Source: Penicillus capitatus (Eukaryota; Plantae; Chlorophyta). Taken from it: a DNA stretch of 64,000 nucleotides. Where the stretch lies: contig OZ287695.1 in the NCBI GenBank assembly GCA_965649825.1, forward strand, positions 682,001-746,000, read 5' to 3'. The position numbers and the translations under genes are program-made. Under the pieces are notes generated by a model that was not told the origin of the DNA, did no database searches, and was given only the letters and a program-made list of their open reading frames with translations. Below, piece by piece: positions 1-64,000 of this stretch (positions within the stretch are counted from its first letter, which is position 1; each line of letters begins with the position of its first letter).

Positions 1-3000
1 GAAGAGATTGCTTGGTCCGCGGTGACTGCTCACAGGCTTCTGGTCATCGCTCTCCACGGCTCTTTATCACCAGTAGTGTTGGCGTTTGCAAGATCCAGTC
101 TTGGAGCATGTGGAGGCCGGTCCAGAGAAGAGTGCTCCAAACAGTGGAAGTCCATTTGCCTAGTCAAGTCCATCACTCCAGCCACATCTGCCTGCTATCG
201 CACACGCCATCAGCAGGGCACGCTCGATCTCATCTCTGCAAAGACAACAAAACCGTTCAGACAGAACGAGTGTCAATGAATGGACCAACCTGTTGATTGT
301 TTTCCACAGTTCGAAGTTGTTGTTTCGAGGGAGGAGAAACCATATAGACTATAATGCGTCGACTTCGTAGTCCAAAAGCAGTGGGAATTCTTCGCAGCTG
401 CTGTGATGGATCGACACTCCTTCTCTAGAGGACTGGGCGACCGAGGAAGAAGTCCTGCCACAACAATCTGTGATTCCTTCGAAAGACCAGGGAAGTCTTA
501 TCGATGACACCCCTCCTGCAAATGGAGAAATGTGGCCTTTCTGGTCGGATCTCCTTGAACGTACTTTTTCCGCCTCGCTTTGATGCGGATTGCCGCAGTC
601 GACAGGATCGATTCTGAACAGCTACAGCTTCTTCAGAATGACGAAAGGCTTCCTCTTTTGGCTGCCGTCATGTCTTGAAGGAGGCCATCCAGTCTCAGGG
701 CACTGAGTCGCTTGTCGTTGACGACATCGATCAGCTGACATCAGAAGGCGGCGTTTCCATGAACCTCACTAGCTGCTTGAGGCCTTGGTACAGTCTTCTT
801 CGTTCTGAAGGGGCGTGTTGTTTATCTCCAGATAAACGAGGTGCATTCTGATCGGACATCTTGGTCGTCCACATCGATACAAATGCACGGCAGGTGATTG
901 GATGCATCGGTTTGGAGTACTTTGTGTCCACTGCAGATCCTCAATCCGTCTTGTCTGCAGTGCAATCTCTGCATGGACTGGATCGCGTCGGTTTGGAAAC
1001 CAGAACAGGACTTTCTGCAGAAGATCTGATGACGGATTCCCTGTTTCAATCGCTCCGACAGCGAAAGGCCTGTGCTCCAGAGTAAGATCAGGTCTGGAAG
1101 CACGTTTCTTTGCCGCCATCAAAGTTACTGGCCACTGCCGCTCCTTCTTTGTTGTGCACCATTCGTGTCTCCTCCTTCTTGTTGACGCATCTGCGCATGG
1201 CGAAGTCGATTTCCGTGCTGCTCGTTCGTTGACTGAGCGGTATGAGCTCCAGATTCCCAATGAACGTCGAAGGGATGGAGCTTCACTTTGGTTGAGCTGG
1301 ACTAATGTCGGGTGGTTTCTTTCTGCTGCCCGTTCCAGAACTACACAGGAAAGAGGAATCAGATAGATGCGCAAGAATGAACGGACTGTGTACATGATAC
1401 AACAACCACTGGTAACCCAGAACTGATCTTAGGTGTGTCCCCAGAGAGTGTCGTCTCAAGGCTCCCTCGTTGAGGCAACACCTAGAACAGTATGCTCAAC
1501 AGAGAAAAAAAGGCTCTTTTGATCACACATGTGAAGCAAGAAACACCCGAGGCTGATGGAAGAGCATGCTCGAACGATCAACTCTTCGGGAACTGAGTGA
1601 ATTCTCAGTCCCCTCTCCGATTTGGTCCTCTGATGCCTGTGGTTTGCCGAGAGAAGCTACCGGGATGTCGAGTTCAGGCCATATGTCATCCACTCGATCA
1701 TCCCTGCAGGAGTGGGAAGGTTTCCAGGTGTTCGTCGAGCGAATGGCGATTTCATGTCTCTCATCCAGCAGGGAAATGTCTCCACAGTGAAATCGACAGC
1801 CATGCGAACTGCGAACACGAGAAGGGATCTCTGCAGGTCAGCTCCATCGATGTGTTCATGCAGTCTCACCTTGAGTCCAAACCGTGTGTCGATGCAAATT
1901 TGCTGATCCATCCCTGATCGGATAGGAGTGGTCAGCACAGATCACGAATCTCGATTCCTCTTCGTTCTGCTGGCCTTGCTCGCCTTGGTCTCTTTCCAGG
2001 TATCCGGTACGGAGCGACGAATCCTCGAGTTCTTGTCAGGCGTCATTTTCTCCACACTCTGACACTCCAATTAAGTGGTGGAGTTCATCTTCCAGTCCGC
2101 TGGCCTTCAATGTCGACTAGGAGGCATCCGTTTTCTGTCTGCCACATCGTGATCGCACGAGATCTCGGGCACATGTTTGACATCGAAATGCTCATAGCGT
2201 TTCCACTGATGGCTGTGTCTGGAAACGCTCGCTGGACTTGAATTCTGTCGACTTCTCTCGGTAAGCCCAGAACTCCATGAACGATTTCCAGAGACGATTC
2301 CTGGTTGTGCCGGAAAGTCCCCATGTTTCTCCTCGCTTCAGTGGCGTGGACGGACGAACCTCTTATCTGCACGAATATCTCTTCCTTTGTTCACTGACAG
2401 CCTCTGTCTCTCCAGAAGATCCTGTGGATGTGCATTCACAGTAGAAGTTGTTTCAGTGTCCTTACCGGCTGCGTGGAGGACCGTGGCCATTCTGACCGGA
2501 CTTTCTTGGTTGTGCGTTCGAACCACCTCAGATGTTCTTCATGTCGGTGAAGCAAATGATGCTGGACGGAAACGTCTTCAAGGGGCGGAAGCGCTCCCAC
2601 TTATAGAGAATGCATTTTCTGGGCAGGGGAGTGTCCATGTCATTAGAAAGAAGACTGCTCGGTGTCCTCGGATGGACGACTTCTTGTATCATGTCGATTC
2701 CTCAAACTGTTGGGACAACGATCTCCCGATTCGCTTTTAGCACATCTCGGGCAGAATGGTCTTCTTTGCGATGCCCTAGACGAGCAAAGGATCGTTCAGA
2801 CGATTCTGGCTAGAGATCTTGACTCCTTTACCTCTGCGGTCCAGCTGTTTGGTTGACTAAATCTCGTTATCCGAATGTTTTTCTCTTTGTCAATGAAATG
2901 AACTGCGGCTTTCCTGTCTGCACAGTGTGGACCATGATCGCTAGGAAAGCATGAAACTACTTCTCTTCCTGTAAAGATTCAGTGGATGATTCCACACATC

Positions 3001-4249
3001 CGTCGCTTCGACAGCGAAGTGCTGCGTTGCTCCAGAACAGCGGTCAATTGCAAACACTGTCTTTCTTCGATGCTGTCCAGGCATGAGGCTTGACACTATC
3101 TCATCGTGTTGTTGTGAGAGTCGGTGTATTGTCTTGATCCCACTTTTGCACTTGCCAGACATGACTGATTCATCACTCTGCTTTTCAATGAATGGCGCAG
3201 AACGAGGTATGGACTCTCGTGAAACATTGAAGGGCCTCTCCTTCCCGATTAAACTCGACCAATGTCAAGCGGCTGTCTTTCTTAATCAGGACTAGAAGAT
3301 CAAAGGAGTTCACAGTCCAATCAAGCAAAAAGTGTGACGAACCTTGCTTTTGCAGTTGGAAGATTCAGAACAGCATTTCCCGTATGCTGTCCTTACACTA
3401 ATTCATTCCAGAGTTCGCCTTAAGAAAGAAAAAACCTAGAATGAGGTGCTCAGCAGAGAGGGTTTGACATGACAGTACTTCGAAAGCAGAGATGGCCAAT
3501 TATCCACGGAAGAGGATACTCAAAGCGCCCAATCTCTTACCAGTAATCGACCATTCGTGGTCTTGCTCTGTAAAGCAAAGCACGGACTGTTGTTCTCTCG
3601 ATGGATGCCATTCAGAACGCCAGATTCAAATCGGGTCCCGTCTGATCGACTCCTTTTGCGGAAGCTTGGCGAGGCGTTCGAACCTTATTGGCACTGTGCT
3701 TTCCACATCTCTCGGCCTAGAAAGAACGCCATCATAGTGAGATAGATCCACAGAGATTCAAACCATGGGCATTGCAGGAACAGTTCTGGAGATTTGCTTT
3801 GCTCTCATGCAGAAGTGTGATATCTTGATGCAGCCATCCAATGTCTTGTGTGATGTTCATCATTGCAGTCCCTGATCAGGCGGGTAAGAAGCAAGCAAAC
3901 TGACCACGTGTGCGATATCCGCCATGTCCAACTCTTATAGAATGAATCTCTAAGTTCGGCAGACTTGTTCTCTTTACTGAAATAGAAGAAGTAGCTTCGG
4001 ACAGAACAGTAAACCAGCATCGTCCACAGCCAAAAAAGAAAACAGTTTCAGATCAAAGACAGCAAACACAGGCCAACCACAACAAAGCGAGGGTGGAAGG
4101 CAGAGCAGAAACAGCCAGACCGTCACTCTTTTATTCCTTTTTGTTTTTTTAAATTCAAAAACCTCAACGAACACAAGTCAACCACAACAAAACGAGGGTG
4201 GTGACAGAGACTCGAACTTGAAACAGCTGAGTAATTCGATGTTTGTCAA

Positions 4250-4420
4250 TCTCACACTTCTGCAAAATGTGTGAGAAGATTTATTTTTTTATTTTTCTGA
4301 TTTTTTATTTTTTCATAAAAAATCTCACACTTTTGCAAAATGTGTGAGATATGTGAATATTTTTTTATTTTTTTAATTTTTTTAAAAAAACTCACAGTTG
4401 AAAAAGTGAGATGTGTGAGA
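4250..4420. repeat. AT-rich array of three ~27-bp palindromes TCTCACAC-N11-GTGTGAGA, ~70-bp period
   Basis: Units at 4250-4276, 4323-4349 (core TTTTGCAAAA is itself palindromic) and degenerate 4391-4420; two homologous units at 61429-61454 and 61496-61526. Confidence 0.8.
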
Positions 4421-4582
4421 AGATTTTTTAATTTTTTTTTTTTTTGATTTTTAAACACCGGAAAAGAGGAAAACTGGAAAACACAGACAAGACTGAAGAC
4501 CTCTTACGACATTGAATCCCCAGCCAACAACAACCTAGAGCAAAAACAGAAATTAAAAATGACAAAGCGCGAGAAACTTACA

Positions 4583-4922
4583 TGTAGGAAATGAACCCTT
4601 AACTGTCATCTGTGTAACCACCGGAAGCGGTGGAGCCGTCACATAACCATCCAGGCGCGCCGACCATCGGTCGCGACGGATGTCGGCTCTCGACCTAACT
4701 TCCCCATAACGTAAGGGGTGTGGTTATGCTGCATGCACTAGGAGTTCGCAGCTGTTAGGACGTAAGGTTAGGAAGTCCATAACCACCCTGGGTATATAAG
4801 GTCGACATTTCACCCTGTAAACACTCCTGTTCGTATCGCATCAAATCTGATTGCGTTTCCGTCGTCTCAACGCGCAAGGACTCGACTATCGTCTGAACCA
4901 CTCTTACATTCGATTCCCAACA
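4583..4922 (+). repeat. 5' LTR (340 bp)
   Basis: Starts TGTAGGAAATG, ends TTCCCAACA; contains TATATAA at 4793-4799; matches 9513-9852. Confidence 0.97.
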
Positions 4923-4924
4923 TC

Positions 4925-4940
4925 TGGTGGACCTCCGGGG
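4925..4940 (+). other. Primer binding site (PBS)
   Basis: TGGTGGACCTCCGGGG begins 2 nt after the 5' LTR; TGG is complementary to tRNA 3' CCA. Cognate tRNA not identified. Confidence 0.75.
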
Positions 4941-4976
4941 TAACTGTCGAGCGTTTTCTATCATCTCTGACAAGCC

Positions 4977-7900
4977 ATGCGCATTGAGTCGATTGCCTTC
5001 CCGCGTTACGATGGACGCACTGACCCTAGGAGATGGGTCAGCAAGATGACCTCGCTCTTCCGCCTGCAGCAAATCGAGGACCAGCCCGGGACGCGAGCCG
5101 AAATCGCAGTCACCTTGCTTGACGGACCAGCCGCGGATTGGGCGGAACTGCACCATGACGCCGACGCCCATCTGAATATCGACTGGGCCGATTGGAGTCA
5201 GCTGGTGATCGACCGTTTTGTTCGCGACCAGGACCCTGACCGCGCCAGAGACCAGCTCAGACACATCTTCCAGAAGCGACGAGAATCCTTGATCGCGTAC
5301 GCTGAGCGCTTCGCCTTGATGTGTTCTAGAGCTCAGCCTGCTGTCGACCCAGACGATTACTACAAGTACTGGCTGAGAGGCCTCCGGAATGACCGCGCGG
5401 CAGAATACGCATTCACTCGACTTGCTGCAAGCAACAACGCGCCAACCTACGAATATGCCGTTCGCTATGCGAAGTACGCGACGGAGGCGCGCAAGAATGT
5501 CCGAGGGTACGAGGAGACTGACGAAGAGGAAGACGAACCTGAACCTCAACATGAAAATCGTAACCATCCGACGGTCCTCAAGGAGAACGGAGCTCGTCGC
5601 CTTGCGAAGACAGGGCGAAGAACCACAACCATCGTGGCTGAGGAACCGGCGGCGGATGACTCCGAAGACGAAGAACTCCGTCAACTCATCTCCGGACTGA
5701 CAGGCCTGCTTGCGAAGAGGCAAGAAAAGCGACGCGCAAGACGCGCAGAATGCAACGCGTCTCGCTTCGTTGAGTCTGTGTCCGAGGATGAAGACGACGA
5801 GGGGGCTGAAGCAACCGCCAGAATGGCGGATGAAGATGAGCAGCAACCCAGTAAGCGACGCCGAGGTGCGGCTGGAAAGAAAGCGCGGAAACCGCGTAAG
5901 AAGCCCGAGCTCGACCGTGAATGGGCAGATTACGCTGCTCAAGCATGGGCCATCCCGCTGCGTTTCCTGAAAGGACGCAGCAAACGTGAAGTCTACTCCC
6001 AAGTGATACTGGCGCTGAGAGACGCGTTCGGGTTCACTCCAAAGCCTAAAAAGAAGAAGGGCGAAGATGAGCCTTCTGCTTCAGCACCACCGCAGCAGAC
6101 TGACGTATATATGGAACCGGCAGCACAACAACCGCAAGGACCGCAGCAGTACCAAGCCACCCTCGCGCAGAAACGAGGCGGCAGGGACTGGCTCGAGCGA
6201 TGCAAGGTATTCGTCGCAGGGCGGTTCGTGCCCAAGGTGATTGTAGACCCTGGCTCCTCGAACTCCATAATGGATGCGGAGTTCGCCCGTCAATTCCGCA
6301 TCAGGCACACTACGCCCAGCCAAGGAACGTTACTGCTTGCGGATGGTTCTGTCCAGAAGCCGCTGGGACGCACTGACGAAGTTCGCGTTGAAGTGGGCGG
6401 TGTTTGGACACAGCAAGCGTTCAGTGTCCTGCCGACGAAGAACTCATATGACATTCTTCTCGGTACGGACTGGCTGCGCACCGTCCGCAGCCGAGCCGAC
6501 TTTGAAGAAGGAACGTATACCCTCGGTGTGAAAAAGCGCATTACGGTCGTGCCGAAGTGGCGCAAGCTCTTCTTCGCGAAAAAGCAACCCGCAGTTGTTG
6601 AAGACGATACCTCCGATGCCAGCAGCGAATCCGATATGGCCGCTGCACTGGAGGAGTTGATCGAGCAAATGCAAGCCCTCGCTAGCGATAGCGAGAGTGA
6701 GGACGAAGACGAATGCTTCCTTGCACTGAGTGACCAGGTGCTTGGCGAATTGCACGTCAACCCGAAATTGAAGCCTGAGGTGCTTTCGGATATCCGCTCT
6801 CTCGTCAGTGAATACGTAGACTGCTTTGCCCTAACCTTTCAAGACATGGTCAGGACGCCTTTAATGCAATTCGAGATCGAGTTGCGTCAAGGAGAAGTCG
6901 CGAAGCGCTGCGGCCGGACCCGACGCCTGGCGCCAAAAGAAACAGAGTTCGTCAAGGCGCAAATCGACGAGCTACTTGAAGCCAAGCTAATCATTCCGTG
7001 GGAAGAGGCCGCCCGGAAGTACGGCTGCCCAAAGCGCAAGAATCGTTGGCTGTCGCCGATAACTATCGCACCGAAGAAGGATGGGTCGTTTCGTTTTTGC
7101 TGTGCGTACCAAAGGCTGAACGACGCGACCATCCCAGATAAATTCGTTCTGCCTCGGGCAGACGACTTGCTCGATCGCGTGATGGGTCACGCGTGCTACT
7201 CAGCCCTCGACGGATTCAGCGGGTATTACTCCCTTGGGCTGCATCCCGAGTCCGTATTGAAGACGGCGTTTGCGACGAGCTTCGGTGTCTTCTGTTGGCT
7301 CGTCCTACCTTTCGGGGTAACGAATGGTCCCGCTGCCTACTCGCGTTTGGTCGAGCAGGTCTATGGCGGACTGGACCGAGTCGGCGTCTTCATTGACGAC
7401 GTCTGCTGCGCACACCAAAGCGAAGCAGGTATCGTGGAAGACTTGCGACGGGTGTTCGCGCGTTGTCGCGACGGAGGGCTCCGGTTGAAGCCGAAGAAGT
7501 GCTTCGTGGGGTATCGCGAAGTCGATTTCCTTGGCCACCGGCTGTGCCCCAAGGGGATGAGAATGGATGAAGCCAAGGTCGAGAAGATCTCGAGGATGCC
7601 CTCGCCAACGGACAGGAAACAATTGCAATCCCTTTACGGCATGTTCTCTTATTATCGCCGATTCCTGAAGAACTTCGCGGGCGTAAGTGCGCCGATGTCG
7701 AGCCTCCTTTCGACACGACGAGACTTCTTGTGGACTCCCGAAGCCCAGAAGGCACTGGAGGAGTTGAAGAAGCTCCTTGTCGACGGAGCCGTGTTAACGG
7801 CAGTCAACGAAGACCTGCCCTTTCTCGTCGACACGGATGCCAGCGCCTACGGAATCGGGGCCGTCTTGTCACAAGAGCAAGACGGCGAAGAGCGTCCGAT

Positions 7901-9407
7901 CTACTTCTACTCGAGGCTCCTTAAAGATGCTGAGACACGATACTCAGCCACCGAGCGAGAAGGATTAGCATTGGTCGCCGGACTCAAGAAATTCCGCGTC
8001 TATGTCTTAGGACGCAAGGTGGTCGCTCGAACCGACCATGCAGCATTATCACATATGCTGCGCAAAACAGACCTGACGGGTCGTATTGCCCGTTGGAAGC
8101 TCATCTTGTCAGAATACGATGTCCATTACGTGACAAGGCCCGGAGAAAGACACCGCAACGCTGATGGACTGAGTCGCCTGGTCGACGAAGACTCGGAACC
8201 CCGACCAGTTAATAAAGAAGAGGAATGCGATGAATGTCCAGCGCTCGTGGCCGAAGACGTTGCTTCCGCTTTCGAAGCCTGCCGCGAGTACGCAGAAATC
8301 CTCCCCTCGGTCAACGAACAGGACAGTCGATTTCGGTGGGGTGAGCGCAATCTTTTCTTTGAAGACTTAGATGGACGGCGCAAGATTTGTCTGCTGCCGA
8401 ACCAAGTCCGCGCAGTCGTCGGTGAAGAACACTGCGTCGGACACTTTTCTGCCGAAATAACATTACAACGAGTAAGGCAAAGATATTGGTTTCCGAAGAT
8501 GCGCAAGCAAGTGCAAGACCTCGTGAAGACCTGCCAAACCTGCCAGTTGTTCGGTTCCAAGCCCCCCATCCGTAGCACTATCCCCATTGCCATCGAAGAA
8601 CCATGGGAGCTGGTCGAGTTGGACACGGTCGTCGGCTTGCCGGCGACGCCGAGGAAGGCAGTAGGATTCGTCACGGCGATCGACTGCTTCACAGGATTCG
8701 TAATAACAGATGCATTGACGTCCTTGGGAGCTGCGAAGACCCTCAAGTTCCTTATCAATAAAGTCGTTTGCGCTTGGGGCGTGCCGCAGAGAATCCTGAC
8801 GGACAACGGGACGGAGTTCCAAGGTGTTTTTAGTGAGACGGTGAAGAATCTCGGGATCGAGCATCGATGGTCGACGCCACGATACCCCCGCAGCCATGGC
8901 AAAGTCGAGAACGTACAGCGCCTCGTCCTTGACCGCCTGAGGAAGTGCCAGAATCCGAGAAGCTGGGACGAGAACCTCCCGGCTGCGACGTTTGCTGTGA
9001 ACGCACGACGAGGCAAGTTCCTGTCGCCACTCGAACTTCTCACAGGGGTCGTGCCGAAAAGCCGCACTGAAGTGAATCTGTTAGCCGGCGAGAGCAAAGG
9101 GGATGCAGAGCCCTTGCAGACCGCCCTTGCAGACCGTCTGACCGATCTTGCGCTTTGTCGCGAGCGTTTTCGTGACTCTGCGAAGAAGATCCGCGAGTCC
9201 TGGACTGCAGAAGCCGCGATCCCACGCATCGAGCCTGGGAAAGAGGTCCGCGTCTATCGACTTGAAGACCACGGGAAACTCGAAGCAGCGTTCGAGAAAG
9301 GTGTCGTGACGTGGTGGGGTAATCAAGGAGCTTGCAGAGTTCTGGTCGATGGCCGCATGAAGAGAGTACCGCAGTTCTGCGTGAAGCCGTGGATCGCTCC
9401 TCAATAA
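4977..9407 (+). CDS. Gag-Pol polyprotein, 1476 aa, single uninterrupted ORF
   Basis: Gag-like N-terminus (FPRYDG...W); aspartic protease VIVDPGSSNS; RT (APKKDGSFRFC, LPFGVTNGPA, VFIDD); RNase H (DTDASAYGIGAVLSQ, TDHAAL); integrase HHCC (H..GH...CQTC) and D-D-E (ELDT, TDNGTEF, GKVE). No obvious CCHC knuckle or chromodomain. Confidence 0.97.
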   Translation: MRIESIAFPRYDGRTDPRRWVSKMTSLFRLQQIEDQPGTRAEIAVTLLDGPAADWAELHHDADAHLNIDWADWSQLVIDRFVRDQDPDRARDQLRHIFQKRRESLIAYAERFALMCSRAQPAVDPDDYYKYWLRGLRNDRAAEYAFTRLAASNNAPTYEYAVRYAKYATEARKNVRGYEETDEEEDEPEPQHENRNHPTVLKENGARRLAKTGRRTTTIVAEEPAADDSEDEELRQLISGLTGLLAKRQEKRRARRAECNASRFVESVSEDEDDEGAEATARMADEDEQQPSKRRRGAAGKKARKPRKKPELDREWADYAAQAWAIPLRFLKGRSKREVYSQVILALRDAFGFTPKPKKKKGEDEPSASAPPQQTDVYMEPAAQQPQGPQQYQATLAQKRGGRDWLERCKVFVAGRFVPKVIVDPGSSNSIMDAEFARQFRIRHTTPSQGTLLLADGSVQKPLGRTDEVRVEVGGVWTQQAFSVLPTKNSYDILLGTDWLRTVRSRADFEEGTYTLGVKKRITVVPKWRKLFFAKKQPAVVEDDTSDASSESDMAAALEELIEQMQALASDSESEDEDECFLALSDQVLGELHVNPKLKPEVLSDIRSLVSEYVDCFALTFQDMVRTPLMQFEIELRQGEVAKRCGRTRRLAPKETEFVKAQIDELLEAKLIIPWEEAARKYGCPKRKNRWLSPITIAPKKDGSFRFCCAYQRLNDATIPDKFVLPRADDLLDRVMGHACYSALDGFSGYYSLGLHPESVLKTAFATSFGVFCWLVLPFGVTNGPAAYSRLVEQVYGGLDRVGVFIDDVCCAHQSEAGIVEDLRRVFARCRDGGLRLKPKKCFVGYREVDFLGHRLCPKGMRMDEAKVEKISRMPSPTDRKQLQSLYGMFSYYRRFLKNFAGVSAPMSSLLSTRRDFLWTPEAQKALEELKKLLVDGAVLTAVNEDLPFLVDTDASAYGIGAVLSQEQDGEERPIYFYSRLLKDAETRYSATEREGLALVAGLKKFRVYVLGRKVVARTDHAALSHMLRKTDLTGRIARWKLILSEYDVHYVTRPGERHRNADGLSRLVDEDSEPRPVNKEEECDECPALVAEDVASAFEACREYAEILPSVNEQDSRFRWGERNLFFEDLDGRRKICLLPNQVRAVVGEEHCVGHFSAEITLQRVRQRYWFPKMRKQVQDLVKTCQTCQLFGSKPPIRSTIPIAIEEPWELVELDTVVGLPATPRKAVGFVTAIDCFTGFVITDALTSLGAAKTLKFLINKVVCAWGVPQRILTDNGTEFQGVFSETVKNLGIEHRWSTPRYPRSHGKVENVQRLVLDRLRKCQNPRSWDENLPAATFAVNARRGKFLSPLELLTGVVPKSRTEVNLLAGESKGDAEPLQTALADRLTDLALCRERFRDSAKKIRESWTAEAAIPRIEPGKEVRVYRLEDHGKLEAAFEKGVVTWWGNQGACRVLVDGRMKRVPQFCVKPWIAPQ

Positions 9408-9495
9408 AGTTCTCATGACGCTCAATGGTTCTACCTCTTACCTGACTTGTGTGTTTCGTTCATTCTGTCACTTAAACGTCGGGACGTGACGTGTT

Positions 9496-9508
9496 AAGTG
9501 AGGAGGAG
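9496..9508 (+). other. Polypurine tract (PPT)
   Basis: AAGTGAGGAGGAG, 4 nt upstream of the 3' LTR. Confidence 0.75.
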
Positions 9509-9512
9509 TCAC

Positions 9513-9852
9513 TGTAGGAAATGAACCCTTAACTGTCATCTGTGTAACCACCGGAAGCGGTGGAGCCGTCACATAACCATCCAGGCGCGCCGACCATCGG
9601 TCGCGACGGATGTCGGCTCTCGACCTAACTTCCCCATAACGTAAGGGGTGTGGTTATGCTGCATGCACTAGGAGTTCGCAGCTGTTAGGACGTAAGGTTA
9701 GGAAGTCCATAACCACCCTGGGTATATAAGGTCGACATTTCACCCTGTAAACACTCCTGTTCGTATCGCATCAAATCTGATTGCGTTTCCGTCGTCTCAA
9801 CGCGCAAGGACTCGACTATCGTCTGAACCACTCTTACATTCGATTCCCAACA
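9513..9852 (+). repeat. 3' LTR (340 bp)
   Basis: Same sequence as the 5' LTR; preceded by a purine-rich tract and followed by the TTACA TSD. Confidence 0.97.
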
Positions 9853-9868
9853 TTACATCTTGCCCGGC

Positions 9869-10735
9869 TCAACTTGGAATGCAAAAAACGAAGACACGAG
9901 GGGGGATAGGAGGATTTCTGGACGAGGGAATGGAGTAGATATCTGGGCGGGGTTGTATGCGGGGTTGGTCGTGCGGGATGGAGAAGAGATGTGGTCGATG
10001 CGGGAAAGAAGGAGAATTAATGGAGAAGAGATGTGGGCGGGATGGGAAGGGCGGAGGGTTACAGGGGATTGAGAATTGGAAAACACGGGAAGGGAAGGGT
10101 GGTGGGTTGGAGGGAATGCAGAAGGTCTGCGGTCGCGGGGGAAATAAAGAGTGACAAGGAGAAGGTGGAGGAGAACAGAGAGGAGGACAGGGACACGGAC
10201 AAGGAGAAGGTGGAGGAGAACAGAGAGGAGGACAGGGACACGGACAAGGAGAAGGTGGAGGAGAACAGAGAGGAGGACAGGGACACGGACAAGGAGAAGG
10301 TGGAGGAGAACAGAGAGGAGGACAGGGACACGGACAAGGAGAAGGTGGAGGAGAACAGAGAGGAGGACAGGGACACGGACAAGGAGAAGGTGGAGGAGAA
10401 CAGAGAGGAGGACAGGGACACGGACAAGGAGAAGGTGGAGGAGAACAGAGAGGAGGACAGGGACACGGACAAGGAGAAGGTGGAGGAGGCTGAGCAGGCT
10501 GAGTGGAGGGAGCCGAGCGCCGTACGCGTCTGAGTTGACGCGGCTGTCCAGATTGACTTGGCTGAGGGCCACTCTGGGCTGAAGGCTGCTCTGACTGCTG
10601 GTCCTGTCTTCTCTTCGCTTTTGTTTGGGCCCTGATGGCCCAGTACAAGCTCTCTCTCTCTCTGGTCGAGGACCAGATGGCGAAACGCCTTCGGCGCATC
10701 GGGACCCCGCACATCTGTTATTTTGAGTTCCAGAA
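9869..10735 (-). CDS. Proline-rich protein with C-terminal [FY][SC]I[PN]..P.[FI]P.R repeats, copy 1 (probable frameshift at (AG)7, 10650-10663; 5' end uncertain)
   Basis: The reading frame ends CIPS* at a TGA homologous to CIPV* in copy 2. Substitutions between copies are conservative (F/Y, I/V, D/E). Confidence 0.6.
10153..10488. repeat. Perfect 45-bp tandem repeat, ~7.5 units (minus strand encodes SPPPSPCPCPCPPLC)
   Basis: Unit GACAAGGAGAAGGTGGAGGAGAACAGAGAGGAGGACAGGGACACG starts at 10153, 10198 ... 10468; absent from the copy-2 paralog. Confidence 0.95.
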
Positions 10736-11759
10736 AGCTGCAAAACACAAACCAGGTCAGCGATCATAACAGAATCTAGTTCCACGATGAAGCAGTAGAG
10801 ATGCAAGAGATGTGTAATTCAAGAGCAGGAAAAGGTAACCTCTTGTCAAAAAAAGGATCGGCAGTAGCGTTTCTGAGGTCGCGCCTGTTCAGCCGCCGGA
10901 GCCGGATTTGCAGAAATGCATCTGCATGAGGAATTGCGTCCATGCAGCCGGTGGAGACTTCGAAGGCGCGCGACGCGTCGAGAGCTGGTTTTGCAGAACT
11001 TACTCTTTTCCTGGAAGCGTGTAGTCGTCGTAGGTGAATCGAGTAAAATCCATTATCACCGGCAATGTTCACAGAAAAAGCAGCGACGTCCACAGAAGAA
11101 GCAGCCGAAGGGTTCAGAACGCAAATGCGCGACGGATATGAAGACAGGGCTGTCAAATGCCGCGGCGGTTGCGGTTTGACGGCCTGGGGCATGCGTTAGC
11201 ACTATCCGCAGCGATTACGCGAGGATCGCATGAGCCAACGGATAGAGGAGCTGTCCGTCGGAGGGCCACAGGAACGCACATTCCTTCTGCGAATCGAACG
11301 AGACGAACGAGATGCATTCGAAGACTCTACAGCGTTTACAGCAAAGTATTATTCTGTTTGTCCATGACACTTTCCTTTAAGAGTCACTCGCAGTGCATGC
11401 ACTAACCGATTTGAAGCATGCAACGCAGAACAGTTGCTCATTATTGTAACTACTTTCAGCCGAGAGTCGAGAGAGATATTCGATGACGACGACGACCGTC
11501 CTGGGCGGCCCTGTGTTTGCCAGAGCTCAGGCAACAGATCTGTACCTAAAGCAGATATGATGACAGAAGTCAGAAATTTGCAGACTTGCTGTTTGTAATC
11601 AGCGTGTGACTGCTCTATGAGATGTACTCGTCTTTATGAGAGATTGGTGGATGGATCTGAAAGAGGTCACTGGTCTTAAAGCTCCTCGATAAGACATCCG
11701 GCGATCCTTGCTCGTTAACGAATGGTGCAACGCGTGTCTTTAGTGGTAGAAAGGCGGAT

Positions 11760-12546
11760 TCATCCATTTTTGGGCAACTGGAGTGCGCACAGACTCCATT
11801 CATAATTCTGAGATCTCCAGATGTCCTTTCCATGCCGCTCCGTGCAGAGGCGTATCCAGCCATCTGTCTGTCGGACACACTTCGGCTCCGTTGCCATGAA
11901 GCGTCGCTGCAAACAGGGTAGCGTTACTTTCATCTTGCTGACTGCTTTGTCTTTTTCAGAACAGGCCGTTCGAGTCTTTCCAATGACAACCTCCAACTCC
12001 CCATTCCAAGAGGCCTTTCAGCCAACGGGTCTTGCCCGACGATTCTCGCGCGGAGGTAAACGCGTGGTTGTCGACAAGCACCTGAAACAGCAACAATTCG
12101 ACAGCGCTCAAGGCACTTATCGTGGGGACATTCTAGGAACCAACAACACCGGAAACGCAGTTTGGTACGCTCGCTCGTATCAAAATGAAGGCTGAGAAGG
12201 GGAACCCAACTCGAGTGTCCTACCTGGGTCACTTCGGGTCCTCCATATTTCGCACAGTAGAACATCGCCGTTTCATATCACTGGTTGACCACTTCGATTT
12301 CGCTTTCATTCTCTAACAACAGCTAGAAAACAGAAAACTCAGTTGTGTGACATGACATCTCATTGAAAAGATGATGTTGCCTTGGCGCATTCGGTAGCGT
12401 TGAACCGCGCCGCCCAGTGCAGCATGAGATCGTCCAGTTCAGCATCTTTGAAGCGGGCAGAGTTGTACTTCGTATTCGGATCTGGCCCGCATCTAAAATA
12501 ACATGAGCACAGCAACGTTGTCTTTTCTCAGAACAGCCACTATTGC
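11760..12546 (-). pseudogene. Ankyrin-repeat pseudogene of the protease-ankyrin family (5'-truncated)
   Basis: Exons AIVAVLRKDN...LMLHWAARFNATECAK (frameshifted), LLLENESEIEVVNQ*YETAMFYCAKYGGPEVTQ (99 nt, internal stop) and DTPLHGAAWKGHLEISEL*. Confidence 0.75.
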
Positions 12547-12589
12547 CTACAACGGGAGAGTCACTTCTGCGTTCTCCTGCTTCGTGCGA

Positions 12590-14980
12590 ACCAACACACC
12601 GTGACATTCCCCTCTCGACATGTGTCTAGAAGTACTCTATACGCAGACGACAAGGAAATGCAAAAGGTTTTTGAAAGACGGCGAGCAACTGTATCGCCTT
12701 ACAACTGACCGAGAGGTTTTGAGTGCATGAGCGATGTATCAGCAGTCCTAAATCCAGAAAGCCAAGTCCAAGACAAAGACAAATGCCAGATGTCTATTTA
12801 TCCTATGCACAGGATGAAATTCAATTCTCTGCCTTCTATCACACTTTCCTTCTCACTAAACTCCAATCGTGGAACATGATAACAGAGTGAAAACATGTAG
12901 GAGGTGAATAATCAGATTTAGGAAGCCCCACACAGCAAAAGGACGTGTATCATTGCATCACGCCTTCCCAAATGACATCGTCTGCGATCCCTCGGCAAAT
13001 CAAGCAGAAGACCAGACGCATAAACAAAAGACAGAGTATCCACATTTGTGCGTCGAACACAGAGCAAATCCGCGATCAGTGCGTTGTCGCATATCGCAAA
13101 ACAGATGTCCTCTGGTCCTGCGCTGGAAGATGGTCAACTCAACATTTCTATTGGCATTCATGTCGTCCTTCGAGCAGAACCAGACGCAAACTACGAAGAC
13201 CGATGCGTCGAATGTGCATCGATCTTGAATTCAAAGGATAAGGGAGTACAGATTCCTTGGAAGTAAGAATCTGTTTTGTCAGTCGATAAGCTAGACGTAC
13301 GTATCTGTCGACAGATTCGCGTCTGAAAATGGAATGACCAATGAGAATGTCATCTCTCACGGTGCAGTTAAGCAGCCCTCTTGACGGAATTGTCTGAAAG
13401 CGAACGATGTGACTTTGACATCTACAGTAAACGTCCGAAATCGTGCGTGATTGTTCATTGCGTTTGTTCGCGATAATCAGCTACACACAAACGCTGAATG
13501 AGGTAGGTCATTAAAAGCCTGAATGGTTAGGTCTTTCGTCCTACGAAGATCCTTCTCATGCGACATCTCTAAGGAATAGGATCTGTGTCTCATCAACTTT
13601 TCAAGTAACAGCATATTACCGTCATATGCAACATGACGACAGAACTAAGTTAGTTAGATGAATAGATACACAACGACAGCTGTCAATCGTCATATCGTCG
13701 GAGGCGATGACGGTATGAAACACCGTTTCAGCATGAGAAAGAAAAGAGGAAGGAGGATAGCGATCCCCCACACAGGAACAACATATGGCCATGCACGTTC
13801 ACCTCCCCAGATAACAACAGCAGCAATCCATGGCAACCCAAGGACAAGACCACATGGATAGGCAGCGAAAGCCTTGTACTCGCTAAAGAAGAGTGCAAGT
13901 CCACCAATCCATCCGCCAATGGTAAGTAAAAACAGTCCGATTCCACCAGCGACAAATACACCAATCCAGAAATGGCACCACGCACCGTGCTTCGAGCATC
14001 GAACGAGTCCACGCTCCACACATCGCCACACTTCACAGAAACGATCTCCTCTGTCCATACACTGACAGACGGATGATTCGACTTCCTTGTCCGAAGTGAT
14101 GTCTCCTTTCCAGCGAAAGCAGAACTCTCCGCTCTCGTCCTCCTTCAAGCAGCGGTACTCCTCATATTCCGCTGCCCCGTCTGTGCCTGTCTCGACACAG
14201 CTCCACACCTCACAGTGCGTTTCGTTCGAGGATGGCTTGTCGCAGACGCACGTTGTCACTTCGCCGTGGATGGTGTCCTCGCAATCTCCATTGCAGTGGC
14301 TGTCGAATCCAATTTCTATTTGGCTGCACGTCCACATTGGACAGTACGTGCCGGTCGTCTCTCGGCAAAAACACCTTCCTTGTTCAGCTTCTCCGCCGCC
14401 CGCTTCTCGCGTCAACCACTTTGTGCAAAATGCCTCGTTGTCTTCGAGGCAGCGATAGAATTCGCGTTCTTCGTCTCTGACGTCCTTGTAGAGACCTCCT
14501 CGGTATCTCCCCGACTCGGTTCGGTAACCCGTCTGGCGTTTCAACCGCGGCCAGCTGGAAATGTCCGACTCGTATTCGAACTGCGCTCTGCCTTGATGTG
14601 ACAAGGCACTGTACATAACAATCAGCAGCAGCGCCTGCAAAGTTCGTCGACGTCGCATCATGGAAGAAAACAAGGCTTCGGTTCCTGACACTCAAAACTC
14701 GTTTCCGCTGACGAACACAGTTCCCAGTCAATTTATCTTCTGCTTCAGTGTGAGATTCCTACGAACCATAGAATCGTCATTGTACAGAGCTATTGTCAAC
14801 TTTTTGAAGAACGCTGCCTTGAAGCCGACGATGTGACCTCTGCCTCGTTGCATCATGGAATCGCCGAAGGGTCGAGTCGTCGTGTGCCATTCGCCTTCAC
14901 CTGTGCTCGAGGATCTCCACTTCCGCGTACGAGGCAGGCCGCGGCTACATCCGACGAATCCCCTCTGACGCCGAACGCGG
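12590..14980. repeat. Inverted duplication, arm A (~2.4 kb)
   Basis: Reverse complement aligns to ~38410-40800, covering the Cys-rich gene, near-identical downstream DNA and a remnant of another family member. Ends are approximate. Confidence 0.88.
13690..14658 (-). CDS. Cys/Trp-rich predicted membrane protein (signal peptide, five C-x6-10-C-x2-W modules, ~3 C-terminal hydrophobic segments), member 1
   Basis: Intronless ORF; ATG conserved with the 38734 paralog; hydrophobic N-terminus; motifs FCTKW, YCPMWTC, HCEVWSC, FCFRW, FCEVWRC; hydrophobic C-terminus. Confidence 0.85.
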   Translation of the reverse strand: MRRRRTLQALLLIVMYSALSHQGRAQFEYESDISSWPRLKRQTGYRTESGRYRGGLYKDVRDEEREFYRCLEDNEAFCTKWLTREAGGGEAEQGRCFCRETTGTYCPMWTCSQIEIGFDSHCNGDCEDTIHGEVTTCVCDKPSSNETHCEVWSCVETGTDGAAEYEEYRCLKEDESGEFCFRWKGDITSDKEVESSVCQCMDRGDRFCEVWRCVERGLVRCSKHGAWCHFWIGVFVAGGIGLFLLTIGGWIGGLALFFSEYKAFAAYPCGLVLGLPWIAAVVIWGGERAWPYVVPVWGIAILLPLFFLMLKRCFIPSSPPTI

Positions 14981-16540
14981 CATTCCGTCCTGTTCGCCGA
15001 AGGGACGGATGCCGCAGAGATGCCGGCACCCTTGTCTCTTCTACCCGTCTCACGATTCCTCGGGCGCCCGAATTGGGACTCGACTTCAGTTCGCCCCGTC
15101 TACGCCGTTGTTTTCTTTCGACACCATGCGGCAAAGATCGTTACTAGCCACTGTCCTCCATTTCGATGTGACTGCTCCTCCGATAAAACGAGCCAAATCC
15201 ATTGAACAATCTGGGTGATTTCGCGCAGGATAACGCACGGCAAATTGAGAAGGCAGTCAATTGGATTTCAAACAGTCACTGAGACCTGTATACTTCGCAA
15301 GGCAGAAATCGATATCCATGCACACAACTTCGGATTTGACGTTTCCGACTAGTCATTGACGTCGTCTAAGGAGTCTACATCGTTTTCAGGGATCTCGCAA
15401 TGAGTTTGACTGCAAGAGCTCAGAAATTGAAAGCATACTGTGTCCCGACTAAATAAAGTATCCAGTAGCTTGATGCATAAGGTCTTTTTACCATCTTGAG
15501 AATTTGGACAAAAATCCCATAATCGAGAACTTTCAGACATCTCAGAACGTACCGTGTGAATCACACCAGCAGACCTCATGCATACATCGGCAATGCGTTC
15601 TGATCCATTCTGTGTCGATCTAATGCAACAAACAGAATAGATGTGTACACGGCACCAGACACCGTTGTCTACCATGGACACCTCCATCCAGCCTCGCACA
15701 GTTCATTCTGCTGAGCAAACTTGCTGATTGGTTTCAACAAATCTGCTATCGCTCCAAGGAATTAGCGTTAAGGAAAACATTGACGAACTGCTTAGTCTCC
15801 CGAGGTACCATATATGCAGTTCTCTTCGATTTACTGCCATAGAACTTGACGTTCTCGATACCACAACGAGTCGAGTTGTGCAGATGTGGCCTTCTCCGAA
15901 TCTGCACTGCCCTCTACTTCCAATCGTCGCGAGTGAAGCAGGATGGCGAAACTTTGCGTTCGACTATTCGTCCGTCACGTCATGTACTTCATCCTTCATT
16001 TCATCGGCTTTTCTGCTTGACGCGACTCTGATGCCACACGGTTTTCTCGTGATTCGGGACTGGTTGTCGCGGTCACATCGTACGCAGCTTCTCGTAGCTG
16101 ACCAAGTTGTGGTCGAACAGCGTGTTAGTACGTTCGCGACGATATAAATACCAGTCGACCTTTCATTGTGACAACAGTCGTTACAAACACCGCCGCGACT
16201 CTGGCATAGAGGACGGATTGGCGGCAGAGCCTTCGTCTTTTGTTTCTTTGGTCAAGACGATTGGCGCGATTGTATCAACACAAGCGCGACGAGATCCTCC
16301 GTCGGCATTGCCCTACACCGAACCAATCGTTAAGGACATCCTCTTGCTTGCTTCGCCAAGTGAGGAACGATCTTAATGTCGCTGCGAACTGGTGTGTTTT
16401 CCAGGAGAAGCACCCAAGACACGTTTCCTGCTTGTTCGAAGACACGTAACAGTCTCAGTCCTTCGGCTGTTTTTTAATTGCGACAACGGTTAACAGCGTT
16501 TGGCGGTGCTTTTGTTTTCCATCCTGGTGTGCGAGAGAAA

Positions 16541-17230
16541 ATGAAGATCTTCGTCAGGAAGTTGACTGGGGGAACTCTCTTTCTCGAATGCGAGTCCAGC
16601 GACACCATTGACGATGTCAAAAACAAAATACAAGACGCGGCGGATACCCCGCACGAACAGCAGCGTCTTATCTTTGCCGGCAGACAGCTAGAAGATGGCA
16701 GAACGCTCAAGGACTATAACATTCAACAAGAGTCCACCCTCCATCTTGCTCTCAGATTGAGAGGTGGGCTTCCTTCCTTGGGATTTGAATTCGCCAGTAT
16801 GGAAAGATCTAAGTTCAATGGATTCTCAGAGAACGGGCCAGCTTACAGAGCCATTGATTATGGATTCAATCTGGAGGGTCGATGCACGAATGAGAAATGC
16901 AGAGCTTTTAAGCAATTGGCATGGAGCAGACTCGGATTCTCTCGCTCTGTTAACAAAGTCGATTCTGTTTTCGAGACAGCTGGTTTCAACATCGGCCCAT
17001 TGCTACACAATACGCCATGTCCCCTATGCAACGAGTCAATGGACCCTGATTCTATCGTGTCCTGTGGATTCTTTCAATGCCGGTATACCTATGAAGGCTA
17101 TCAGCAAGGCAAGAAGTCTGTCATCAAGGGAAAAGGGAAAACCATCGACGAAGATGGAATCGAGTACCATAATGGTATTATGGACAGCAAGCGTTGGACC
17201 TCGTTAATCATCGCAGTCGAACGTCTTTGA
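16541..17230 (+). CDS. Divergent ubiquitin fused via LRGG to a Cys-containing domain of unknown function
   Basis: [11 protein letters not shown]...LALRLRGG aligns 1:1 to 76-aa ubiquitin; the tail has [19 protein letters not shown] and CGFFQCRY. Confidence 0.9.
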
Positions 17231-19136
17231 AATGTCGCCTCTCGTTTCCTGAGATAAATGTCATGTTTTCTTTTGAGAGACTGTATCTTTGAGGAGTCTC
17301 CCTGTACCAATAATAGTGCATGCAATGGCGAAGATGGCTTTGGTTTTTGTCTTTAAGGCGAGGTTTCTACCTCAAACTGGACCTGTACAGACGACTGAAT
17401 CGTTATACTGACTTCCTAGACGACTAAAGCCTACGGGTGGCTAAGACAATGGATTCTCGATCCAGTCAAAAACATGCGGTGCCAGTTTTAAGATCTTACA
17501 ATTCTAGAAACCGCTACACCAGTAAAGTTTCACCTCGCGCTTCGGAACGAAACGGCAGAAGTTCTTGCAGCTAACAACTCGATCTCGCCAAAGTGCACAA
17601 AGACTGAGTAACCGAAAGACTTATCCTTAAACAGAGCCATCGATTCGTTGCTTAAAAGCCTCCTCTTCTCGTTTCGCTAAATAGTGTCATGTCATTTCTT
17701 CCTTGCATTTTGCCATTGCCGAGTAACGTGGAGGTGTTTGTTTCGTCGAATAAACCAAGATGCGGATCGATACAAGATCCTGTTGTAGACTTAGCAGCTG
17801 GATTTACCATCGTCTCCGACAAAGAAGTATACACCCTTGAATGGTACAACTGCAGGGCGGCGCAAAGCAGCACTTAGACGATTACATGAGGCGGATCTTG
17901 TGCGGAAGTGGTCAACAGGTGCTTCGTATCGTTCTGAGGTGTCGTCGGGACATACAACCAGAGCTGCTTCAGCTTCTTAATCGGGTCGATATGGAGTGTC
18001 TGGAAGACACACAGCATGAGGATGGATAAAGGCTCATGGACCAGAGGGTGCCTTCTGATCAGGCAGTGCTCATAGACGGATGGTTGGGCGATCATTTTTG
18101 GAGAACTGCCACTGCATGCGTTCGTAGGAATTGCATTGCAGTACGACGATCACCTGTCATTGCTTCCGCCATTTCGGTCGCGTTTCAGAGAAACGGCGAT
18201 CTTTAACGCAACAGTCATCGTTTCGCGATCGGACGTGATTGGAGCGCGTCGCTCCTCCTACGATACAGTCTGCCGAGTTCGAAGGACGACTCGGACTTCG
18301 CAGTTACAGCGCTAAATTCGAATTACCTGCCTTGTCGACAATCTCTGCTGTATGAGTATTGCTGCAGTAACCGGAGTCTCTCACAAGTTAGCTGCGTGTC
18401 ATGGCAGAGATCTAAGACACGTGGCAGCCCTATTTGCACCTAAATTATAAAACCTCCTTCGATTGTTCGGTATCCATTCTTGGCTCGACGAGATTTGAAG
18501 AATGATTGATGTCTTGCATAGCAGCTTTCTATCTTTTTTCCTTTATGCGTTAAAACATCGCAAAATTGACGGCTGTGTGATCATTGGCCTTCAAGATAAT
18601 TCGTTCCTGTGTTTGTATGAGAAGAGATGTGGTTGACTGATAGATCATGCATTCGTGCACTCAGGCTTCAAGGAACATCTGATGGGATTTGGTTGCTTGA
18701 TACCGAGACCTCTGAAAGATGCCACCAGTGTTCGCATTCTGTGTTCCGGCTACCACAGCAACTGCTATGAAGACCATATCATCGCTCTTTGTGGACTGTT
18801 CGCTGGGGGTTCCTCCCTCACCCCGTCGCCTGATCGGATGACCCAGTCACACAATGAGGAAGACTCTCGGTCCGTCGCTTGAGGCATTTGGATATGTCTC
18901 CACGACCCCTGTGCTGGCGAACCCACATCTCCAAAGCCTTTTAGATTCATGAAGCAGCAGCAGGAGAGTTAGGAATGCCTCTTCGCCGAGATCAGTGTTT
19001 GTTGGCACCTTGACGACGGTGACTGCACATGAACAACAAGCCGCGACTCATTTCAATCCGTGGAAGACAGGACAGCTGTTGTAGCATATGGACGATCCTC
19101 TTCAGTTCCTTGCCATACCTTCAAGCATGGAAGTAT

Positions 19137-19420
19137 TCATATGCTTGATGCTTGGCTGATTTTCAACTGGCGAAGAAGAGGGAGATGTCGACGGAGATGA
19201 GATGCGAGAACTTCCGCAGAGAAACGAGATCCAGCGGACCGAAGAGGCGGTTCTTGTGCGGACAGATGTCGTAGATGTTCTGATTGATGGCCTCGCTCCA
19301 GTGCTTGTTTATGAGACGTAATAAAGGACCGTCGGACTTCGACCTTCGTAATACTTTGAGGAATGGACCAGACACAGATAAGTGGAAACGGAAGAGACAC
19401 CCGATGACGTGGCACCTTCC
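19137..19420 (-). pseudogene. Possible decayed F-box/LRR-like gene (extends toward ~17900)
   Basis: LLRLINKHWSEAI resembles the F-box terminal LRLVCKxW signature, with LRR-like snippets (LKQLWL) downstream; many stops. Weak. Confidence 0.3.
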
Positions 19421-19674
19421 TGAAGAACAGGGAGTTCTGTGTGGAATGTTTGAATCATAGCACGCGAACGGTCAGTTTACACGAGGCAACCCATCAGGCT
19501 CCTTCGTCGTCATCAGTCTCGTCATCCGTTTCAGCATACGTCATCACCACGGGAGAGAACACTCATTGTCACCTCACATGTTATAACAGACCCGTAATGA
19601 ATGTCTGCTAAACGGAGTAACGAATTGCTGCCATTATCTTATCGATAGAGTTGTATTAGATCATCAAGGACGGC

Positions 19675-20587
19675 ATGCGTCACGACTTCTTTGAGCAGAA
19701 CGCGTCACGTCAAGTCGCGGAGTTCAGAATGATCCTTTGTCTTCGCGTTTCGCCTTCTGTCATCGACCAGTTCCATTCGACGCTATTTCGGCACATTCTT
19801 CCTGCGTTTCTGCACCGCGGCAATCATCCTTCTGCGTCACGAGGTGAACCGAAACCAGTTTGCATAAGTGCTCCGCAGCCGGCCTGTCTTCCGTTCGACG
19901 GCACGTGCAGATGCAGTCGCGACGGAGACGTGACTCTCGCATTCGCCGACGGTTCCTTTCTGAAAACGCAGTCCAAGTTGCTGCAACTGGCGTCTCCCAC
20001 ATTCGGCGCAATGATGACAGGCAGCTATCACAGCAGAAGAATACACATGGAGAGAACGTCTAGAGAGACATGGGTCCGTATCCTGAACTTCCTGCATCCG
20101 TCTGCTCCGCCTTTTGAATGGGACATCAATCCGTACGAAGAAACGGATCTAATCGTAAAGACACGCACTCATCGACAGGACTGAGTCTTTTGGAATTTAG
20201 GTTGACATGTTGGAACAGGCGAGGAAATTCAAGTTCGGCGCCTTGCTGTCGTTTCTGGATGATGCGATTTCCGAAAAACTATCTCTTAGTCCGTCGTCCA
20301 CGTTCAGATTCCTCTTCCTGAGCAGCAGCACCATCCAGGAAAACCAAATAGATTTTTACCACGCGGCGATCCATTTTGAGGCCGAGCTGCCCAATGTTAA
20401 CAAGCAGATGCGTCTGCATATTGCCAGACACTTGCGGAAGCTTATCACGGATTCTAACGATATTCATAAGCAAGGAGAGAAACGCATTTTGACGCATCAT
20501 CGCAATAAAGAAATCTTCAAACATGTTATCGAGAATGGAAAACCCGAATTCTTTAAGAAACTGGTGGAAGATCTGATAGAGGACTGA
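19675..20587 (+). CDS. BTB/POZ-domain protein (5' exon structure uncertain)
   Basis: GDVTLAFADGSFLKTQSKLLQLASPTFGAMMTG...WVRILNFLHP; a phase-0 intron at 20155-20200 joins to VDMLEQARKFKFGALL. Confidence 0.75.
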
Positions 20588-21141
20588 TGGTGTCTGCTCG
20601 TTATGATGGGCAACTGAAGTCAGGCAGTAAATGATATGGCAGTCCACGGGTAGACAGTGAGATGCGATACGAACTGAGGTTGTAATAATGTTTTGTAAAG
20701 ACTTAACGATGGCTCAGCAAACGGATCCTGTTTCGTCGTTCGGATTCATCACTGATTGATTTGTGCATGAAGCTCTCTCCATTACTGTTTCTTTTAATTC
20801 AGTGTTGTTCAAAGAAGAAGAAAGCGCCGGTCGGCCCTCCAACGACCGTCTGTGTTCCTGTACGCTGTTGCGTCGCTCGCAAGCGACGACGATGAATGCG
20901 ATCAGACAATCGCTGAAAGATTCCGCGGTCCCGATCGAAGAATGTTGTAAGCGCTTTTCGCATTCGACATCATCCTTGCAAGAATGCACGTTGCTAAAGG
21001 TTCCGACTGACCTTTCAGAACTTGACTGTGTTGTGCTTTCTCGATTGAACTGGTGTTTGAATTCGCGGTAGACGTAATGGCAACGATAGTCAGAGCTCGC
21101 AATTCCTTTGCAGAGAGTGTTTGATGGAGGAAAAAACAACA

Positions 21142-21187
21142 TACAGACCAGCGTTCGTTGCTACAGACCAGCGTTCGTTGCTACAGA
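21142..21187. repeat. 20-bp tandem duplication just downstream of member A
   Basis: TACAGACCAGCGTTCGTTGC twice, then TACAGA. Confidence 0.85.
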
Positions 21188-21209
21188 AGGGCCAAAGAGA
21201 TGCAGAAGT

Positions 21210-23971
21210 TCAAACACGCAGGAGTTCAGTGAGCCCCTCTCGAGCTTCATCCGTGCACTTGGCGCCGCTGTAACTACAGATACGATCGAACGGAATCTTG
21301 TTAAGTGTGTTTGTGCTCTTTTTGTTTGCCCCGGCTGCTACGAGCATCTGCTCAACATAATTAAAGCGACGGTTAACGCAATTGGCGACTAACCACCTTA
21401 GCCGATTGCAGTTTGCCGTAAGAAGCTGCCACATGCAACGGAGTCCCGAAGCGTTCGCTTGAAATCATTGCTTCGATATCTGCACCGTGCTCAAGGAGGA
21501 TCTTCAAACGTCTCCATCAGCGCGGTAGTCTGACACAAGCGTAATCTTACTCTTTGAAGGTCGATGTGTTCACGAGCGGCAGTTTCGTGCAACGGAGTCC
21601 AATTGCTGTCGATGGAAGTGTTGATGGAAGCACCGGCTTCGATGAGGATCTGCATCCCGTCATCTTTTAAGTGACAAAAGAATCGAAGGCGCGATTCTGA
21701 CCCTCGCAATCTGCACAGATCCGCGGTTTGCAGCTTTGTGCAGCGGTGTGAAACCACGTTTGTCAAAAACATCAACATCAGCCCCTCCATTGACGAGAAT
21801 CTTGCTCCAATGGCTTTTAGACAAAAGGCCGAACAAATACAAGACGAACTAACCTTCGCAATCTGTATGAACCCCTTTGCAGCTGCATCAAGAAGTGGAG
21901 AGAAGCCATCACTATCCCTGAAAACATCGAGGTCTGCGCCATAGTCGACGAGATACTTTCGAAAACTTTTTAACACGAAATTCAACACAGGCGCTGAGTT
22001 TACCTTTACGATGTTGACATGGCCTTTGTAGGTTGCTATGTGAAGTGGTGTCCAGTTGCGATCGTCAAAGACATCGGTGTCTGCTCCGTGATCAAGGAGA
22101 ATCTGCTTGCACGACAGATACTATGAGACATGAAAGATGTGTCACCAACTTTTGCGACTCGAGCACTATTAGAGGTCGCGGCTTCATGCAGAGGCGTATA
22201 GCCGTTAGCGCGCGTTATGTCAATTCCAGCGTCATGCTTCATCAACACCTACAGAGTGCCGCCATCTACGAGGAGTACAAAGGAAGTGTCAGCAACCTTT
22301 GCGACTTGATCGCTGTTGAAGATCGCAGCTTCATGCAGAGGCGTATTGCCGTTGGCACTCGGGATGTCAATTCCCGCGTCGTATTTTATTAAAATCTACA
22401 GAGCACAGCCAATCACAGAGAATCGACGACTCGAGGTATGTCATTCTGCAAATGTGTGTACTCTGCACAGGAGTCGATCATACCTGAGCACACTGCGCAG
22501 CGTCAAGCGCAGCAGCTGCATGCAGCAGAGTCGAGCGATCCGATTTCGGAAGTGACTGTACGTCTTTCTGTCCGTAGGTGGCGTTGACATGGAGACCGGC
22601 CAAGATGAGGGCCTCAGCGTCAATGGAGTTGTCCGACCGCATGACGCGGAGCATCTCCTGCAAAAAGACTAACTGTCCACTATTCGACTTTAGTGCAGTT
22701 TACTTCGATCATGGCCGATTCCGAGAACAAGGCATAGTGCTTCCGCCTCTCCATCAGCTTAATCTGGTGCGTCGCAACGCAGCTGGAACGCTGCGTACAT
22801 GTGTTGAAGACAAAGAGTGAATCTCGGATCTCACATCTTGATGACAATTGATGGTCCTTTCGATCCAATCGAGGAAATAGTCGACCCTCGTGTAGATGGC
22901 AGGCTCATCTCCGGAGCAAGCGTCGGCGTCGTCCCCCGCGTAGCCGAATGACGTGACGCCGACGATCATGTCCAGCTGCGGCTTCCCATCATCCATGCTT
23001 CCATATGGAGCGTCCATCAGCAGCAGCGGACCTCCTGAATCGCCTGCCACGCAACGCGGAACGTTGCTTGTAAGAGGGTGCAGCAGGGGTCAGTCCAGAT
23101 GACCTTTGCAGGTGTCCTCGTGCAGTCCTCCACCGCAGATCCAACTCGTTGGATCCACGCCTTGGGGCTGTGTTTTGCATTTATCTTGTCCGACAACGGC
23201 AAGATGACCCGCCACCTGCAGCTTCTTCGCGACGACGCCGTCTTTAGTCAGTCCCCATCCCGTGGCGCCAAGATATTGACCCTTCTCTAGGGGAACGTAG
23301 CCCGTGCCCAATCGCGGCAGCGTCACGTCCGCGTCTCTGTCGAGCTTCAGTACAGCCACGTCGTGTCCGCGTCCGACGTCGCCTGTCCACTTGGGGTGAA
23401 TGTATCCTGCGATCGCATCAAAGACCTGCAACAACGTGGCAGGCCTTGCTTCTGTCCGCGAGTGATTCGCAGCTACCTGGTGTTCTTCCGCCTTCTTGCG
23501 GTCGTGTATTCCGCAGTAGACGATGGGCGACAGACCGACGGTGGGGCGAACGTCGGGGTCCACGCAGTGAGCCGCCGTCAGGACCCAGTCGCGTCTGAAC
23601 AGCGTCGCCCCGCACATGTGGCGGCGAGTACCACGTTCTCTCAGGCTGCATGCGTAGGGAAATCTTCCAGGCGGCGCCGTCTTTCCTCTCTGTCAACCGT
23701 TGGCCTTGGAGTTCTGCGACAAAAACGTTCGAACGCTTACCACTATCTTTCCGAAGATGGTTGTGTTCGACTCGGAGCTCAAGTCCGCGTTGTTCAAGGC
23801 TTCACAGAAGTGACCGTCGTATGAATGCAAGTGTTTTAGGTTTTCCGCACCTTGAACGTCGACGGATGCCCATGCCGTCAGCAACAGCGACTGCAGCGTC
23901 AAGTTCGTCAGCGCGATGATCCATTTCTTCGAGCTGTGTGCTTGCGCGGAAGACCGACGAAGCGCGAACAT
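21210..23971 (-). CDS. S1 serine protease-ankyrin repeat fusion, member A (trypsin-type, D189)
   Basis: Spliced by eye in frame: hydrophobic leader, IV|RG N-terminus, TAAHC, HDVAVL, EDTCKG|DSGGP, linker, ~8 ankyrin repeats, C-cap PFDRICSYSGAKC...LLRV*. Confidence 0.82.
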
Positions 23972-24499
23972 CTTCTCCAACGAGAATGACGCTTAGATGC
24001 GAAAACAGTCAACCAGTCCCGAGTCATCTGTTTTACCGAATCGATCTCAATTCACTCTTACGTTAAACGGCATCGCCTTTTCGACTTGTCTTGCCGTTCA
24101 TCTCGTCATCGCAAAAACGCGCTCGACTACTGTTCATGGCCGACAGGACCAAAACACGTGAACAATCGACTACACAAGGCAGTTTGTCACTCCTTCCGTC
24201 GTCAGTGGGTCACGTCATCTGTCCAATCTCGAGTCATCATCAGCACTAAACCCTCAGTGCGATCTCACGGTGTAGCAATTCTTCTACCCCCATCGGAACA
24301 AAAGCTCTCCTCGCACTGAAAACTTCACATCGCGACAGAGACACGGTCATCATCATCATCGAAGACACATCTCGGAGTTCTCTCGCGACATGTCTATTCT
24401 CCATCGTCCTCTCAATCGATGAAACGTTTCAATCTATCTCGATGTACTTTCAGAAGCACTTTCCTACTCGAATCATCTCAAGGAACAAGGATTCTCAGC

Positions 24500-25450
24500 C
24501 ACTCTGTCGATCACTACGTATGGGTCTGCCCAAGGTAAGCCGAATCTGGCATCGGTTCTGCTCTTCTTCTTGGAATCATGAAGGATCACTCTTTAAACCA
24601 GTTGTCATTTAGTTCATCTTTGCCATTCCTTTGCATCTGCGCCCTGCCACTGCAGTGTCACGAATCTCGGCGTCATATCGATCTTCTACAGTATGGAGTT
24701 CATCGACAAGTCTTCATCGCCCAGCATCGTCAGTAAACCGATGTCTGCAGCTTCTGTCACGAGCATCAACACGTTAATGCTTCTTTCTTTTGCCTTGCTG
24801 GGTCTCTCGGCTGAACGCCATTAGCACGTTGTCTGACGATGTCTTGAGAAGCAAATGATGCAACGTTCAGACGGCATAGAGTCAGTACGCGATGGAGGTT
24901 AATACACCAATTTGCCTTGTTCTCCACCTTTGTTCTGGATATCCTCAACCAGAGTCCGATTGCATCTCTGGACCATCATCCCGTTGATTTGTCAGTGCGC
25001 TAGATGTCAAAAGTCGAGCTCATTGCTGCAAAGTATCTCCTGCAAAGAATCCTGCGCAAAGCTCGAAGCTTGATCAGCAGGTAAGAGACTCAGCTTGCCA
25101 ACACGTGATGCTGTCTCCGTCCTCGGCACCGCCTCCGCATTGGCTGCTATGCAATCGATTGTAATGGACGCTTCTGGTCATCTCGTGTGCAGGTAGATGA
25201 AGTTGACTGTACAATTGCTTCTCCGCCTTGTCACCGGCAACGGTCCGATGAAATCTGCCGTGAGGACCTTGAATGGCTCGACAACGACGTATTTCTTGCA
25301 GTTGCTTGATCGTGAGGTTGTTGACTTGGCCGACACATTCAACACATCTCTCCTGTTTCCGCACAGTCGCCACACAACTTCGGCCCCCAGTATTCACTCA
25401 TGATATGCAGCCGTTCTCTTGGGACAAATGTACCCGACTTCGCGAGCCAC
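24500..25450 (-). pseudogene. Decayed Ty3/gypsy integrase fragment
   Basis: PFKVLTADFIGPLPVT, an NG...RCNRTL segment and a GPY-like segment, broken by stops and frameshifts; no LTRs seen. Confidence 0.7.
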
Positions 25451-26660
25451 TGTTATGATCTTCCGACTACGGGAATCGCAAGAAACGCAAGACGGTCGCC
25501 TTCCTGGAGACGTATCGAATTCTGAGAAAAAGTGGTTGTTAGCAACGATGGTGTTGTTCCTGACTCGGGCTGCCTTCCTCCAGGCGCGGAGAAGAAACTG
25601 TCTCAAATGAGTGATCGGTTGTTGAGAATGAGAAGATCCGGTTGCGAGCAAGAGGGTGGTGTCTTGGATGTCGATGATTCTGGATAAGATGATCGCGGAA
25701 ACGTTAGATCAGGGGACGGCTCTCTAAAGCTCTTCGATCCGCCTGAAAAAAAAGATCTATCTATCGTCTTTGGAAACGTTTAGCAACACAAGTCGCGTTG
25801 TGGACGTTCTGTTTTCACGTTTCGAAAGAATTGCATCATAAGACATCAAGTTGTTAGATACGATCGACGATTTTGAACAGACCTGCACTGTCAGAGCCGT
25901 TCACCGTTTCTGGAGATCGAACATGGGATTCAAATTTTAGTCTCCGGCATCTCAGATGCAGAAGATCAGCTACCGACTGTCTGACTGAGGTGGTGTCAGA
26001 ATCCCAGATTCACTGTCGAAGTGTAAGCCCATCGATCAGGGTGCGCCGCCTCTTTAAGAACATTTGTTTTCGTTAAGGAGACCGCTCTTTATACGAATGT
26101 GCTTAATGTAATGTAATGACGGGATACATTCCTTTGCAAAGATGTCTAGAGATAAGGATGCAGCTTAAAATGATCATTGAGTCTAACCGAATGGAAGTTC
26201 AGACTTCACAGTGAAAGACACAGCGAAGACTTTTCTGAACTCTGGAGACGTGCCACGCAATCATTTCCACAACAAGCATAAATAATGTGACCTTAATACG
26301 ATATGTTACTCGATGACAGAAAGAGTTAGAATGTCGTCATTGCCATCAATAAACAGACGATGTTAAAATGCAACAGATGTTTCGCTTTCGGTTTCGATCC
26401 TAAGATTTTCTCGGGCACTGCGTGCACAGCATTTGACAACAATCGATATTCGATAATAGACACGCCGGTCCTAACGAACCTCTCTCCTGAATAGAGGAAA
26501 TCAATCGTTTAGGTTCGTTCCCCTTTCGCCTGACTTAAATGTTTGATAACTACTCGTCACTCGTCGCAAACCATGGAGGCACAGTAACAATGAAATCAGC
26601 AAAGGTGTAAACAGTTGCTCTACTGGAATCTTTAATAGTGAGGCTTCGTTAGACGGCTCC

Positions 26661-29343
26661 TCATGGACGCAGGAGTGTCTTGAGTGAAGATCGTGTCGAT
26701 TCAGAACACCTACTGTCTGTAGGAGGACAAATAACATCAAAAGGAGTTTCTCCCTTGTCGTTAGTTATCGTTTTCGAAGCTCCGGCATCGACCAGAATCT
26801 GTAACACAAGATTAAATTTCGAGATGGTGCCTCTGACTTGCCTCTGCCATCTCAAACTGACCATACCATGCTGCAAGGTGGAGCGGCGTGTCTCCATCGT
26901 CATTGACCAAGTTGACATCGGCATCTGCTTCGACCAACAACTGTAATAGACAAGGTGGAAAGGCAGACAGAAGCAAATTGGACGATTGCACCTTTACAAT
27001 CTCAGGCTCGATACGTTCCACGGCTACACGAAGTGGCGTATTTCCGTTCCGCCCGACGACATCGACCTTTGCTCCGTGCTCAATAAGGATCTAACAGTCG
27101 ACAGATTTTTCCAATGAGGTAATGAAGTGAATGAGCGAGAGACCTTGACCACTTTTACGTGTCTCAGTGACACTGCAGACAATAGAGGAGTATGTTCATA
27201 GGTATTGATGTTGTTGGTCTTTGCTCCGTGTTCAAGGAGTACCTATCCAGGCACTTGTCAAGAAATGCGGGAGCACATCATAACTCGCCTGTACAGTTTC
27301 CGGGTCTCCTTGGAACACAGCCTCGTGCAAGGGCGTTTGTCCCCTCTCATCAACTGCGTTTATGTCAGCGTCGTGATCCAGAAGAACCTGAGAACAAACG
27401 TCGGAGCAGACGGCTGGGATCGCGTTGTAAATTCACCTTCACCGTCTTTGTGTGTCGTCCGTACTTTACTGCCACATGCAAAGGTGTCAGTTTGTCGGTA
27501 CCGATGTCGTTGGCGAGCTTGTCAACAACTGCGCCATATTCCAGAAGAACCTTCAGATTGCAAGCACAAGGAGTCAGTGGACAAAGAACGACGTGTCTCA
27601 ACTCTGTAATTCAGAATGGATTCAGAGAAGCGCACTACCTCAATGCATTCTAACGCATTGTAAGTCGCCGACCAGTGCAACAAAGCAAAGCGGCCCTGTG
27701 AATGGACTGTAGTCGCCCCCCGTTGTACAGTAAATGCGGACTCGTAGAAAGAATCTGGATCAAGTTTCTCCAGCAAAGCGGCTTCCAACTTCATGGCATT
27801 ATCATGTCTTATGGAGATCACCGCTTCCTACAGAACCGTCTGTCTATTCACAGCGATCGTCATGTCGACGCAACCTTAATCAGCTCTTTCTGCGACAGTC
27901 CTGTAAGAAGTTTGCGCTCTTCTTCAATTTTCTGCTCCTCTGCCGGTTCCCTTTTCGTTTTCTCCTCTGCCGGTTCCCTTTTCGTTTTCTCCTCTGCCGG
28001 TTCCCTTTTCGTTTTCTTCTCTGTCGGTTCCCTTTTCGTTTTCTTCTCTGTCGGTTCCCTTTTCGTTTTCTTCTCTGTCGGTTCCCTTTTCGTTTTCTTC
28101 TCTGTCGGTTCCCTTTTCGTTTTCTTCTCTGTCGGGCGCTCTGTCTTTGGAATTCGTGTATCGCCTTTTCCATCTGCCGAAGGTGATTTGCGTGATTGTG
28201 GTCGATCTTTTTTCTGTTCGAGAAGATCAGACAGAAAGAAGCAAATGCGGAATACAGTTCACCTCTGAATCTTCGCCGATTTTCTCTTGAATCCAGTCCC
28301 AGAATGCACCGATACTTGTGTAGACGGACGGCGATTTAGCATCATCACAGTCTTCAGATCCCATAGACGTCACTCCGACAAGCAGGTCGAATTTTGGTTT
28401 CCCAGATGCGATGCTGCCTCCAAATCTGTTAGGAATCAACAGTGGACCGCCAGAATCACCTTCAACAGAGGAAGCTTGGCAGAGAGTAATGCTGTCAAGT
28501 ATTTAACCTTTGCAGGTGTTCTCACGCATTAGTCCAGCACAAATTGAGTGCTTCTTGATTGCTACGTTTAGAAGATCTTCGCATTCGCCATGTTTTACGT
28601 ATAACAGGTTTTCCGCCATCTGTAGTGAATTCGGAAGCTTTCCAGCATCGTCCAGTCCCCAACCCAGAGCAGTAAACACTTTCCCCCCGGGGAATTCTCC
28701 TTCCTGTGAATCTATCGACGGCAGTGTGAGATTTGCTTCTTCGCCTAATCTGACGACAGCGATATCGTATCCGTCGTTCACATCGCCCGTCCAAGATTCG
28801 GGCCAATAACTTTCCTCTCCACTAAACACCTAACAACCTTCCATCTTGGAAAAAAAGCGAATAGAGATGAAGAGGTTACTTTGTCGGGCTCGTCTGTGTC
28901 GAGGTCGTGAATGCCGCAACGAATAAGCGGATTTCTGCCGAGGCTTAACGGACAGGCAGGGTCGACGCAATGCGCGGCTGTGACGATCCACTGCTGTCGA
29001 ATGAGTGTTCCACCGCAGCGGTGAAATCCATCCTCTCGCGCCGAAAGACTGCAAACGTAGGGGAACCGTCCCTTGGGTGCCTCTTTACCCTGCGACAAGA
29101 ATGAGTGTTAAAACCTGAACTCGTTTGTGCTGCACAAACTCACGATGATGTAGGGAGCGAGTCGCGTCTTAGAGGCCGATGCTTCTGGACCGTTAACACA
29201 TAGACACGCGTCGGAAATTCCAAGCTGGCGATATTTTGTGTACCGTTTTTCTCTCGACATGGTGCTAGGTTGAAATGCATGAGAAGAAGTAGCAGAAAGA
29301 AATGATACCCGACTCGACAACGAGAAACAGAGAAAAGCTTCAT
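26661..29343 (-). CDS. S1 serine protease-ankyrin repeat fusion, member B (N189; a 1-nt frame discrepancy near 28208-28213)
   Basis: Signal peptide, II|GK, TAAHC, YDIAVV, ENTCKG|DSGGP, charged 9-aa repeat linker, ankyrin exons, C-cap PFDVICPPTDSRC...LLRP*. Fusion needs +1 nt in an A6 run or a different splice site. Confidence 0.72.
27936..28135. repeat. 27-bp tandem repeat, ~7.4 units of two variants (minus strand: EPTEKKTKR / EPAEEKTKR)
   Basis: Units start at 27936, 27963, 27990, 28017, 28044, 28071, 28098, with a partial unit at 28125. Confidence 0.93.
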
Positions 29344-32300
29344 GCTAGCGGAAATTGTGTTCTGCAGCAGTGGCGGGCGCTTGAGTAATGCGGGCAATTG
29401 ATTCATTACAGTACCTCTAGCCGTCCGGAGATAGCTGGCCGTTGAAAGAGACGGGACGGTTCGTATCCCTCCTTTATTGACGTGGTTTAGCTGAGTGCTG
29501 CTGACGTGTACAGGCGACTAAGTTCTTCCGAGCTGCTTCTGTATACAGATTTCTCTGAGGTGCTGTCAGATCAATCCAGTCTTCGCATAAACATCCTGGA
29601 CGAAAACTGCTTGCAGTTCCAGGCCGTCCGAGATTGGATACTAAACAAAGACTGTCGACAATGCAGCAGACAGAACCTCTTGGGAATTAAGAGCTCATGT
29701 CAATGACAGTCAGTGTGCAGCTGTCATGCAAACTTCCCCCATCAACAGTGCGTGTCTCTTCCAGGTAAACTCCACAACGCAGCATTCCACAGAAATGGCA
29801 GTTTCACAGAGATCGCAGAAAGATAAATGCCACAATTAACGCAGAAGAGAGAGCCACGATCGCCTTGTCGACCATGGAGGGAGACTAGAGCAGAGGAAGA
29901 TGGAAAAAGCCAACATGCTTCAAAATCGCCAGATCCTCCAGTTCATGTTCTTCTTCAGTACTCTAGGACATGTAAAATGTGAGGTTAGGCAAAGCAGAGA
30001 CATGGACTGGATTGACTCGGCTGAGGCCGCTCTGTCATACATCTGTCGTATCGAGGCCAGTTAAATGTACAGTCACCTCTGTTTGTTCAAGTCGATTCCT
30101 TCCGGCGTCAGTCACGTCGTCATTCGTTACGAACGACGTTAAGAGCGTGGATGGTCGTGCAGCTGCAGCCGCACTCTTCTATCAATTCCAATTCGATTTT
30201 GAGGGTCCATTCGCCGCCGTCTTCATCGGAAGAGGCAGAGATCAGACGAATCTTGTATGTGGATAGAACTCTCATAAAGAGTGAGAAAGTCGAAGAGGCA
30301 GAAACCCACCGACTGACGGAACAAATCCTGCATAAACATCCAACACGCGCAAACTACTGACACTCGAAGGAGAGTGTTGAACTGTGCGGGTGATCTGATA
30401 AGGGTCACCGTCGCACGAGATTACCTGCGTTAAAGTATCGTGATTTCTTAGGCCACGGCTTGTTTTACGAAGGCGAAGGCATATATCGCCAGAAATGCAG
30501 AAATCGCAATGCATCTGGCTGCCGCGGATCACCAGTAAGGGAATCAATTCCCAATCATGTCTCGAACTTGTGCAGAGAGTCTGTGATCTAAAGCCAGAAA
30601 ACAGAGTTCAGTGACATGGTTTTTTATACGAGAAATGCTCAGGAATTCAAGACGACGTTGACAGGAATGCTCATTGATCTAGAAACGCATCTAAAGAACA
30701 AAGATACTCTTTCTCACGAATCGTAAAGCGGTGCTGCAAGTGAAGACTGTGAAGAAGGACAAAAAAGCGATAAGCAGATTTCCAGGAAGCACTGAAGGTT
30801 CATTCATCCCAGATCCTCTCCAGCTCAGAATCCCAGCAGGTAAGCAACGTTTTCATTGCACCGATGAAGGATTTAAGCATTGCTACGTTGAAAAGTCCAT
30901 GGAGTACTACAAGATGATATTTGAAGAAGACTCCTCCCATGTCATGGCATGGGACAACATAGAGGCATTCACTTCGACCGCCTCCAGTTTCGTGGTTCCC
31001 TCCGCCGACATCGCTAGGCACTGGCAGTGCAGCTAGACTCAGACAAGCTGCGACATATGAGACAGCGATTCGTTTCAACAGGCGTCTGTCGGAGGTCCAC
31101 AACAACTCGGCGTCATCTACAAGGATGATGGACAGAGATCAGAAGGCGATTCAGTGTTAGCAGAATGCCCTTTCCCTCTAGCCCAACTTCGCCATGGTGC
31201 CTCTCTTCGAACGAAGTATCTCGAACAGACGAGTGGTTGTTCCCAGAGTCTGAGCAATCTGCGACTGCTCTCTGCCATGCAAGGACAGGCGGCAGCGGTC
31301 ATCGGCAACATCAAGTCTGCCATTCAGTCCAATCTGCAGTACTTCGAAGTCTACAACAATCTGGGCGTCGTTCAGAAGGATATCGGTCTACTTGCCGTCC
31401 ATGCAAACCAAAGAACACCTGTACCTGTACTCGCTGAGGGACATCATTAGTCTGGACCCGTGGCGGTATAATGGCAAGCCACCATTCCCTGCAGGATCTT
31501 CGTCCGCAGTTTTCTTCCAGTGTGGGGACCACCGCAACGTGCGAGAGCTTCTTCATGGGCGTTGCCTGATTGACGATGGCCGAAAGGTGCCACGGGCAGA
31601 ACGTCGGAGTGAGCCTGATCTATGCGGCGGGTTTAGATGAGAACTGGATTGCCACTCCGATGGAAGACCTCAAGCATCGTGCCGTCGGGAAGAAAACATC
31701 CGATTTCGAGGCCCTGTCCAATCTGCACATGCATCTGCGCGTTCAGATGTTCAGTTCTGAGCTCTTCAGTGCCAGAGGACATGTGCAGCGCCTCCAATAC
31801 GAATGCAGCAAGATGAAAGAAATGGATAGAGATGAATGCATGATCGCGTTAAAATATTCGATCTAGAGATTCTTCTCTGTTGCCAAATTCCGTCTGACGA
31901 TTCGAACTACTTCCCGTCGCTCCGTCTTCGAGTTGAGCAACGACAACCGTTCTCCTTGCATCCTAAGTCAAGAGTCCCTCCCTCCATTTTCGTCATGGTT
32001 CGCCCACTACACAGCTGCATCCCAATTTCCTCGACACCGCCGCCGAACGACTGTTTGTTCTAGACGGTGTCGAAGAGAGTGCAGGGCGCCAAGAACGATA
32101 AATTCCACGGTCACCGTCGAGGACACCCGATCATCTCGACTGTCGAGGTAGGAGACTCCCCGCCGAGGAGCAAGTCTCAATTCTGCGGTTGTTCTTCAGA
32201 AGAAGCGCTTTCCGGTTGGCCCAGTGGTCCTGGGGTTCTTCATTTTCGTGGTAGTTGGGTCAGGTAGGCAGCCATGATGGGACGGAACGGTATGACTGAA

Positions 32301-33284
32301 TTCGTGTGATGTGCCGCAGCGTTGTTGCAGACGCTGAGAACGACGGGAGCTTTCTGATGCAAAGCTCAGAGTATTGGGAATAATCACTCACGACGATTCA
32401 TCTGTGTGTGTCTGGATCTGTGCTGAGCAATGTCGGCGAGGTCTCTTTCAGTCCATGTGTGAGGTGTCGAAAACAGCCGTTTGTTACAATTTCGACAAGT
32501 GATTATTTCCAGCGATAAGATGAACGTTTGATGTCGACGACCTTTTGTCTTCTTCTCTGAAATGTTCATCGGCTATCGGCGGCGTCCTGCGTAAGAGCCG
32601 GTTATACGGGTTTTGGAAGAGAGCGAGACTAGACTGGGTCGATGTGTCGACGTTTCCGCGACGACGATGATGTGACAGGCAGCTAAGGGGGCTCTCTCTT
32701 TCTGTCGATGCGCTATCAACGTCTTTTCGCCTTGATGTCGAAAGCTTTGCGCCTTTCCTTCGATGACATTGACGAGACGAGTGGACCCTTTTCTTTAACC
32801 GTTAGCTTTTTGACTACTGCGAGCCGTTGGAAGAGAAACGCTCATTAAAGCTTGACTTCGAAGGACAGATTTTAGTCATCATATCACACATGAACTGCGA
32901 GGTTCAACACCTGGCCTCGAATGCAGTACGGCCAGATAGATAACCATTCTTCGATCCTTCCTTATTTTTCATGTATGGTGTTTGCCGCCACACTCAGAAA
33001 GATCCGCCTACGATCGATTCTTTGCGCCAGAATCTTGAAACTTGTCGACAGCGCTTTGCATCGAGGAAACAGAAAAAAAACAAAAAGATAAGCTAATGAC
33101 AGCAAGCGACGCATTAAACGACGAACCAGGTAACAAGGCCGATTGAGAAAGGTCACTTTCGAAAAGGAATGCACGGGTACTAAGAGTCGCTTTCTATTTC
33201 AGAGCATTCCAGTAACAGCAGAGCGCGCCTAATACGGGCATCTGAGAAACACGTAGAGCAACGAAGGCGTCCACTCACTTGAGA

Positions 33285-36200
33285 CTACGTGCGGAATATT
33301 CCGTTGTTTCCATTCTGAATGTCTGCTCCGTCGACTGGTGTGACCATGAGCTGCGTCATTGACTGTTCTCTCGACGAGACGTTCCCCAACGTCATCTTTT
33401 CGTTTGACATGCAACAGGAATCTTTGATCTTCCTCAACGAAATCGCCAGACCCGCTGCAAAGAAGGAGGCGATCCACACAATCGGCCAGTGGTCTTCCAA
33501 GAAGAGAACGATGAGCGTAATCGCCATCTGCCAGATCTGCATTGGGGCACCAAACTTGACGAAATCGATGATCGTGTATCCGCCCGAAGCAAACACCATC
33601 AGGTTCGTCTGATACCCGAAGGGAGACATAAAGGCAGAGGACGCGCCCAGCATCAGCAACGCCGCCATGCGGTTCAGAGAGATGTCGTTCTCTGCGAAAC
33701 AGCACATCGGAACCGAACCGAGTGGAGACGTAGAAGTTACGTTTGGCGACGTTCATGGCAACGGGAAACATCAGCGCCGCCACTGCGTTGTTCGCCACGA
33801 GATTGGACAGCAACATCGTGGCGAAGTAGATGGCGAACATCACGAAGAAATTTCCTCCGATGGCTTTCCCTGCCAGACAGCGCCGCCGTTCGTTTCAGCC
33901 AGACTCAAGAATGGCACCTGCGGAGACCAGGCTGTCTGCGATGAGACTGGCAACGTCGCTGTTCTCGATGCCAGTGCTGACGCCAAACGCAGCAGCAACG
34001 GTGATGATGACATCCCACTTGACGGAGGCCCTGGCCTGCTCGCCCGTCAGGCACTGCGCCATCAGCATGATGGCAGACGTGATCAAAGCGGCGGTGATCA
34101 ACTCCACAAACGTGCGATCGAACGCCACGCCCACCAGCTGAGACAAGACCATCGCCGCCAGCGCCAGCATCGCCACCAAGGCGCGATCGAATCTGAAAAC
34201 AAAGATGCTGGACGGGGTCATCGCAGTGCACGGCACATCGCACCTTGGAGTGTGGCTATTGGCCACTTCCGAGACGAGGGCAAAATTCCGGTTGTTTCTG
34301 TTTTCGATAACGAACTGGGCACCCGTATCGAGAAGCAGAACATCGCCTCCTCGGAGGACGATGTCTCCAATCTTCTCCTTCAGTCGATGACCTTGGCGAT
34401 GGACACCTGCGTCGACGCCATCTCCTCCGCTCTCTCAGAGGCAGGCAACTCACCGATGATTGCTGCGTGGAATCGCGTGCGGAATCGACTTTCTCTCACT
34501 GTCTTTCCGGCCTGGTGACAACAGCACGGGAGCACAGGTTGAAAGAGGTGACGGTCCTGACCAGAACGGAGATCGGGGAGATGACGGCCTCGACGAGCCT
34601 TCTCTCTTGATGCGAGTGATTCAGCTTCTTCACTTGGTTTCCGTGCGGAACGAGACCGGCGATCTTTCGAAGGGAGGCGACACTCTCGAGCACTCCAGAG
34701 AACCAGAGAACATCTCCTGCCTCCAGAATCTCCGTCGGCGATACGGCCGGAATCCGATGACCCGTTCGGCGTTCGATCTCCACCAAGTACAGCTGATGCA
34801 GTCCGCGCAGACCTGCCTTCTCAATGGACTTGTTCACGAGCTACGTGGCACGTCATCAGCAGATGCCGGTGCTGGATGGGCACTTGACTGGGCCGCGGGG
34901 TTCGACTTCCATAGCCACCATGAACTCCCTCTCGGATTTGGCATCGGACTTCCTAATGTTAACCAGATTCGCCGTCACATCGTCTGAGTGTTCGTCGAAG
35001 GACTGAGAAAGGCAAGCAGTTTAGCCGAGCATTGAAGGGCGGACGGGTGGCTCACGGGGGAGCAATCGAGGACGAGGACGTCTTTGGCTTGCAAGATGAT
35101 TTTCCCCAGCGTCCCTGGGACCTTCTTTCCGTTTCTGGAGACAGCCAGAATAGCCTGAAAACAGAGGATCAGTGTCCAGAAATGCAAGCGGGTGCTTCTC
35201 AACAGCTTGGAATCTGGAACGAAAACCGACGTCTTTGACACTGTGTCCGACAACTGGAGCATCCTCTGCGATCTAATCAACTCTCGAAACTGAAGGAAAC
35301 TGTCTTGCGATGCGTTTCAGAGGACCTCTGCTTGTAACAGACGGTTAAGAGGGGCAACACTGGGACGGTCGAGCACGGGTGGCGTCTGTAGACTGGTGGA
35401 CGGGGGAATCCATTGCTGACGGTGGTATCGCTCAATCTCCTCGTTGAAGGCATTCGGAGAATTCAGCGACGGAGATCGTCGAACGGGAGAACCCAACAAG
35501 GCCGGCATCAATCTTGCACAGCACGGCATCAGTCCATGAGCTCAAGACACTCAGTGTCAGGACATACTGTTCGGTTTCGTCTGTAACGGGTCGCAGCGCA
35601 AAGGTGTCGACAAGGTTCTGCAGTCCGTCCATGACACCTGGCACCACATTATCGCCTCCGCGGCGCACGGAATGGAAGGCACCTGTGAAGTAGAGGATGT
35701 CCTGCGAAGCAATGACGAACTCTGGACCCACGGCACTGATGATGTGCTGTCCACGTCTGCCGGACAGTACGGTGCCTTAACTCGAGGCATGCTTCGAGCT
35801 CATACCTGACGGATGCGAGAAAGAGTCCATCTAGACCGCGCAGACCAGCTTCGTCGACCGTGCAGCCAACTGCACGCGAATGATCCGTGACCTCCAGTCC
35901 AACGAGGAAGGAACTCTGGGCATCTAGAAGAAGAGAAAGCTGGAAGGAGTGCATTGCAGCGTCTGCTCAACATTGCACTTGGTTTTGAGCGAGGCCAGGG
36001 AGAAGCAACGGAGAAAAGAGATACATGTAGATGAGTCCACCGACGGCGACGGGGACGCCGAACTTGCCGATGTCGAAGAAGCTCTGCTTGGGTATCTGCT
36101 CACCCTCTTCGGCACTTGCCGCCATGTCGTCAATCAGACCTAAAAAGCGCACAAACAAACGCGTTTCGTCTCGCACCCGTCGCCTGTGCACCTGCCACGA

Positions 36201-36831
36201 CCAGATTGGTCGACGTGCCGATCAAAGTGCAGGTTCCGCCGAGCATCGATGCGAAACTCAGTGGGATGTACAGCTGCAGGGAAGGCATCTGAACAGGGTT
36301 CGTCATCGAAATGGTGTGCCTACCTGTCCTGCAGGGAGATGGGATCTCTGGCACCACACCTTGACGATGGGAATCATGATGGCCACCACTGGTGTGTTGT
36401 TCATGAAGGCGGAGAGGATGGTCACGGGAAGCATCATGCGCATCATAGCCGACCCCGTATTCGTCGGATTCCCTAAGACGACTTGGAAGAGAGCGTCCAG
36501 ACATCCCGTTTCTGAGATGCCCATCGCCACAACGAAAAGCACTGGTGGAAAACGTCCATTGCCGACGCTTCGTCAATCGCCGGCTCACCTGCGACAGTCA
36601 GAGGTGCTTCGTTGGAGAATCCCGCCAGTCCCTCATCCACGCTGATGATGCGCGTCACCATGAGCACAGAGAGAACACCTATCGGCAAGAACGTTATCCA
36701 TCTGCTTGAAGAAGAAGGGACGGCTGACCTAAGAAAACGAAATCTGCGCCCGCCCAGTCTTTGAAGAGAATGACAATCGCCACGACGATGCATAGAATAG
36801 CAACGGCAGAATCCAAACCAAACTCAGCCAT
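33285..36831 (-). CDS. SLC13/CitMHS-family anion transporter with TrkA-C domains (SAC1/SLT-like sulfate transporter type), multi-exon
   Basis: Motifs LAGFSNEAPLTV, SAFMNNTPVVAIMIP, PLSFASMLGGTCTLIGTSTNLVV, TrkA-C segments (GLRGL..LYLVEIER), VANNAVAALMFP, SSAFMSPFGYQTNLMV and DFVKFGAP. Confidence 0.9.
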
Positions 36832-38733
36832 GACAGCCAAGATAACCCGGAGACAAATAGAAGGTTAAATCTCAACTGTCGTACATAAGGAATTCTTAAA
36901 CAACGCGTCCGTCACATGTCCGACTCCGTGCCCGCGGCCTCGAGGAGAGGGAAGCAAAAGGTTTGCCATCTTGAACCAGCAGAGTCACATCAGCATGGAC
37001 ATAGAGAGACTGTGTCCGTTGTGCACTGAAGTATTCAGGGTACTAGAACTCGATCTGCTTGTCTTTATCTGCCAGTTGGCCACCATGCGTGCAGTGATTC
37101 CTGCCACTTCAGATCGTTGCACTTTGATCGGCAACTCTTGTGCCTTTTGCTGTTCTTCTGAAAACACCGCTTGCTGATGCGATGGCGATTCAGTTGACAC
37201 AGGATTTGCTCATGGTGAGAACGGCAGATGAATTCATCATGGGTATCTGTACGGAAGCAGCGCAGTTTTATATCTCCCGTTTTCATCGAGGTTCAATACA
37301 GAAGTGTCATCGTTTTGTCACAACAACAGATACAGCATCCAAAAGCCAAAGCGTCGAGAGCGTTGAATGAAATCCAAAGCGCGGTTCCGATAAACATAAC
37401 GAACGCTGTGGCTGGATCAGATGTGACCGTGATCTGACAACACCTTTTCATTTAAAAACAAAGTCTGAAGATTGAGTGACATGCATCATCGGCGAGGATC
37501 GTGGCAAAAACACGTGTTCCTCGTTGTCCACTGCCATCATGTCAATTAGCAAAAAAGTGTATCCGGGAAGAAACTTCCGTTTTCCCTTATCTAGTTTTTA
37601 TGAATTGCGAGTAATAAACAAGACGGACGAAAGGAGTACTCTTGCAGCCAAGGCTGGTTAACAGATGACTCCAATAAACGCCAAGAGATTCTGCCGGAGT
37701 TCATCCGTCCGCCTTTTGCAGTCAGAAACACACGTAGACATGAAGCCCTCGCGATCACTGTTCGGTGTCATCAGCTACAACGCGCAAGAATCCGTGAGAG
37801 CCTTGAGGATAAGGAGAGGAATCATCAGATGGAGTTCGCTGGGTGCAGGGACGTCGTCAGTTTTTATGCGTGCCAGCAAGTGTGGCAAGGAGATGAAAGG
37901 TATGGCTGACTCGTCGTGGTCGTGCCGCGTCCATCGTCTGCCCGACACGGACATAAGCTCCGCACGAGCGCCAGCTCTTGTCTATCTTGATATTTCGCTC
38001 AAGCGTGATGCAGACAAACCACATAACGAGGAAGAAAAAACACGTTGTTGATTGTTGGGCAGCGTTCGCAAAAACAGACTTCTTCGACGGGGCAGGCGGC
38101 ACAACTTTGCCCGACCTTGGTGCAGACAGACTGTGCGAATGGCGTGAAAGGATTACCCGCGTCTACTACTCCTGGACTGTCCACTGATACAATGACAGTG
38201 CAGAAGCAATCCCACCAAGAGACTCGATTAGCCGCTTACATTAACGCCTCGGTTGGAAATCCGACGGCTAGTCGAACCTCTATCGTCTATTTGTCACCGC
38301 TTGCACACGTAGATGCACGTACGTTTAGCAAGCGCTACGCCCATGCCTGCAGCGTGCAACTAGAAGGAGTAACATTGCTATCGAAAAGAGACCGGTCATG
38401 TCATTAAGCGTCCGCTTTCGATGGCAGAGGAGATTCGCCGGAGGTAGCCGCGGCCTGCCTCGTACACGGACGTGGAGATCCTCGTGCACAGGCGAAGGCG
38501 AAGGGAACACGACGACTCGACCCTTCAGCGATTTCATGATGCAACGAGGCAGAGGTCACATCGTCGGCTTCAAGGCAGCGTTCTTCAAAAAGTTGACAAT
38601 GGCTCTGTACAATGACGATTCTATGGTTCGTAAGAATCTCACACTGAAGCAGAAGATAAATTGACATGGAACTGTGTTCGTCAGCGGAAACGAGCTTTGA
38701 GTGTCAGGAACCGAAGCCTTGTTTTCTTTCACG

Positions 38734-39708
38734 ATGCAACGTCGACGTGCTTTGCAGGCGCTGCTGCTGATTGTTATGTACAGTGCCTTGTCACATCAAG
38801 GCAGAGCGCAGTTCGAATACGAGTCAGACATTTCCAGCTGGCCGCGGTTGAAACGACAGACGGGATACCGAACCGAGTCGGGGAGATACCGAGGGGGTCT
38901 CTACGAGAGCGCCAGAGACGAAGAACGCGAATTCTATCGCTGCCTCCAAGACAACAAGGCATTTTGCACAGAGTGGTCGACGCGAGAAGCGGGCGGCGGA
39001 GAAGTCGAACATGGACGTTGTCTCTGCCGAGAGAAGACCGGCACGTACTGTCCAATGTGGACGTGCAGTCAAATAGAAATTGGATTCGGCAGCCACTGCG
39101 ATGGAGATTGCGCGGATACCGTCCACGGTGAAGCGACAACGTGCGTCTGCGACAAGGCCTCTATGAACAAAAGGCACTGTGAAGAATGGAGCTGTGTCGA
39201 GACAGGCACAGACGGAGTAGTGGAAAATGAGGAGTACCGCTGCTTGAAGGAGGACGAGAGCGGCGAGTTCTGCTTCCGCTGGAAAGGAGACATCACTTCG
39301 GACAAGGAAGTCGAATCATCCGTCTGTCAGTGTACGGAGAGAAAAGATCGTTACTGCGAAGTGTGGGAGTGTGTTGAGCGTGGACTCGTTCGATGTTCGA
39401 AGCATGGTGCGTGGTGCCATTTCTGGATTGGTGTTTTTGTCGCTGGGGGAATCGGACTGTTTTTCCTTACCGTCGGCGGAATGATTGCTGGAGGCGCACT
39501 CTTCTTTGGCGGAGACAAGACTTCTTCTGTCTGCGGCTATCTGTGTGGTCTTTTGTTTGGATTGCCTTGGATTGCTGGTGTTGTTATCTGGGGAGGTGAA
39601 CGTGCATGGCCATATGTTGTTCCGGTTTGGGGGATCGCTATCTTCCTTCCTCTTTTCTTTCTCGTGCTGAAACGGTGTTTCATACCGTCATCGCCTCCGA
39701 CGATATGA
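38734..39708 (+). CDS. Cys/Trp-rich membrane protein, member 2
   Basis: Close paralog of 13690-14658 with all module cysteines retained. Confidence 0.87.
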   Translation: MQRRRALQALLLIVMYSALSHQGRAQFEYESDISSWPRLKRQTGYRTESGRYRGGLYESARDEEREFYRCLQDNKAFCTEWSTREAGGGEVEHGRCLCREKTGTYCPMWTCSQIEIGFGSHCDGDCADTVHGEATTCVCDKASMNKRHCEEWSCVETGTDGVVENEEYRCLKEDESGEFCFRWKGDITSDKEVESSVCQCTERKDRYCEVWECVERGLVRCSKHGAWCHFWIGVFVAGGIGLFFLTVGGMIAGGALFFGGDKTSSVCGYLCGLLFGLPWIAGVVIWGGERAWPYVVPVWGIAIFLPLFFLVLKRCFIPSSPPTI

Positions 39709-40379
39709 CGATTGACAGCTGTCGTTGTGCGTTTATTCGTCTAACTTTAGTTCTGTCGTCATGTTGCATATGACGGTAATATGCTGCTACTTGAAAAGCC
39801 AGGACACAGATCCAATTTCTTAGAGATGTCGCATGAGAAGGATCTTCGTAGGACGAAAGACCTAACATTCAGTCTTTTAATGACCTACCTCATTCAGCGT
39901 TTGTGTGTAGCTGATTATCGCGAACAAACGCAATGAACAATCACGTACGATTTCGGACGTTTACTGTAGATGTCAAAGTCACATCGTTCGCTTTCAGACA
40001 ATTCCGTCAAGAGGGCTGCTTAACTGCACCGTGAGAGATGACATTCTCATTGGTCATTCCATTTTCAGACGCGAATCTGTCGACAGATACGTACGTCTAG
40101 CTTATCGACTGACAAAACAGATTCTTACTTCCAAGGAATCTGTACTCCCTTATCCTTTGAATTCAAGATCGATGCACATTCGACGCATCGGTCTTCGTAT
40201 TTTGCGTCTGGTTCTGCTCGAAGGACGACATGATTTCGAACAGAGATGTTGAATTGACGATCTTCCAGCGCCAGGACCAGAGGACATCTGTTTTACGATA
40301 TGCGACCACACAATGATCGCGGATTTACTCTGTGTTCGACGCACAAATGTGGATGCTCTGTCTATTGTTTATGTGTCTG

Positions 40380-40500
40380 GTCTTCATGTTGGTTTGCCGA
40401 GGAATCGCAAGCGTTGTCATTTGGGAAGGCGTTGATACAATGATATACGCCCCTCCTGTTGTGTTGGGGTCTTCAGCGTCGATTCTCTGCCTTCTCTCAC
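40380..40500 (+). pseudogene. Remnant 3' (TM) fragment of a Cys/Trp-rich family gene
   Basis: IASVVIWEGVDTMIY matches VASVVVIWEGVDAMIY of the 43091 copy; an inverted counterpart lies at ~12920-13020. Confidence 0.55.
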
Positions 40501-41024
40501 GTTCTTCTCTCTGTTATCATGTTCTGTCCAAGATTGGAGTTTACTAAGAAAGAAAGTGTGACGGAAGGCAGAGAATGGAATTTCGTCCCTCAAATAGGAG
40601 AAATAGAAATCTGACGCGCGTCTTTGTCTTCGATTTGGCTTTCTGAATTTAGGACTGATGCATTGCTAATGTGCTCCAGACCAGTTCGTCAGTTTAGAGG
40701 CTAAGCAGTTACTCGTCCTTTTGAACCATATGCATTTCCTTGTCGTCTGTATATAGAGTACTTCTGGACACGTGTCGAGAGGGGAATGTCGCGGTGTGCT
40801 CGTTCGCTAGTAGAGGCACACTGTAGTGCATCATCTGTCACATCGCGAAGTTTTCTAGAGTTTACATCATCCTTGAAAGCTGCATCGTCATGCATAGCAA
40901 TCGAATATTCGCATTTAAAGAATTGCTCTCATTTTGTGTTCGGGTATAAAATGATGCTCACATTGCAACAGCAGAAGTCGACATATCTCTTGTCGCTGAG
41001 GGTTGGGATTGAGGTTTCGTCAAG

Positions 41025-42230
41025 ATGCTTCTCAAACGCGTTCTGGTGTTTATTGTACTCTCAATGCTCTTTAATGTCTCTTCTTGCCGGTTTCATCGTG
41101 GCACCCGACGCAGTTTTGGTAAGGAAATCCCAAAAAACCTGACTCCGAAGACACCGAAGATCTCACTCCCTCCTGCTGTTACTGGAATCCCTAAAGGCCT
41201 GACACCGAAGATCTCACTCCCTCCTGTTGCCACGGGGGGAGTTCCTGTCGACCTGACGTCGAAGACGCCGAAGACCTCACGCACTTCTTCTATTACGGCA
41301 GTCCCTGGAGGTCTGATTCTAACGAAATCAACAACCACTGTTTCTAGCGCGCGAAAGTCCAAACGCCGTTCCAAGACATCCGTGGACCGTATTGTGGATC
41401 CAGCGAAGAAGACGTCGAAGAAAACGAAAACAGACCAGCCAAGAAACGGAGAACGAAAAGACATAAAGACAGAATGCAACCTTGTCGAGAAAGGTTACGC
41501 GATCTACAGCTGTGTCAGCGAAACCGAGATGTATTGCAATGGATGGTCGACGAAACGCGTGAAGCTGGAACGATGTCATTGCGCGAAGTAGAGGAGGCCC
41601 CGTCTCACCGTGTGCTCAACAAAGTGGTGTCAGGAAGATCAGTGCAACCTCGACAGTGATGTCTGTCACTCGAAGGACATCCCGATCAAACCGACAAATT
41701 GCAGATGCGAGAATCCGTCCTCTGATGGGACGTATTGCGAGCAATGGAGCTGCATCGAGTCCATCACGGGAAGGGACTATCGCTGCTCAGAGAACCACGA
41801 CAGCGGCCTCTTTTGTTTTGAGTGGGAAGGCAACAGCACTGTGAATGATTCGAAGAAATCTCCTGGCTGTTTTTGTCTCGGCGTCGAAGGAGATTCTTTC
41901 TGCAAAGAGTGGTGGTGCGGCGATGCCGGAATCAAAATCGACTGCCGAGAAGGCAACGGCAAAGGCAAACGCAGGAACAAGAAATCCGATTAAGATGCCT
42001 ACAGAGGGGGACTGTGCTTTTCTTTTTTTCGTCGTAAAAGACATCTTAACGTTGCTTGAAAGATTCTGGGAGTATGGTATTACAAGATGGCTTACAGCTC
42101 CAAGGGTGTGGGTTCATTGCCGTTTGGTGTGGGGCTCTTGGGTGTGACCGCATTTCGTTCTAACATGAGCCGTCATCTGTTGCAATTACCTGCAGTGTTC
42201 TGACGCCTCAGTTGCGTTACTGGAGAAGGA
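41025..42230 (+). pseudogene. Cys/Trp-rich family member with Pro/Thr/Lys-rich N-terminal extension, disrupted
   Basis: Signal peptide MLLKRVLVFIVLSMLFNVSSC resembles member 3. In-frame TAG at 41589-41591, modules continue to TAA at 41993, then frameshifted TM remnants. Confidence 0.7.
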
Positions 42231-43090
42231 CACTGGACAAAGAAGCTTCGATGGACAAACAAACAAACTCTCTCTCCCTCTAGCCAAAAGAGAAAAAGGG
42301 GCATTTGATTGGACAACTGAGTTCGACCAAAGAAGACTCGTATATGAGTGGGTTCATTACATTGTTTCCTCGGTCAAGGGAGTTAAGGGGATTCTGTGTT
42401 CGAATAAACGTAAGAATGGCTTATCAGAAGGAAACATGCTTAAGTGGAACGGTTCCTGTTCATTGTCTCCACTTTCATTTTATCTCTGTCGCTTTGTTGA
42501 ATCCGTCTTGCATTCGAATACGCATTGAATGAAGGATCTGGATGCAGTTGCTATGGCAGTTTACCAAAAGAAGAGAGCAAATCTGGCAAACGTTTTTCTT
42601 TTGTAACACGCTGTCGCCGTGTTGCATGACATTGTTGTTACCCGCTATCTTACTTTCTACACAAGTGTGCTGCGGAAACAGACATTGGCAGAATTCGCGC
42701 AAAAAAGGAATCCATTAAAACACAGATCCGTTAAAAGACAGGGAAGCTCACTTGTTTGCCAGATCTGGTGTGACTGATTGTCACACCTTTATCTAACACC
42801 GTCCTGGAGCACATACGAATAGTGTTTGGTGATGAGGGGGTAAGTCGTACGGGCGAGGTTCTGTTTCTCTCACTTGAGCGAATTGGACGCGGTGCCTTCG
42901 AAGGACGATCTCGCTCTTCGGTGAATGAACTGCCAGGTGACGATTCGGATTCCAAAGATGTGATCTGTCCTTCTTTCATTGTGAAACGAGTCATTTACAA
43001 CACGTGGCCCTTGTTCAAGTGGCTGATATGCGTTATGCACTGCCACTATAATCCCTTTAAATGATGATGATGACTTTCCTAGGTAGGTGA

Positions 43091-43870
43091 GTCATCCGAA
43101 CGCCAGAACCAAAGAAACGCGCCTCAGATGACTCAACCAGCGTCCCCCCACCGCATGGACCTCACGAAAACAAGACAATAGTCCCATCGCCGGGCGACAG
43201 AGAGGACGTCGGTCTCTACTGCTCAAGCTGGACTTGCAGTCTGGCGGAAATAGGGGTCCGCAGATCCACGGATGACGATGACGATGATGAATTAATCGTC
43301 CATGGTGAAGTAACAAGATGTCTTTGCAGCAAAACATCACCGAACGCGAACTACTGCGACGAATGGCACTGCACAGAAACGGACACGGACGGGGCTCCAG
43401 AAGACGAGCACTACCGCTGTCTGGAAGAGGACGAGAGCGGCGAGTTCTGCTTCCTCTGGAAAGGAGACTTCACTTCGAGTACAGAGATTGATTCATCCGT
43501 CTGTCAGTGCGATGAGAGGAGAGGGCGTTACTGCGAATCGTGGCAGTGCGTGGAGCATGGACGCGCTCGTTCTTCCAAGCATCACCATGGATGGCGCAAT
43601 TTCTGGGTTGGCAGAGGCATTGGACTCGTGTTTCTTCTCGCTGGATGCATATTCTGCTGTATCGGCTTTCTTACTGGTCGTCCACACTCGATCAGACAAG
43701 ATAAGCTGCGCACATGTGTGTTAGGTCTTTTTCGTGAGCTGCCATTGGTCGCTAGTGTTGTTGTCATCTGGGAAGGTGTAGATGCAATGATTTACGTCCT
43801 TCCATTGTGGGGATTCGTGATACTGCTCCCCTGTCTGGCCTTTGTGCCTTATCTCCACATCGCTCTCTGA
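43091..43870 (+). pseudogene. Cys/Trp-rich family member, 5'-truncated
   Basis: Open frame from 43091 (after TGA, no ATG) encodes YCSSWTC, YCDEWHC, EHYRCLEEDESGEFCFLWKGD, YCESWQC and TM segments. An unseen upstream exon cannot be excluded. Confidence 0.7.
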
Positions 43871-44444
43871 CGTAGACCGCGTTTCGCCATTAATTTTAAT
43901 CCGGTCAAGTGAAGAGGAGAAAACAGATAAACCACCACTGTGCGTCAGACTGAGGAAATAGTCTACCTGGCATGGTGTCGATTTAGCTTTGGTTCTCTGC
44001 TTAAGAATGCTGTTAACTCAGGTTTATGCGTCCGAAAATTTTCAGTCACTGCAAATGCAGCTCAATTACTGATTTGAGTTTAGAAACATCTACGCTTGAC
44101 AGTTCAATTATTGGTTTTCGTTTAGGAACATCCACGCCTCATTCGATTCTTGTCCAAATAAACGATTCATGAATTCGTTCTAACTGGTAGATAGAGTGTA
44201 CGATACTCTTGTTGATTTGACCCTTCCAAACAAGTCTGTTGTTATACTGTAAATGTTACATCTCCAAGTTTACGCGACTCGTAGCTTCTCGAAAAAAATG
44301 GTCTTGACGTGTCCAGCTTCCTCCGTCCGCTTCGGGGAAACTGTTCTCGCACTTTTTTGGCTATAAAGCCGGCGATAGTGTTTGCGTACAAACTGACTTA
44401 TTTCTTTTTTCTCGGCGAAGGTTGACGTTCCTGTTTTTGTTTTG

Positions 44445-45446
44445 ATGCTTAACCGACGTGTTCTAACGATTCTTATACTCTCTAAGCTCTTCGGTGTCGC
44501 GTCTTGTCAGAGGTCGGTTGTCTTCACCAGGAGGACTCTTTCCAACAGAAAGGCGCAGTACAAACCAAGCCGGCATTCACTAGGAAACGATGATTCGCCA
44601 TTGCTTGAAGAGGACAGTTCGAGTCCGTGTCGGTCAGTGTCCAAAACAGAACACCGTTGCCTCGAAAAGAACAAAACGTTGTGCACGGAATGGTCGACAG
44701 GAGAATTAGAGCGAGGACGTTGCTTCTGTTGCCACCAAAGCGGTCTCTATTGCTCTCTCTGGATTTGCCCTCATAAGGGAATCGAACCTAGCACCACTCA
44801 CCATAACCGTGATCGCTGCATCGAGATATCTGAAAACACCACCAGATGCAGCTGTTTCAATGCATCCTCGAAGAAGGACTATTGCGAAGAGTGGTACTGT
44901 ACCGAGTCCGCCGTAGACGGAAGTCTGCAATACGAGTATTACAGCTGCCAGGAAGCAAACAAGAGCAGCGGCATTTGTCTCCACTGGAAAGAAGACATTC
45001 GTGAGAATGGAGATGGCGAATCGTCCGACTGTCACTGCAAAAGGAAAGGAGATGGCTTCTGCAAACGGTGGAACTGCACCAGACGCGCCCGGTGTCCTGA
45101 CGACGAAGAGCACCGTCACTCGATGGTCTGGTTGATAGCAGGAGGCGGTGGACTTCTGTTCTTCGCTGCGGGTTGGATCCTGGCGTACGACGAAGAATTC
45201 CTCAAACATTGGTACCCCAAAGGCTGCTTGGCGCTCGGACTGTTGTGGTTCATCGCTGTTTTCCGTTATGGGGCTACCCAACTGTGGCCGTTTTTCGTCG
45301 TAGGATGGGTGCTCATCATGTTTATTCCCTACCTCGTTCTGAAGACTCGGTCTTGGTTGCTGAAAAAGAACGCGACAAACCAGGAGTCATCAGACGGAGG
45401 ACAAACGCCTCAGAATGAAACAGAAAGCGATTGCACCAACGATTGA
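44445..45446 (+). CDS. Cys/Trp-rich membrane protein, member 3
   Basis: Intact ORF with signal peptide, modules LCTEW, YCSLWIC, YCEEWYC, ICLHW, FCKRWNC and three hydrophobic segments. Confidence 0.85.
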   Translation: MLNRRVLTILILSKLFGVASCQRSVVFTRRTLSNRKAQYKPSRHSLGNDDSPLLEEDSSSPCRSVSKTEHRCLEKNKTLCTEWSTGELERGRCFCCHQSGLYCSLWICPHKGIEPSTTHHNRDRCIEISENTTRCSCFNASSKKDYCEEWYCTESAVDGSLQYEYYSCQEANKSSGICLHWKEDIRENGDGESSDCHCKRKGDGFCKRWNCTRRARCPDDEEHRHSMVWLIAGGGGLLFFAAGWILAYDEEFLKHWYPKGCLALGLLWFIAVFRYGATQLWPFFVVGWVLIMFIPYLVLKTRSWLLKKNATNQESSDGGQTPQNETESDCTND

Positions 45447-48400
45447 CCGCGTTTCATTTAAGAATAGATGGGTCAGGTTTTGTGCACGTTATCGTGCAAG
45501 GCAAGCTACAAGGGCTGACCAGCTAACGATAAACAACTGTGTGATGATGACCCTGCATTGTAATTATTCATTCGTATTGTTGCTACCGCCGTTTTCCTGC
45601 ACTGCGCGTTTCGATCCTAACCGCAACGACATCTACACGAAGGGGGTTCACACGTCGAACGAAAGTCGAAAAGTGGGGTTTCAAGGAAAACCGCGTTCAG
45701 TAACAATGGGTGTGTTTTGTTTCGTCATCGGATTTTTCTTGTGCTTTTGATAAACTCAGGAAGTCATCTGAAACCCAAGCCGGTCTCGGAAAAAGAAACA
45801 GGTTTGCTGTTTGTTTCTTTGGTAATACGCTGCCCCCGTGTTGCTCGACACCGCCGCCATTCCTTGTCACACACACGGCGCACGCGCATGTGCAAAAGCA
45901 ACGTTTGTCTGCACTTATCACTGCTTTTTCGCAGCTTCGCTGGTCAGTCGAGGGCGACATTGCCTCCTTGTGGCCATTGATCAGATTGGAGTTGGCTTTT
46001 TTACGCAAGCGCTACAACGAAGATACAGAGTGTGCACTTTAAAATGATCTGTTTCGCGCTGCCCCAGAACAATCGCGCGTCGGAAATTTGTCCCGTCGAA
46101 ATGCGATCGCATCTTTCGGAACGTCTTCTGCCCACTTACTCTTCTCGAGAAAGGTCGACCTTAGATCAAGGGCGACAAACAAAGAACCGTCAATCGGACA
46201 GAGCACATTGAGTTTGCCAGAGCGCCTCTTGAAGAAGGCTTTCGATAGATACATTGACTGCTACTGCCGAATGAGCATTTACCTCTACTCACTAGCACAT
46301 AAGCATAAAACATTTCTTTGTCAACATGCGGCGCAGGGTAACTGAAATCGTCTATCTCACCACCACGCCATCAAGCATCATGAAGTAGGTAAGCAAGATG
46401 TTTCGGACATAATAATTCTCCTGATCACCGAATAGGTAAAGCCACTGTGAAACGCAGAGGTTCTGTTTAGCAATTCGAAGTCGTAAATTTCCAAGGCGGA
46501 GCGCGATTCGAGAGAACGCCCACCGAACGCGTCATTTCCACTGTAATCCAAGCATCGCTTTTGATTTAGGTGTGTCTGGAAGCTAAACAAAGACCTTACA
46601 CCAAGTTTGCCGAGGGAGTCGTGAGAAAGCACATCGCCCTATTGCTGTACGCGGGAACGATCGAGAATCAGTCGTGTATCGGTTGCACCGCCAAATACAG
46701 CAACATCCAATCGCAAGTTATGTGTTCAAAGCGCCAATTTCATCGCGAAGGAAATGTCCGTGCACCCGTCTTCTTATCTTGCACCTTATACCTACTTACT
46801 TCCCCCATGTCTTATGACTATTGTCATTTAAGCTATATATACACGCTTCGAATCTTGGTTCTGTATCCTAGAAAGTCGCTGGCCACTCCGATTTTGCAAG
46901 TGCAGTAGAGTCGGAAGTGTAGGCGCAAAAGCGCCGGAAAGTCGAGGCGAGGTCGACGGTTAGACGAAAAATGAGAAGTTTTTGTCCGGGTGGTGACCCT
47001 ATCGTCGGCCCCCGAACTTAGCGCGACGCTGTCATTTCCCCGCCGTAACCCATCCAACTCGGCGCGGACTCGCCAGACACAGCCGGGTCAACTCTGATGG
47101 GACGTCCCTCCTCTGTGTCCGGCGCAGGAATCGAACCCCCGCGGTCGTACTTCTCGAACTGGTCCAACTGCACCATCCGCTTCGGGTCGATCCCCACAGT
47201 CGAGAAGGCGCCGATCGCAACATACCCCCGCCGTATACGCCTCCGTAGCTCCGCAGGGGTCCCATCACGACTGCCGACCGCGCAGTTGAGACGACTTCGC
47301 CGACGTCTTTGGCGACTTCCTCCGATTCTCGACTCAAGACGGCGACGACTTCGACGACTAGACACGTAGACGCGTTCTTTGCCTTTGGACTCAGCTTTTC
47401 GGATTCCTCGTCTATCAAAGTTCGACGGCGTACACGAACAAACTCCGCGTCTTTTGTCTCCTGTCGTGAGGGTCGGTGCTGATACATTTCTTTCACATGG
47501 CTTTACGCGTGTTCGACGTTCCGCAGCAAACATGACTTCTTTCGAATTCGTGATACAAGCTTCGTCTTCATAGTTACGTAATGTTCCTCGGAGTGCATCC
47601 AAGCAGCTGCAACAAGTGGAGGGACATGCGCCGATGGAATTGAAAACTTCAAGGAGATTACAACCTTTTTGTTCTTAGACACAGTCTTTTTCTACTTTAT
47701 ACCCTTTCCACATAACCATCTGCAAGAATGGCTATTCTGTCTCTCACATACGGATACAATAAGCGACAAACTTCTGCCAGGGATCTGATCTCGGAAAAAA
47801 TGATTAGTACTCGATGACGTGGTCGCCAAAATTGCAGAAAATCGAAAATAGAAGCCGCAAGTAGCCGGCATCTGGCTGACAGAACGTTTTCAGCCTTTCT
47901 CCACATACTGCCACGGCTGGTCGCCCAAGATGACGCGTGCATTTCACAGCAGAGTCAATGGCTACCAAAATCTCTACTCCACAAGTGGCAAGAGATAGCT
48001 ACCCAAGTACACCTAGAGTCAGCAGATCTATCATATTAAGAATAGCAGTGGAAACTGGATTACCTTGAAGCGCCACAGACGTCGCTGCAGTGATAATGCT
48101 GTCGCCACTCTATTATGGCCTTTTCAACCTCTTGCTGCAGTTGTCGAACAAACGTGAAACTTCGTCTTCGGCTTGTATGAAGCTGCATAGTCCCTTATAG
48201 GGAAGAACTGCACCGAAAGTAGAAGAGAACACGCTTATGTTTGGGACAATGCTTGCTGTCTTGGTTCTGAGGCCGGTACCGTGTGATCTGAATGTACGAC
48301 GAAAATAAAAACAAATTGATTGTATACACACTGTTTGTTCCAACTCAAGGTACAAGCCATCGAATTCTATTTTTGAGTCTCTTGCGGGAACTCTACGTTA

Positions 48401-48786
48401 GACAGGAGAACTAACGCCCTGAAGTATTTGAGTCGGCCGAATAGCGTCCACAGCAACTACCGACACCATGTTGCCTCCATTGTACTCGCTCTAGATGGGT
48501 CATGTCCCACGCCTCTGGGCGATACGATCGGACAATCGGCAATTGTGTGAACGACGATCTACGATACACCTCGAATCTCTATTCTGTGTGCATTCATTTC
48601 TTGAGAGTGCTTTAAGGCGAGGGGGAATGCCAACGGTTAATCCTCTGTGTTCCATCCAGCTCTCTGCCAACCATACAAGCGTCTCTAAGCTGTTCAGAAC
48701 AAATCAGGCTCATTGCGACGGCTCCGCGGGCCGATGCGAGTGTTCTTGCGATCCTATCAGACACACATCTGTTCACACATCCAGAT

Positions 48787-49743
48787 TCAAATTGTGCTCA
48801 CTCTCGTCGGACGGCAGACAGCGATCCACAGAGGCAGCAGCAGAGCAAAGAACCATAGAGCTCCGACGATGGGCAGCGCACGAACTCCGCCCCAAATGAC
48901 CACTCCGATCATCATGAAAAGCGCTGGAATGCTGAGAGGCAGAGCCAAGTGTGGTTCTTCCATCAGCAGACTGAAAGTCGAGGCAGCGATGATGATGAAC
49001 ACAGCGACGCCGCCGCCACCCAAAACAGCAACCCAGTAATTGCACCACCAACCGGAATGCCCCTCGCAACGAACCATTCCTCTCATCTCACAGGACCAAT
49101 CATCACAGAGTGTCTCGTTGGTCGACTGGCATCGGCAGACAACGGACTTGATCTTCTTTTCCGACGAGATCTGACCTTTCCACCACTCGCAGTAATCCTC
49201 TCTGTTGGTACTGTCGCATTGGAAATGCTGCTCTTCGAAGTCGCCGTCATAGTCGAGCTTCACACAGAACCATTCCAAACAGTACTTTGCATTTTCGGTC
49301 TTGCTACACCAGCAGCGTCTCTTTTCCATCCGCGAATCTTCATCACAGGTGCTCTCGGCATCTGCCGAGCAGTTAGATGCCAAACTGTGATTGCATGACC
49401 AGTTGTCAATGGCGTTCGGTTCGGTCCAGCACGCGATGGACTCTTCTCCTCTGTCCGTGCTGTTTCCCATACCCGTCCAGTTGGTACAGCGGTTCGCCGC
49501 GCTGGCATGGCAAATGTAATGTTCTTGGCCTTCGATTTCGGCTTGGGTGTATATGCCGCCGCGGTACTCACCGGAATTTTTATAGTAGCCTGCCCTGCGT
49601 TTCAGCATCGGCACGGAATCCACTTCCGTATCTCCCTTTTCTGTATCGGTTTCGGAATTGAGCTCCGTATCCACGTGTTCCATACAGGCGACGAAGACCC
49701 ACGGCACCAATGCCAAGAGAGGTAGCACAAGGAGCATGCGCAT
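48787..49743 (-). CDS. Cys/Trp-rich membrane protein, member 4
   Basis: Intact 318-aa ORF; LKRRAGYYKNSGEYRGGIY matches LKRQTGYRTESGRYRGGLY of members 1/2; same modules and TM tail. Confidence 0.87.
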   Translation of the reverse strand: MRMLLVLPLLALVPWVFVACMEHVDTELNSETDTEKGDTEVDSVPMLKRRAGYYKNSGEYRGGIYTQAEIEGQEHYICHASAANRCTNWTGMGNSTDRGEESIACWTEPNAIDNWSCNHSLASNCSADAESTCDEDSRMEKRRCWCSKTENAKYCLEWFCVKLDYDGDFEEQHFQCDSTNREDYCEWWKGQISSEKKIKSVVCRCQSTNETLCDDWSCEMRGMVRCEGHSGWWCNYWVAVLGGGGVAVFIIIAASTFSLLMEEPHLALPLSIPALFMMIGVVIWGGVRALPIVGALWFFALLLPLWIAVCRPTRVSTI

Positions 49744-50232
49744 CTTTGACGATACACGGAATCGACTGTGCTACTAGTAGAAGGGCCTGGCAACACAGTG
49801 GCCAATGTCGTTGGAATGCTGTTTCTGATGCTGTCGGTGACGGCGTTTCGTAGGAGGGTTCCGTCTCGACCGGAAGTGACGTAAGCCAGGGTACCATCAA
49901 GCTGTACGTGCGGTGCATCTTGGCCACGTTTGATCGCTCTTCGGAAATCGCAGAGGCGAGGCCGAAGGCGGACTCGGCCGTCAAGTGATTCGGCGGTACG
50001 AGTTCCGACGAGATAACACTCAGGGACATCTCGAGGTAGGAAATTAACAGCTTCCTTAGCAGAATCGTGTACAACGTCACATCCTTTACGGAAGGTTCGA
50101 AATGTTCCACCGTATGCTTGGGGCTTGGGATTGTCGAGAAAAAAGAACCAAGAACAGATGACGCAATGTCAAAAGGTTCTGAAAAGCAAGCGCTGAATCA
50201 AATAGCAAAGAGATTCGCGGTCTGTGATAAGT

Positions 50233-53200
50233 TTATGCAGCGGGCAGTGTCGTCGAAGTCGTCAGCAGTTCCCTCAAATGAGAACGGGTCTGGTCGGAGC
50301 ACTCGGCGTCACGGGCAGTGCAGATCAGATCCAACGGGATCTCGCCGTCATCGTTCTTTTCGGAGACGGACGCGCCGACACCCACAAGAATCTGAACACG
50401 GCAATCTCGAGTGCATCACAGTTAAGAGTGAATGGACCTTTGCGGTCGTCAGATGTCCTTGGCTGGCTGCCATGTGCAGTGCCGTCCACCCCGTTTCCTC
50501 GGCAGCATCAACTTCTGCTCCCTTGTCCACGAGCACCTGAATCGACGGCCTCTCTGTTCAGCGAACACAGAGAGACGCGATGAATCGGCGTACCTTTACG
50601 GCGTCGTCATGTCCGTCGAGCGATGCGTAGTGTAGCGCTGTCCAGCGAAGGAGATTCGTTGCGTCAACCTGGGCGCCGTGAAGAAGCAGATCCTGTGGGG
50701 AAGGCCATGGAAAGAGAAACGCTGAGGGCTGCGCGAAGGTACCTTGACGATTCGGGCGTCCCCCACGAGTGCCGCAAACTGCAGCGGTGTCGTGCCATTT
50801 TCCAATGCGGTGGCCACGGCAGCACCGCCGTCGAGAAGTGCCTGCCGAGCGGACACACATCGAAAGAGCGACGGCGTGGCGACACTCACTTTCACGATGT
50901 CCGTTCGATCGATATATGTCGCCAAGAACAGCGCCGTGTAGCCATTTGCATCTGCGGCGTCGACATCGGCATCGTTGTCGAGCAATACCTGTCACGAGCC
51001 AAGCAAGAAAGACAGCGTGGTCAATCGATGGCTCACCTGAACGGTCTCCAGGTGTCCCTGAACCGATGCCAGCATCAAGGGCGTCCATTGATCGCGTGAC
51101 CATTCATTAACGTCGGATCCATGCGCAATGAGAATCTGCATGCTGCCCCTTTCGGCAGGCAACGTATAAAGAAGATCAGAGGCATACCTGTACAATGTCG
51201 TCGTGTCCACGTTTCGATCCTTCGTGCAATGCCGTCCAGCCGTTGCTCTTGGGAATTCCGGTGTCCGCGCCGCTATCGAGCAGAAACTGGACATGACTCG
51301 GCAGCTGTCTCGCCTGTCCAGAGATGGCTAACGCACTTGCACGACCTCTATGTCGCCGGTGGATACGGATCGATACAAGGGAGTCTCTCCTTCCTCGTTG
51401 ACAACGTTCAGCTTGGCCATCCGCGAAACGAGGATCTGCAGAAACTCAGCAGTGGATGCAAGAACTCAGAGTCCTTGTTTATACTTTTGTCATCTTGAGA
51501 TGGCCTTCGCCGACAGCCTGATGCAAAGGGGTGTCGCCATTTCTGTCGACGGCATTGATATCTGCTCCCTCGTCCACAAGAACCTTCAAGGGAAGGCAAA
51601 GAACAATGAGATACATGCATGGTCCGAATGACAATGACCTCAGCGCATTGCACAGATCCGATCGCAGTGGCCAAGTGCAACAAGGTCGCGCCCTCGGACA
51701 GATCTGGGATTCCCTCTTCAACGGCATGAAAGCATTTGGAATCAGGCTCGAGACCCGATCGCAACACGGCTCTGGCCACTTGGCCATCGTCTTGTTTCAC
51801 TGCTTTCACCATTCTCTGGAGGAATGGCATCAGATGACATAGCTCTTGAGTGACGACCTCACCAGACAGAGCTGCTCAGGAGAAAAGCCATCCAGCGCTT
51901 TGGCCATTATCTCAACCTCCTTGCTACCGTGTATCTCCTCCGTCAAATCCAGCGGCTCATCTTCCTAAACGAAACAGAAATCGCGTTGCGCGATGATCTG
52001 TGTTTGAGTCTGCAGCGACGACGCAGAACGTGTCTTAAAGACAAAAGATTCCAGAAGGGCAAAGAGAGCCGGAAAACGTGGACGGGCAGATAACAGCGTA
52101 GAGATTGCGTGAGGAAACGACAGCAAACCTCGAGTGCTTTGTCGTCGATGGTGTCGGCGATCCATTGCGAAGCATATCGGACACTGGTGTAGATTCCCGA
52201 TCCTTTGCCGTTTCCTGAAGACGCATTTCTCTCTGTGAAGCCGACTGGAGAGATCCCGATGATCAGGTCCTCGGCCGGATCTCCCCTCGCCAAGTCTCCC
52301 TTCGGTCGATTTGCGAGCAGAAGCAGAGCACCGGGCTTGACCGAAACTACACAAACGAGGTATACAGGAGTCCATGCAGAACAGGAGTCCGCTGCAATCT
52401 ACCGCTGCATTCTTCCTTGCAGCAACTGCGTACGCATACCAGGCTGTCTACTGGACCCAAAAACGCTGACGACGGGCTGCATTCTTCGCTGTCACATAGA
52501 GTGGTCGAATGGACGGTACGCCATTTGCTGAGGGAACCCTTCCGTTTTGTGGCCTCCCAATCGACAGAGGACAATCGCATGTCCGTTCTGAGAGGCATTC
52601 CTTCTCGAAGAAACCTCGGCAATGGCACCTTGGCTTTCTTATCTATCCTCAATACAGCTAGATCATGACCGTCGGCAGCATTCCCGGTCCAATCCACGTG
52701 CATCCGCGTTTCCACAACGTGAAATGTCTGTGAGACGAAAGGCGCATGACGCTGTTGTTGTTCGCCTTATTGAACGAGGCTCGCCTTCTCCGAAGACATC
52801 CCATCGGATGGGGGTAGTCCGCAGTAGACGAGAGGATAGAAGCCGACTGATTTCGGATAATCAGGGTCAACACAATGTGCCGGGGCTAGCATCCATCTTT
52901 GGCGAATGAGCACAGCAGTGCACATGTGCTTTCGGTTTCCTGCCCTTCTCAGACTGCACAAGTAAGGAAAACGCCGGGCATCGACTTTTTCGGCTCCTCG
53001 ATGCGAGCGACCATTTGCATAGCGGCTGCTATTTGGCATACGCCATTGCGATAAACCTGTCACTTCTTCTTCAACGGCACGCGGAAGAAAAACGCTTCGC
53101 AGTTCACCGTCTGCACAAGGGCAAACAACATTCGAAGGGAGAAGTAGGTTCCGTACGCGCGGTACTTGAACGACAGCGCGATGAATGTGGTGAGAAGAGC

Positions 53201-53238
53201 AATAGGAACAGCGACAGAAGTTCAAATCTCAGCTTCAT
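50233..53238 (-). CDS. Protease-like (catalytic Ser absent)-ankyrin repeat fusion, member C
   Basis: Signal peptide MKLRFELLSLFLLLFS; APAHC and HDLAVL are kept, but at the conserved phase-1 intron GDSGGP becomes VSVKPGA. Eight consecutive 99-nt ankyrin exons; C-cap PLDLICTARDAEC...LL. Confidence 0.82.
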
Positions 53239-53893
53239 GTTGACAACAGACAGAGCAGCACAGTCGGTCAGATGAACGCGTAAACCCGCGTGCAATCGGC
53301 AGGCGCTGTCGACGTCGGAGCGTAGTGCTGCTCGTCGACGAACGCGGCAGCCAGAGTACAAACCGTCTAACTGTTAACCTTCGAACCAGTCTCTCTTCAC
53401 TGTCTCAAGGCATCATGCGTGAAGGCAGAGGCAAGAAAAGTTCAGCAGGAGAGAGACTCTGGAGATTGACATTGAGGGTATGGTGTCATGCACAGATGAC
53501 CATCAGTTTTTTCCTTTGATTTACAAAGATTGTTTATCCGTTCCTCCTCAATGAGACACTTGTTGCTTTTGTTTGTAAAGGAAAGGAGAGCATCGCTCAA
53601 GAAAGAAAACTGGTCCACGCTCTGTCAGCTCTTTCGAGGAAGATTCGGAGTGTTCTGCAACAGCCATTCTTTCAAAGGCAGATAGATGATCAGTAAGAGG
53701 CCGGCTACCCACTATCGCATCTCTTGCCGCTGTCGATTCGCTCGAGTCAAAAGACGTACGTCTCTGTATACGGTTTTCGAAGTACGATTCGAGTTTTTGC
53801 TGTTGGACGGCTGAGACAGAAGGTTCACGTTCTGCTGCTCTTTTGTAACCAAAAGACGAACAAGCGAGCGTCGAAAGCTCTCCGTGGAAGACA

Positions 53894-55552
53894 ATGAAGA
53901 TTCTTGTCTCTATCCTTCTTTTTATTTTAGCCGGAGATTTCTCCGTCCTCTGCACTCGCCGTAAGGCATCGACCGGCGCCGCCACACGGCCGAACACGCA
54001 TTCTCTGCTTGGTCAGGTCATGATGACTGGAACACCCTCGGTCGACGCGCGAACCCTTCCCAGTTGACGACGACGCACCATTCAGATTCGCCCGTGTTCA
54101 ACCGAAAGGTAACCAAGAGGCTGCCCGCACAATCTCTGCTTACCTCTGCTGGCGAGTGCAGAGTATTACAAGCGAAGAGAGAAGGGAACAGCTGTCCGTG
54201 ACGGAGTCGGTCGAGTACGGAGAACTCACGGACGAAGCACGCATCCTGGTGTACCCTCGCACATCGTCTGTGTCGATATGCGCCCTGCTATTTAGGAAGC
54301 GGTCTCCGCCATCGAGCGAGACGACGCAACGAGCCTCGCTGCGTTGATTCGTGCAGGTCTGGATGTCAATGCGACGCACTCAGAGCCGGAAGGGTATGAC
54401 TACTCTCCCGACGAGATTCCATCGCTGCTGCACTGGGCGTTGGGCTTCGAGGCCATTGAATGCGTCAAGGCACGTCCATTCCTTTGTTGTTTCTCCCGAC
54501 TCAGAAACTGTCTCTGGGTCGAAGGTCCTCACGAGTGAAGGAGCGGACGTCGATTCCACAACTATGTGTTCGTTCACACCGCTTCACGATTCCGTCCTGA
54601 TCGATTCGAAGGAGATAGCACAGGTTCGTCCTTGGAACATACATCTCTCTACATATGACACTACCCGTTACTGCACGAACCGCACGCGACAAGTGTGACC
54701 TTGCGACCGGAGTTCGTCCTCCTTCGCGTTCCGATACGAGACGGATCGCGCATGTGGATTTCCTTGGACGCAGTCACCAGTTCCCCAACGGGATCTTGGT
54801 CCCTTGACGCAGCTGCTCGTGGATGTGTTCAGGTTCTCTTTATGGCCGGCGCCAACATGGATGCGAAGGACTACTTGGACAGGACGCCTTTGCATCAGGC
54901 AGCCCATTACGGGTACAGCGACATGACAGAGGTCTTGTCCTTCTTCTCTTGCACTCAATCATCTGTATGTAGCAGTTTCTCATCGAACGGGGCGCTAACA
55001 TAAGTGCGATAGACGACAGAGGACGTACGCCTCTGTTCCTCGCGGCGGTTTACGGGAACCCTGACGTTGTGGAGGTCAGACGAAACCACTCGCGCTCTGT
55101 TGAAGTCGTCGCCTCGTAGGTTCTCATCGGGAGAGGGGCAGACGTCAACGTCAGCGACACACAAGGCTGGACGCCACTGCACTACACAGCACTCTACAAC
55201 GACGTTGACACGGTTCGGGTAAGATCGCCGGCAAATAGGCGTCCGTAACGTGCGGTCGGCCAGGTCCTTCTCGATTCCGGCGCAGACGTTGGTACCAAGG
55301 ATTACGCCTCGGAGCAGACGCCACTGCATATTGCGTCGGCAGGAGGTTGCCTCGAAGTCGCACAGGCAAGACGCATGCGACGCGCGCGATCCTGCGATCG
55401 CGTTTTTGTAGATTCTAGTGGAAGCCGGTGCATCGAAGACCATCACGGATCGTTTTGCCAATACACCAGGCTACTACGTTTGCTCTTCCGCATTCTTTCT
55501 CAAATGCAGTGTCGCAACTCGCGCCGCTCTTGTCGAACTGCTGACTCCTTAA
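53894..55552 (+). CDS. Predicted secreted ankyrin-repeat protein without protease domain, member D
   Basis: MKILVSILLFILAGDFSVLC signal exon, pro-exon, linker exon (GELTDEARIL|EAVSAIERDD), ankyrin exons, C-cap YVCSSAFFLKC...LLTP*; in frame when spliced. Confidence 0.8.
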
Positions 55553-58500
55553 TGATCGTTCCTTGGTCTCCGGGATCACGCTCGGTAGAAGTTGTTTTGA
55601 ATAAGCCAGTCGCTTTTCGATGCGATCGGACGTCGACACGGGCTTGTTGCAAAACGGTCAAGAGTAGAGTATTCAAGACACTCGTCTCTGCGTTGTCGCT
55701 GCGAAACAAGGCAGCGCGGACAATAGAGTGAGACGAGACAGCCTTGATTATTGAGTGGCCAGATAGTCGCAAACGAGATGATCACGAAGTCATGCGGATC
55801 TCGGTTATCACACACGTGATAAGACACACGTGAGATATCGGACGAGAAGCGACAGTTTCAACAACACGGCGACACCGTGTTACAAAATAAAAATGAAGTT
55901 CCCTCTCTGATCGTTTCCTTCTTCTGACAAACCTGCAGCACAATGGCAACAAGGTCTTCCCTCCAATACGTTTCGAACGCAGGGCGGATTCGACGAATCC
56001 ATACCGTGTACACTCCGCTGGCCATATCAAGAAAGACCGTCCAATAAAACTCTTGCCACGAGCGATCGTACGTGGCTCGTCTTGTAGCACCTTGGCAGTC
56101 GTCAGGCGTTGTCCACTTAGCGCTCTGCTCTCAAGCAATACCTCGCGCGAAAGGATGCGTGAATGGACACAAATCATTGATTAGTTAAAAGCGTTTTAAA
56201 ATGTCGCTGTCAACAAGGTGTGATGTCTACTCGGACAGTGTGAGAAAAGCGGTCCACGGAGGAAAGGATGTCCACCCCGCGACATGGTCTACAAAGGAAG
56301 GGTGAGAAGGTGTGAGTTCATGCAAAGAGACTTACGGTCAGCAGGCGACGCCTTGCAGTGCGGCGCGGGAGGTAACCCCGAACGAACACTGACACCAGAT
56401 CCGATCGAGGTGCGCGAGGAGAACGAGATGCACCTGGCAGTTGACTACTCGGGGGCATCGCGCGGCTCCCGATTCAACGGCGCGCTGCGCGGACATGCAG
56501 GTAGGGGGTCCGTCACATAAAAGAAGGAAAATAAGACCCAGAAAGCACCGAGAAACAACAGGAAAAGACAAATGCAATGAGGAAAACAAACAAAAACAGT
56601 CGAACAAGTACATGCAGACAGGTGAGGAGGAAAAGGAAAGTGAAAGATGAACGCAAACACACAGGAGACAGGTAAGCAGCAGACAGGAAGGAAGCAAGAA
56701 AGGACAGAAGGCAAGCAGGGAGAGACACAAGAGACACCCAGGAGGGAGAAGAGACGCAAAAAAGAAAGAAAAAACGGTCCTGGGTGTCCGAGAGTCGCAC
56801 TTACACCTTTTCGTCGCAGTGTACAACCGCCTACCTCATGTGCGCGACCAGGAAAGGCGGGCAGGTCGCCAAGGCCCTACCCGCTGGTGCCGCGAGGGAT
56901 AGTGCGACGCCGCCGCCGGCACCGTCGCCGCGGCGTGAGGAAGTGGTGTGCCATCTCAGCGGCGTGCTGACGAAGTGATCTCGGTCCATCGGATCTTGAG
57001 AACGTCTTGCTTGTCCGCACGCTCTGCCGGTCTGATATCTTCGATCTATAAGTCCATCTTAACTCACGTCTGGAGCAGATAAGGTGATCTTACTCTTCGT
57101 CTGTGGATTGGGAGGGTAATGTCATGGCTCTGTCGACAGCAGCAGTGGAGAGTGGAGCCATGATGCGATCTCATGTTCTTCGAGAAGGGGTCGAAGAGAT
57201 TGCTTGGTCCGTGGCGACTGCTCATAGGCTTCTGCGAGTTGCTCTCCACAGATCTCTATCTCTGGCAGCGTTGGAGTGCGAGATCCTGTCTTGGAGCATG
57301 TTGAAGAGGATCCAGAGATAAGTGCTCCAAACTGTGGAAGTCCATCTGCCTAGCCAAGTCCATCACTCCAGCTACATCCGCCTGCTACTGCACGCCATCA
57401 GCAGAGCACGCTCGATCTCATCTCTGCACAGACAACGAAACCGTTAAGACAGAACGAGTATCAATGAATAGACAAACCTGGTGATTGCTTTCCACAGTTC
57501 GAGGTTGTTGTTCCAAGGGAGGGGAACCAACCATATAGACTATGATACATCGTCTTCGTAGTCCAAAAGCAACGGGTATTCTTCGCAGCTGATGTGATGG
57601 ATCGACATTCCTTCTCTAGAGGTCCAGGCGCCAAGGAAGAAGTCCTGCCACAACAATCTGTGATTCCTTCGAAAGACCAGGAAAGTCGCTTCGATGACCC
57701 CCTCCTGCAAATGGAGAAATCTGGTCTTTCTGGTCGGATCTCCTTGAACGTACTTTTTTCCGCCTCGCTTTGATGTGGATTGCCGCAGGCAACAGGATCG
57801 ATTCTGAACAGCTACAACTTCAGAATGACGAAAGGCTTCCTCTTTTGGATGACGTCATGTCTTGAAGGAGGCCATCCAGTCTCAGGGCACCGAGTCGCTT
57901 GTCGTTGACGACATAGATCGGCTGACATCAGAAGGCGGCGTCTCCATGAACCTCACCAGCTGCTCGAGGCCTTTGTACAGTCTTCTTCGTCCTGGAGGGA
58001 CGTGTTCTTTAACTCCAGAGAAACGAGGTGCATTCTGATCGGACATCTTGGTCGTCCACATCGATACAAATGCACGGCAGTCGATTGGATGCATCGGTTT
58101 GGAGCACTTGTCCACTGCAGATCCTCAATCCGTCTTGTCTGCAGTGCAATCTCTGCATGGACTGGATCGCGTCGGTTTGGAAACCAGAACAGGACTTTCT
58201 GCAGAAGACCTGATGACGGATTCCCTGTTTCAATCGCCCCGACAGCGAAAGGCCTGTACTCCAGAGCAAGATCAGGTCTGGAAGCACGCTTCTTTGTCGC
58301 CATCAAGATTACTGGCCATTGCCGCTCCTTCTCTGATGTGCACCATTCGTGTCTCCTCCTTCTTGTTGACGCATCTGTATTTGGCATAGGCGATTTCCAT
58401 GCTGCTCGTTCATTGACTGAGCGGTATGAGCGCCAGATTTCCAATGAACGTCGAAGGGATGGAGCTTCACTTTGATTACTCCGGACTAGTGTCAAGCAGT

Positions 58501-61500
58501 TTCTTACTGCTGCCCCTTCGCGGACTGCACAGGAAAGAGGAATCAGATAGATGCGCAAGAATGAACGAACTGTGTGCATGATACCACTGGTAACCCAGAA
58601 CTGATCTTAGGTGTGTCCCCAGAGCGTGTCGTCTCAAGCCTTCCTCGTTGAGGCAACACCTAGAACAGCATACTCAACAGAGAAAAAGGCTCGTTCGATT
58701 GTACTTGTAAAGCACAAACACCCGAGGCTCATGGAAGGGCATGCTCGAACGATCAACTCTTCGTGAAGTGAGTGAATGCTCAGTTCTCACTCCGGTTTGG
58801 TCGTCAGATGCTTGTGGTTTGCCGAGAGAAGCTACCGCGATGTCGAGTTCAGGCAATATGTCATCTACTCGATCATCTCTGCCGGAGTGGGAATTCCAGG
58901 TGTTCTTCGAGCGAATGGCGATTTCATGTCTCTCATCCAGCACAGGACATGTCGTCGCAGTGAAATCTACAGCCATGCAAACTGCGAACACGAGAAGGGA
59001 TCTCGGCAGGTCAGCTCCATCGATGTGTTCATGCAGTCTCACCTTGAGTCCAAACCGTGTGTCGATACAAATCCGCTGATCCACCGTTGATCCGATAGGA
59101 GTGGTCGGCACAGATCACGAATCTCGGTCACTCTTCGTTCTGTTGCCTTGCTCGCCTTAGTCTCTTTCCAGGTATCCGGTGTGGAGTGACGAATCCTCAA
59201 GTTCTTGTCAGGCGGCATTCTCTCCACACTCTGACACTCCAATTAAGTGGTGGAGTTCATCTTCCAGTCCGCTGGCCTTCAATGTCGACTAGGAGGCATC
59301 CGTTTTCTGTCTGGCACATCGTGATCGCACGAGATCACGGGCACATGTTTGACATCGAAATGCTCATAGCGTTTCCACTGATGGCTGTGTCTGGAAACGC
59401 TCGCTGGACTTGAATTCTGTCGACTTCTCTCGGTAAGCCCAGAACTCCATGAACGATTTCCAGAGACTATTCCTGGTTGTGCCGGAAAGTCCCCATGTTT
59501 CTCCTCGCTTCAGTGGCGTGGACGGACGAACCTCTTATCTGCACGAAGATCTCGTCCTGTGTTTACTGACAACCTACGTCTCTCCAGAAGATCCTGTGGA
59601 TGTGCATTCACAATAGAAGTTGTTTCAGTGTCCTTACCGGCTGCATTGAGGATCGTGGCCATTCCGACCAGACTTCCTTGGTTGTGCGTTCGAGCCACCT
59701 CAGGTGCCCTTCATGTCGATGAGCGCAATGATGCTGGACGGAAACGGCTTCAAGGGGCGGAAGCGCTCCCACTCATAGAGGATACAGTTTCTGGGCAGAG
59801 GAGTGTCCATGTTATTGGAAAGAAGACTGCTCGATGTCCTCGGATGGACGACTTCTTGTATCGTGTCGATTCCTCGACCTGTTGGGACAACGATCTCCCG
59901 ATTCGCTTTTAGCACATCTCGGGCAAAATGGTCTTCTTTGCGATGCCCTAGACGAGCAAAGGATCGTTCAGACGATTCTGGCCAGGAATCTCGACTTCTT
60001 TACCTCTGCGGTCCAGCTGTTTGGTTGACTGAATCTCGTTATCCGAATGTCTTTCTCTTTGTCAATGACCTGAACTGGCGCTTTCCTGTCTGCACAGTGT
60101 GGACCATGATCGCTAGGAAAGCATGAAACTTCTTCTCTTCCTGTAAAGATTCAGTGGATGATTCCACACATCCGTCGCTTCGACAGTAAAGTGCTGCGTT
60201 GCTCCAGAACAGCGGTCAGTTGCAAACACTGTCTTTCTTCGATGTCGTTCAGACGTGAGGCTTGACACTATCTCATCGTGTTGTTGTGAGAGTCGGTGTA
60301 TTGTCTTGATCACACTTTTGCACTTGCCAGACGTGACTGATTCATCACTCTTCTTTTCGATGAACGGCGTACAATGGAGTGTGGACTCTTTAGAAACATT
60401 GAAGGGCCTCTCCTTCCCGATTAAACTCGACCAATGTCAAGCGGCTGTCTTTCTTAATCAGGACTAGAAGATCAAAGGAGTTCATAGTCAAATCAAGCAA
60501 AAAGTGTGACGAACCTTGCTTTTGCAGTTGGAAGATTCAGAACAGCATTTCCCGTATGCTGTCCTTACACTAATTCATTCCAGAGTTCGCCTTAAGAAAG
60601 AAAAAAACCTAGAATGAGGTGCTCAGCAGAGAAGAGGGTTTGACATGACAGTACTTCGAAAGCAGAGATGGCCAATTGTCCACGGAAGAGGATACTCAAA
60701 GCGCCCAATCTCTTACCAGTAATCGACCATTCGTGGTCTTGCTCTGTAAAGCAAAGCACGGACTGTTGTTCTCTCGATGGATGCCATTCAGAACGCCAGA
60801 TTCAAATCGGGTCCCGTCTGATCGACTCCTTTTGCGGAAGCTTGGCGAGGCGTTTGAACCTCATTGGCTGCTCTGCTTTCCACATCTCTCGGCCTATAAA
60901 GAGAGTGTCATCGTAGTGAGATCCACAGAGATGCAAACCATATGGCATTGAAGGAACAGTTTTAGAAATTTGCTTTGCTGTCATGCAGAAGTGTGATATC
61001 TTGATGCAACCATCCAATGTCTTGCATGATGTTCATCATTGCAGTCCTTGATCAGGCGGGTAAGAAGCAAGCAGACTTACCACGTGTGCGATATCCGCCA
61101 TGTCCAACTCTTATAGAATGAATCTCTAAGTTCGGCAGACTTGTTCTCTTTACTGAAATAGAAGAAGTAGCTTCGGACAGAACAGTAAACCAGCATCGTC
61201 CACAGTCAAAAAAGAAAACAGCTTAAGATCAAAGACAGCAAACACAGGCCAACCACAACAAAGCGAGAGTGGAAGGCAGAGCAGAAACAGCCAGATGGTC
61301 ACTTTTTTATTTTTTTTGTTTTTTGAAAAACAAAAAAAACCCGTAGGAACACAAGTCGACCACAACAAAGCGAGGGTGGTGACGGAGACTCAAAATTGAA
61401 ACAGCTGAGCAACTCAGACGTTTGTCAATCTCATACTTTTTAAAATGTGTGAGACGAAGAAAAGTTTTAATTTTTTTTAATTATTTGACAAGAAATCTCA

Positions 61501-61693
61501 CAGCCGAAAAAGTGAGATGTGTGAGAGTAAAACTATTTATTTTTTTTATTTTTTCCCCGACAATGGGTTAACCAAAAAACGCAGATAAGGCTGAAAACCT
61601 CTTAAGGTATGGGGGTCGCCAGCCAACAACAACCTAAAGCGAAACTAAAAACAAAAAATGGCAAAGAGTGTGAAAACTTACCACGTGCCAAGC

Positions 61694-62497
61694 TCAGACA
61701 GGAATGCAGTAAACGAAAACGCGTGGGGGGATTTTTGGATTACCGGATGAGGGAATGGAGTAGAGCTCTGGGCGAGGCTGGATCCGCGGTTGGTCATGGG
61801 AAATAGAGAAAACATGAGGTCGGTATGGGAAGGGTGGGCAGTTGATAGAAAAGAGACTTGGGCGGGACGGCAAAGATGGAGGGTTGGCGGGAACGGAGTA
61901 CTGGAAAAGGCGGGATGGGAAGGGAGGAGGGTTGGCGGGAATGGAGAATTGTTGTGGACGTGGGGGAAAAAATGAGGGAGAAAGAGGTGGAGAAGGACCA
62001 GGTGGAGGTGAGAGAGGGGACATGGTAACGGTCGGTTGCAGGGCGGGACAAGGAGAGCATTCCATGAAGCCAGGAGACATCGTTGGCAGTGAAAAAGGCG
62101 GCACTGCAGGCTGGGCTTGTCGCGATGGCGGACGCTGAGAGGGCGGAGGAGAAGGAGGAGCACGAGCCTGTGAGAACAAACCTTAAAGTGGGTATATAGT
62201 TAGATCGGATGCTTACCTCTTCGTTGACATCGGCGTCCATGTCAACAGCAGGATCTCCTCCCCTCTGGGCAGAGGAGAGGGCATTGCGTTTGGCTCGCCT
62301 TATTGTCCGAGCCTGTCCAGATCTGTCGTTGGATGGACCAGGCTCATCCGCGGGCTCCTCCTCTCCACTGCGTCTCTTATTATCGCCGTTGTGGGCCCGG
62401 ATGTCCCTATAAAGGCGTCGCCTCTGGTATGGCGCGAGGCCTTGAAACGCCCTTGGCGCGTCGGGCCCCATCACCTCTTCAAGGGCAAGGTCCATGA
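61694..62497 (-). CDS. Proline-rich repeat protein, copy 2 (at least two exons)
   Basis: MDLALEEVMGPDAPRAF...DVNEE, a phase-0 GT-AG intron near 62170-62215, then ARAPPSPPP...FSIPANPPPFPSR...YCIPV*. An upstream exon is possible. Confidence 0.65.
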
Positions 62498-63519
62498 AAC
62501 TGCAGCACACAAAGCTGGTGAGCATCCATAATAGCATCCAGTGCCTCGGCGAAGCAGTCATGCTGCAGGAGGCAAGTGAAGTAAACACAGGGAAATGGAA
62601 TTCGTATCGGAAAGTAGTATCGACAGTTGCATTTCGAGAGTCGCATGCGTTCGGATGACAGAGCCGCCTTATTCTTCATGGATGCATGGTCGTGGAAAAA
62701 CGTCCATGCAACCGGCGGAGACTCCGAGTTGCGTAACGCGTCGACGGGATGTTTGCAGAACTTACTTCCTCCCTGGGAATGTGTAGTCGTCATAGAAGAA
62801 CCCTCTGGCGTCGGCCATCTTCTAGAGCAGCGACGTTTACAGAAAAAGCAGCCGATGGGTTCAGAACGCGAATGCGCGACGGATATGAAGACAGGACTGT
62901 CAAATGCCGCGTCGGTTGCGGTTCGGCGGCTTGGCACGCGTTAGCGCTCTCCACGTCGGTTACTTCAGGATCGCATGAGCCAACGAACGGAGAAGCTGTC
63001 CGTCGGAGGGTCACAGTAACGCACATTCCTACTGCCAATCGAGCGAGGCGAGCGAGAGATGCATTTGAAGACTCTACATCGTTTACAGAAAAGTGTGTTT
63101 TTGTTTGTCCATAACATTTTCCTCGAGGAGTCACTCGCAGTGCATGCACCAACCAATTCGAAGCATGCAACGCAGAACAGTTGCTCATTAAGGTAACTGC
63201 GTTTAGCCGAAGGTTGAGAGGTAACAGAGTTCAGATAAAGTTCATGACGACGACATCCGTCCTGGGCGGCTCTGTGTTTGCCAGAGCTAAGCTAACAGAT
63301 CTGCACCTAAAGGAGAGATGATGAAAGAAGTCAGAAATTTGCAGACTTGGTGTTTGTAATGAGAGTGTGACTGCTCTATGAGATGTAATTGTCTTTGTGA
63401 GAGATTGGTGGATGGATCTGAAAGAGGTCACTGCCCTTAAAGCTCCTCGATAAGACATCCGGCGATCCTTGCTCGTTAACGAATGAGGCAACGCGTGTCT
63501 TTAGTGGTAGAAAGGCGGA

Positions 63520-64000
63520 TTCATCCATTTTTGGGCAACTGGAGTGCGCACAGACTCCATTCATAATTCTGATATCTCCAGATGTCCTTTCCATGCCGCT
63601 CCGTGCAGAGGCGTATCCAGCCATCTGTCTGTCGAACGCACTTCGGCTCCGTTGCCATGAAGCGTCGCTGCAAACAAGGAAGGCTTACTCTCATCTTGCT
63701 GACTGCTTTGTCTTTTGCAGAACAGGCCGTTCGAGTCTTTCCAATGACAACCTCCAACTCCCCATTCCAAGAGGCCTTTCAGCCAACGGGTCTTGCCCGA
63801 CGACTCTCGCGCGGAAGCAAACGCGTGGTTATTGACAAGCACCTGAAACAGCAACAATTCGACAGCGCTCAAGACACTTATCGTGGGGACCTTCTAGGAA
63901 CTAACAACACCAGAAACGCAGTTTGGTACGCTCGCTCGTATCAAAATGAAGGCTGAGAAGGGGAACCCAACTCGAGTGTCCTACCTGGGTCACTTCGGGT
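63520..64000 (-). pseudogene. Duplicated ankyrin pseudogene fragment (runs off the window)
   Basis: VLVNNHAFASARESSGKT and DTPLHGAAWKGHLEISEL*, with the same frameshift and stop as the 11760-12100 copy. Confidence 0.7.

Follow-up and report, generated by a model that had tools for sequence, protein, structure and literature searches.

The window analyzed here, a 64,000-nucleotide stretch of Penicillus capitatus DNA, carries six locally clustered copies, four intact and two decayed, of a membrane protein family that is real and under selective constraint (Table 1). In each intact member, a hydrophobic leader precedes five Cys/Trp modules, and three membrane helices make up the C-terminal part; each protein contains 20-23 Cys and 12-15 Trp residues. 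The original prediction of four intact genes encoding disulfide-rich membrane proteins is supported, as all four ORFs are present and uninterrupted at the predicted positions and the genes are related to one another, while two degenerate copies and a short relic had been overlooked. Members 1 and 2 are 85% identical and members 3 and 4 share 31-33% identity with member 1, with between-member tblastn E-values of 1e-12 to 1e-44, far beyond chance. The ORF of member 1 extends upstream to a GTG at 14691; for both member 1 and member 2, the internal ATGs at 14661 and 38734 are the likely start codons, not the upstream GTGs. Member 3 retains all five modules and three membrane segments and has a longer, acidic, Ser/Thr-rich tail. 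N-x-S/T sites are found within the ectodomains of members 3 (five sites) and 4.

Table 1. Features of the Cys/Trp-module gene cluster (window positions).
Feature	Position	Strand	Remarks
Duplicated block with member 1	12586..14980		89.5% identity, inverted, to 38412-40807
Short relic	13048..13170	-	resembles module 5 and juxtamembrane part
Member 1, intact	13690..14661	-	323 aa from ATG at 14661
Member 1, three membrane helices	13717-13971	-	aa 231-315
Member 1, five beta-hairpin modules	14002-14478	-	aa 62-220
Member 1, N-terminal [KR]xAGY..Y.GG motif	14488-14553	-	aa 37-58
Member 1, leader	14587-14661	-	aa 1-25
Duplicated block with member 2	38412..40807		partner of 12586-14980
Member 2, intact	38734..39708	+	324 aa; within inverted segmental duplicate
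Degenerate copy	41025..41993	+	leader, Pro/Thr/Lys-rich insert, modules 1-5
5'-truncated copy	43091..43870	+	259-codon open frame
Member 3 (P0002), intact	44445..45446	+	333 aa
Member 4 (P0155), intact	48787..49743	-	318 aa

The degenerate copy carries an in-frame TAG (41589-41591) within module 2, has no in-frame membrane tail and is probably a pseudogene. A 37-nt intron spanning this stop was considered and rejected, as it shifts the frame and is shorter than nearby introns. The 5'-truncated copy shares about 50% identity with member 1; it starts at the end of module 2 and covers modules 3-5 as well as the membrane tail. It has no start, leader, N-terminal motif or module 1, has lost two juxtamembrane Cys residues, contains an Arg within the first membrane helix and is probably a pseudogene as well. 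The relic is a marginal match (34% identity over 41 aa, E 6e-4).

The modules are homologous to one another and comprise about 30 residues each, with the consensus E-x-E-x-[Y/C1]-x-C2-loop-[YF]-C3-x2-W-x-[C4]-x-E. The pattern defining the family, C2...C3-x2-W in five modules and C1/C4 in modules 2, 3 and 5, is exact in members 1-3, and regular-expression matching likewise recovered the proposed module order a-b-b-a-b exactly in these three. Member 4 does deviate, though in modules 2 and 4 and not, as had been suggested, in modules 2-3. Its module 2 keeps the outer Cys pair only (C2/C3 missing), Phe replaces Tyr/His in module 4, and module 3 (CWCSKTENAKYCLEWFC) is a canonical b module. Across 77 aligned relatives, each module shows a conserved Trp and a conserved E-x-E ladder. 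C1 and C4 are jointly lost 21 times and C2 and C3 jointly once, with about five odd cases, a pattern of co-loss that is consistent with nested C1-C4/C2-C3 disulfides. The ectodomain pI is 4.7-4.9 in three members.

Three members (1, 2 and 4) contain LKR-x2-GY-x4-G-x-YRGG[LI]Y, as predicted. The suggestion of a dibasic processing site is not supported, since KR represents the subfamily form of a family-wide motif, [KR]-x-A-G-[YH]-x5-G-x-Y-x-G-G. This motif, which folds confidently in the model (pLDDT >95), is shared by members 1, 2 and 4 with 42 of the 77 relatives and is absent from member 3 and its orthologue P0005. The LKR site is thus a local form of this motif and not clearly a processing site.

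By hydropathy, members 1-3 each have three hydrophobic segments at the C-terminus, in agreement with the roughly three that had been described; in case of member 4, the last two are fused into one long stretch. Sequence conservation extends to the glycine-rich membrane domain, where helices 2 and 3 are joined by a conserved GG turn and G287 is kept in at least 90% of the 77 sequences. In the 77-relative alignment, the helices show no conserved polar or charged residues. They are flanked by basic residues on the side predicted to face the cytosol, and the predicted cytosolic tail of member 1 is about 8 residues long. The signal peptide was called from its n-region and h-region only. Based on hydropathy, the positive-inside rule and the structural model, an N-out/C-in topology with a cleavable-looking leader is our best guess. 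The sequence conservation of the membrane domain may hint at a role beyond anchoring, which is a guess because the helices carry no conserved polar residues.

An AlphaFold2 model built on 77 relatives was confident (pLDDT 93.3, pTM 0.83) and was preferred over a first run on 10 close sequences (pLDDT 57). The predicted structure consists of an N-terminal helix and ten strands, forming five disulfide-stapled beta-hairpins, followed without linker by a compact three-helix membrane domain (helices 231-259, 264-286, which is kinked, and 288-315). Structural matches were accepted at a TM-score of at least 0.5 and sequence-profile matches at E<=1e-3. In a Foldseek search against the PDB, pentameric ligand-gated channels took all of the top 50 places, with alignments over almost the full length (E down to 2.6e-4, probability up to 0.89). 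These channels (GABA-A, glycine, nicotinic, GluCl, ELIC) show the same order of elements, with the last strand joined directly to the helices. Together with the conserved glycine-rich membrane domain, this raises the possibility of an oligomeric channel or gated-pore subunit whose ectodomain senses a ligand and relays the change directly to the helices, which would line a pore once several subunits come together. We regard this reading as improbable. The matches are not superimposable (TM-score 0.14-0.24, rmsd 16-24 Å), and the ranking is expected from secondary-structure order alone, since few other PDB chains pair a beta ectodomain with a helical bundle. Further, the channels are built from a beta sandwich with one Cys-loop and four membrane helices (M1-M4), whereas the family described here has a hairpin meander with intra-hairpin disulfides and three helices, and the absence of conserved polar or charged residues in these also speaks against a pore. 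Neither sequence nor profile similarity to the channels was found: Pfam Neur_chan did not match, and a sequence search of the PDB returned no match (best E 0.5, covering membrane segments only). Pfam-A yielded nothing at gathering score and no recurring family for the window proteins, ten long relatives and all 77 sequences in alignment A3. The original statement that no known domain is recognizable is in good agreement with these searches, as Pfam, PDB sequences and Foldseek all gave no accepted match.

Members 1 and 2 lie in the two arms of an inverted duplicate that extends about 320 bp into the 5' flank and 1.1 kb into the 3' flank. No poly(A) or A-run was found at the boundary of the duplicate, and no relict spliced-leader sequence, the mark of dinoflagellate-type retrocopies, was found upstream with up to 3 mismatches. 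The intact members are under purifying selection, with dN/dS values of 0.2-0.45 (0.45 between members 1 and 2; 0.21 and 0.29 relative to the orthologues of two related genomes). Values for the ectodomain (0.10-0.36) are below those for the membrane part, which argues against an arms-race adhesin. Among three related genomes sharing the cluster, dS is 0.13-0.57; intact orthologues are present in other genomes, and a sister genome holds the cluster in rearranged form. Tab2-like and chlorophyllase ORFs adjoin an orthologue in another genome, which hints at a protist with plastids. That the cluster represents chance ORFs or functionless dead genes, as the two clearly decayed copies might suggest, is next to negligible in light of four intact ORFs of 318-333 codons, dN/dS well below 1 and intact orthologues elsewhere.

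The four ORFs are free of introns, as the original prediction noted in calling the genome intron-dense; the latter was only sampled, with GT-AG introns of 60 nt and 48 nt in two trypsin-like neighbors. Intronlessness is not unique to the Cys/Trp family because a ubiquitin-domain neighbor (16478-17230) is also a single ORF. A retrotransposon pol region has its closest named matches, about 32% identical, in animals and plants, and scanning the window for Rfam families and tRNAs gave no hits. A retroposed or horizontal origin had been suggested as a possibility; the genes would then be retrocopies or acquired from a virus or other organism, with the lack of introns as a trace of this. The contrast with intron-bearing neighbors, the patchy occurrence of the family across distant eukaryote groups and the many viral insertions in brown algal genomes (bioRxiv 10.1101/2024.02.19.579948) would fit such an origin, which we nevertheless consider very improbable. 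The co-duplication of both flanks, the boundary free of poly(A) and the lack of spliced-leader relics speak against retroposition. Against transfer, the GC3 of the members (0.56-0.64) falls within the range of their neighbors (0.46-0.67), the cluster is common to related genomes, and no viral relatives were found in IMG/VR (pattern-based scans of limited sensitivity) or among BFVD structures (best E 3e-3, TM-score 0.16). Instead, the dN/dS values, a codon composition like that of the host, flanks that were duplicated along with the genes and a matching cluster in each of two related genomes favor resident genes that spread through local duplication of DNA.

The family, defined by the profile of alignment A2, comprises 191 representative clusters in an exhaustive profile search, and the architecture is retained in most of the 154 representatives listed. 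Only 6 proteins came back from a word-indexed search that used the 77-sequence alignment, presumably because words from the membrane segments dominated. Named relatives were sampled from brown algae (Ectocarpus fasciculatus CAM9858132.1 and CAM9719478.1, Discosporangium mesarthrocarpum CAM9835215.1, Undaria pinnatifida EP00904_P003204), the dinoflagellate Amphidinium massartii (EP00403_P026091, hhalign probability 97.5%) and the choanoflagellate Salpingoeca kvevrii (EP00050_P012059, 32% identity over 271 aa, E 1e-30). Because of these relatives, the family is not private to the genome studied here, contrary to the notion of a lineage-private novelty. The named homologues are about 25-35% identical to the window proteins and carry no annotation beyond unnamed or hypothetical. 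In common with the window proteins they have the order of modules, the Cys/Trp/Glu pattern, the AGY..Y.GG motif and the three-helix tail; some have long inter-module inserts, extra Cys pairs in the N-terminal motif or longer tails. Distant members were found in transcriptomes, and the family is therefore expressed somewhere; a 1171-bp Logan contig with P0006 cannot be used as evidence of transcription because it has no poly(A).

Based on these results, the reading we prefer, tentatively and at slightly less than an even chance, is that the intact genes are resident functional paralogues of an undescribed, widespread protist family of surface binding proteins. Behind the leader and the conserved N-terminal motif, which would act as a cap, each module would form a beta-hairpin stapled by an inner C2-C3 disulfide, to which b modules would add an outer C1-C4 disulfide, and five hairpins would build a ten-strand acidic ectodomain. 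The last strand would continue straight into a compact glycine-rich three-helix bundle with a nearly invariant GG at the outer helix 2-3 turn, in an N-out/C-in orientation that leaves almost nothing in the cytosol. The ectodomain may act as a rigid extracellular module that binds a ligand, cation or matrix component at the cell surface. The conserved membrane bundle may serve self-association or coupling to a partner, as the protein lacks a signaling domain of its own; surface location, binding function and oligomerization or partner coupling are all inferred here. The cluster would have grown by local DNA-level duplication with birth-and-death turnover, and not by retroposition or recent transfer.

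The leader, the disulfides and the acidic E-x-E ladder would suit a lumen as well as the surface. In an unlikely but serious alternative, the protein would reside in an internal membrane (secretory vesicle, vacuole, extrusome or scale/wall-forming compartment) with its disulfide-rich domain in the lumen, where it would, for example, bind cations or cargo while the cell covering forms. The very short cytosolic tail without recognizable motif and the occurrence of the family in marine protists with elaborate secretory structures are in line with this; however, no cell covering is common to brown algae, an athecate dinoflagellate and a choanoflagellate. A more far-reaching idea, which we see as a long shot, is a new class of self-assembling receptor-channel in which an acidic hairpin ectodomain of a fold unseen in the PDB gates or organizes the three-helix bundle, and which was inherited from early eukaryotes or transferred among stramenopiles, dinoflagellates and choanoflagellates.

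As a conserved family without Pfam or PDB match that spans brown algae, a dinoflagellate and an animal relative, these proteins are a clean target for structural and cell biology. They would offer an extracellular repeat module that is new and whose disulfide pattern can be predicted, as well as an unusual three-helix anchor that is itself conserved, and their patchy distribution raises the question of ancient origin and loss versus transfer between marine protists. If the surface-binding reading is correct and the ectodomain binds a matrix component, cation or partner cell, the family could be relevant to surface recognition in brown algae, a group with few known receptors; if it binds none of these, it is one of many orphan protist families.

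No mention of a Cys/Trp hairpin-repeat family was found in a literature search or in the brown-algal genome paper (bioRxiv 10.1101/2024.02.19.579948), and no Pfam domain, Cys-rich or otherwise, matched the window proteins or relatives. With regard to known Cys-rich families, the family described here can be compared with two groups. EsV-1-7 is a putative zinc-finger-like motif. In brown algae and related lineages, EsV-1-7 proteins form an expanded family of Cys-rich repeats (bioRxiv 10.1101/2024.02.19.579948). Our family is likewise Cys-rich but, unlike EsV-1-7, has a leader and membrane helices and thus the build of a secretory-pathway protein. TNF-receptor cysteine-rich domains, EGF-like, thrombospondin type-1 and Sushi/CCP modules are short repeated modules, stabilized by one or two disulfides apiece, that form rigid extracellular binding stalks. 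The general design is similar, including a conserved Trp in some of these modules, while none of the corresponding Pfam models match the window proteins. In contrast to those modules, each repeat here is a single predicted beta-hairpin with nested C1-C4/C2-C3 pairs and an E-x-E ladder, and the anchor is a conserved three-helix bundle where receptors of these types use a single helix.

All four uninterrupted reading frames predicted for the Cys/Trp family were found in the ORF listing, and the four are real genes (members 1 to 4, see table). Since relatives of members 1 and 2 begin at an internal methionine, the likely starts of these two genes are 14661 and 38734, respectively. Identity is 85% between members 1 and 2 and 31-33% between member 1 and either of members 3 and 4. 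Using tblastn with the four member proteins as queries against the window, additional copies absent from the original prediction were recovered, so that the 36-kb cluster comprises four intact genes, a pair of decaying copies and a single scrap. Nei-Gojobori dN/dS was 0.45 between members 1 and 2 (dS 0.18), 0.21 between member 1 and its orthologue P0001 from a related genome (dS 0.13) and 0.29 between member 1 and P0003, the orthologue from a third genome (dS 0.53). Values were lower for the ectodomain (0.10-0.36) than for the membrane part (0.33-0.60), indicating stronger constraint on the ectodomain. Long contigs of two other assemblies hold intact orthologues plus copies of other subtypes; one of them is, rearrangements aside, collinear with the window and contains fragments of several subtypes. 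Such a pattern amounts to birth-and-death turnover inside a stable cluster.

Coordinates of the family genes and other features of the window
Feature	Position	Strand	Remarks
Member 1 ORF	13690-14691	-	Opens at upstream GTG
Member 2 ORF	38701-39708	+	Opens at upstream GTG
Member 3 ORF	44442-45446	+	
Member 4 ORF	48787-49743	-	
Decayed copy	41025-41993	+	Leader, Pro/Thr/Lys-rich insert, five modules; no membrane tail; in-frame TAG at 41589-41591, within module 2
Decayed copy	43091-43870	+	259-codon open frame; no start, leader or module 1; juxtamembrane Cys damaged
Marginal relic	13048-13170	-	Found by tblastn
Inverted duplicate	12586-14980 vs 38412-40807		2.4 kb, 89.5% identity (self-comparison); holds members 1 and 2
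Direct segmental duplication	1-4382 + 10682-12239 vs 57193-61554 + 62444-64000		91% and 84% identity; left copy broken by the retrotransposon
Ty3/gypsy-type LTR retrotransposon	4583-9853		Apparently intact
LTRs	4583-4923, 9513-9853		341 bp each, 100% identical
gag-pol ORF	4977-9407		1476 aa; gag, protease, RT, RNase H, integrase domains
Tandem repeat	10153-10488		45 bp x 7.5 copies, 100% match; open in several frames
Tandem repeat	27938-28135		27 bp x 7.3 copies, 98% match
Ubiquitin-domain gene	16478-17230	+	Single ORF; one ubiquitin domain, then ~150-aa Cys-containing extension without Pfam match
BTB-domain exon	19675-20184	+	Between family members
Trypsin-like serine protease genes	~23030-23617, ~28446-28984, ~52347-53225	-	TAAHC and GDSGGP in the first two
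Ankyrin-repeat ORFs	21491-21988, 50596-50985		Adjoin the first and third trypsin-like genes, respectively
CitMHS/SLC13-type anion transporter exons	33229-36588	-	Between family members; spread over several frames, which fits introns

By regex check, the modules are of type a ([YH]-x-C-x6-10-C-x2-W) or type b (C-x-C-x6-10-C-x2-W-x-C) and follow the predicted a-b-b-a-b order in members 1-3. Member 4 deviates as expected, though in modules 2 and 4 rather than 2 and 3, with only the outer cysteine pair retained in module 2 and phenylalanine replacing Tyr/His in module 4. Aligned with one another, the five modules of member 1 read E-x-E-x-[Y/C1]-x-C2, a 7-9-residue loop and [FYH]-C3-x2-W-x-[C4], C1 to C4 being the cysteine positions within a module, and type a equals type b minus the C1/C4 pair. 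Among the 77 relatives in alignment A3, b modules had lost C1 and C4 jointly in 21 cases and C2 and C3 jointly in 1, with about 5 odd cases. This paired loss supports nested disulfides in which C2-C3 would shut the loop and C1-C4 would span the strands. The conserved Glu, Cys and Trp are spaced alternately, as would be expected if all of them lay on a single face of the sheet. Members 1, 2 and 4 have acidic ectodomains (pI 4.7-4.9), and the ectodomain contains five N-x-S/T sites in member 3 and six in member 4. Hydropathy analysis confirmed three hydrophobic C-terminal segments in each of members 1-3 but not in member 4, where the last two are fused into one long stretch.

AlphaFold2 modeling reached a pLDDT of 57 with 10 close sequences and of 93.3 (pTM 0.83) with 77 diverse relatives. 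In the model, a leader helix is followed by a structured segment (residues 31-60, pLDDT 96-98) and by an ectodomain of 10 strands forming 5 hairpins (62-74/79-88, 91-99/109-118, 130-143/150-159, 164-174/181-190 and 193-204/209-220). Three helices linked by very short turns (231-259, 264-286 with a Leu-Pro kink, and 288-315) start about 10 residues after the last strand. The motif LKR-x2-GY-x4-G-x-YRGG[LI]Y was found by regex in members 1, 2 and 4, as predicted, and its family-wide form in the alignment is [KR]-x-A-G-[YH]-x5-G-x-Y-x-G-G-x-P; member 3 lacks the whole [KR]-x-AG...GG motif. Its proposed role as a dibasic processing site was not borne out, given that the dibasic pair occurs in only 15 of the 77 sequences while the G...Y-x-GG core occurs in 42, and that KR is modeled inside a short confident helix. 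This region is better read as a conserved cap, structural or functional, than as a propeptide cleavage site, although some cleavage may occur.

A retroposed or horizontal origin had also been proposed for these genes, seen as intronless among intron-bearing ones. The reading frames are indeed uninterrupted, and two trypsin-like neighbors each carry a GT-AG intron (60 and 48 nt) between CKG and DSGGP, but the ubiquitin-domain gene is likewise a single ORF, so the absence of introns, though real, does not discriminate between origins. The inverted duplicate spans the coding region together with flanking sequence of ca. 320 bp on the 5' side and 1.1 kb on the 3' side, and no A-run was found where its homology stops. 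With GC3 values of 0.56-0.64, the four genes fall inside the range of neighboring exons (0.46-0.67). Searches for dinoflagellate spliced-leader relics, for relatives in IMG/VR contigs (by a pattern-based method of limited reach) and for relatives among predicted viral structures found none. With co-duplicated flanks, host-like GC3 and none of these signatures, neither retroposition nor recent transfer is supported, and we consider it highly improbable that the family is foreign or retroposed in origin.

The introns of the trypsin-like genes at ~23030-23617 and ~28446-28984 sit at the same position, and trypsin and ankyrin neighbors also flank family members in both related genomes. On the sister-genome contig L002, the cluster (13402-13982, 19424-19931 and 20459-20980) is more compact and rearranged, holding a member-1 orthologue along with incomplete or frame-disrupted copies of the member-4, member-3 and 43091-type subtypes; in that contig's counterpart of the ubiquitin-domain gene, an ORF of 390 aa, ubiquitin is matched twice. 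The identical LTRs indicate a recent retrotransposon insertion; a 92%-identical copy of its pol lies on another ENA contig, and the closest named relatives are merely ~32% identical. Long repetitive "ORFs" at the two tandem repeats result from the repeats themselves. By analogy with the left copy of the direct duplication, another family member may lie just past the right end of the window.

The family is not private to one lineage. Whereas a word-indexed homologue search gave only seven clusters, an exhaustive HMMER search with a profile of 10 sequences yielded 191 representative clusters (50% identity) at E <=1e-3, 98 at E <=1e-10 and 37 at E <=1e-30, most representatives listed having C-x-C...C-x2-W-x-C modules followed by 2-3 hydrophobic segments. 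Names were looked up for 30 representatives, which come from five named species and otherwise from unnamed metagenome or Logan contigs. The named species are the brown algae Undaria pinnatifida, Ectocarpus fasciculatus and Discosporangium mesarthrocarpum, the dinoflagellate Amphidinium massartii (MMETSP transcript; hhalign probability 97.5%, long inter-module inserts) and the choanoflagellate Salpingoeca kvevrii (transcriptome; 32% identity across 271 aa, E 1e-30, identical module order), contamination being possible in both transcriptomes. Their presence in transcriptomes indicates that some family members are transcribed. A distant member at 890-1753 of a Logan contig (L004, SRR28428061) lies in a gene-dense stretch beside a 2090-aa single-ORF ABC transporter, so that the family is present in an intron-poor eukaryote as well. 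On this evidence the family is widespread yet patchy in protists, most of them marine. Tab2-like and chlorophyllase-like ORFs adjoin one orthologue and suggest that the organism of the window bears a plastid. A SHOCT domain, the sole recognizable added domain seen in the family, ends two distant relatives (P0077 and one other in alignment A3; best E 6.6e-7), and for P0077, the only member with a listed score, the match is under Pfam's own cut-off.

The leader would send the protein into the secretory pathway, and the disulfide-stapled, glycosylatable, acidic hairpin domain would face outward, with an N-out/C-in topology set by basic residues behind helices 1 and 3. We tentatively read the protein as a surface binding module, with cations and basic or matrix components as candidate ligands; that it is luminal in a secretory compartment seems unlikely to us. 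With cytosolic parts just a few residues long, the protein could relay a signal only through its membrane bundle, to a partner or to further copies of itself. Sequence conservation in the membrane domain (a Gly-rich helix 1, a near-invariant GG turn, conserved Trp and Pro) suggests that it does more than anchor. Conserved polar residues were not found there, which disfavors a pore, and a channel-like assembly is rather improbable.

The prediction of a novel family without a known domain was correct in the sense of an uncharacterized and unmatched family. Pfam scans of the window's proteins, of ten long relatives and of the 77 aligned members gave no match and no recurring family, and a profile search of PDB sequences returned membrane-segment noise only. 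The family is not mentioned in a brown-algal comparative genomics paper (bioRxiv 10.1101/2024.02.19.579948) nor was it found by literature searches. The suggested Foldseek check of the AlphaFold model against the PDB did give matches, to pentameric ligand-gated channels alone, but with TM-scores of 0.14-0.24 and rmsd of 16-24 A. The order of secondary structure elements is thus alike in these channels and in our model while the fold is different. This is a new family with an apparently new fold, inside the familiar class of membrane proteins with disulfide-rich repeat ectodomains.

What the first reader, a model, noticed from the sequence alone, without database searches (positions are those of the whole stretch)
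21210..55552. Family of predicted secreted trypsin-fold protease-ankyrin fusion proteins (best candidate for an undescribed system)
Seen: genes at 21210-23971, 26661-29343 and 50233-53238 each place an S1 protease directly upstream of ankyrin exons. In members A and C the splice junctions join them in frame (HQD|RSS...SAMIE|EMLRVM; ALE|EDEP...QLCL|RMVKAV). All start with hydrophobic leaders. A fourth member (53894-55552) and two pseudogenes share the same linker, N-cap and C-cap. Established: S1 proteases are typically secreted zymogens, whereas ankyrin repeats are overwhelmingly intracellular binding scaffolds. Inference: this is a modular extracellular protease whose variable ankyrin array picks its targets, like a recognition-plus-effector system. 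I do not recognise this architecture as characterised, but cannot search to confirm.
Basis: partly seen in the sequence, partly recalled or inferred. Interest (0 to 1): 0.85.

Follow-up and report, generated by a model that had tools for sequence, protein, structure and literature searches.

The report
Algal secreted trypsin-ankyrin fusion gene family
The window, from a siphonous green alga or a close relative, carries four intron-rich genes for signal-peptide proteins that tether a trypsin-type protease (active, dead or absent) to an ankyrin-repeat array; the family is real and shared with Bryopsis and Ostreobium, but nobody has studied it.

Summary
The observation largely holds. I built complete in-frame spliced models for three minus-strand genes: A 23971-21210 (691 aa), B 29343-26661 (681 aa) and C 53238-50233 (723 aa). 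Each reads hydrophobic leader, propeptide, Pfam Trypsin domain, linker, N-cap, 5-8 ankyrin repeats and a C-cap with two invariant cysteines. D (53894-55552, +, 352 aa) has the same leader, linker, ankyrin array and C-cap but no protease.

A and B keep the His/Asp/Ser triad. C has lost the catalytic serine motif (GDSGGP to SVKPGA) and is a pseudoprotease.

The two "pseudogenes" are decayed ankyrin relics outside the stated range, and no C-cap was detected in them.

The same fusion occurs in at least 14 Bryopsis sp. KO-2023 genes, in Ostreobium quekettii (UniProt A0A8S1JBT6), in a related metagenome contig, and as uninterrupted ORFs on transcript-sized contigs. So the protease-to-ankyrin junction is not a gene-model artefact.

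Best reading: secretory-pathway S1A zymogens joined by a flexible linker to an ankyrin binding module. Secretion and target selection are inferred, not shown.

No paper describes the architecture, though the Ostreobium genome paper reports an S1 peptidase expansion. This is a new variant of a known kind, of moderate interest.

The parts
21210..23971 (-). Gene A, 14 exons, 691 aa. Leader and propeptide exon 23971-23741. Protease exons 23689-22835, with TAAHC, D102, GDSGGP and D189. Linker exon 22790-22704. N-cap exon 22657-22484. Seven ankyrin exons 22395-21397. C-cap exon 21347-21210.
   Evidence: Spliced model with 13 GT-AG introns of 44-88 nt. Pfam Trypsin residues 76-316, E 1.5e-36, plus ankyrin families. 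Alignment to elastase and matriptase, E about 5e-22.
26661..29343 (-). Gene B, 13 exons, 681 aa. Leader exon 29343-29244. Small exon 29184-29144. Protease exons 29089-28263. Linker exon 28213-27875, holding the 27-nt tandem repeat TEKKTKREP (about 8 copies). N-cap exon 27827-27639. Five ankyrin exons 27550-26842. C-cap exon 26798-26661.
   Evidence: Spliced model with 12 introns, two of them GC-AG. Pfam Trypsin residues 48-281, E 3.2e-38, plus ankyrin families. The intron 29243-29185 that joins the leader is my inference.
50233..53238 (-). Gene C, 15 exons, 723 aa. Leader exon 53238-53166. Protease-like exons 53110-52129: His57 and Asp102 are kept, GDSGGP is replaced by SVKPGA, and Cys220 is lost, so this is a pseudoprotease. 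Linker exon 51964-51863. N-cap exon 51815-51639. Eight 99-nt ankyrin exons 51583-50438. C-cap exon 50391-50233.
   Evidence: Spliced model. Pfam Trypsin partial, profile positions 3-168 of 220, E 2.5e-9, plus strong ankyrin hits. Family alignment.
53894..55552 (+). Gene D, 10 exons, 352 aa: leader, linker, N-cap, five ankyrin repeats and a two-cysteine C-cap, with no protease domain. It lies head-to-head with C, with 655 bp between the two start codons.
   Evidence: Spliced model with 9 introns, two of them GC-AG. Pfam finds ankyrin families only. C-cap and N-cap hits by tblastn.
11743..12560 (-). Decayed ankyrin pseudogene relic: an N-cap-like exon preceded by a frameshift, an ankyrin exon with an in-frame TGA, and a terminal ankyrin fragment. 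It lies outside the finding's range.
   Evidence: tblastn. Three-frame reading.
63564..63671 (-). Second copy of the same ankyrin relic, inside the segmental duplication 62826-64000 (matching 11079-12239, 90.6% identity). It is cut by the window end.
   Evidence: tblastn. Self-blastn.

Best explanation
These genes belong to a family so far named only in siphonous green algae (Bryopsis, Ostreobium), plus unnamed relatives in environmental assemblies. They encode secretory-pathway chymotrypsin-fold (MEROPS S1A) zymogens with an ankyrin-repeat solenoid attached to the C-terminus.

Proposed mechanism:
1. The N-terminal signal peptide takes the protein into the ER.
2. A short propeptide is removed at the conserved (K/R/aromatic)|I/V-x-G site. 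In A this is K|IVRG. The new N-terminus activates the protease in the usual S1A way.
3. A flexible low-complexity linker tethers the catalytic domain to a rigid array of 5-8 ankyrin repeats. The array has its own N-cap and a probably disulfide-locked C-cap.
4. The ankyrin array binds a protein partner through its variable concave face. It therefore acts as an exosite or anchor that brings the protease to particular substrates or places.

The family also holds a catalytically dead member (C) and a protease-less member (D). These probably bind the same kind of partner without cutting it, as regulators or decoys.

Each ankyrin repeat is one phase-0 exon, mostly of 99 nt. Exon duplication, loss or skipping therefore changes repeat number without breaking the frame.

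Shown: the gene structures, the domain content, the catalytic residues, the family conservation and the faster divergence of the ankyrin part in most recent Bryopsis paralog pairs. Inferred: secretion, activation, partner binding and the biological role (external protein degradation, defence or wound response).
For: - In-frame models for A-D, with Pfam Trypsin and ankyrin hits.
- A and B keep H57, D102, S195, GDSGGP and the cysteines of the three core S1A disulfides. A has D189/G216/A226, a trypsin-like pocket.
- All members have N-terminal hydrophobic leaders, no internal TM-like stretch and no retention tail.
- Two C-cap cysteines are invariant in 20 aligned family members.
- The same architecture is found in Bryopsis and Ostreobium quekettii CAD7703549.1. 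A colinear ortholog of A lies on ENA contig L001.
- Single uninterrupted ORFs of 757 and 596 aa lie on 2.6 and 2.4 kb contigs.
- 12 of 27 selected top representatives of this protease clade carry ankyrin repeats.
- The AlphaFold2 model of homolog P0001 shows two confident domains (pLDDT mostly above 85) joined by a disordered linker at residues 282-317, with pTM 0.58.
- Repeat positions 13, 14, 10, 17, 2 and 33, mostly on the canonical binding face, are the most variable across 21 exon-repeats.
- Recent Bryopsis paralogs are 93-95% identical in the protease domain. Their ankyrin parts are 58-61% identical in two of the three pairs, and repeat counts differ.
- A sister protein, P0418, carries a different C-terminal repeat module instead of ankyrin repeats.
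Against: - No signal-peptide predictor, transcript or proteomic data exist for the window's own genes.
- A's leader is only weakly hydrophobic (best 8-residue hydropathy 1.75) and could be a signal anchor.
- B's leader joins the protease only through an intron that I inferred.
- Ankyrin repeats are rare outside the cytosol.
- One predicted Ostreobium paralog (P0427) has a TM-like stretch between the protease and the ankyrin repeats. That would place the ankyrin part in the cytosol.
- Faster ankyrin divergence may simply reflect relaxed constraint.
- The structural model is of a homolog 35% identical to A, not of a window protein.
Confidence: 0.55

Rival explanations
1. Bulk external digestion. 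These are ordinary secreted digestive proteases, part of the S1 expansion reported for Ostreobium. The ankyrin array only anchors or stabilises the enzyme, for example on the cell wall or the substrate matrix, and does not select targets.
For: The Ostreobium genome paper reports 189 S1 peptidase genes, about 40% with signal peptides, and reads this as expanded external protein degradation. The protease domains are typical S1A.
Against: It does not explain why a dead-protease member (C) and a protease-less member (D) keep intact ankyrin arrays and C-caps. It also does not explain why the ankyrin parts diverge faster than the protease domains in recent Bryopsis paralogs.
Confidence: 0.2
2. Stored, wound-activated enzymes. 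The proteins sit in the vacuole or in vesicles of the giant coenocytic cell. They meet their targets, cytosolic proteins recognised by the ankyrin array, only when the cell is injured and compartments mix.
For: The named relatives with this fusion (Bryopsis, Ostreobium) are siphonous green algae, known for wound plugs and regeneration from extruded cytoplasm (abstract listed). Ankyrin repeats usually bind cytosolic partners (general knowledge). The proteins look like leader-bearing zymogens.
Against: This is pure inference. No vacuolar sorting signal was identified and there are no expression data. The Bryopsis genome paper does not mention these genes.
Confidence: 0.12
3. The ankyrin array is an intramolecular latency or folding module. 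It masks or chaperones the protease and is cut off at the linker.
For: The linkers are disordered in the model. B's linker is a Lys/Arg-rich repeat that a trypsin-like enzyme could cut.
Against: D and C keep the ankyrin array without an active protease. No confident interdomain packing is predicted (pTM 0.58). The C-cap is at least as conserved as the protease domain among the window's paralogs.
Confidence: 0.08
4. Membrane topology or gene-model artefact. Either the protease and the ankyrin parts are separate genes, or a missed TM exon places the ankyrin repeats in the cytosol.
For: One Ostreobium gene model (P0427) has a hydrophobic stretch between the two domains. There are no transcripts for the window itself, and splice-junction searches found nothing.
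Against: There is no stop codon, start codon or leader between the domains in A, B or C, and no TM-like window in any linker. Homologs on transcript-sized contigs have uninterrupted ORFs. Bryopsis gene models show the same fusion.
Confidence: 0.05

Closest known systems
Uncharacterised trypsin-ankyrin proteins of Bryopsis sp. KO-2023 (e.g. BSKO_04794, 04805, 04809, 04609, 04685, 04697, 04699) and Ostreobium quekettii (CAD7703549.1 / UniProt A0A8S1JBT6)
   Same: They share the order leader, S1A protease, low-complexity linker, ankyrin array and Cys-containing C-cap. They share family motifs (GRFPY.CSL, TAAHCV, WTG.V..G.D) and the insertion after GDSGGPLL. They are 30-36% identical over most of the length. 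They also occur in gene clusters, with head-to-head pairs.
   Different: Most Bryopsis C-caps have four cysteines, against two in the window's genes. Bryopsis has G at position 189, against D (A) or N (B). The intron inside each ankyrin repeat sits about six codons later in Bryopsis. None has a described function.
Chymotrypsin-family serine proteases (MEROPS S1A), e.g. pancreatic elastase and matriptase
   Same: The fold, the catalytic triad, the GDSGGP and TAAHC motifs, the core disulfide cysteines, and zymogen activation producing a new N-terminus starting I/V-x-G.
   Different: Animal mosaic S1A proteases carry their binding modules (CUB, EGF, kringle, LDLa, clip) N-terminal to the protease. 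Here the module is C-terminal and made of ankyrin repeats.
HtrA/DegP proteases (S1C protease plus C-terminal PDZ domains)
   Same: They work alike in outline: a trypsin-fold protease followed by a C-terminal protein-binding module that recruits substrates.
   Different: They belong to a different subfamily, have no zymogen activation, use PDZ domains rather than ankyrin repeats, and form oligomeric cages. No PDZ domain was detected here.
Serine protease homologues (catalytically dead S1 domains, e.g. arthropod SPHs, haptoglobin)
   Same: Member C keeps the fold-defining motifs, His57 and Asp102, but has no catalytic serine.
   Different: C carries an ankyrin array rather than a clip or CCP domain. 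Its partner is unknown.
Latrotoxins (secreted spider-venom proteins with long ankyrin arrays)
   Same: They are a precedent for ankyrin solenoids working outside the producing cell. The ankyrin part of the family model matches their structures (ranks 39, 40 and 48).
   Different: They have no protease domain, act by forming pores, and are unrelated apart from the repeats.

Membership tests
Peptidase family S1A (chymotrypsin fold) | Pfam PF00089 match above the gathering score | tested here: met
   A 126.8 bits, B 132.2 bits, C 37.7 bits; cut-off 20.6.
Peptidase family S1A (chymotrypsin fold) | Catalytic triad His57, Asp102, Ser195 with the TAAHC and GDSGGP motifs | tested here: met
   Met for A and B. 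Not met for C: APAHC and D102 are present but GDSGGP is replaced by SVKPGA. C is therefore a pseudoprotease.
Peptidase family S1A (chymotrypsin fold) | Conserved disulfide cysteines C42-C58, C168-C182 and C191-C220 | tested here: met
   All six cysteines align in A and B. C lacks C220. Formation of the bonds was not tested.
Peptidase family S1A (chymotrypsin fold) | Zymogen activation site that produces an I/V-x-G-x N-terminus | tested here: inconclusive
   A has K|IVRG and B has Y|IIGK. C has SHRG and no such site. Cleavage itself is not testable here.
Peptidase family S1A (chymotrypsin fold) | Peptidase activity | not testable with these tools
   Needs recombinant protein and substrate assays.
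Ankyrin-repeat proteins | Tandem 33-residue repeats matching PF00023 / PF12796 with the TPLH and GAD/N framework | tested here: met
   A-D have E-values from 1e-39 to 1e-88. Across 21 exon-repeats L23, T6 and L8 are invariant. The model of homolog P0001 shows a regular helix-pair solenoid that matches AnkB, AnkR and DARPins.
Secreted / secretory-pathway proteins | Cleavable N-terminal signal peptide | tested here: inconclusive
   A hydropathy and (-3,-1) rule heuristic only. B, C and D have strong h-regions (best 8-residue hydropathy 3.1-3.3). A is weak at 1.75 but has an AWA|S site. No SignalP was available.
Secreted / secretory-pathway proteins | No further TM segment, no ER-retention signal and no GPI-like tail | tested here: met
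   No 19-residue window above 1.6 outside the N-terminus in A-D or in 8 homologs. The C-termini are LLRV, LLRP, LPAA and LLTP.
Type II transmembrane serine proteases (matriptase family; among the best PDB sequence hits) | N-terminal signal anchor, stem domains, and the protease at the C-terminus | tested here: not met
   The protease lies directly after the leader and propeptide. No SEA, CUB or LDLa domains are present, and the extension is C-terminal.
HtrA/DegP (S1C) | C-terminal PDZ domain(s) and the Trypsin_2 type of protease domain | tested here: not met
   No PDZ hit. PF13365 scores are below its cut-off (27.0 and 20.3 bits against 27.6).

The most novel reading that the evidence does not exclude
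The family is a diversifying recognition-plus-effector system of giant coenocytic algae. Disulfide-capped ankyrin arrays, rebuilt by exon duplication and loss, would serve as variable recognition modules outside the cytosol. They would be coupled to an active protease, a dead protease or nothing. Together they would form a proteolytic defence or wound-response network comparable in logic to arthropod protease / protease-homologue immune cascades.
Probability: 0.15. Interest if true: 0.8.

Novelty: new variant of a known kind. Interest (0 to 1): 0.5.

Why it matters
- Ankyrin repeats are the classic intracellular binding scaffold. A conserved family of at least 20 genes in at least two named algal genera puts them behind a signal peptide, with a Cys-containing cap, on the C-terminus of a zymogen protease. 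That would be a natural counterpart of engineered DARPin-enzyme fusions.
- It could give a concrete molecular handle on the large S1 protease expansion reported in Ostreobium, and on wound, defence or feeding biology in siphonous algae.
- RNAi now exists in Bryopsis (papers listed), so the function can be tested.

Tried and rejected
- Exact look-up of my models A-C in the 15-billion-protein collection: none present.
- Profile search with the last repeat plus C-cap, to find other N-terminal domains attached to the same cap: it returned only short ankyrin fragments and was uninformative.
- Search of JGI metagenome contigs for the two spliced junction 24-mers of gene A, as a test for transcripts: no match.
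I modelled homolog P0001 instead.
- Fold search of that model: only ankyrin-only chains among the 50 best matches listed, and none covered both domains.
- Literature searches for trypsin and ankyrin in Bryopsis, Caulerpa, Ostreobium or algae: no description of the fusion.
- Rfam and tRNA scans of the window: nothing found.
- Considered and rejected: a separate-genes artefact, a TM segment hidden in a linker or intron (checked for C's 164-nt intron), and membership of the TTSP or HtrA families.


Full report
**What the window is.** It is eukaryotic DNA of about 50% G+C with no tRNA or Rfam hits. Its genes are split by very short introns. Motif scans of the six-frame translation found two TAAHC/GDSGGP pairs and many TPLH ankyrin motifs on the minus strand at 21-29 kb and 50-52 kb, and on the plus strand at 54-55 kb.

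**Gene models.** I read the three frames and chose GT/GC-AG introns that keep the frame open. This gave four complete models.
- Gene A, 23971-21210 (-): 14 exons, 13 introns of 44-88 nt, 691 aa.
- Gene B, 29343-26661 (-): 13 exons, 681 aa.
- Gene C, 53238-50233 (-): 15 exons, 723 aa.
- Gene D, 53894-55552 (+): 10 exons, 352 aa.

The 48 introns comprise 43 GT-AG and 5 GC-AG. Every internal ankyrin repeat is one phase-0 exon of 99 nt (a few are 102, 105 or 114 nt).

Its linker exon contains a 27-nt tandem repeat encoding TEKKTKREP about eight times. Joining B's hydrophobic leader to the protease frame needs a 59-nt intron (29243-29185). I inferred that intron by analogy with the other members.

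**Domain content.** Pfam finds Trypsin plus five ankyrin families in A, B and C, and ankyrin families only in D. The Trypsin hit in C is partial. The protease domain of A aligns with elastase, matriptase and kallikrein at E about 1e-21, which places it in S1A.

A family alignment shows the following.
- A and B keep His57, Asp102, Ser195 and the cysteines of the three core disulfides. Both have an I/V-x-G start after the propeptide.
- A has Asp189, a trypsin-like pocket. B has Asn189.
- C keeps His57 and Asp102, but GDSGGP has become SVKPGA, GWG has become DWE, and Cys220 is lost. Its ankyrin array and caps are intact. C is therefore a pseudoprotease.

**Targeting features.** A hydropathy heuristic finds one hydrophobic segment at the N-terminus of every member and none elsewhere. 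No member has a KDEL or GPI-like tail. The C-cap motif (P.D.IC......C[ST][DE]....L..LL) is shared by A-D and their homologs, and its two cysteines are invariant in a 20-sequence alignment. Together with the retained S1A cysteines, this fits a protein that folds in the secretory pathway. It is not proof, and no signal-peptide predictor was available.

**How many members.** tblastn with the separate modules finds exactly three protease domains and four C-caps in the window. At low stringency the only further pieces are two ankyrin relics, at about 11743-12560 and 63564-63671. They lie in a 90.6%-identical segmental duplication. They carry an N-cap-like exon, a frameshift and an in-frame stop.

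**Relatives.** Searches with A returned the same architecture in several sources.
- Many Bryopsis sp. KO-2023 proteins, most of them on one 7.4-Mb contig.
- Ostreobium quekettii CAD7703549.1 (UniProt A0A8S1JBT6).
- Environmental sequences P0001, P0071 and P0126.

A nematode protein (P0012) also has both domains but lacks the family's caps. I take it to be independent or a model artefact.

Further evidence from the fetched loci:
- A 1.67-Mb ENA metagenome contig (L001) holds a colinear ortholog of A. Its protease, its N-cap (VQEMLRALREDNSLDAEALLLAGLYVN...) and its ankyrin exons lie in the same order.
- In Bryopsis two family genes lie head-to-head, as C and D do here. Each ankyrin repeat is again roughly one exon there, but the intron lies about six codons later.
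- P0001 and P0126 are single uninterrupted ORFs of 757 and 596 aa on contigs of 2587 and 2409 nt, with short flanks. Genomic copies have 12-14 introns, so these contigs look transcript-derived. That is the best available evidence that the two domains are translated as one protein.

A full HMMER scan with a profile of the protease clade found 3788 proteins at E up to 1e-30. I scanned 27 of the top 150 representatives with Pfam, chosen for one or two matched protease stretches. Twelve of them carry ankyrin repeats. One sister protein (P0418) has a different Cys-rich repeat module after the protease, with a weak DUF346 hit. One Ostreobium model (P0427) has a TM-like stretch between the two domains. 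The window's genes have none.

**Structure.** The model has mean pLDDT 83.8.
- An N-terminal helix (the leader) and a disordered propeptide.
- A confident protease domain at residues 42-282.
- A disordered linker at residues 282-317.
- A very confident ankyrin solenoid at residues 320-720, and a moderately confident C-cap.
- pTM of 0.58, so there is no confident packing between the two domains.

The protein therefore looks like a tethered two-module enzyme. The 50 best PDB fold matches listed are ankyrin-only chains, and none covers both domains.

**Variability.** Across 21 exon-repeats of A-D the framework positions are fixed. The most variable positions (13, 14, 10, 17, 2, 33) are mostly those of the canonical binding face. 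Within the window the paralogs are old: protease domains are 30-43% identical, ankyrin arrays 33-39% and C-caps 38-51%. In recent Bryopsis paralogs the protease domains are 93-95% identical. The C-terminal parts are only 58-61% identical in two pairs. In the third pair they are 92% identical but differ by about two repeats. The ankyrin module therefore changes faster than the enzyme, by substitution and by repeat gain or loss.

**Interpretation.** The best-supported reading is a family of secretory-pathway S1A zymogens whose C-terminal ankyrin solenoid acts as a binding module, either an exosite or an anchor. Dead-protease and protease-less members would act as non-cutting binders.
- Shown: architecture, catalytic residues, conservation, modularity and faster ankyrin divergence.
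- Inferred: secretion, activation, partner binding and biological role.

The Ostreobium genome paper reports the S1 expansion, with about 40% of the genes carrying signal peptides, and reads it as external protein degradation. It never mentions ankyrin repeats. The Bryopsis genome paper mentions neither domain. No other paper found describes the fusion.

**Verdict.** The finding is a real, conserved but uncharacterised variant of a well-known enzyme family. Its sequences are already in public databases. It is of moderate interest. Interest would be higher if the ankyrin arrays prove to be diversifying extracellular recognition modules.

Noticed in passing
window 4583-9853: Intact Ty3/gypsy-type LTR retrotransposon. 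The LTRs at 4583-4923 and 9513-9853 are 100% identical. One ORF (4977-9407, +, 1476 aa) carries gag, aspartic protease, RT, RNase H and integrase domains. It looks like a recent insertion into one copy of a segmental duplication.
   Followed up: partly
window 1-4276 vs 57193-61454; 11079-12239 vs 62826-64000; 12586-14980 vs 40807-38412 (inverted): Large segmental duplications of 90-92% identity frame the locus. One of them is inverted.
   Followed up: partly
window 13690-14691(-), 38701-39708(+), 44442-45446(+), 48787-49743(-); partial 41025-41591(+): Four intronless paralogs of a protein of about 330 aa, interleaved with the trypsin-ankyrin genes. Each has a hydrophobic leader, a Cys-rich ectodomain-like region and a hydrophobic C-terminal region. 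None has a Pfam match.
   Followed up: partly
window, introns at 27288-27243, 26841-26799, 52784-52728, 54470-54524, 55366-55411: Five of the 48 modelled introns use GC-AG rather than GT-AG, about 10%. This is far above the roughly 1% usual in eukaryotes (general knowledge). All five are needed to keep 99-nt repeat exons or conserved motifs in frame.
   Followed up: no
window 27930-28140 and 10150-10530: Coding tandem repeats. A 27-nt unit forms the Lys/Glu/Thr-rich linker of gene B. A second, unrelated tandem repeat array lies at about 10.15-10.53 kb.
   Followed up: no
L002 (Bryopsis BSYQ01000004.1) 10001-14897: In the Bryopsis homolog each ankyrin repeat is also about one exon. The intron falls after ...AG|A rather than after ...VAK|IL as in the window. 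This points to intron sliding or independent intron gain.
   Followed up: partly
P0418 (JGI metagenome protein, 665 aa): This protein has the same protease clade, but the protease is followed by Cys-rich repeats of about 45 aa (weak DUF346 hit) instead of ankyrin repeats. The clade may therefore accept different C-terminal binding modules.
   Followed up: partly
window 16478-17230(+), 19675-20184(+), about 33200-36600: Other genes in the window: a ubiquitin-domain fusion ORF, a weak BTB-like ORF, and weak CitMHS-type transporter similarity in an ORF at 33229-33843.
   Followed up: no
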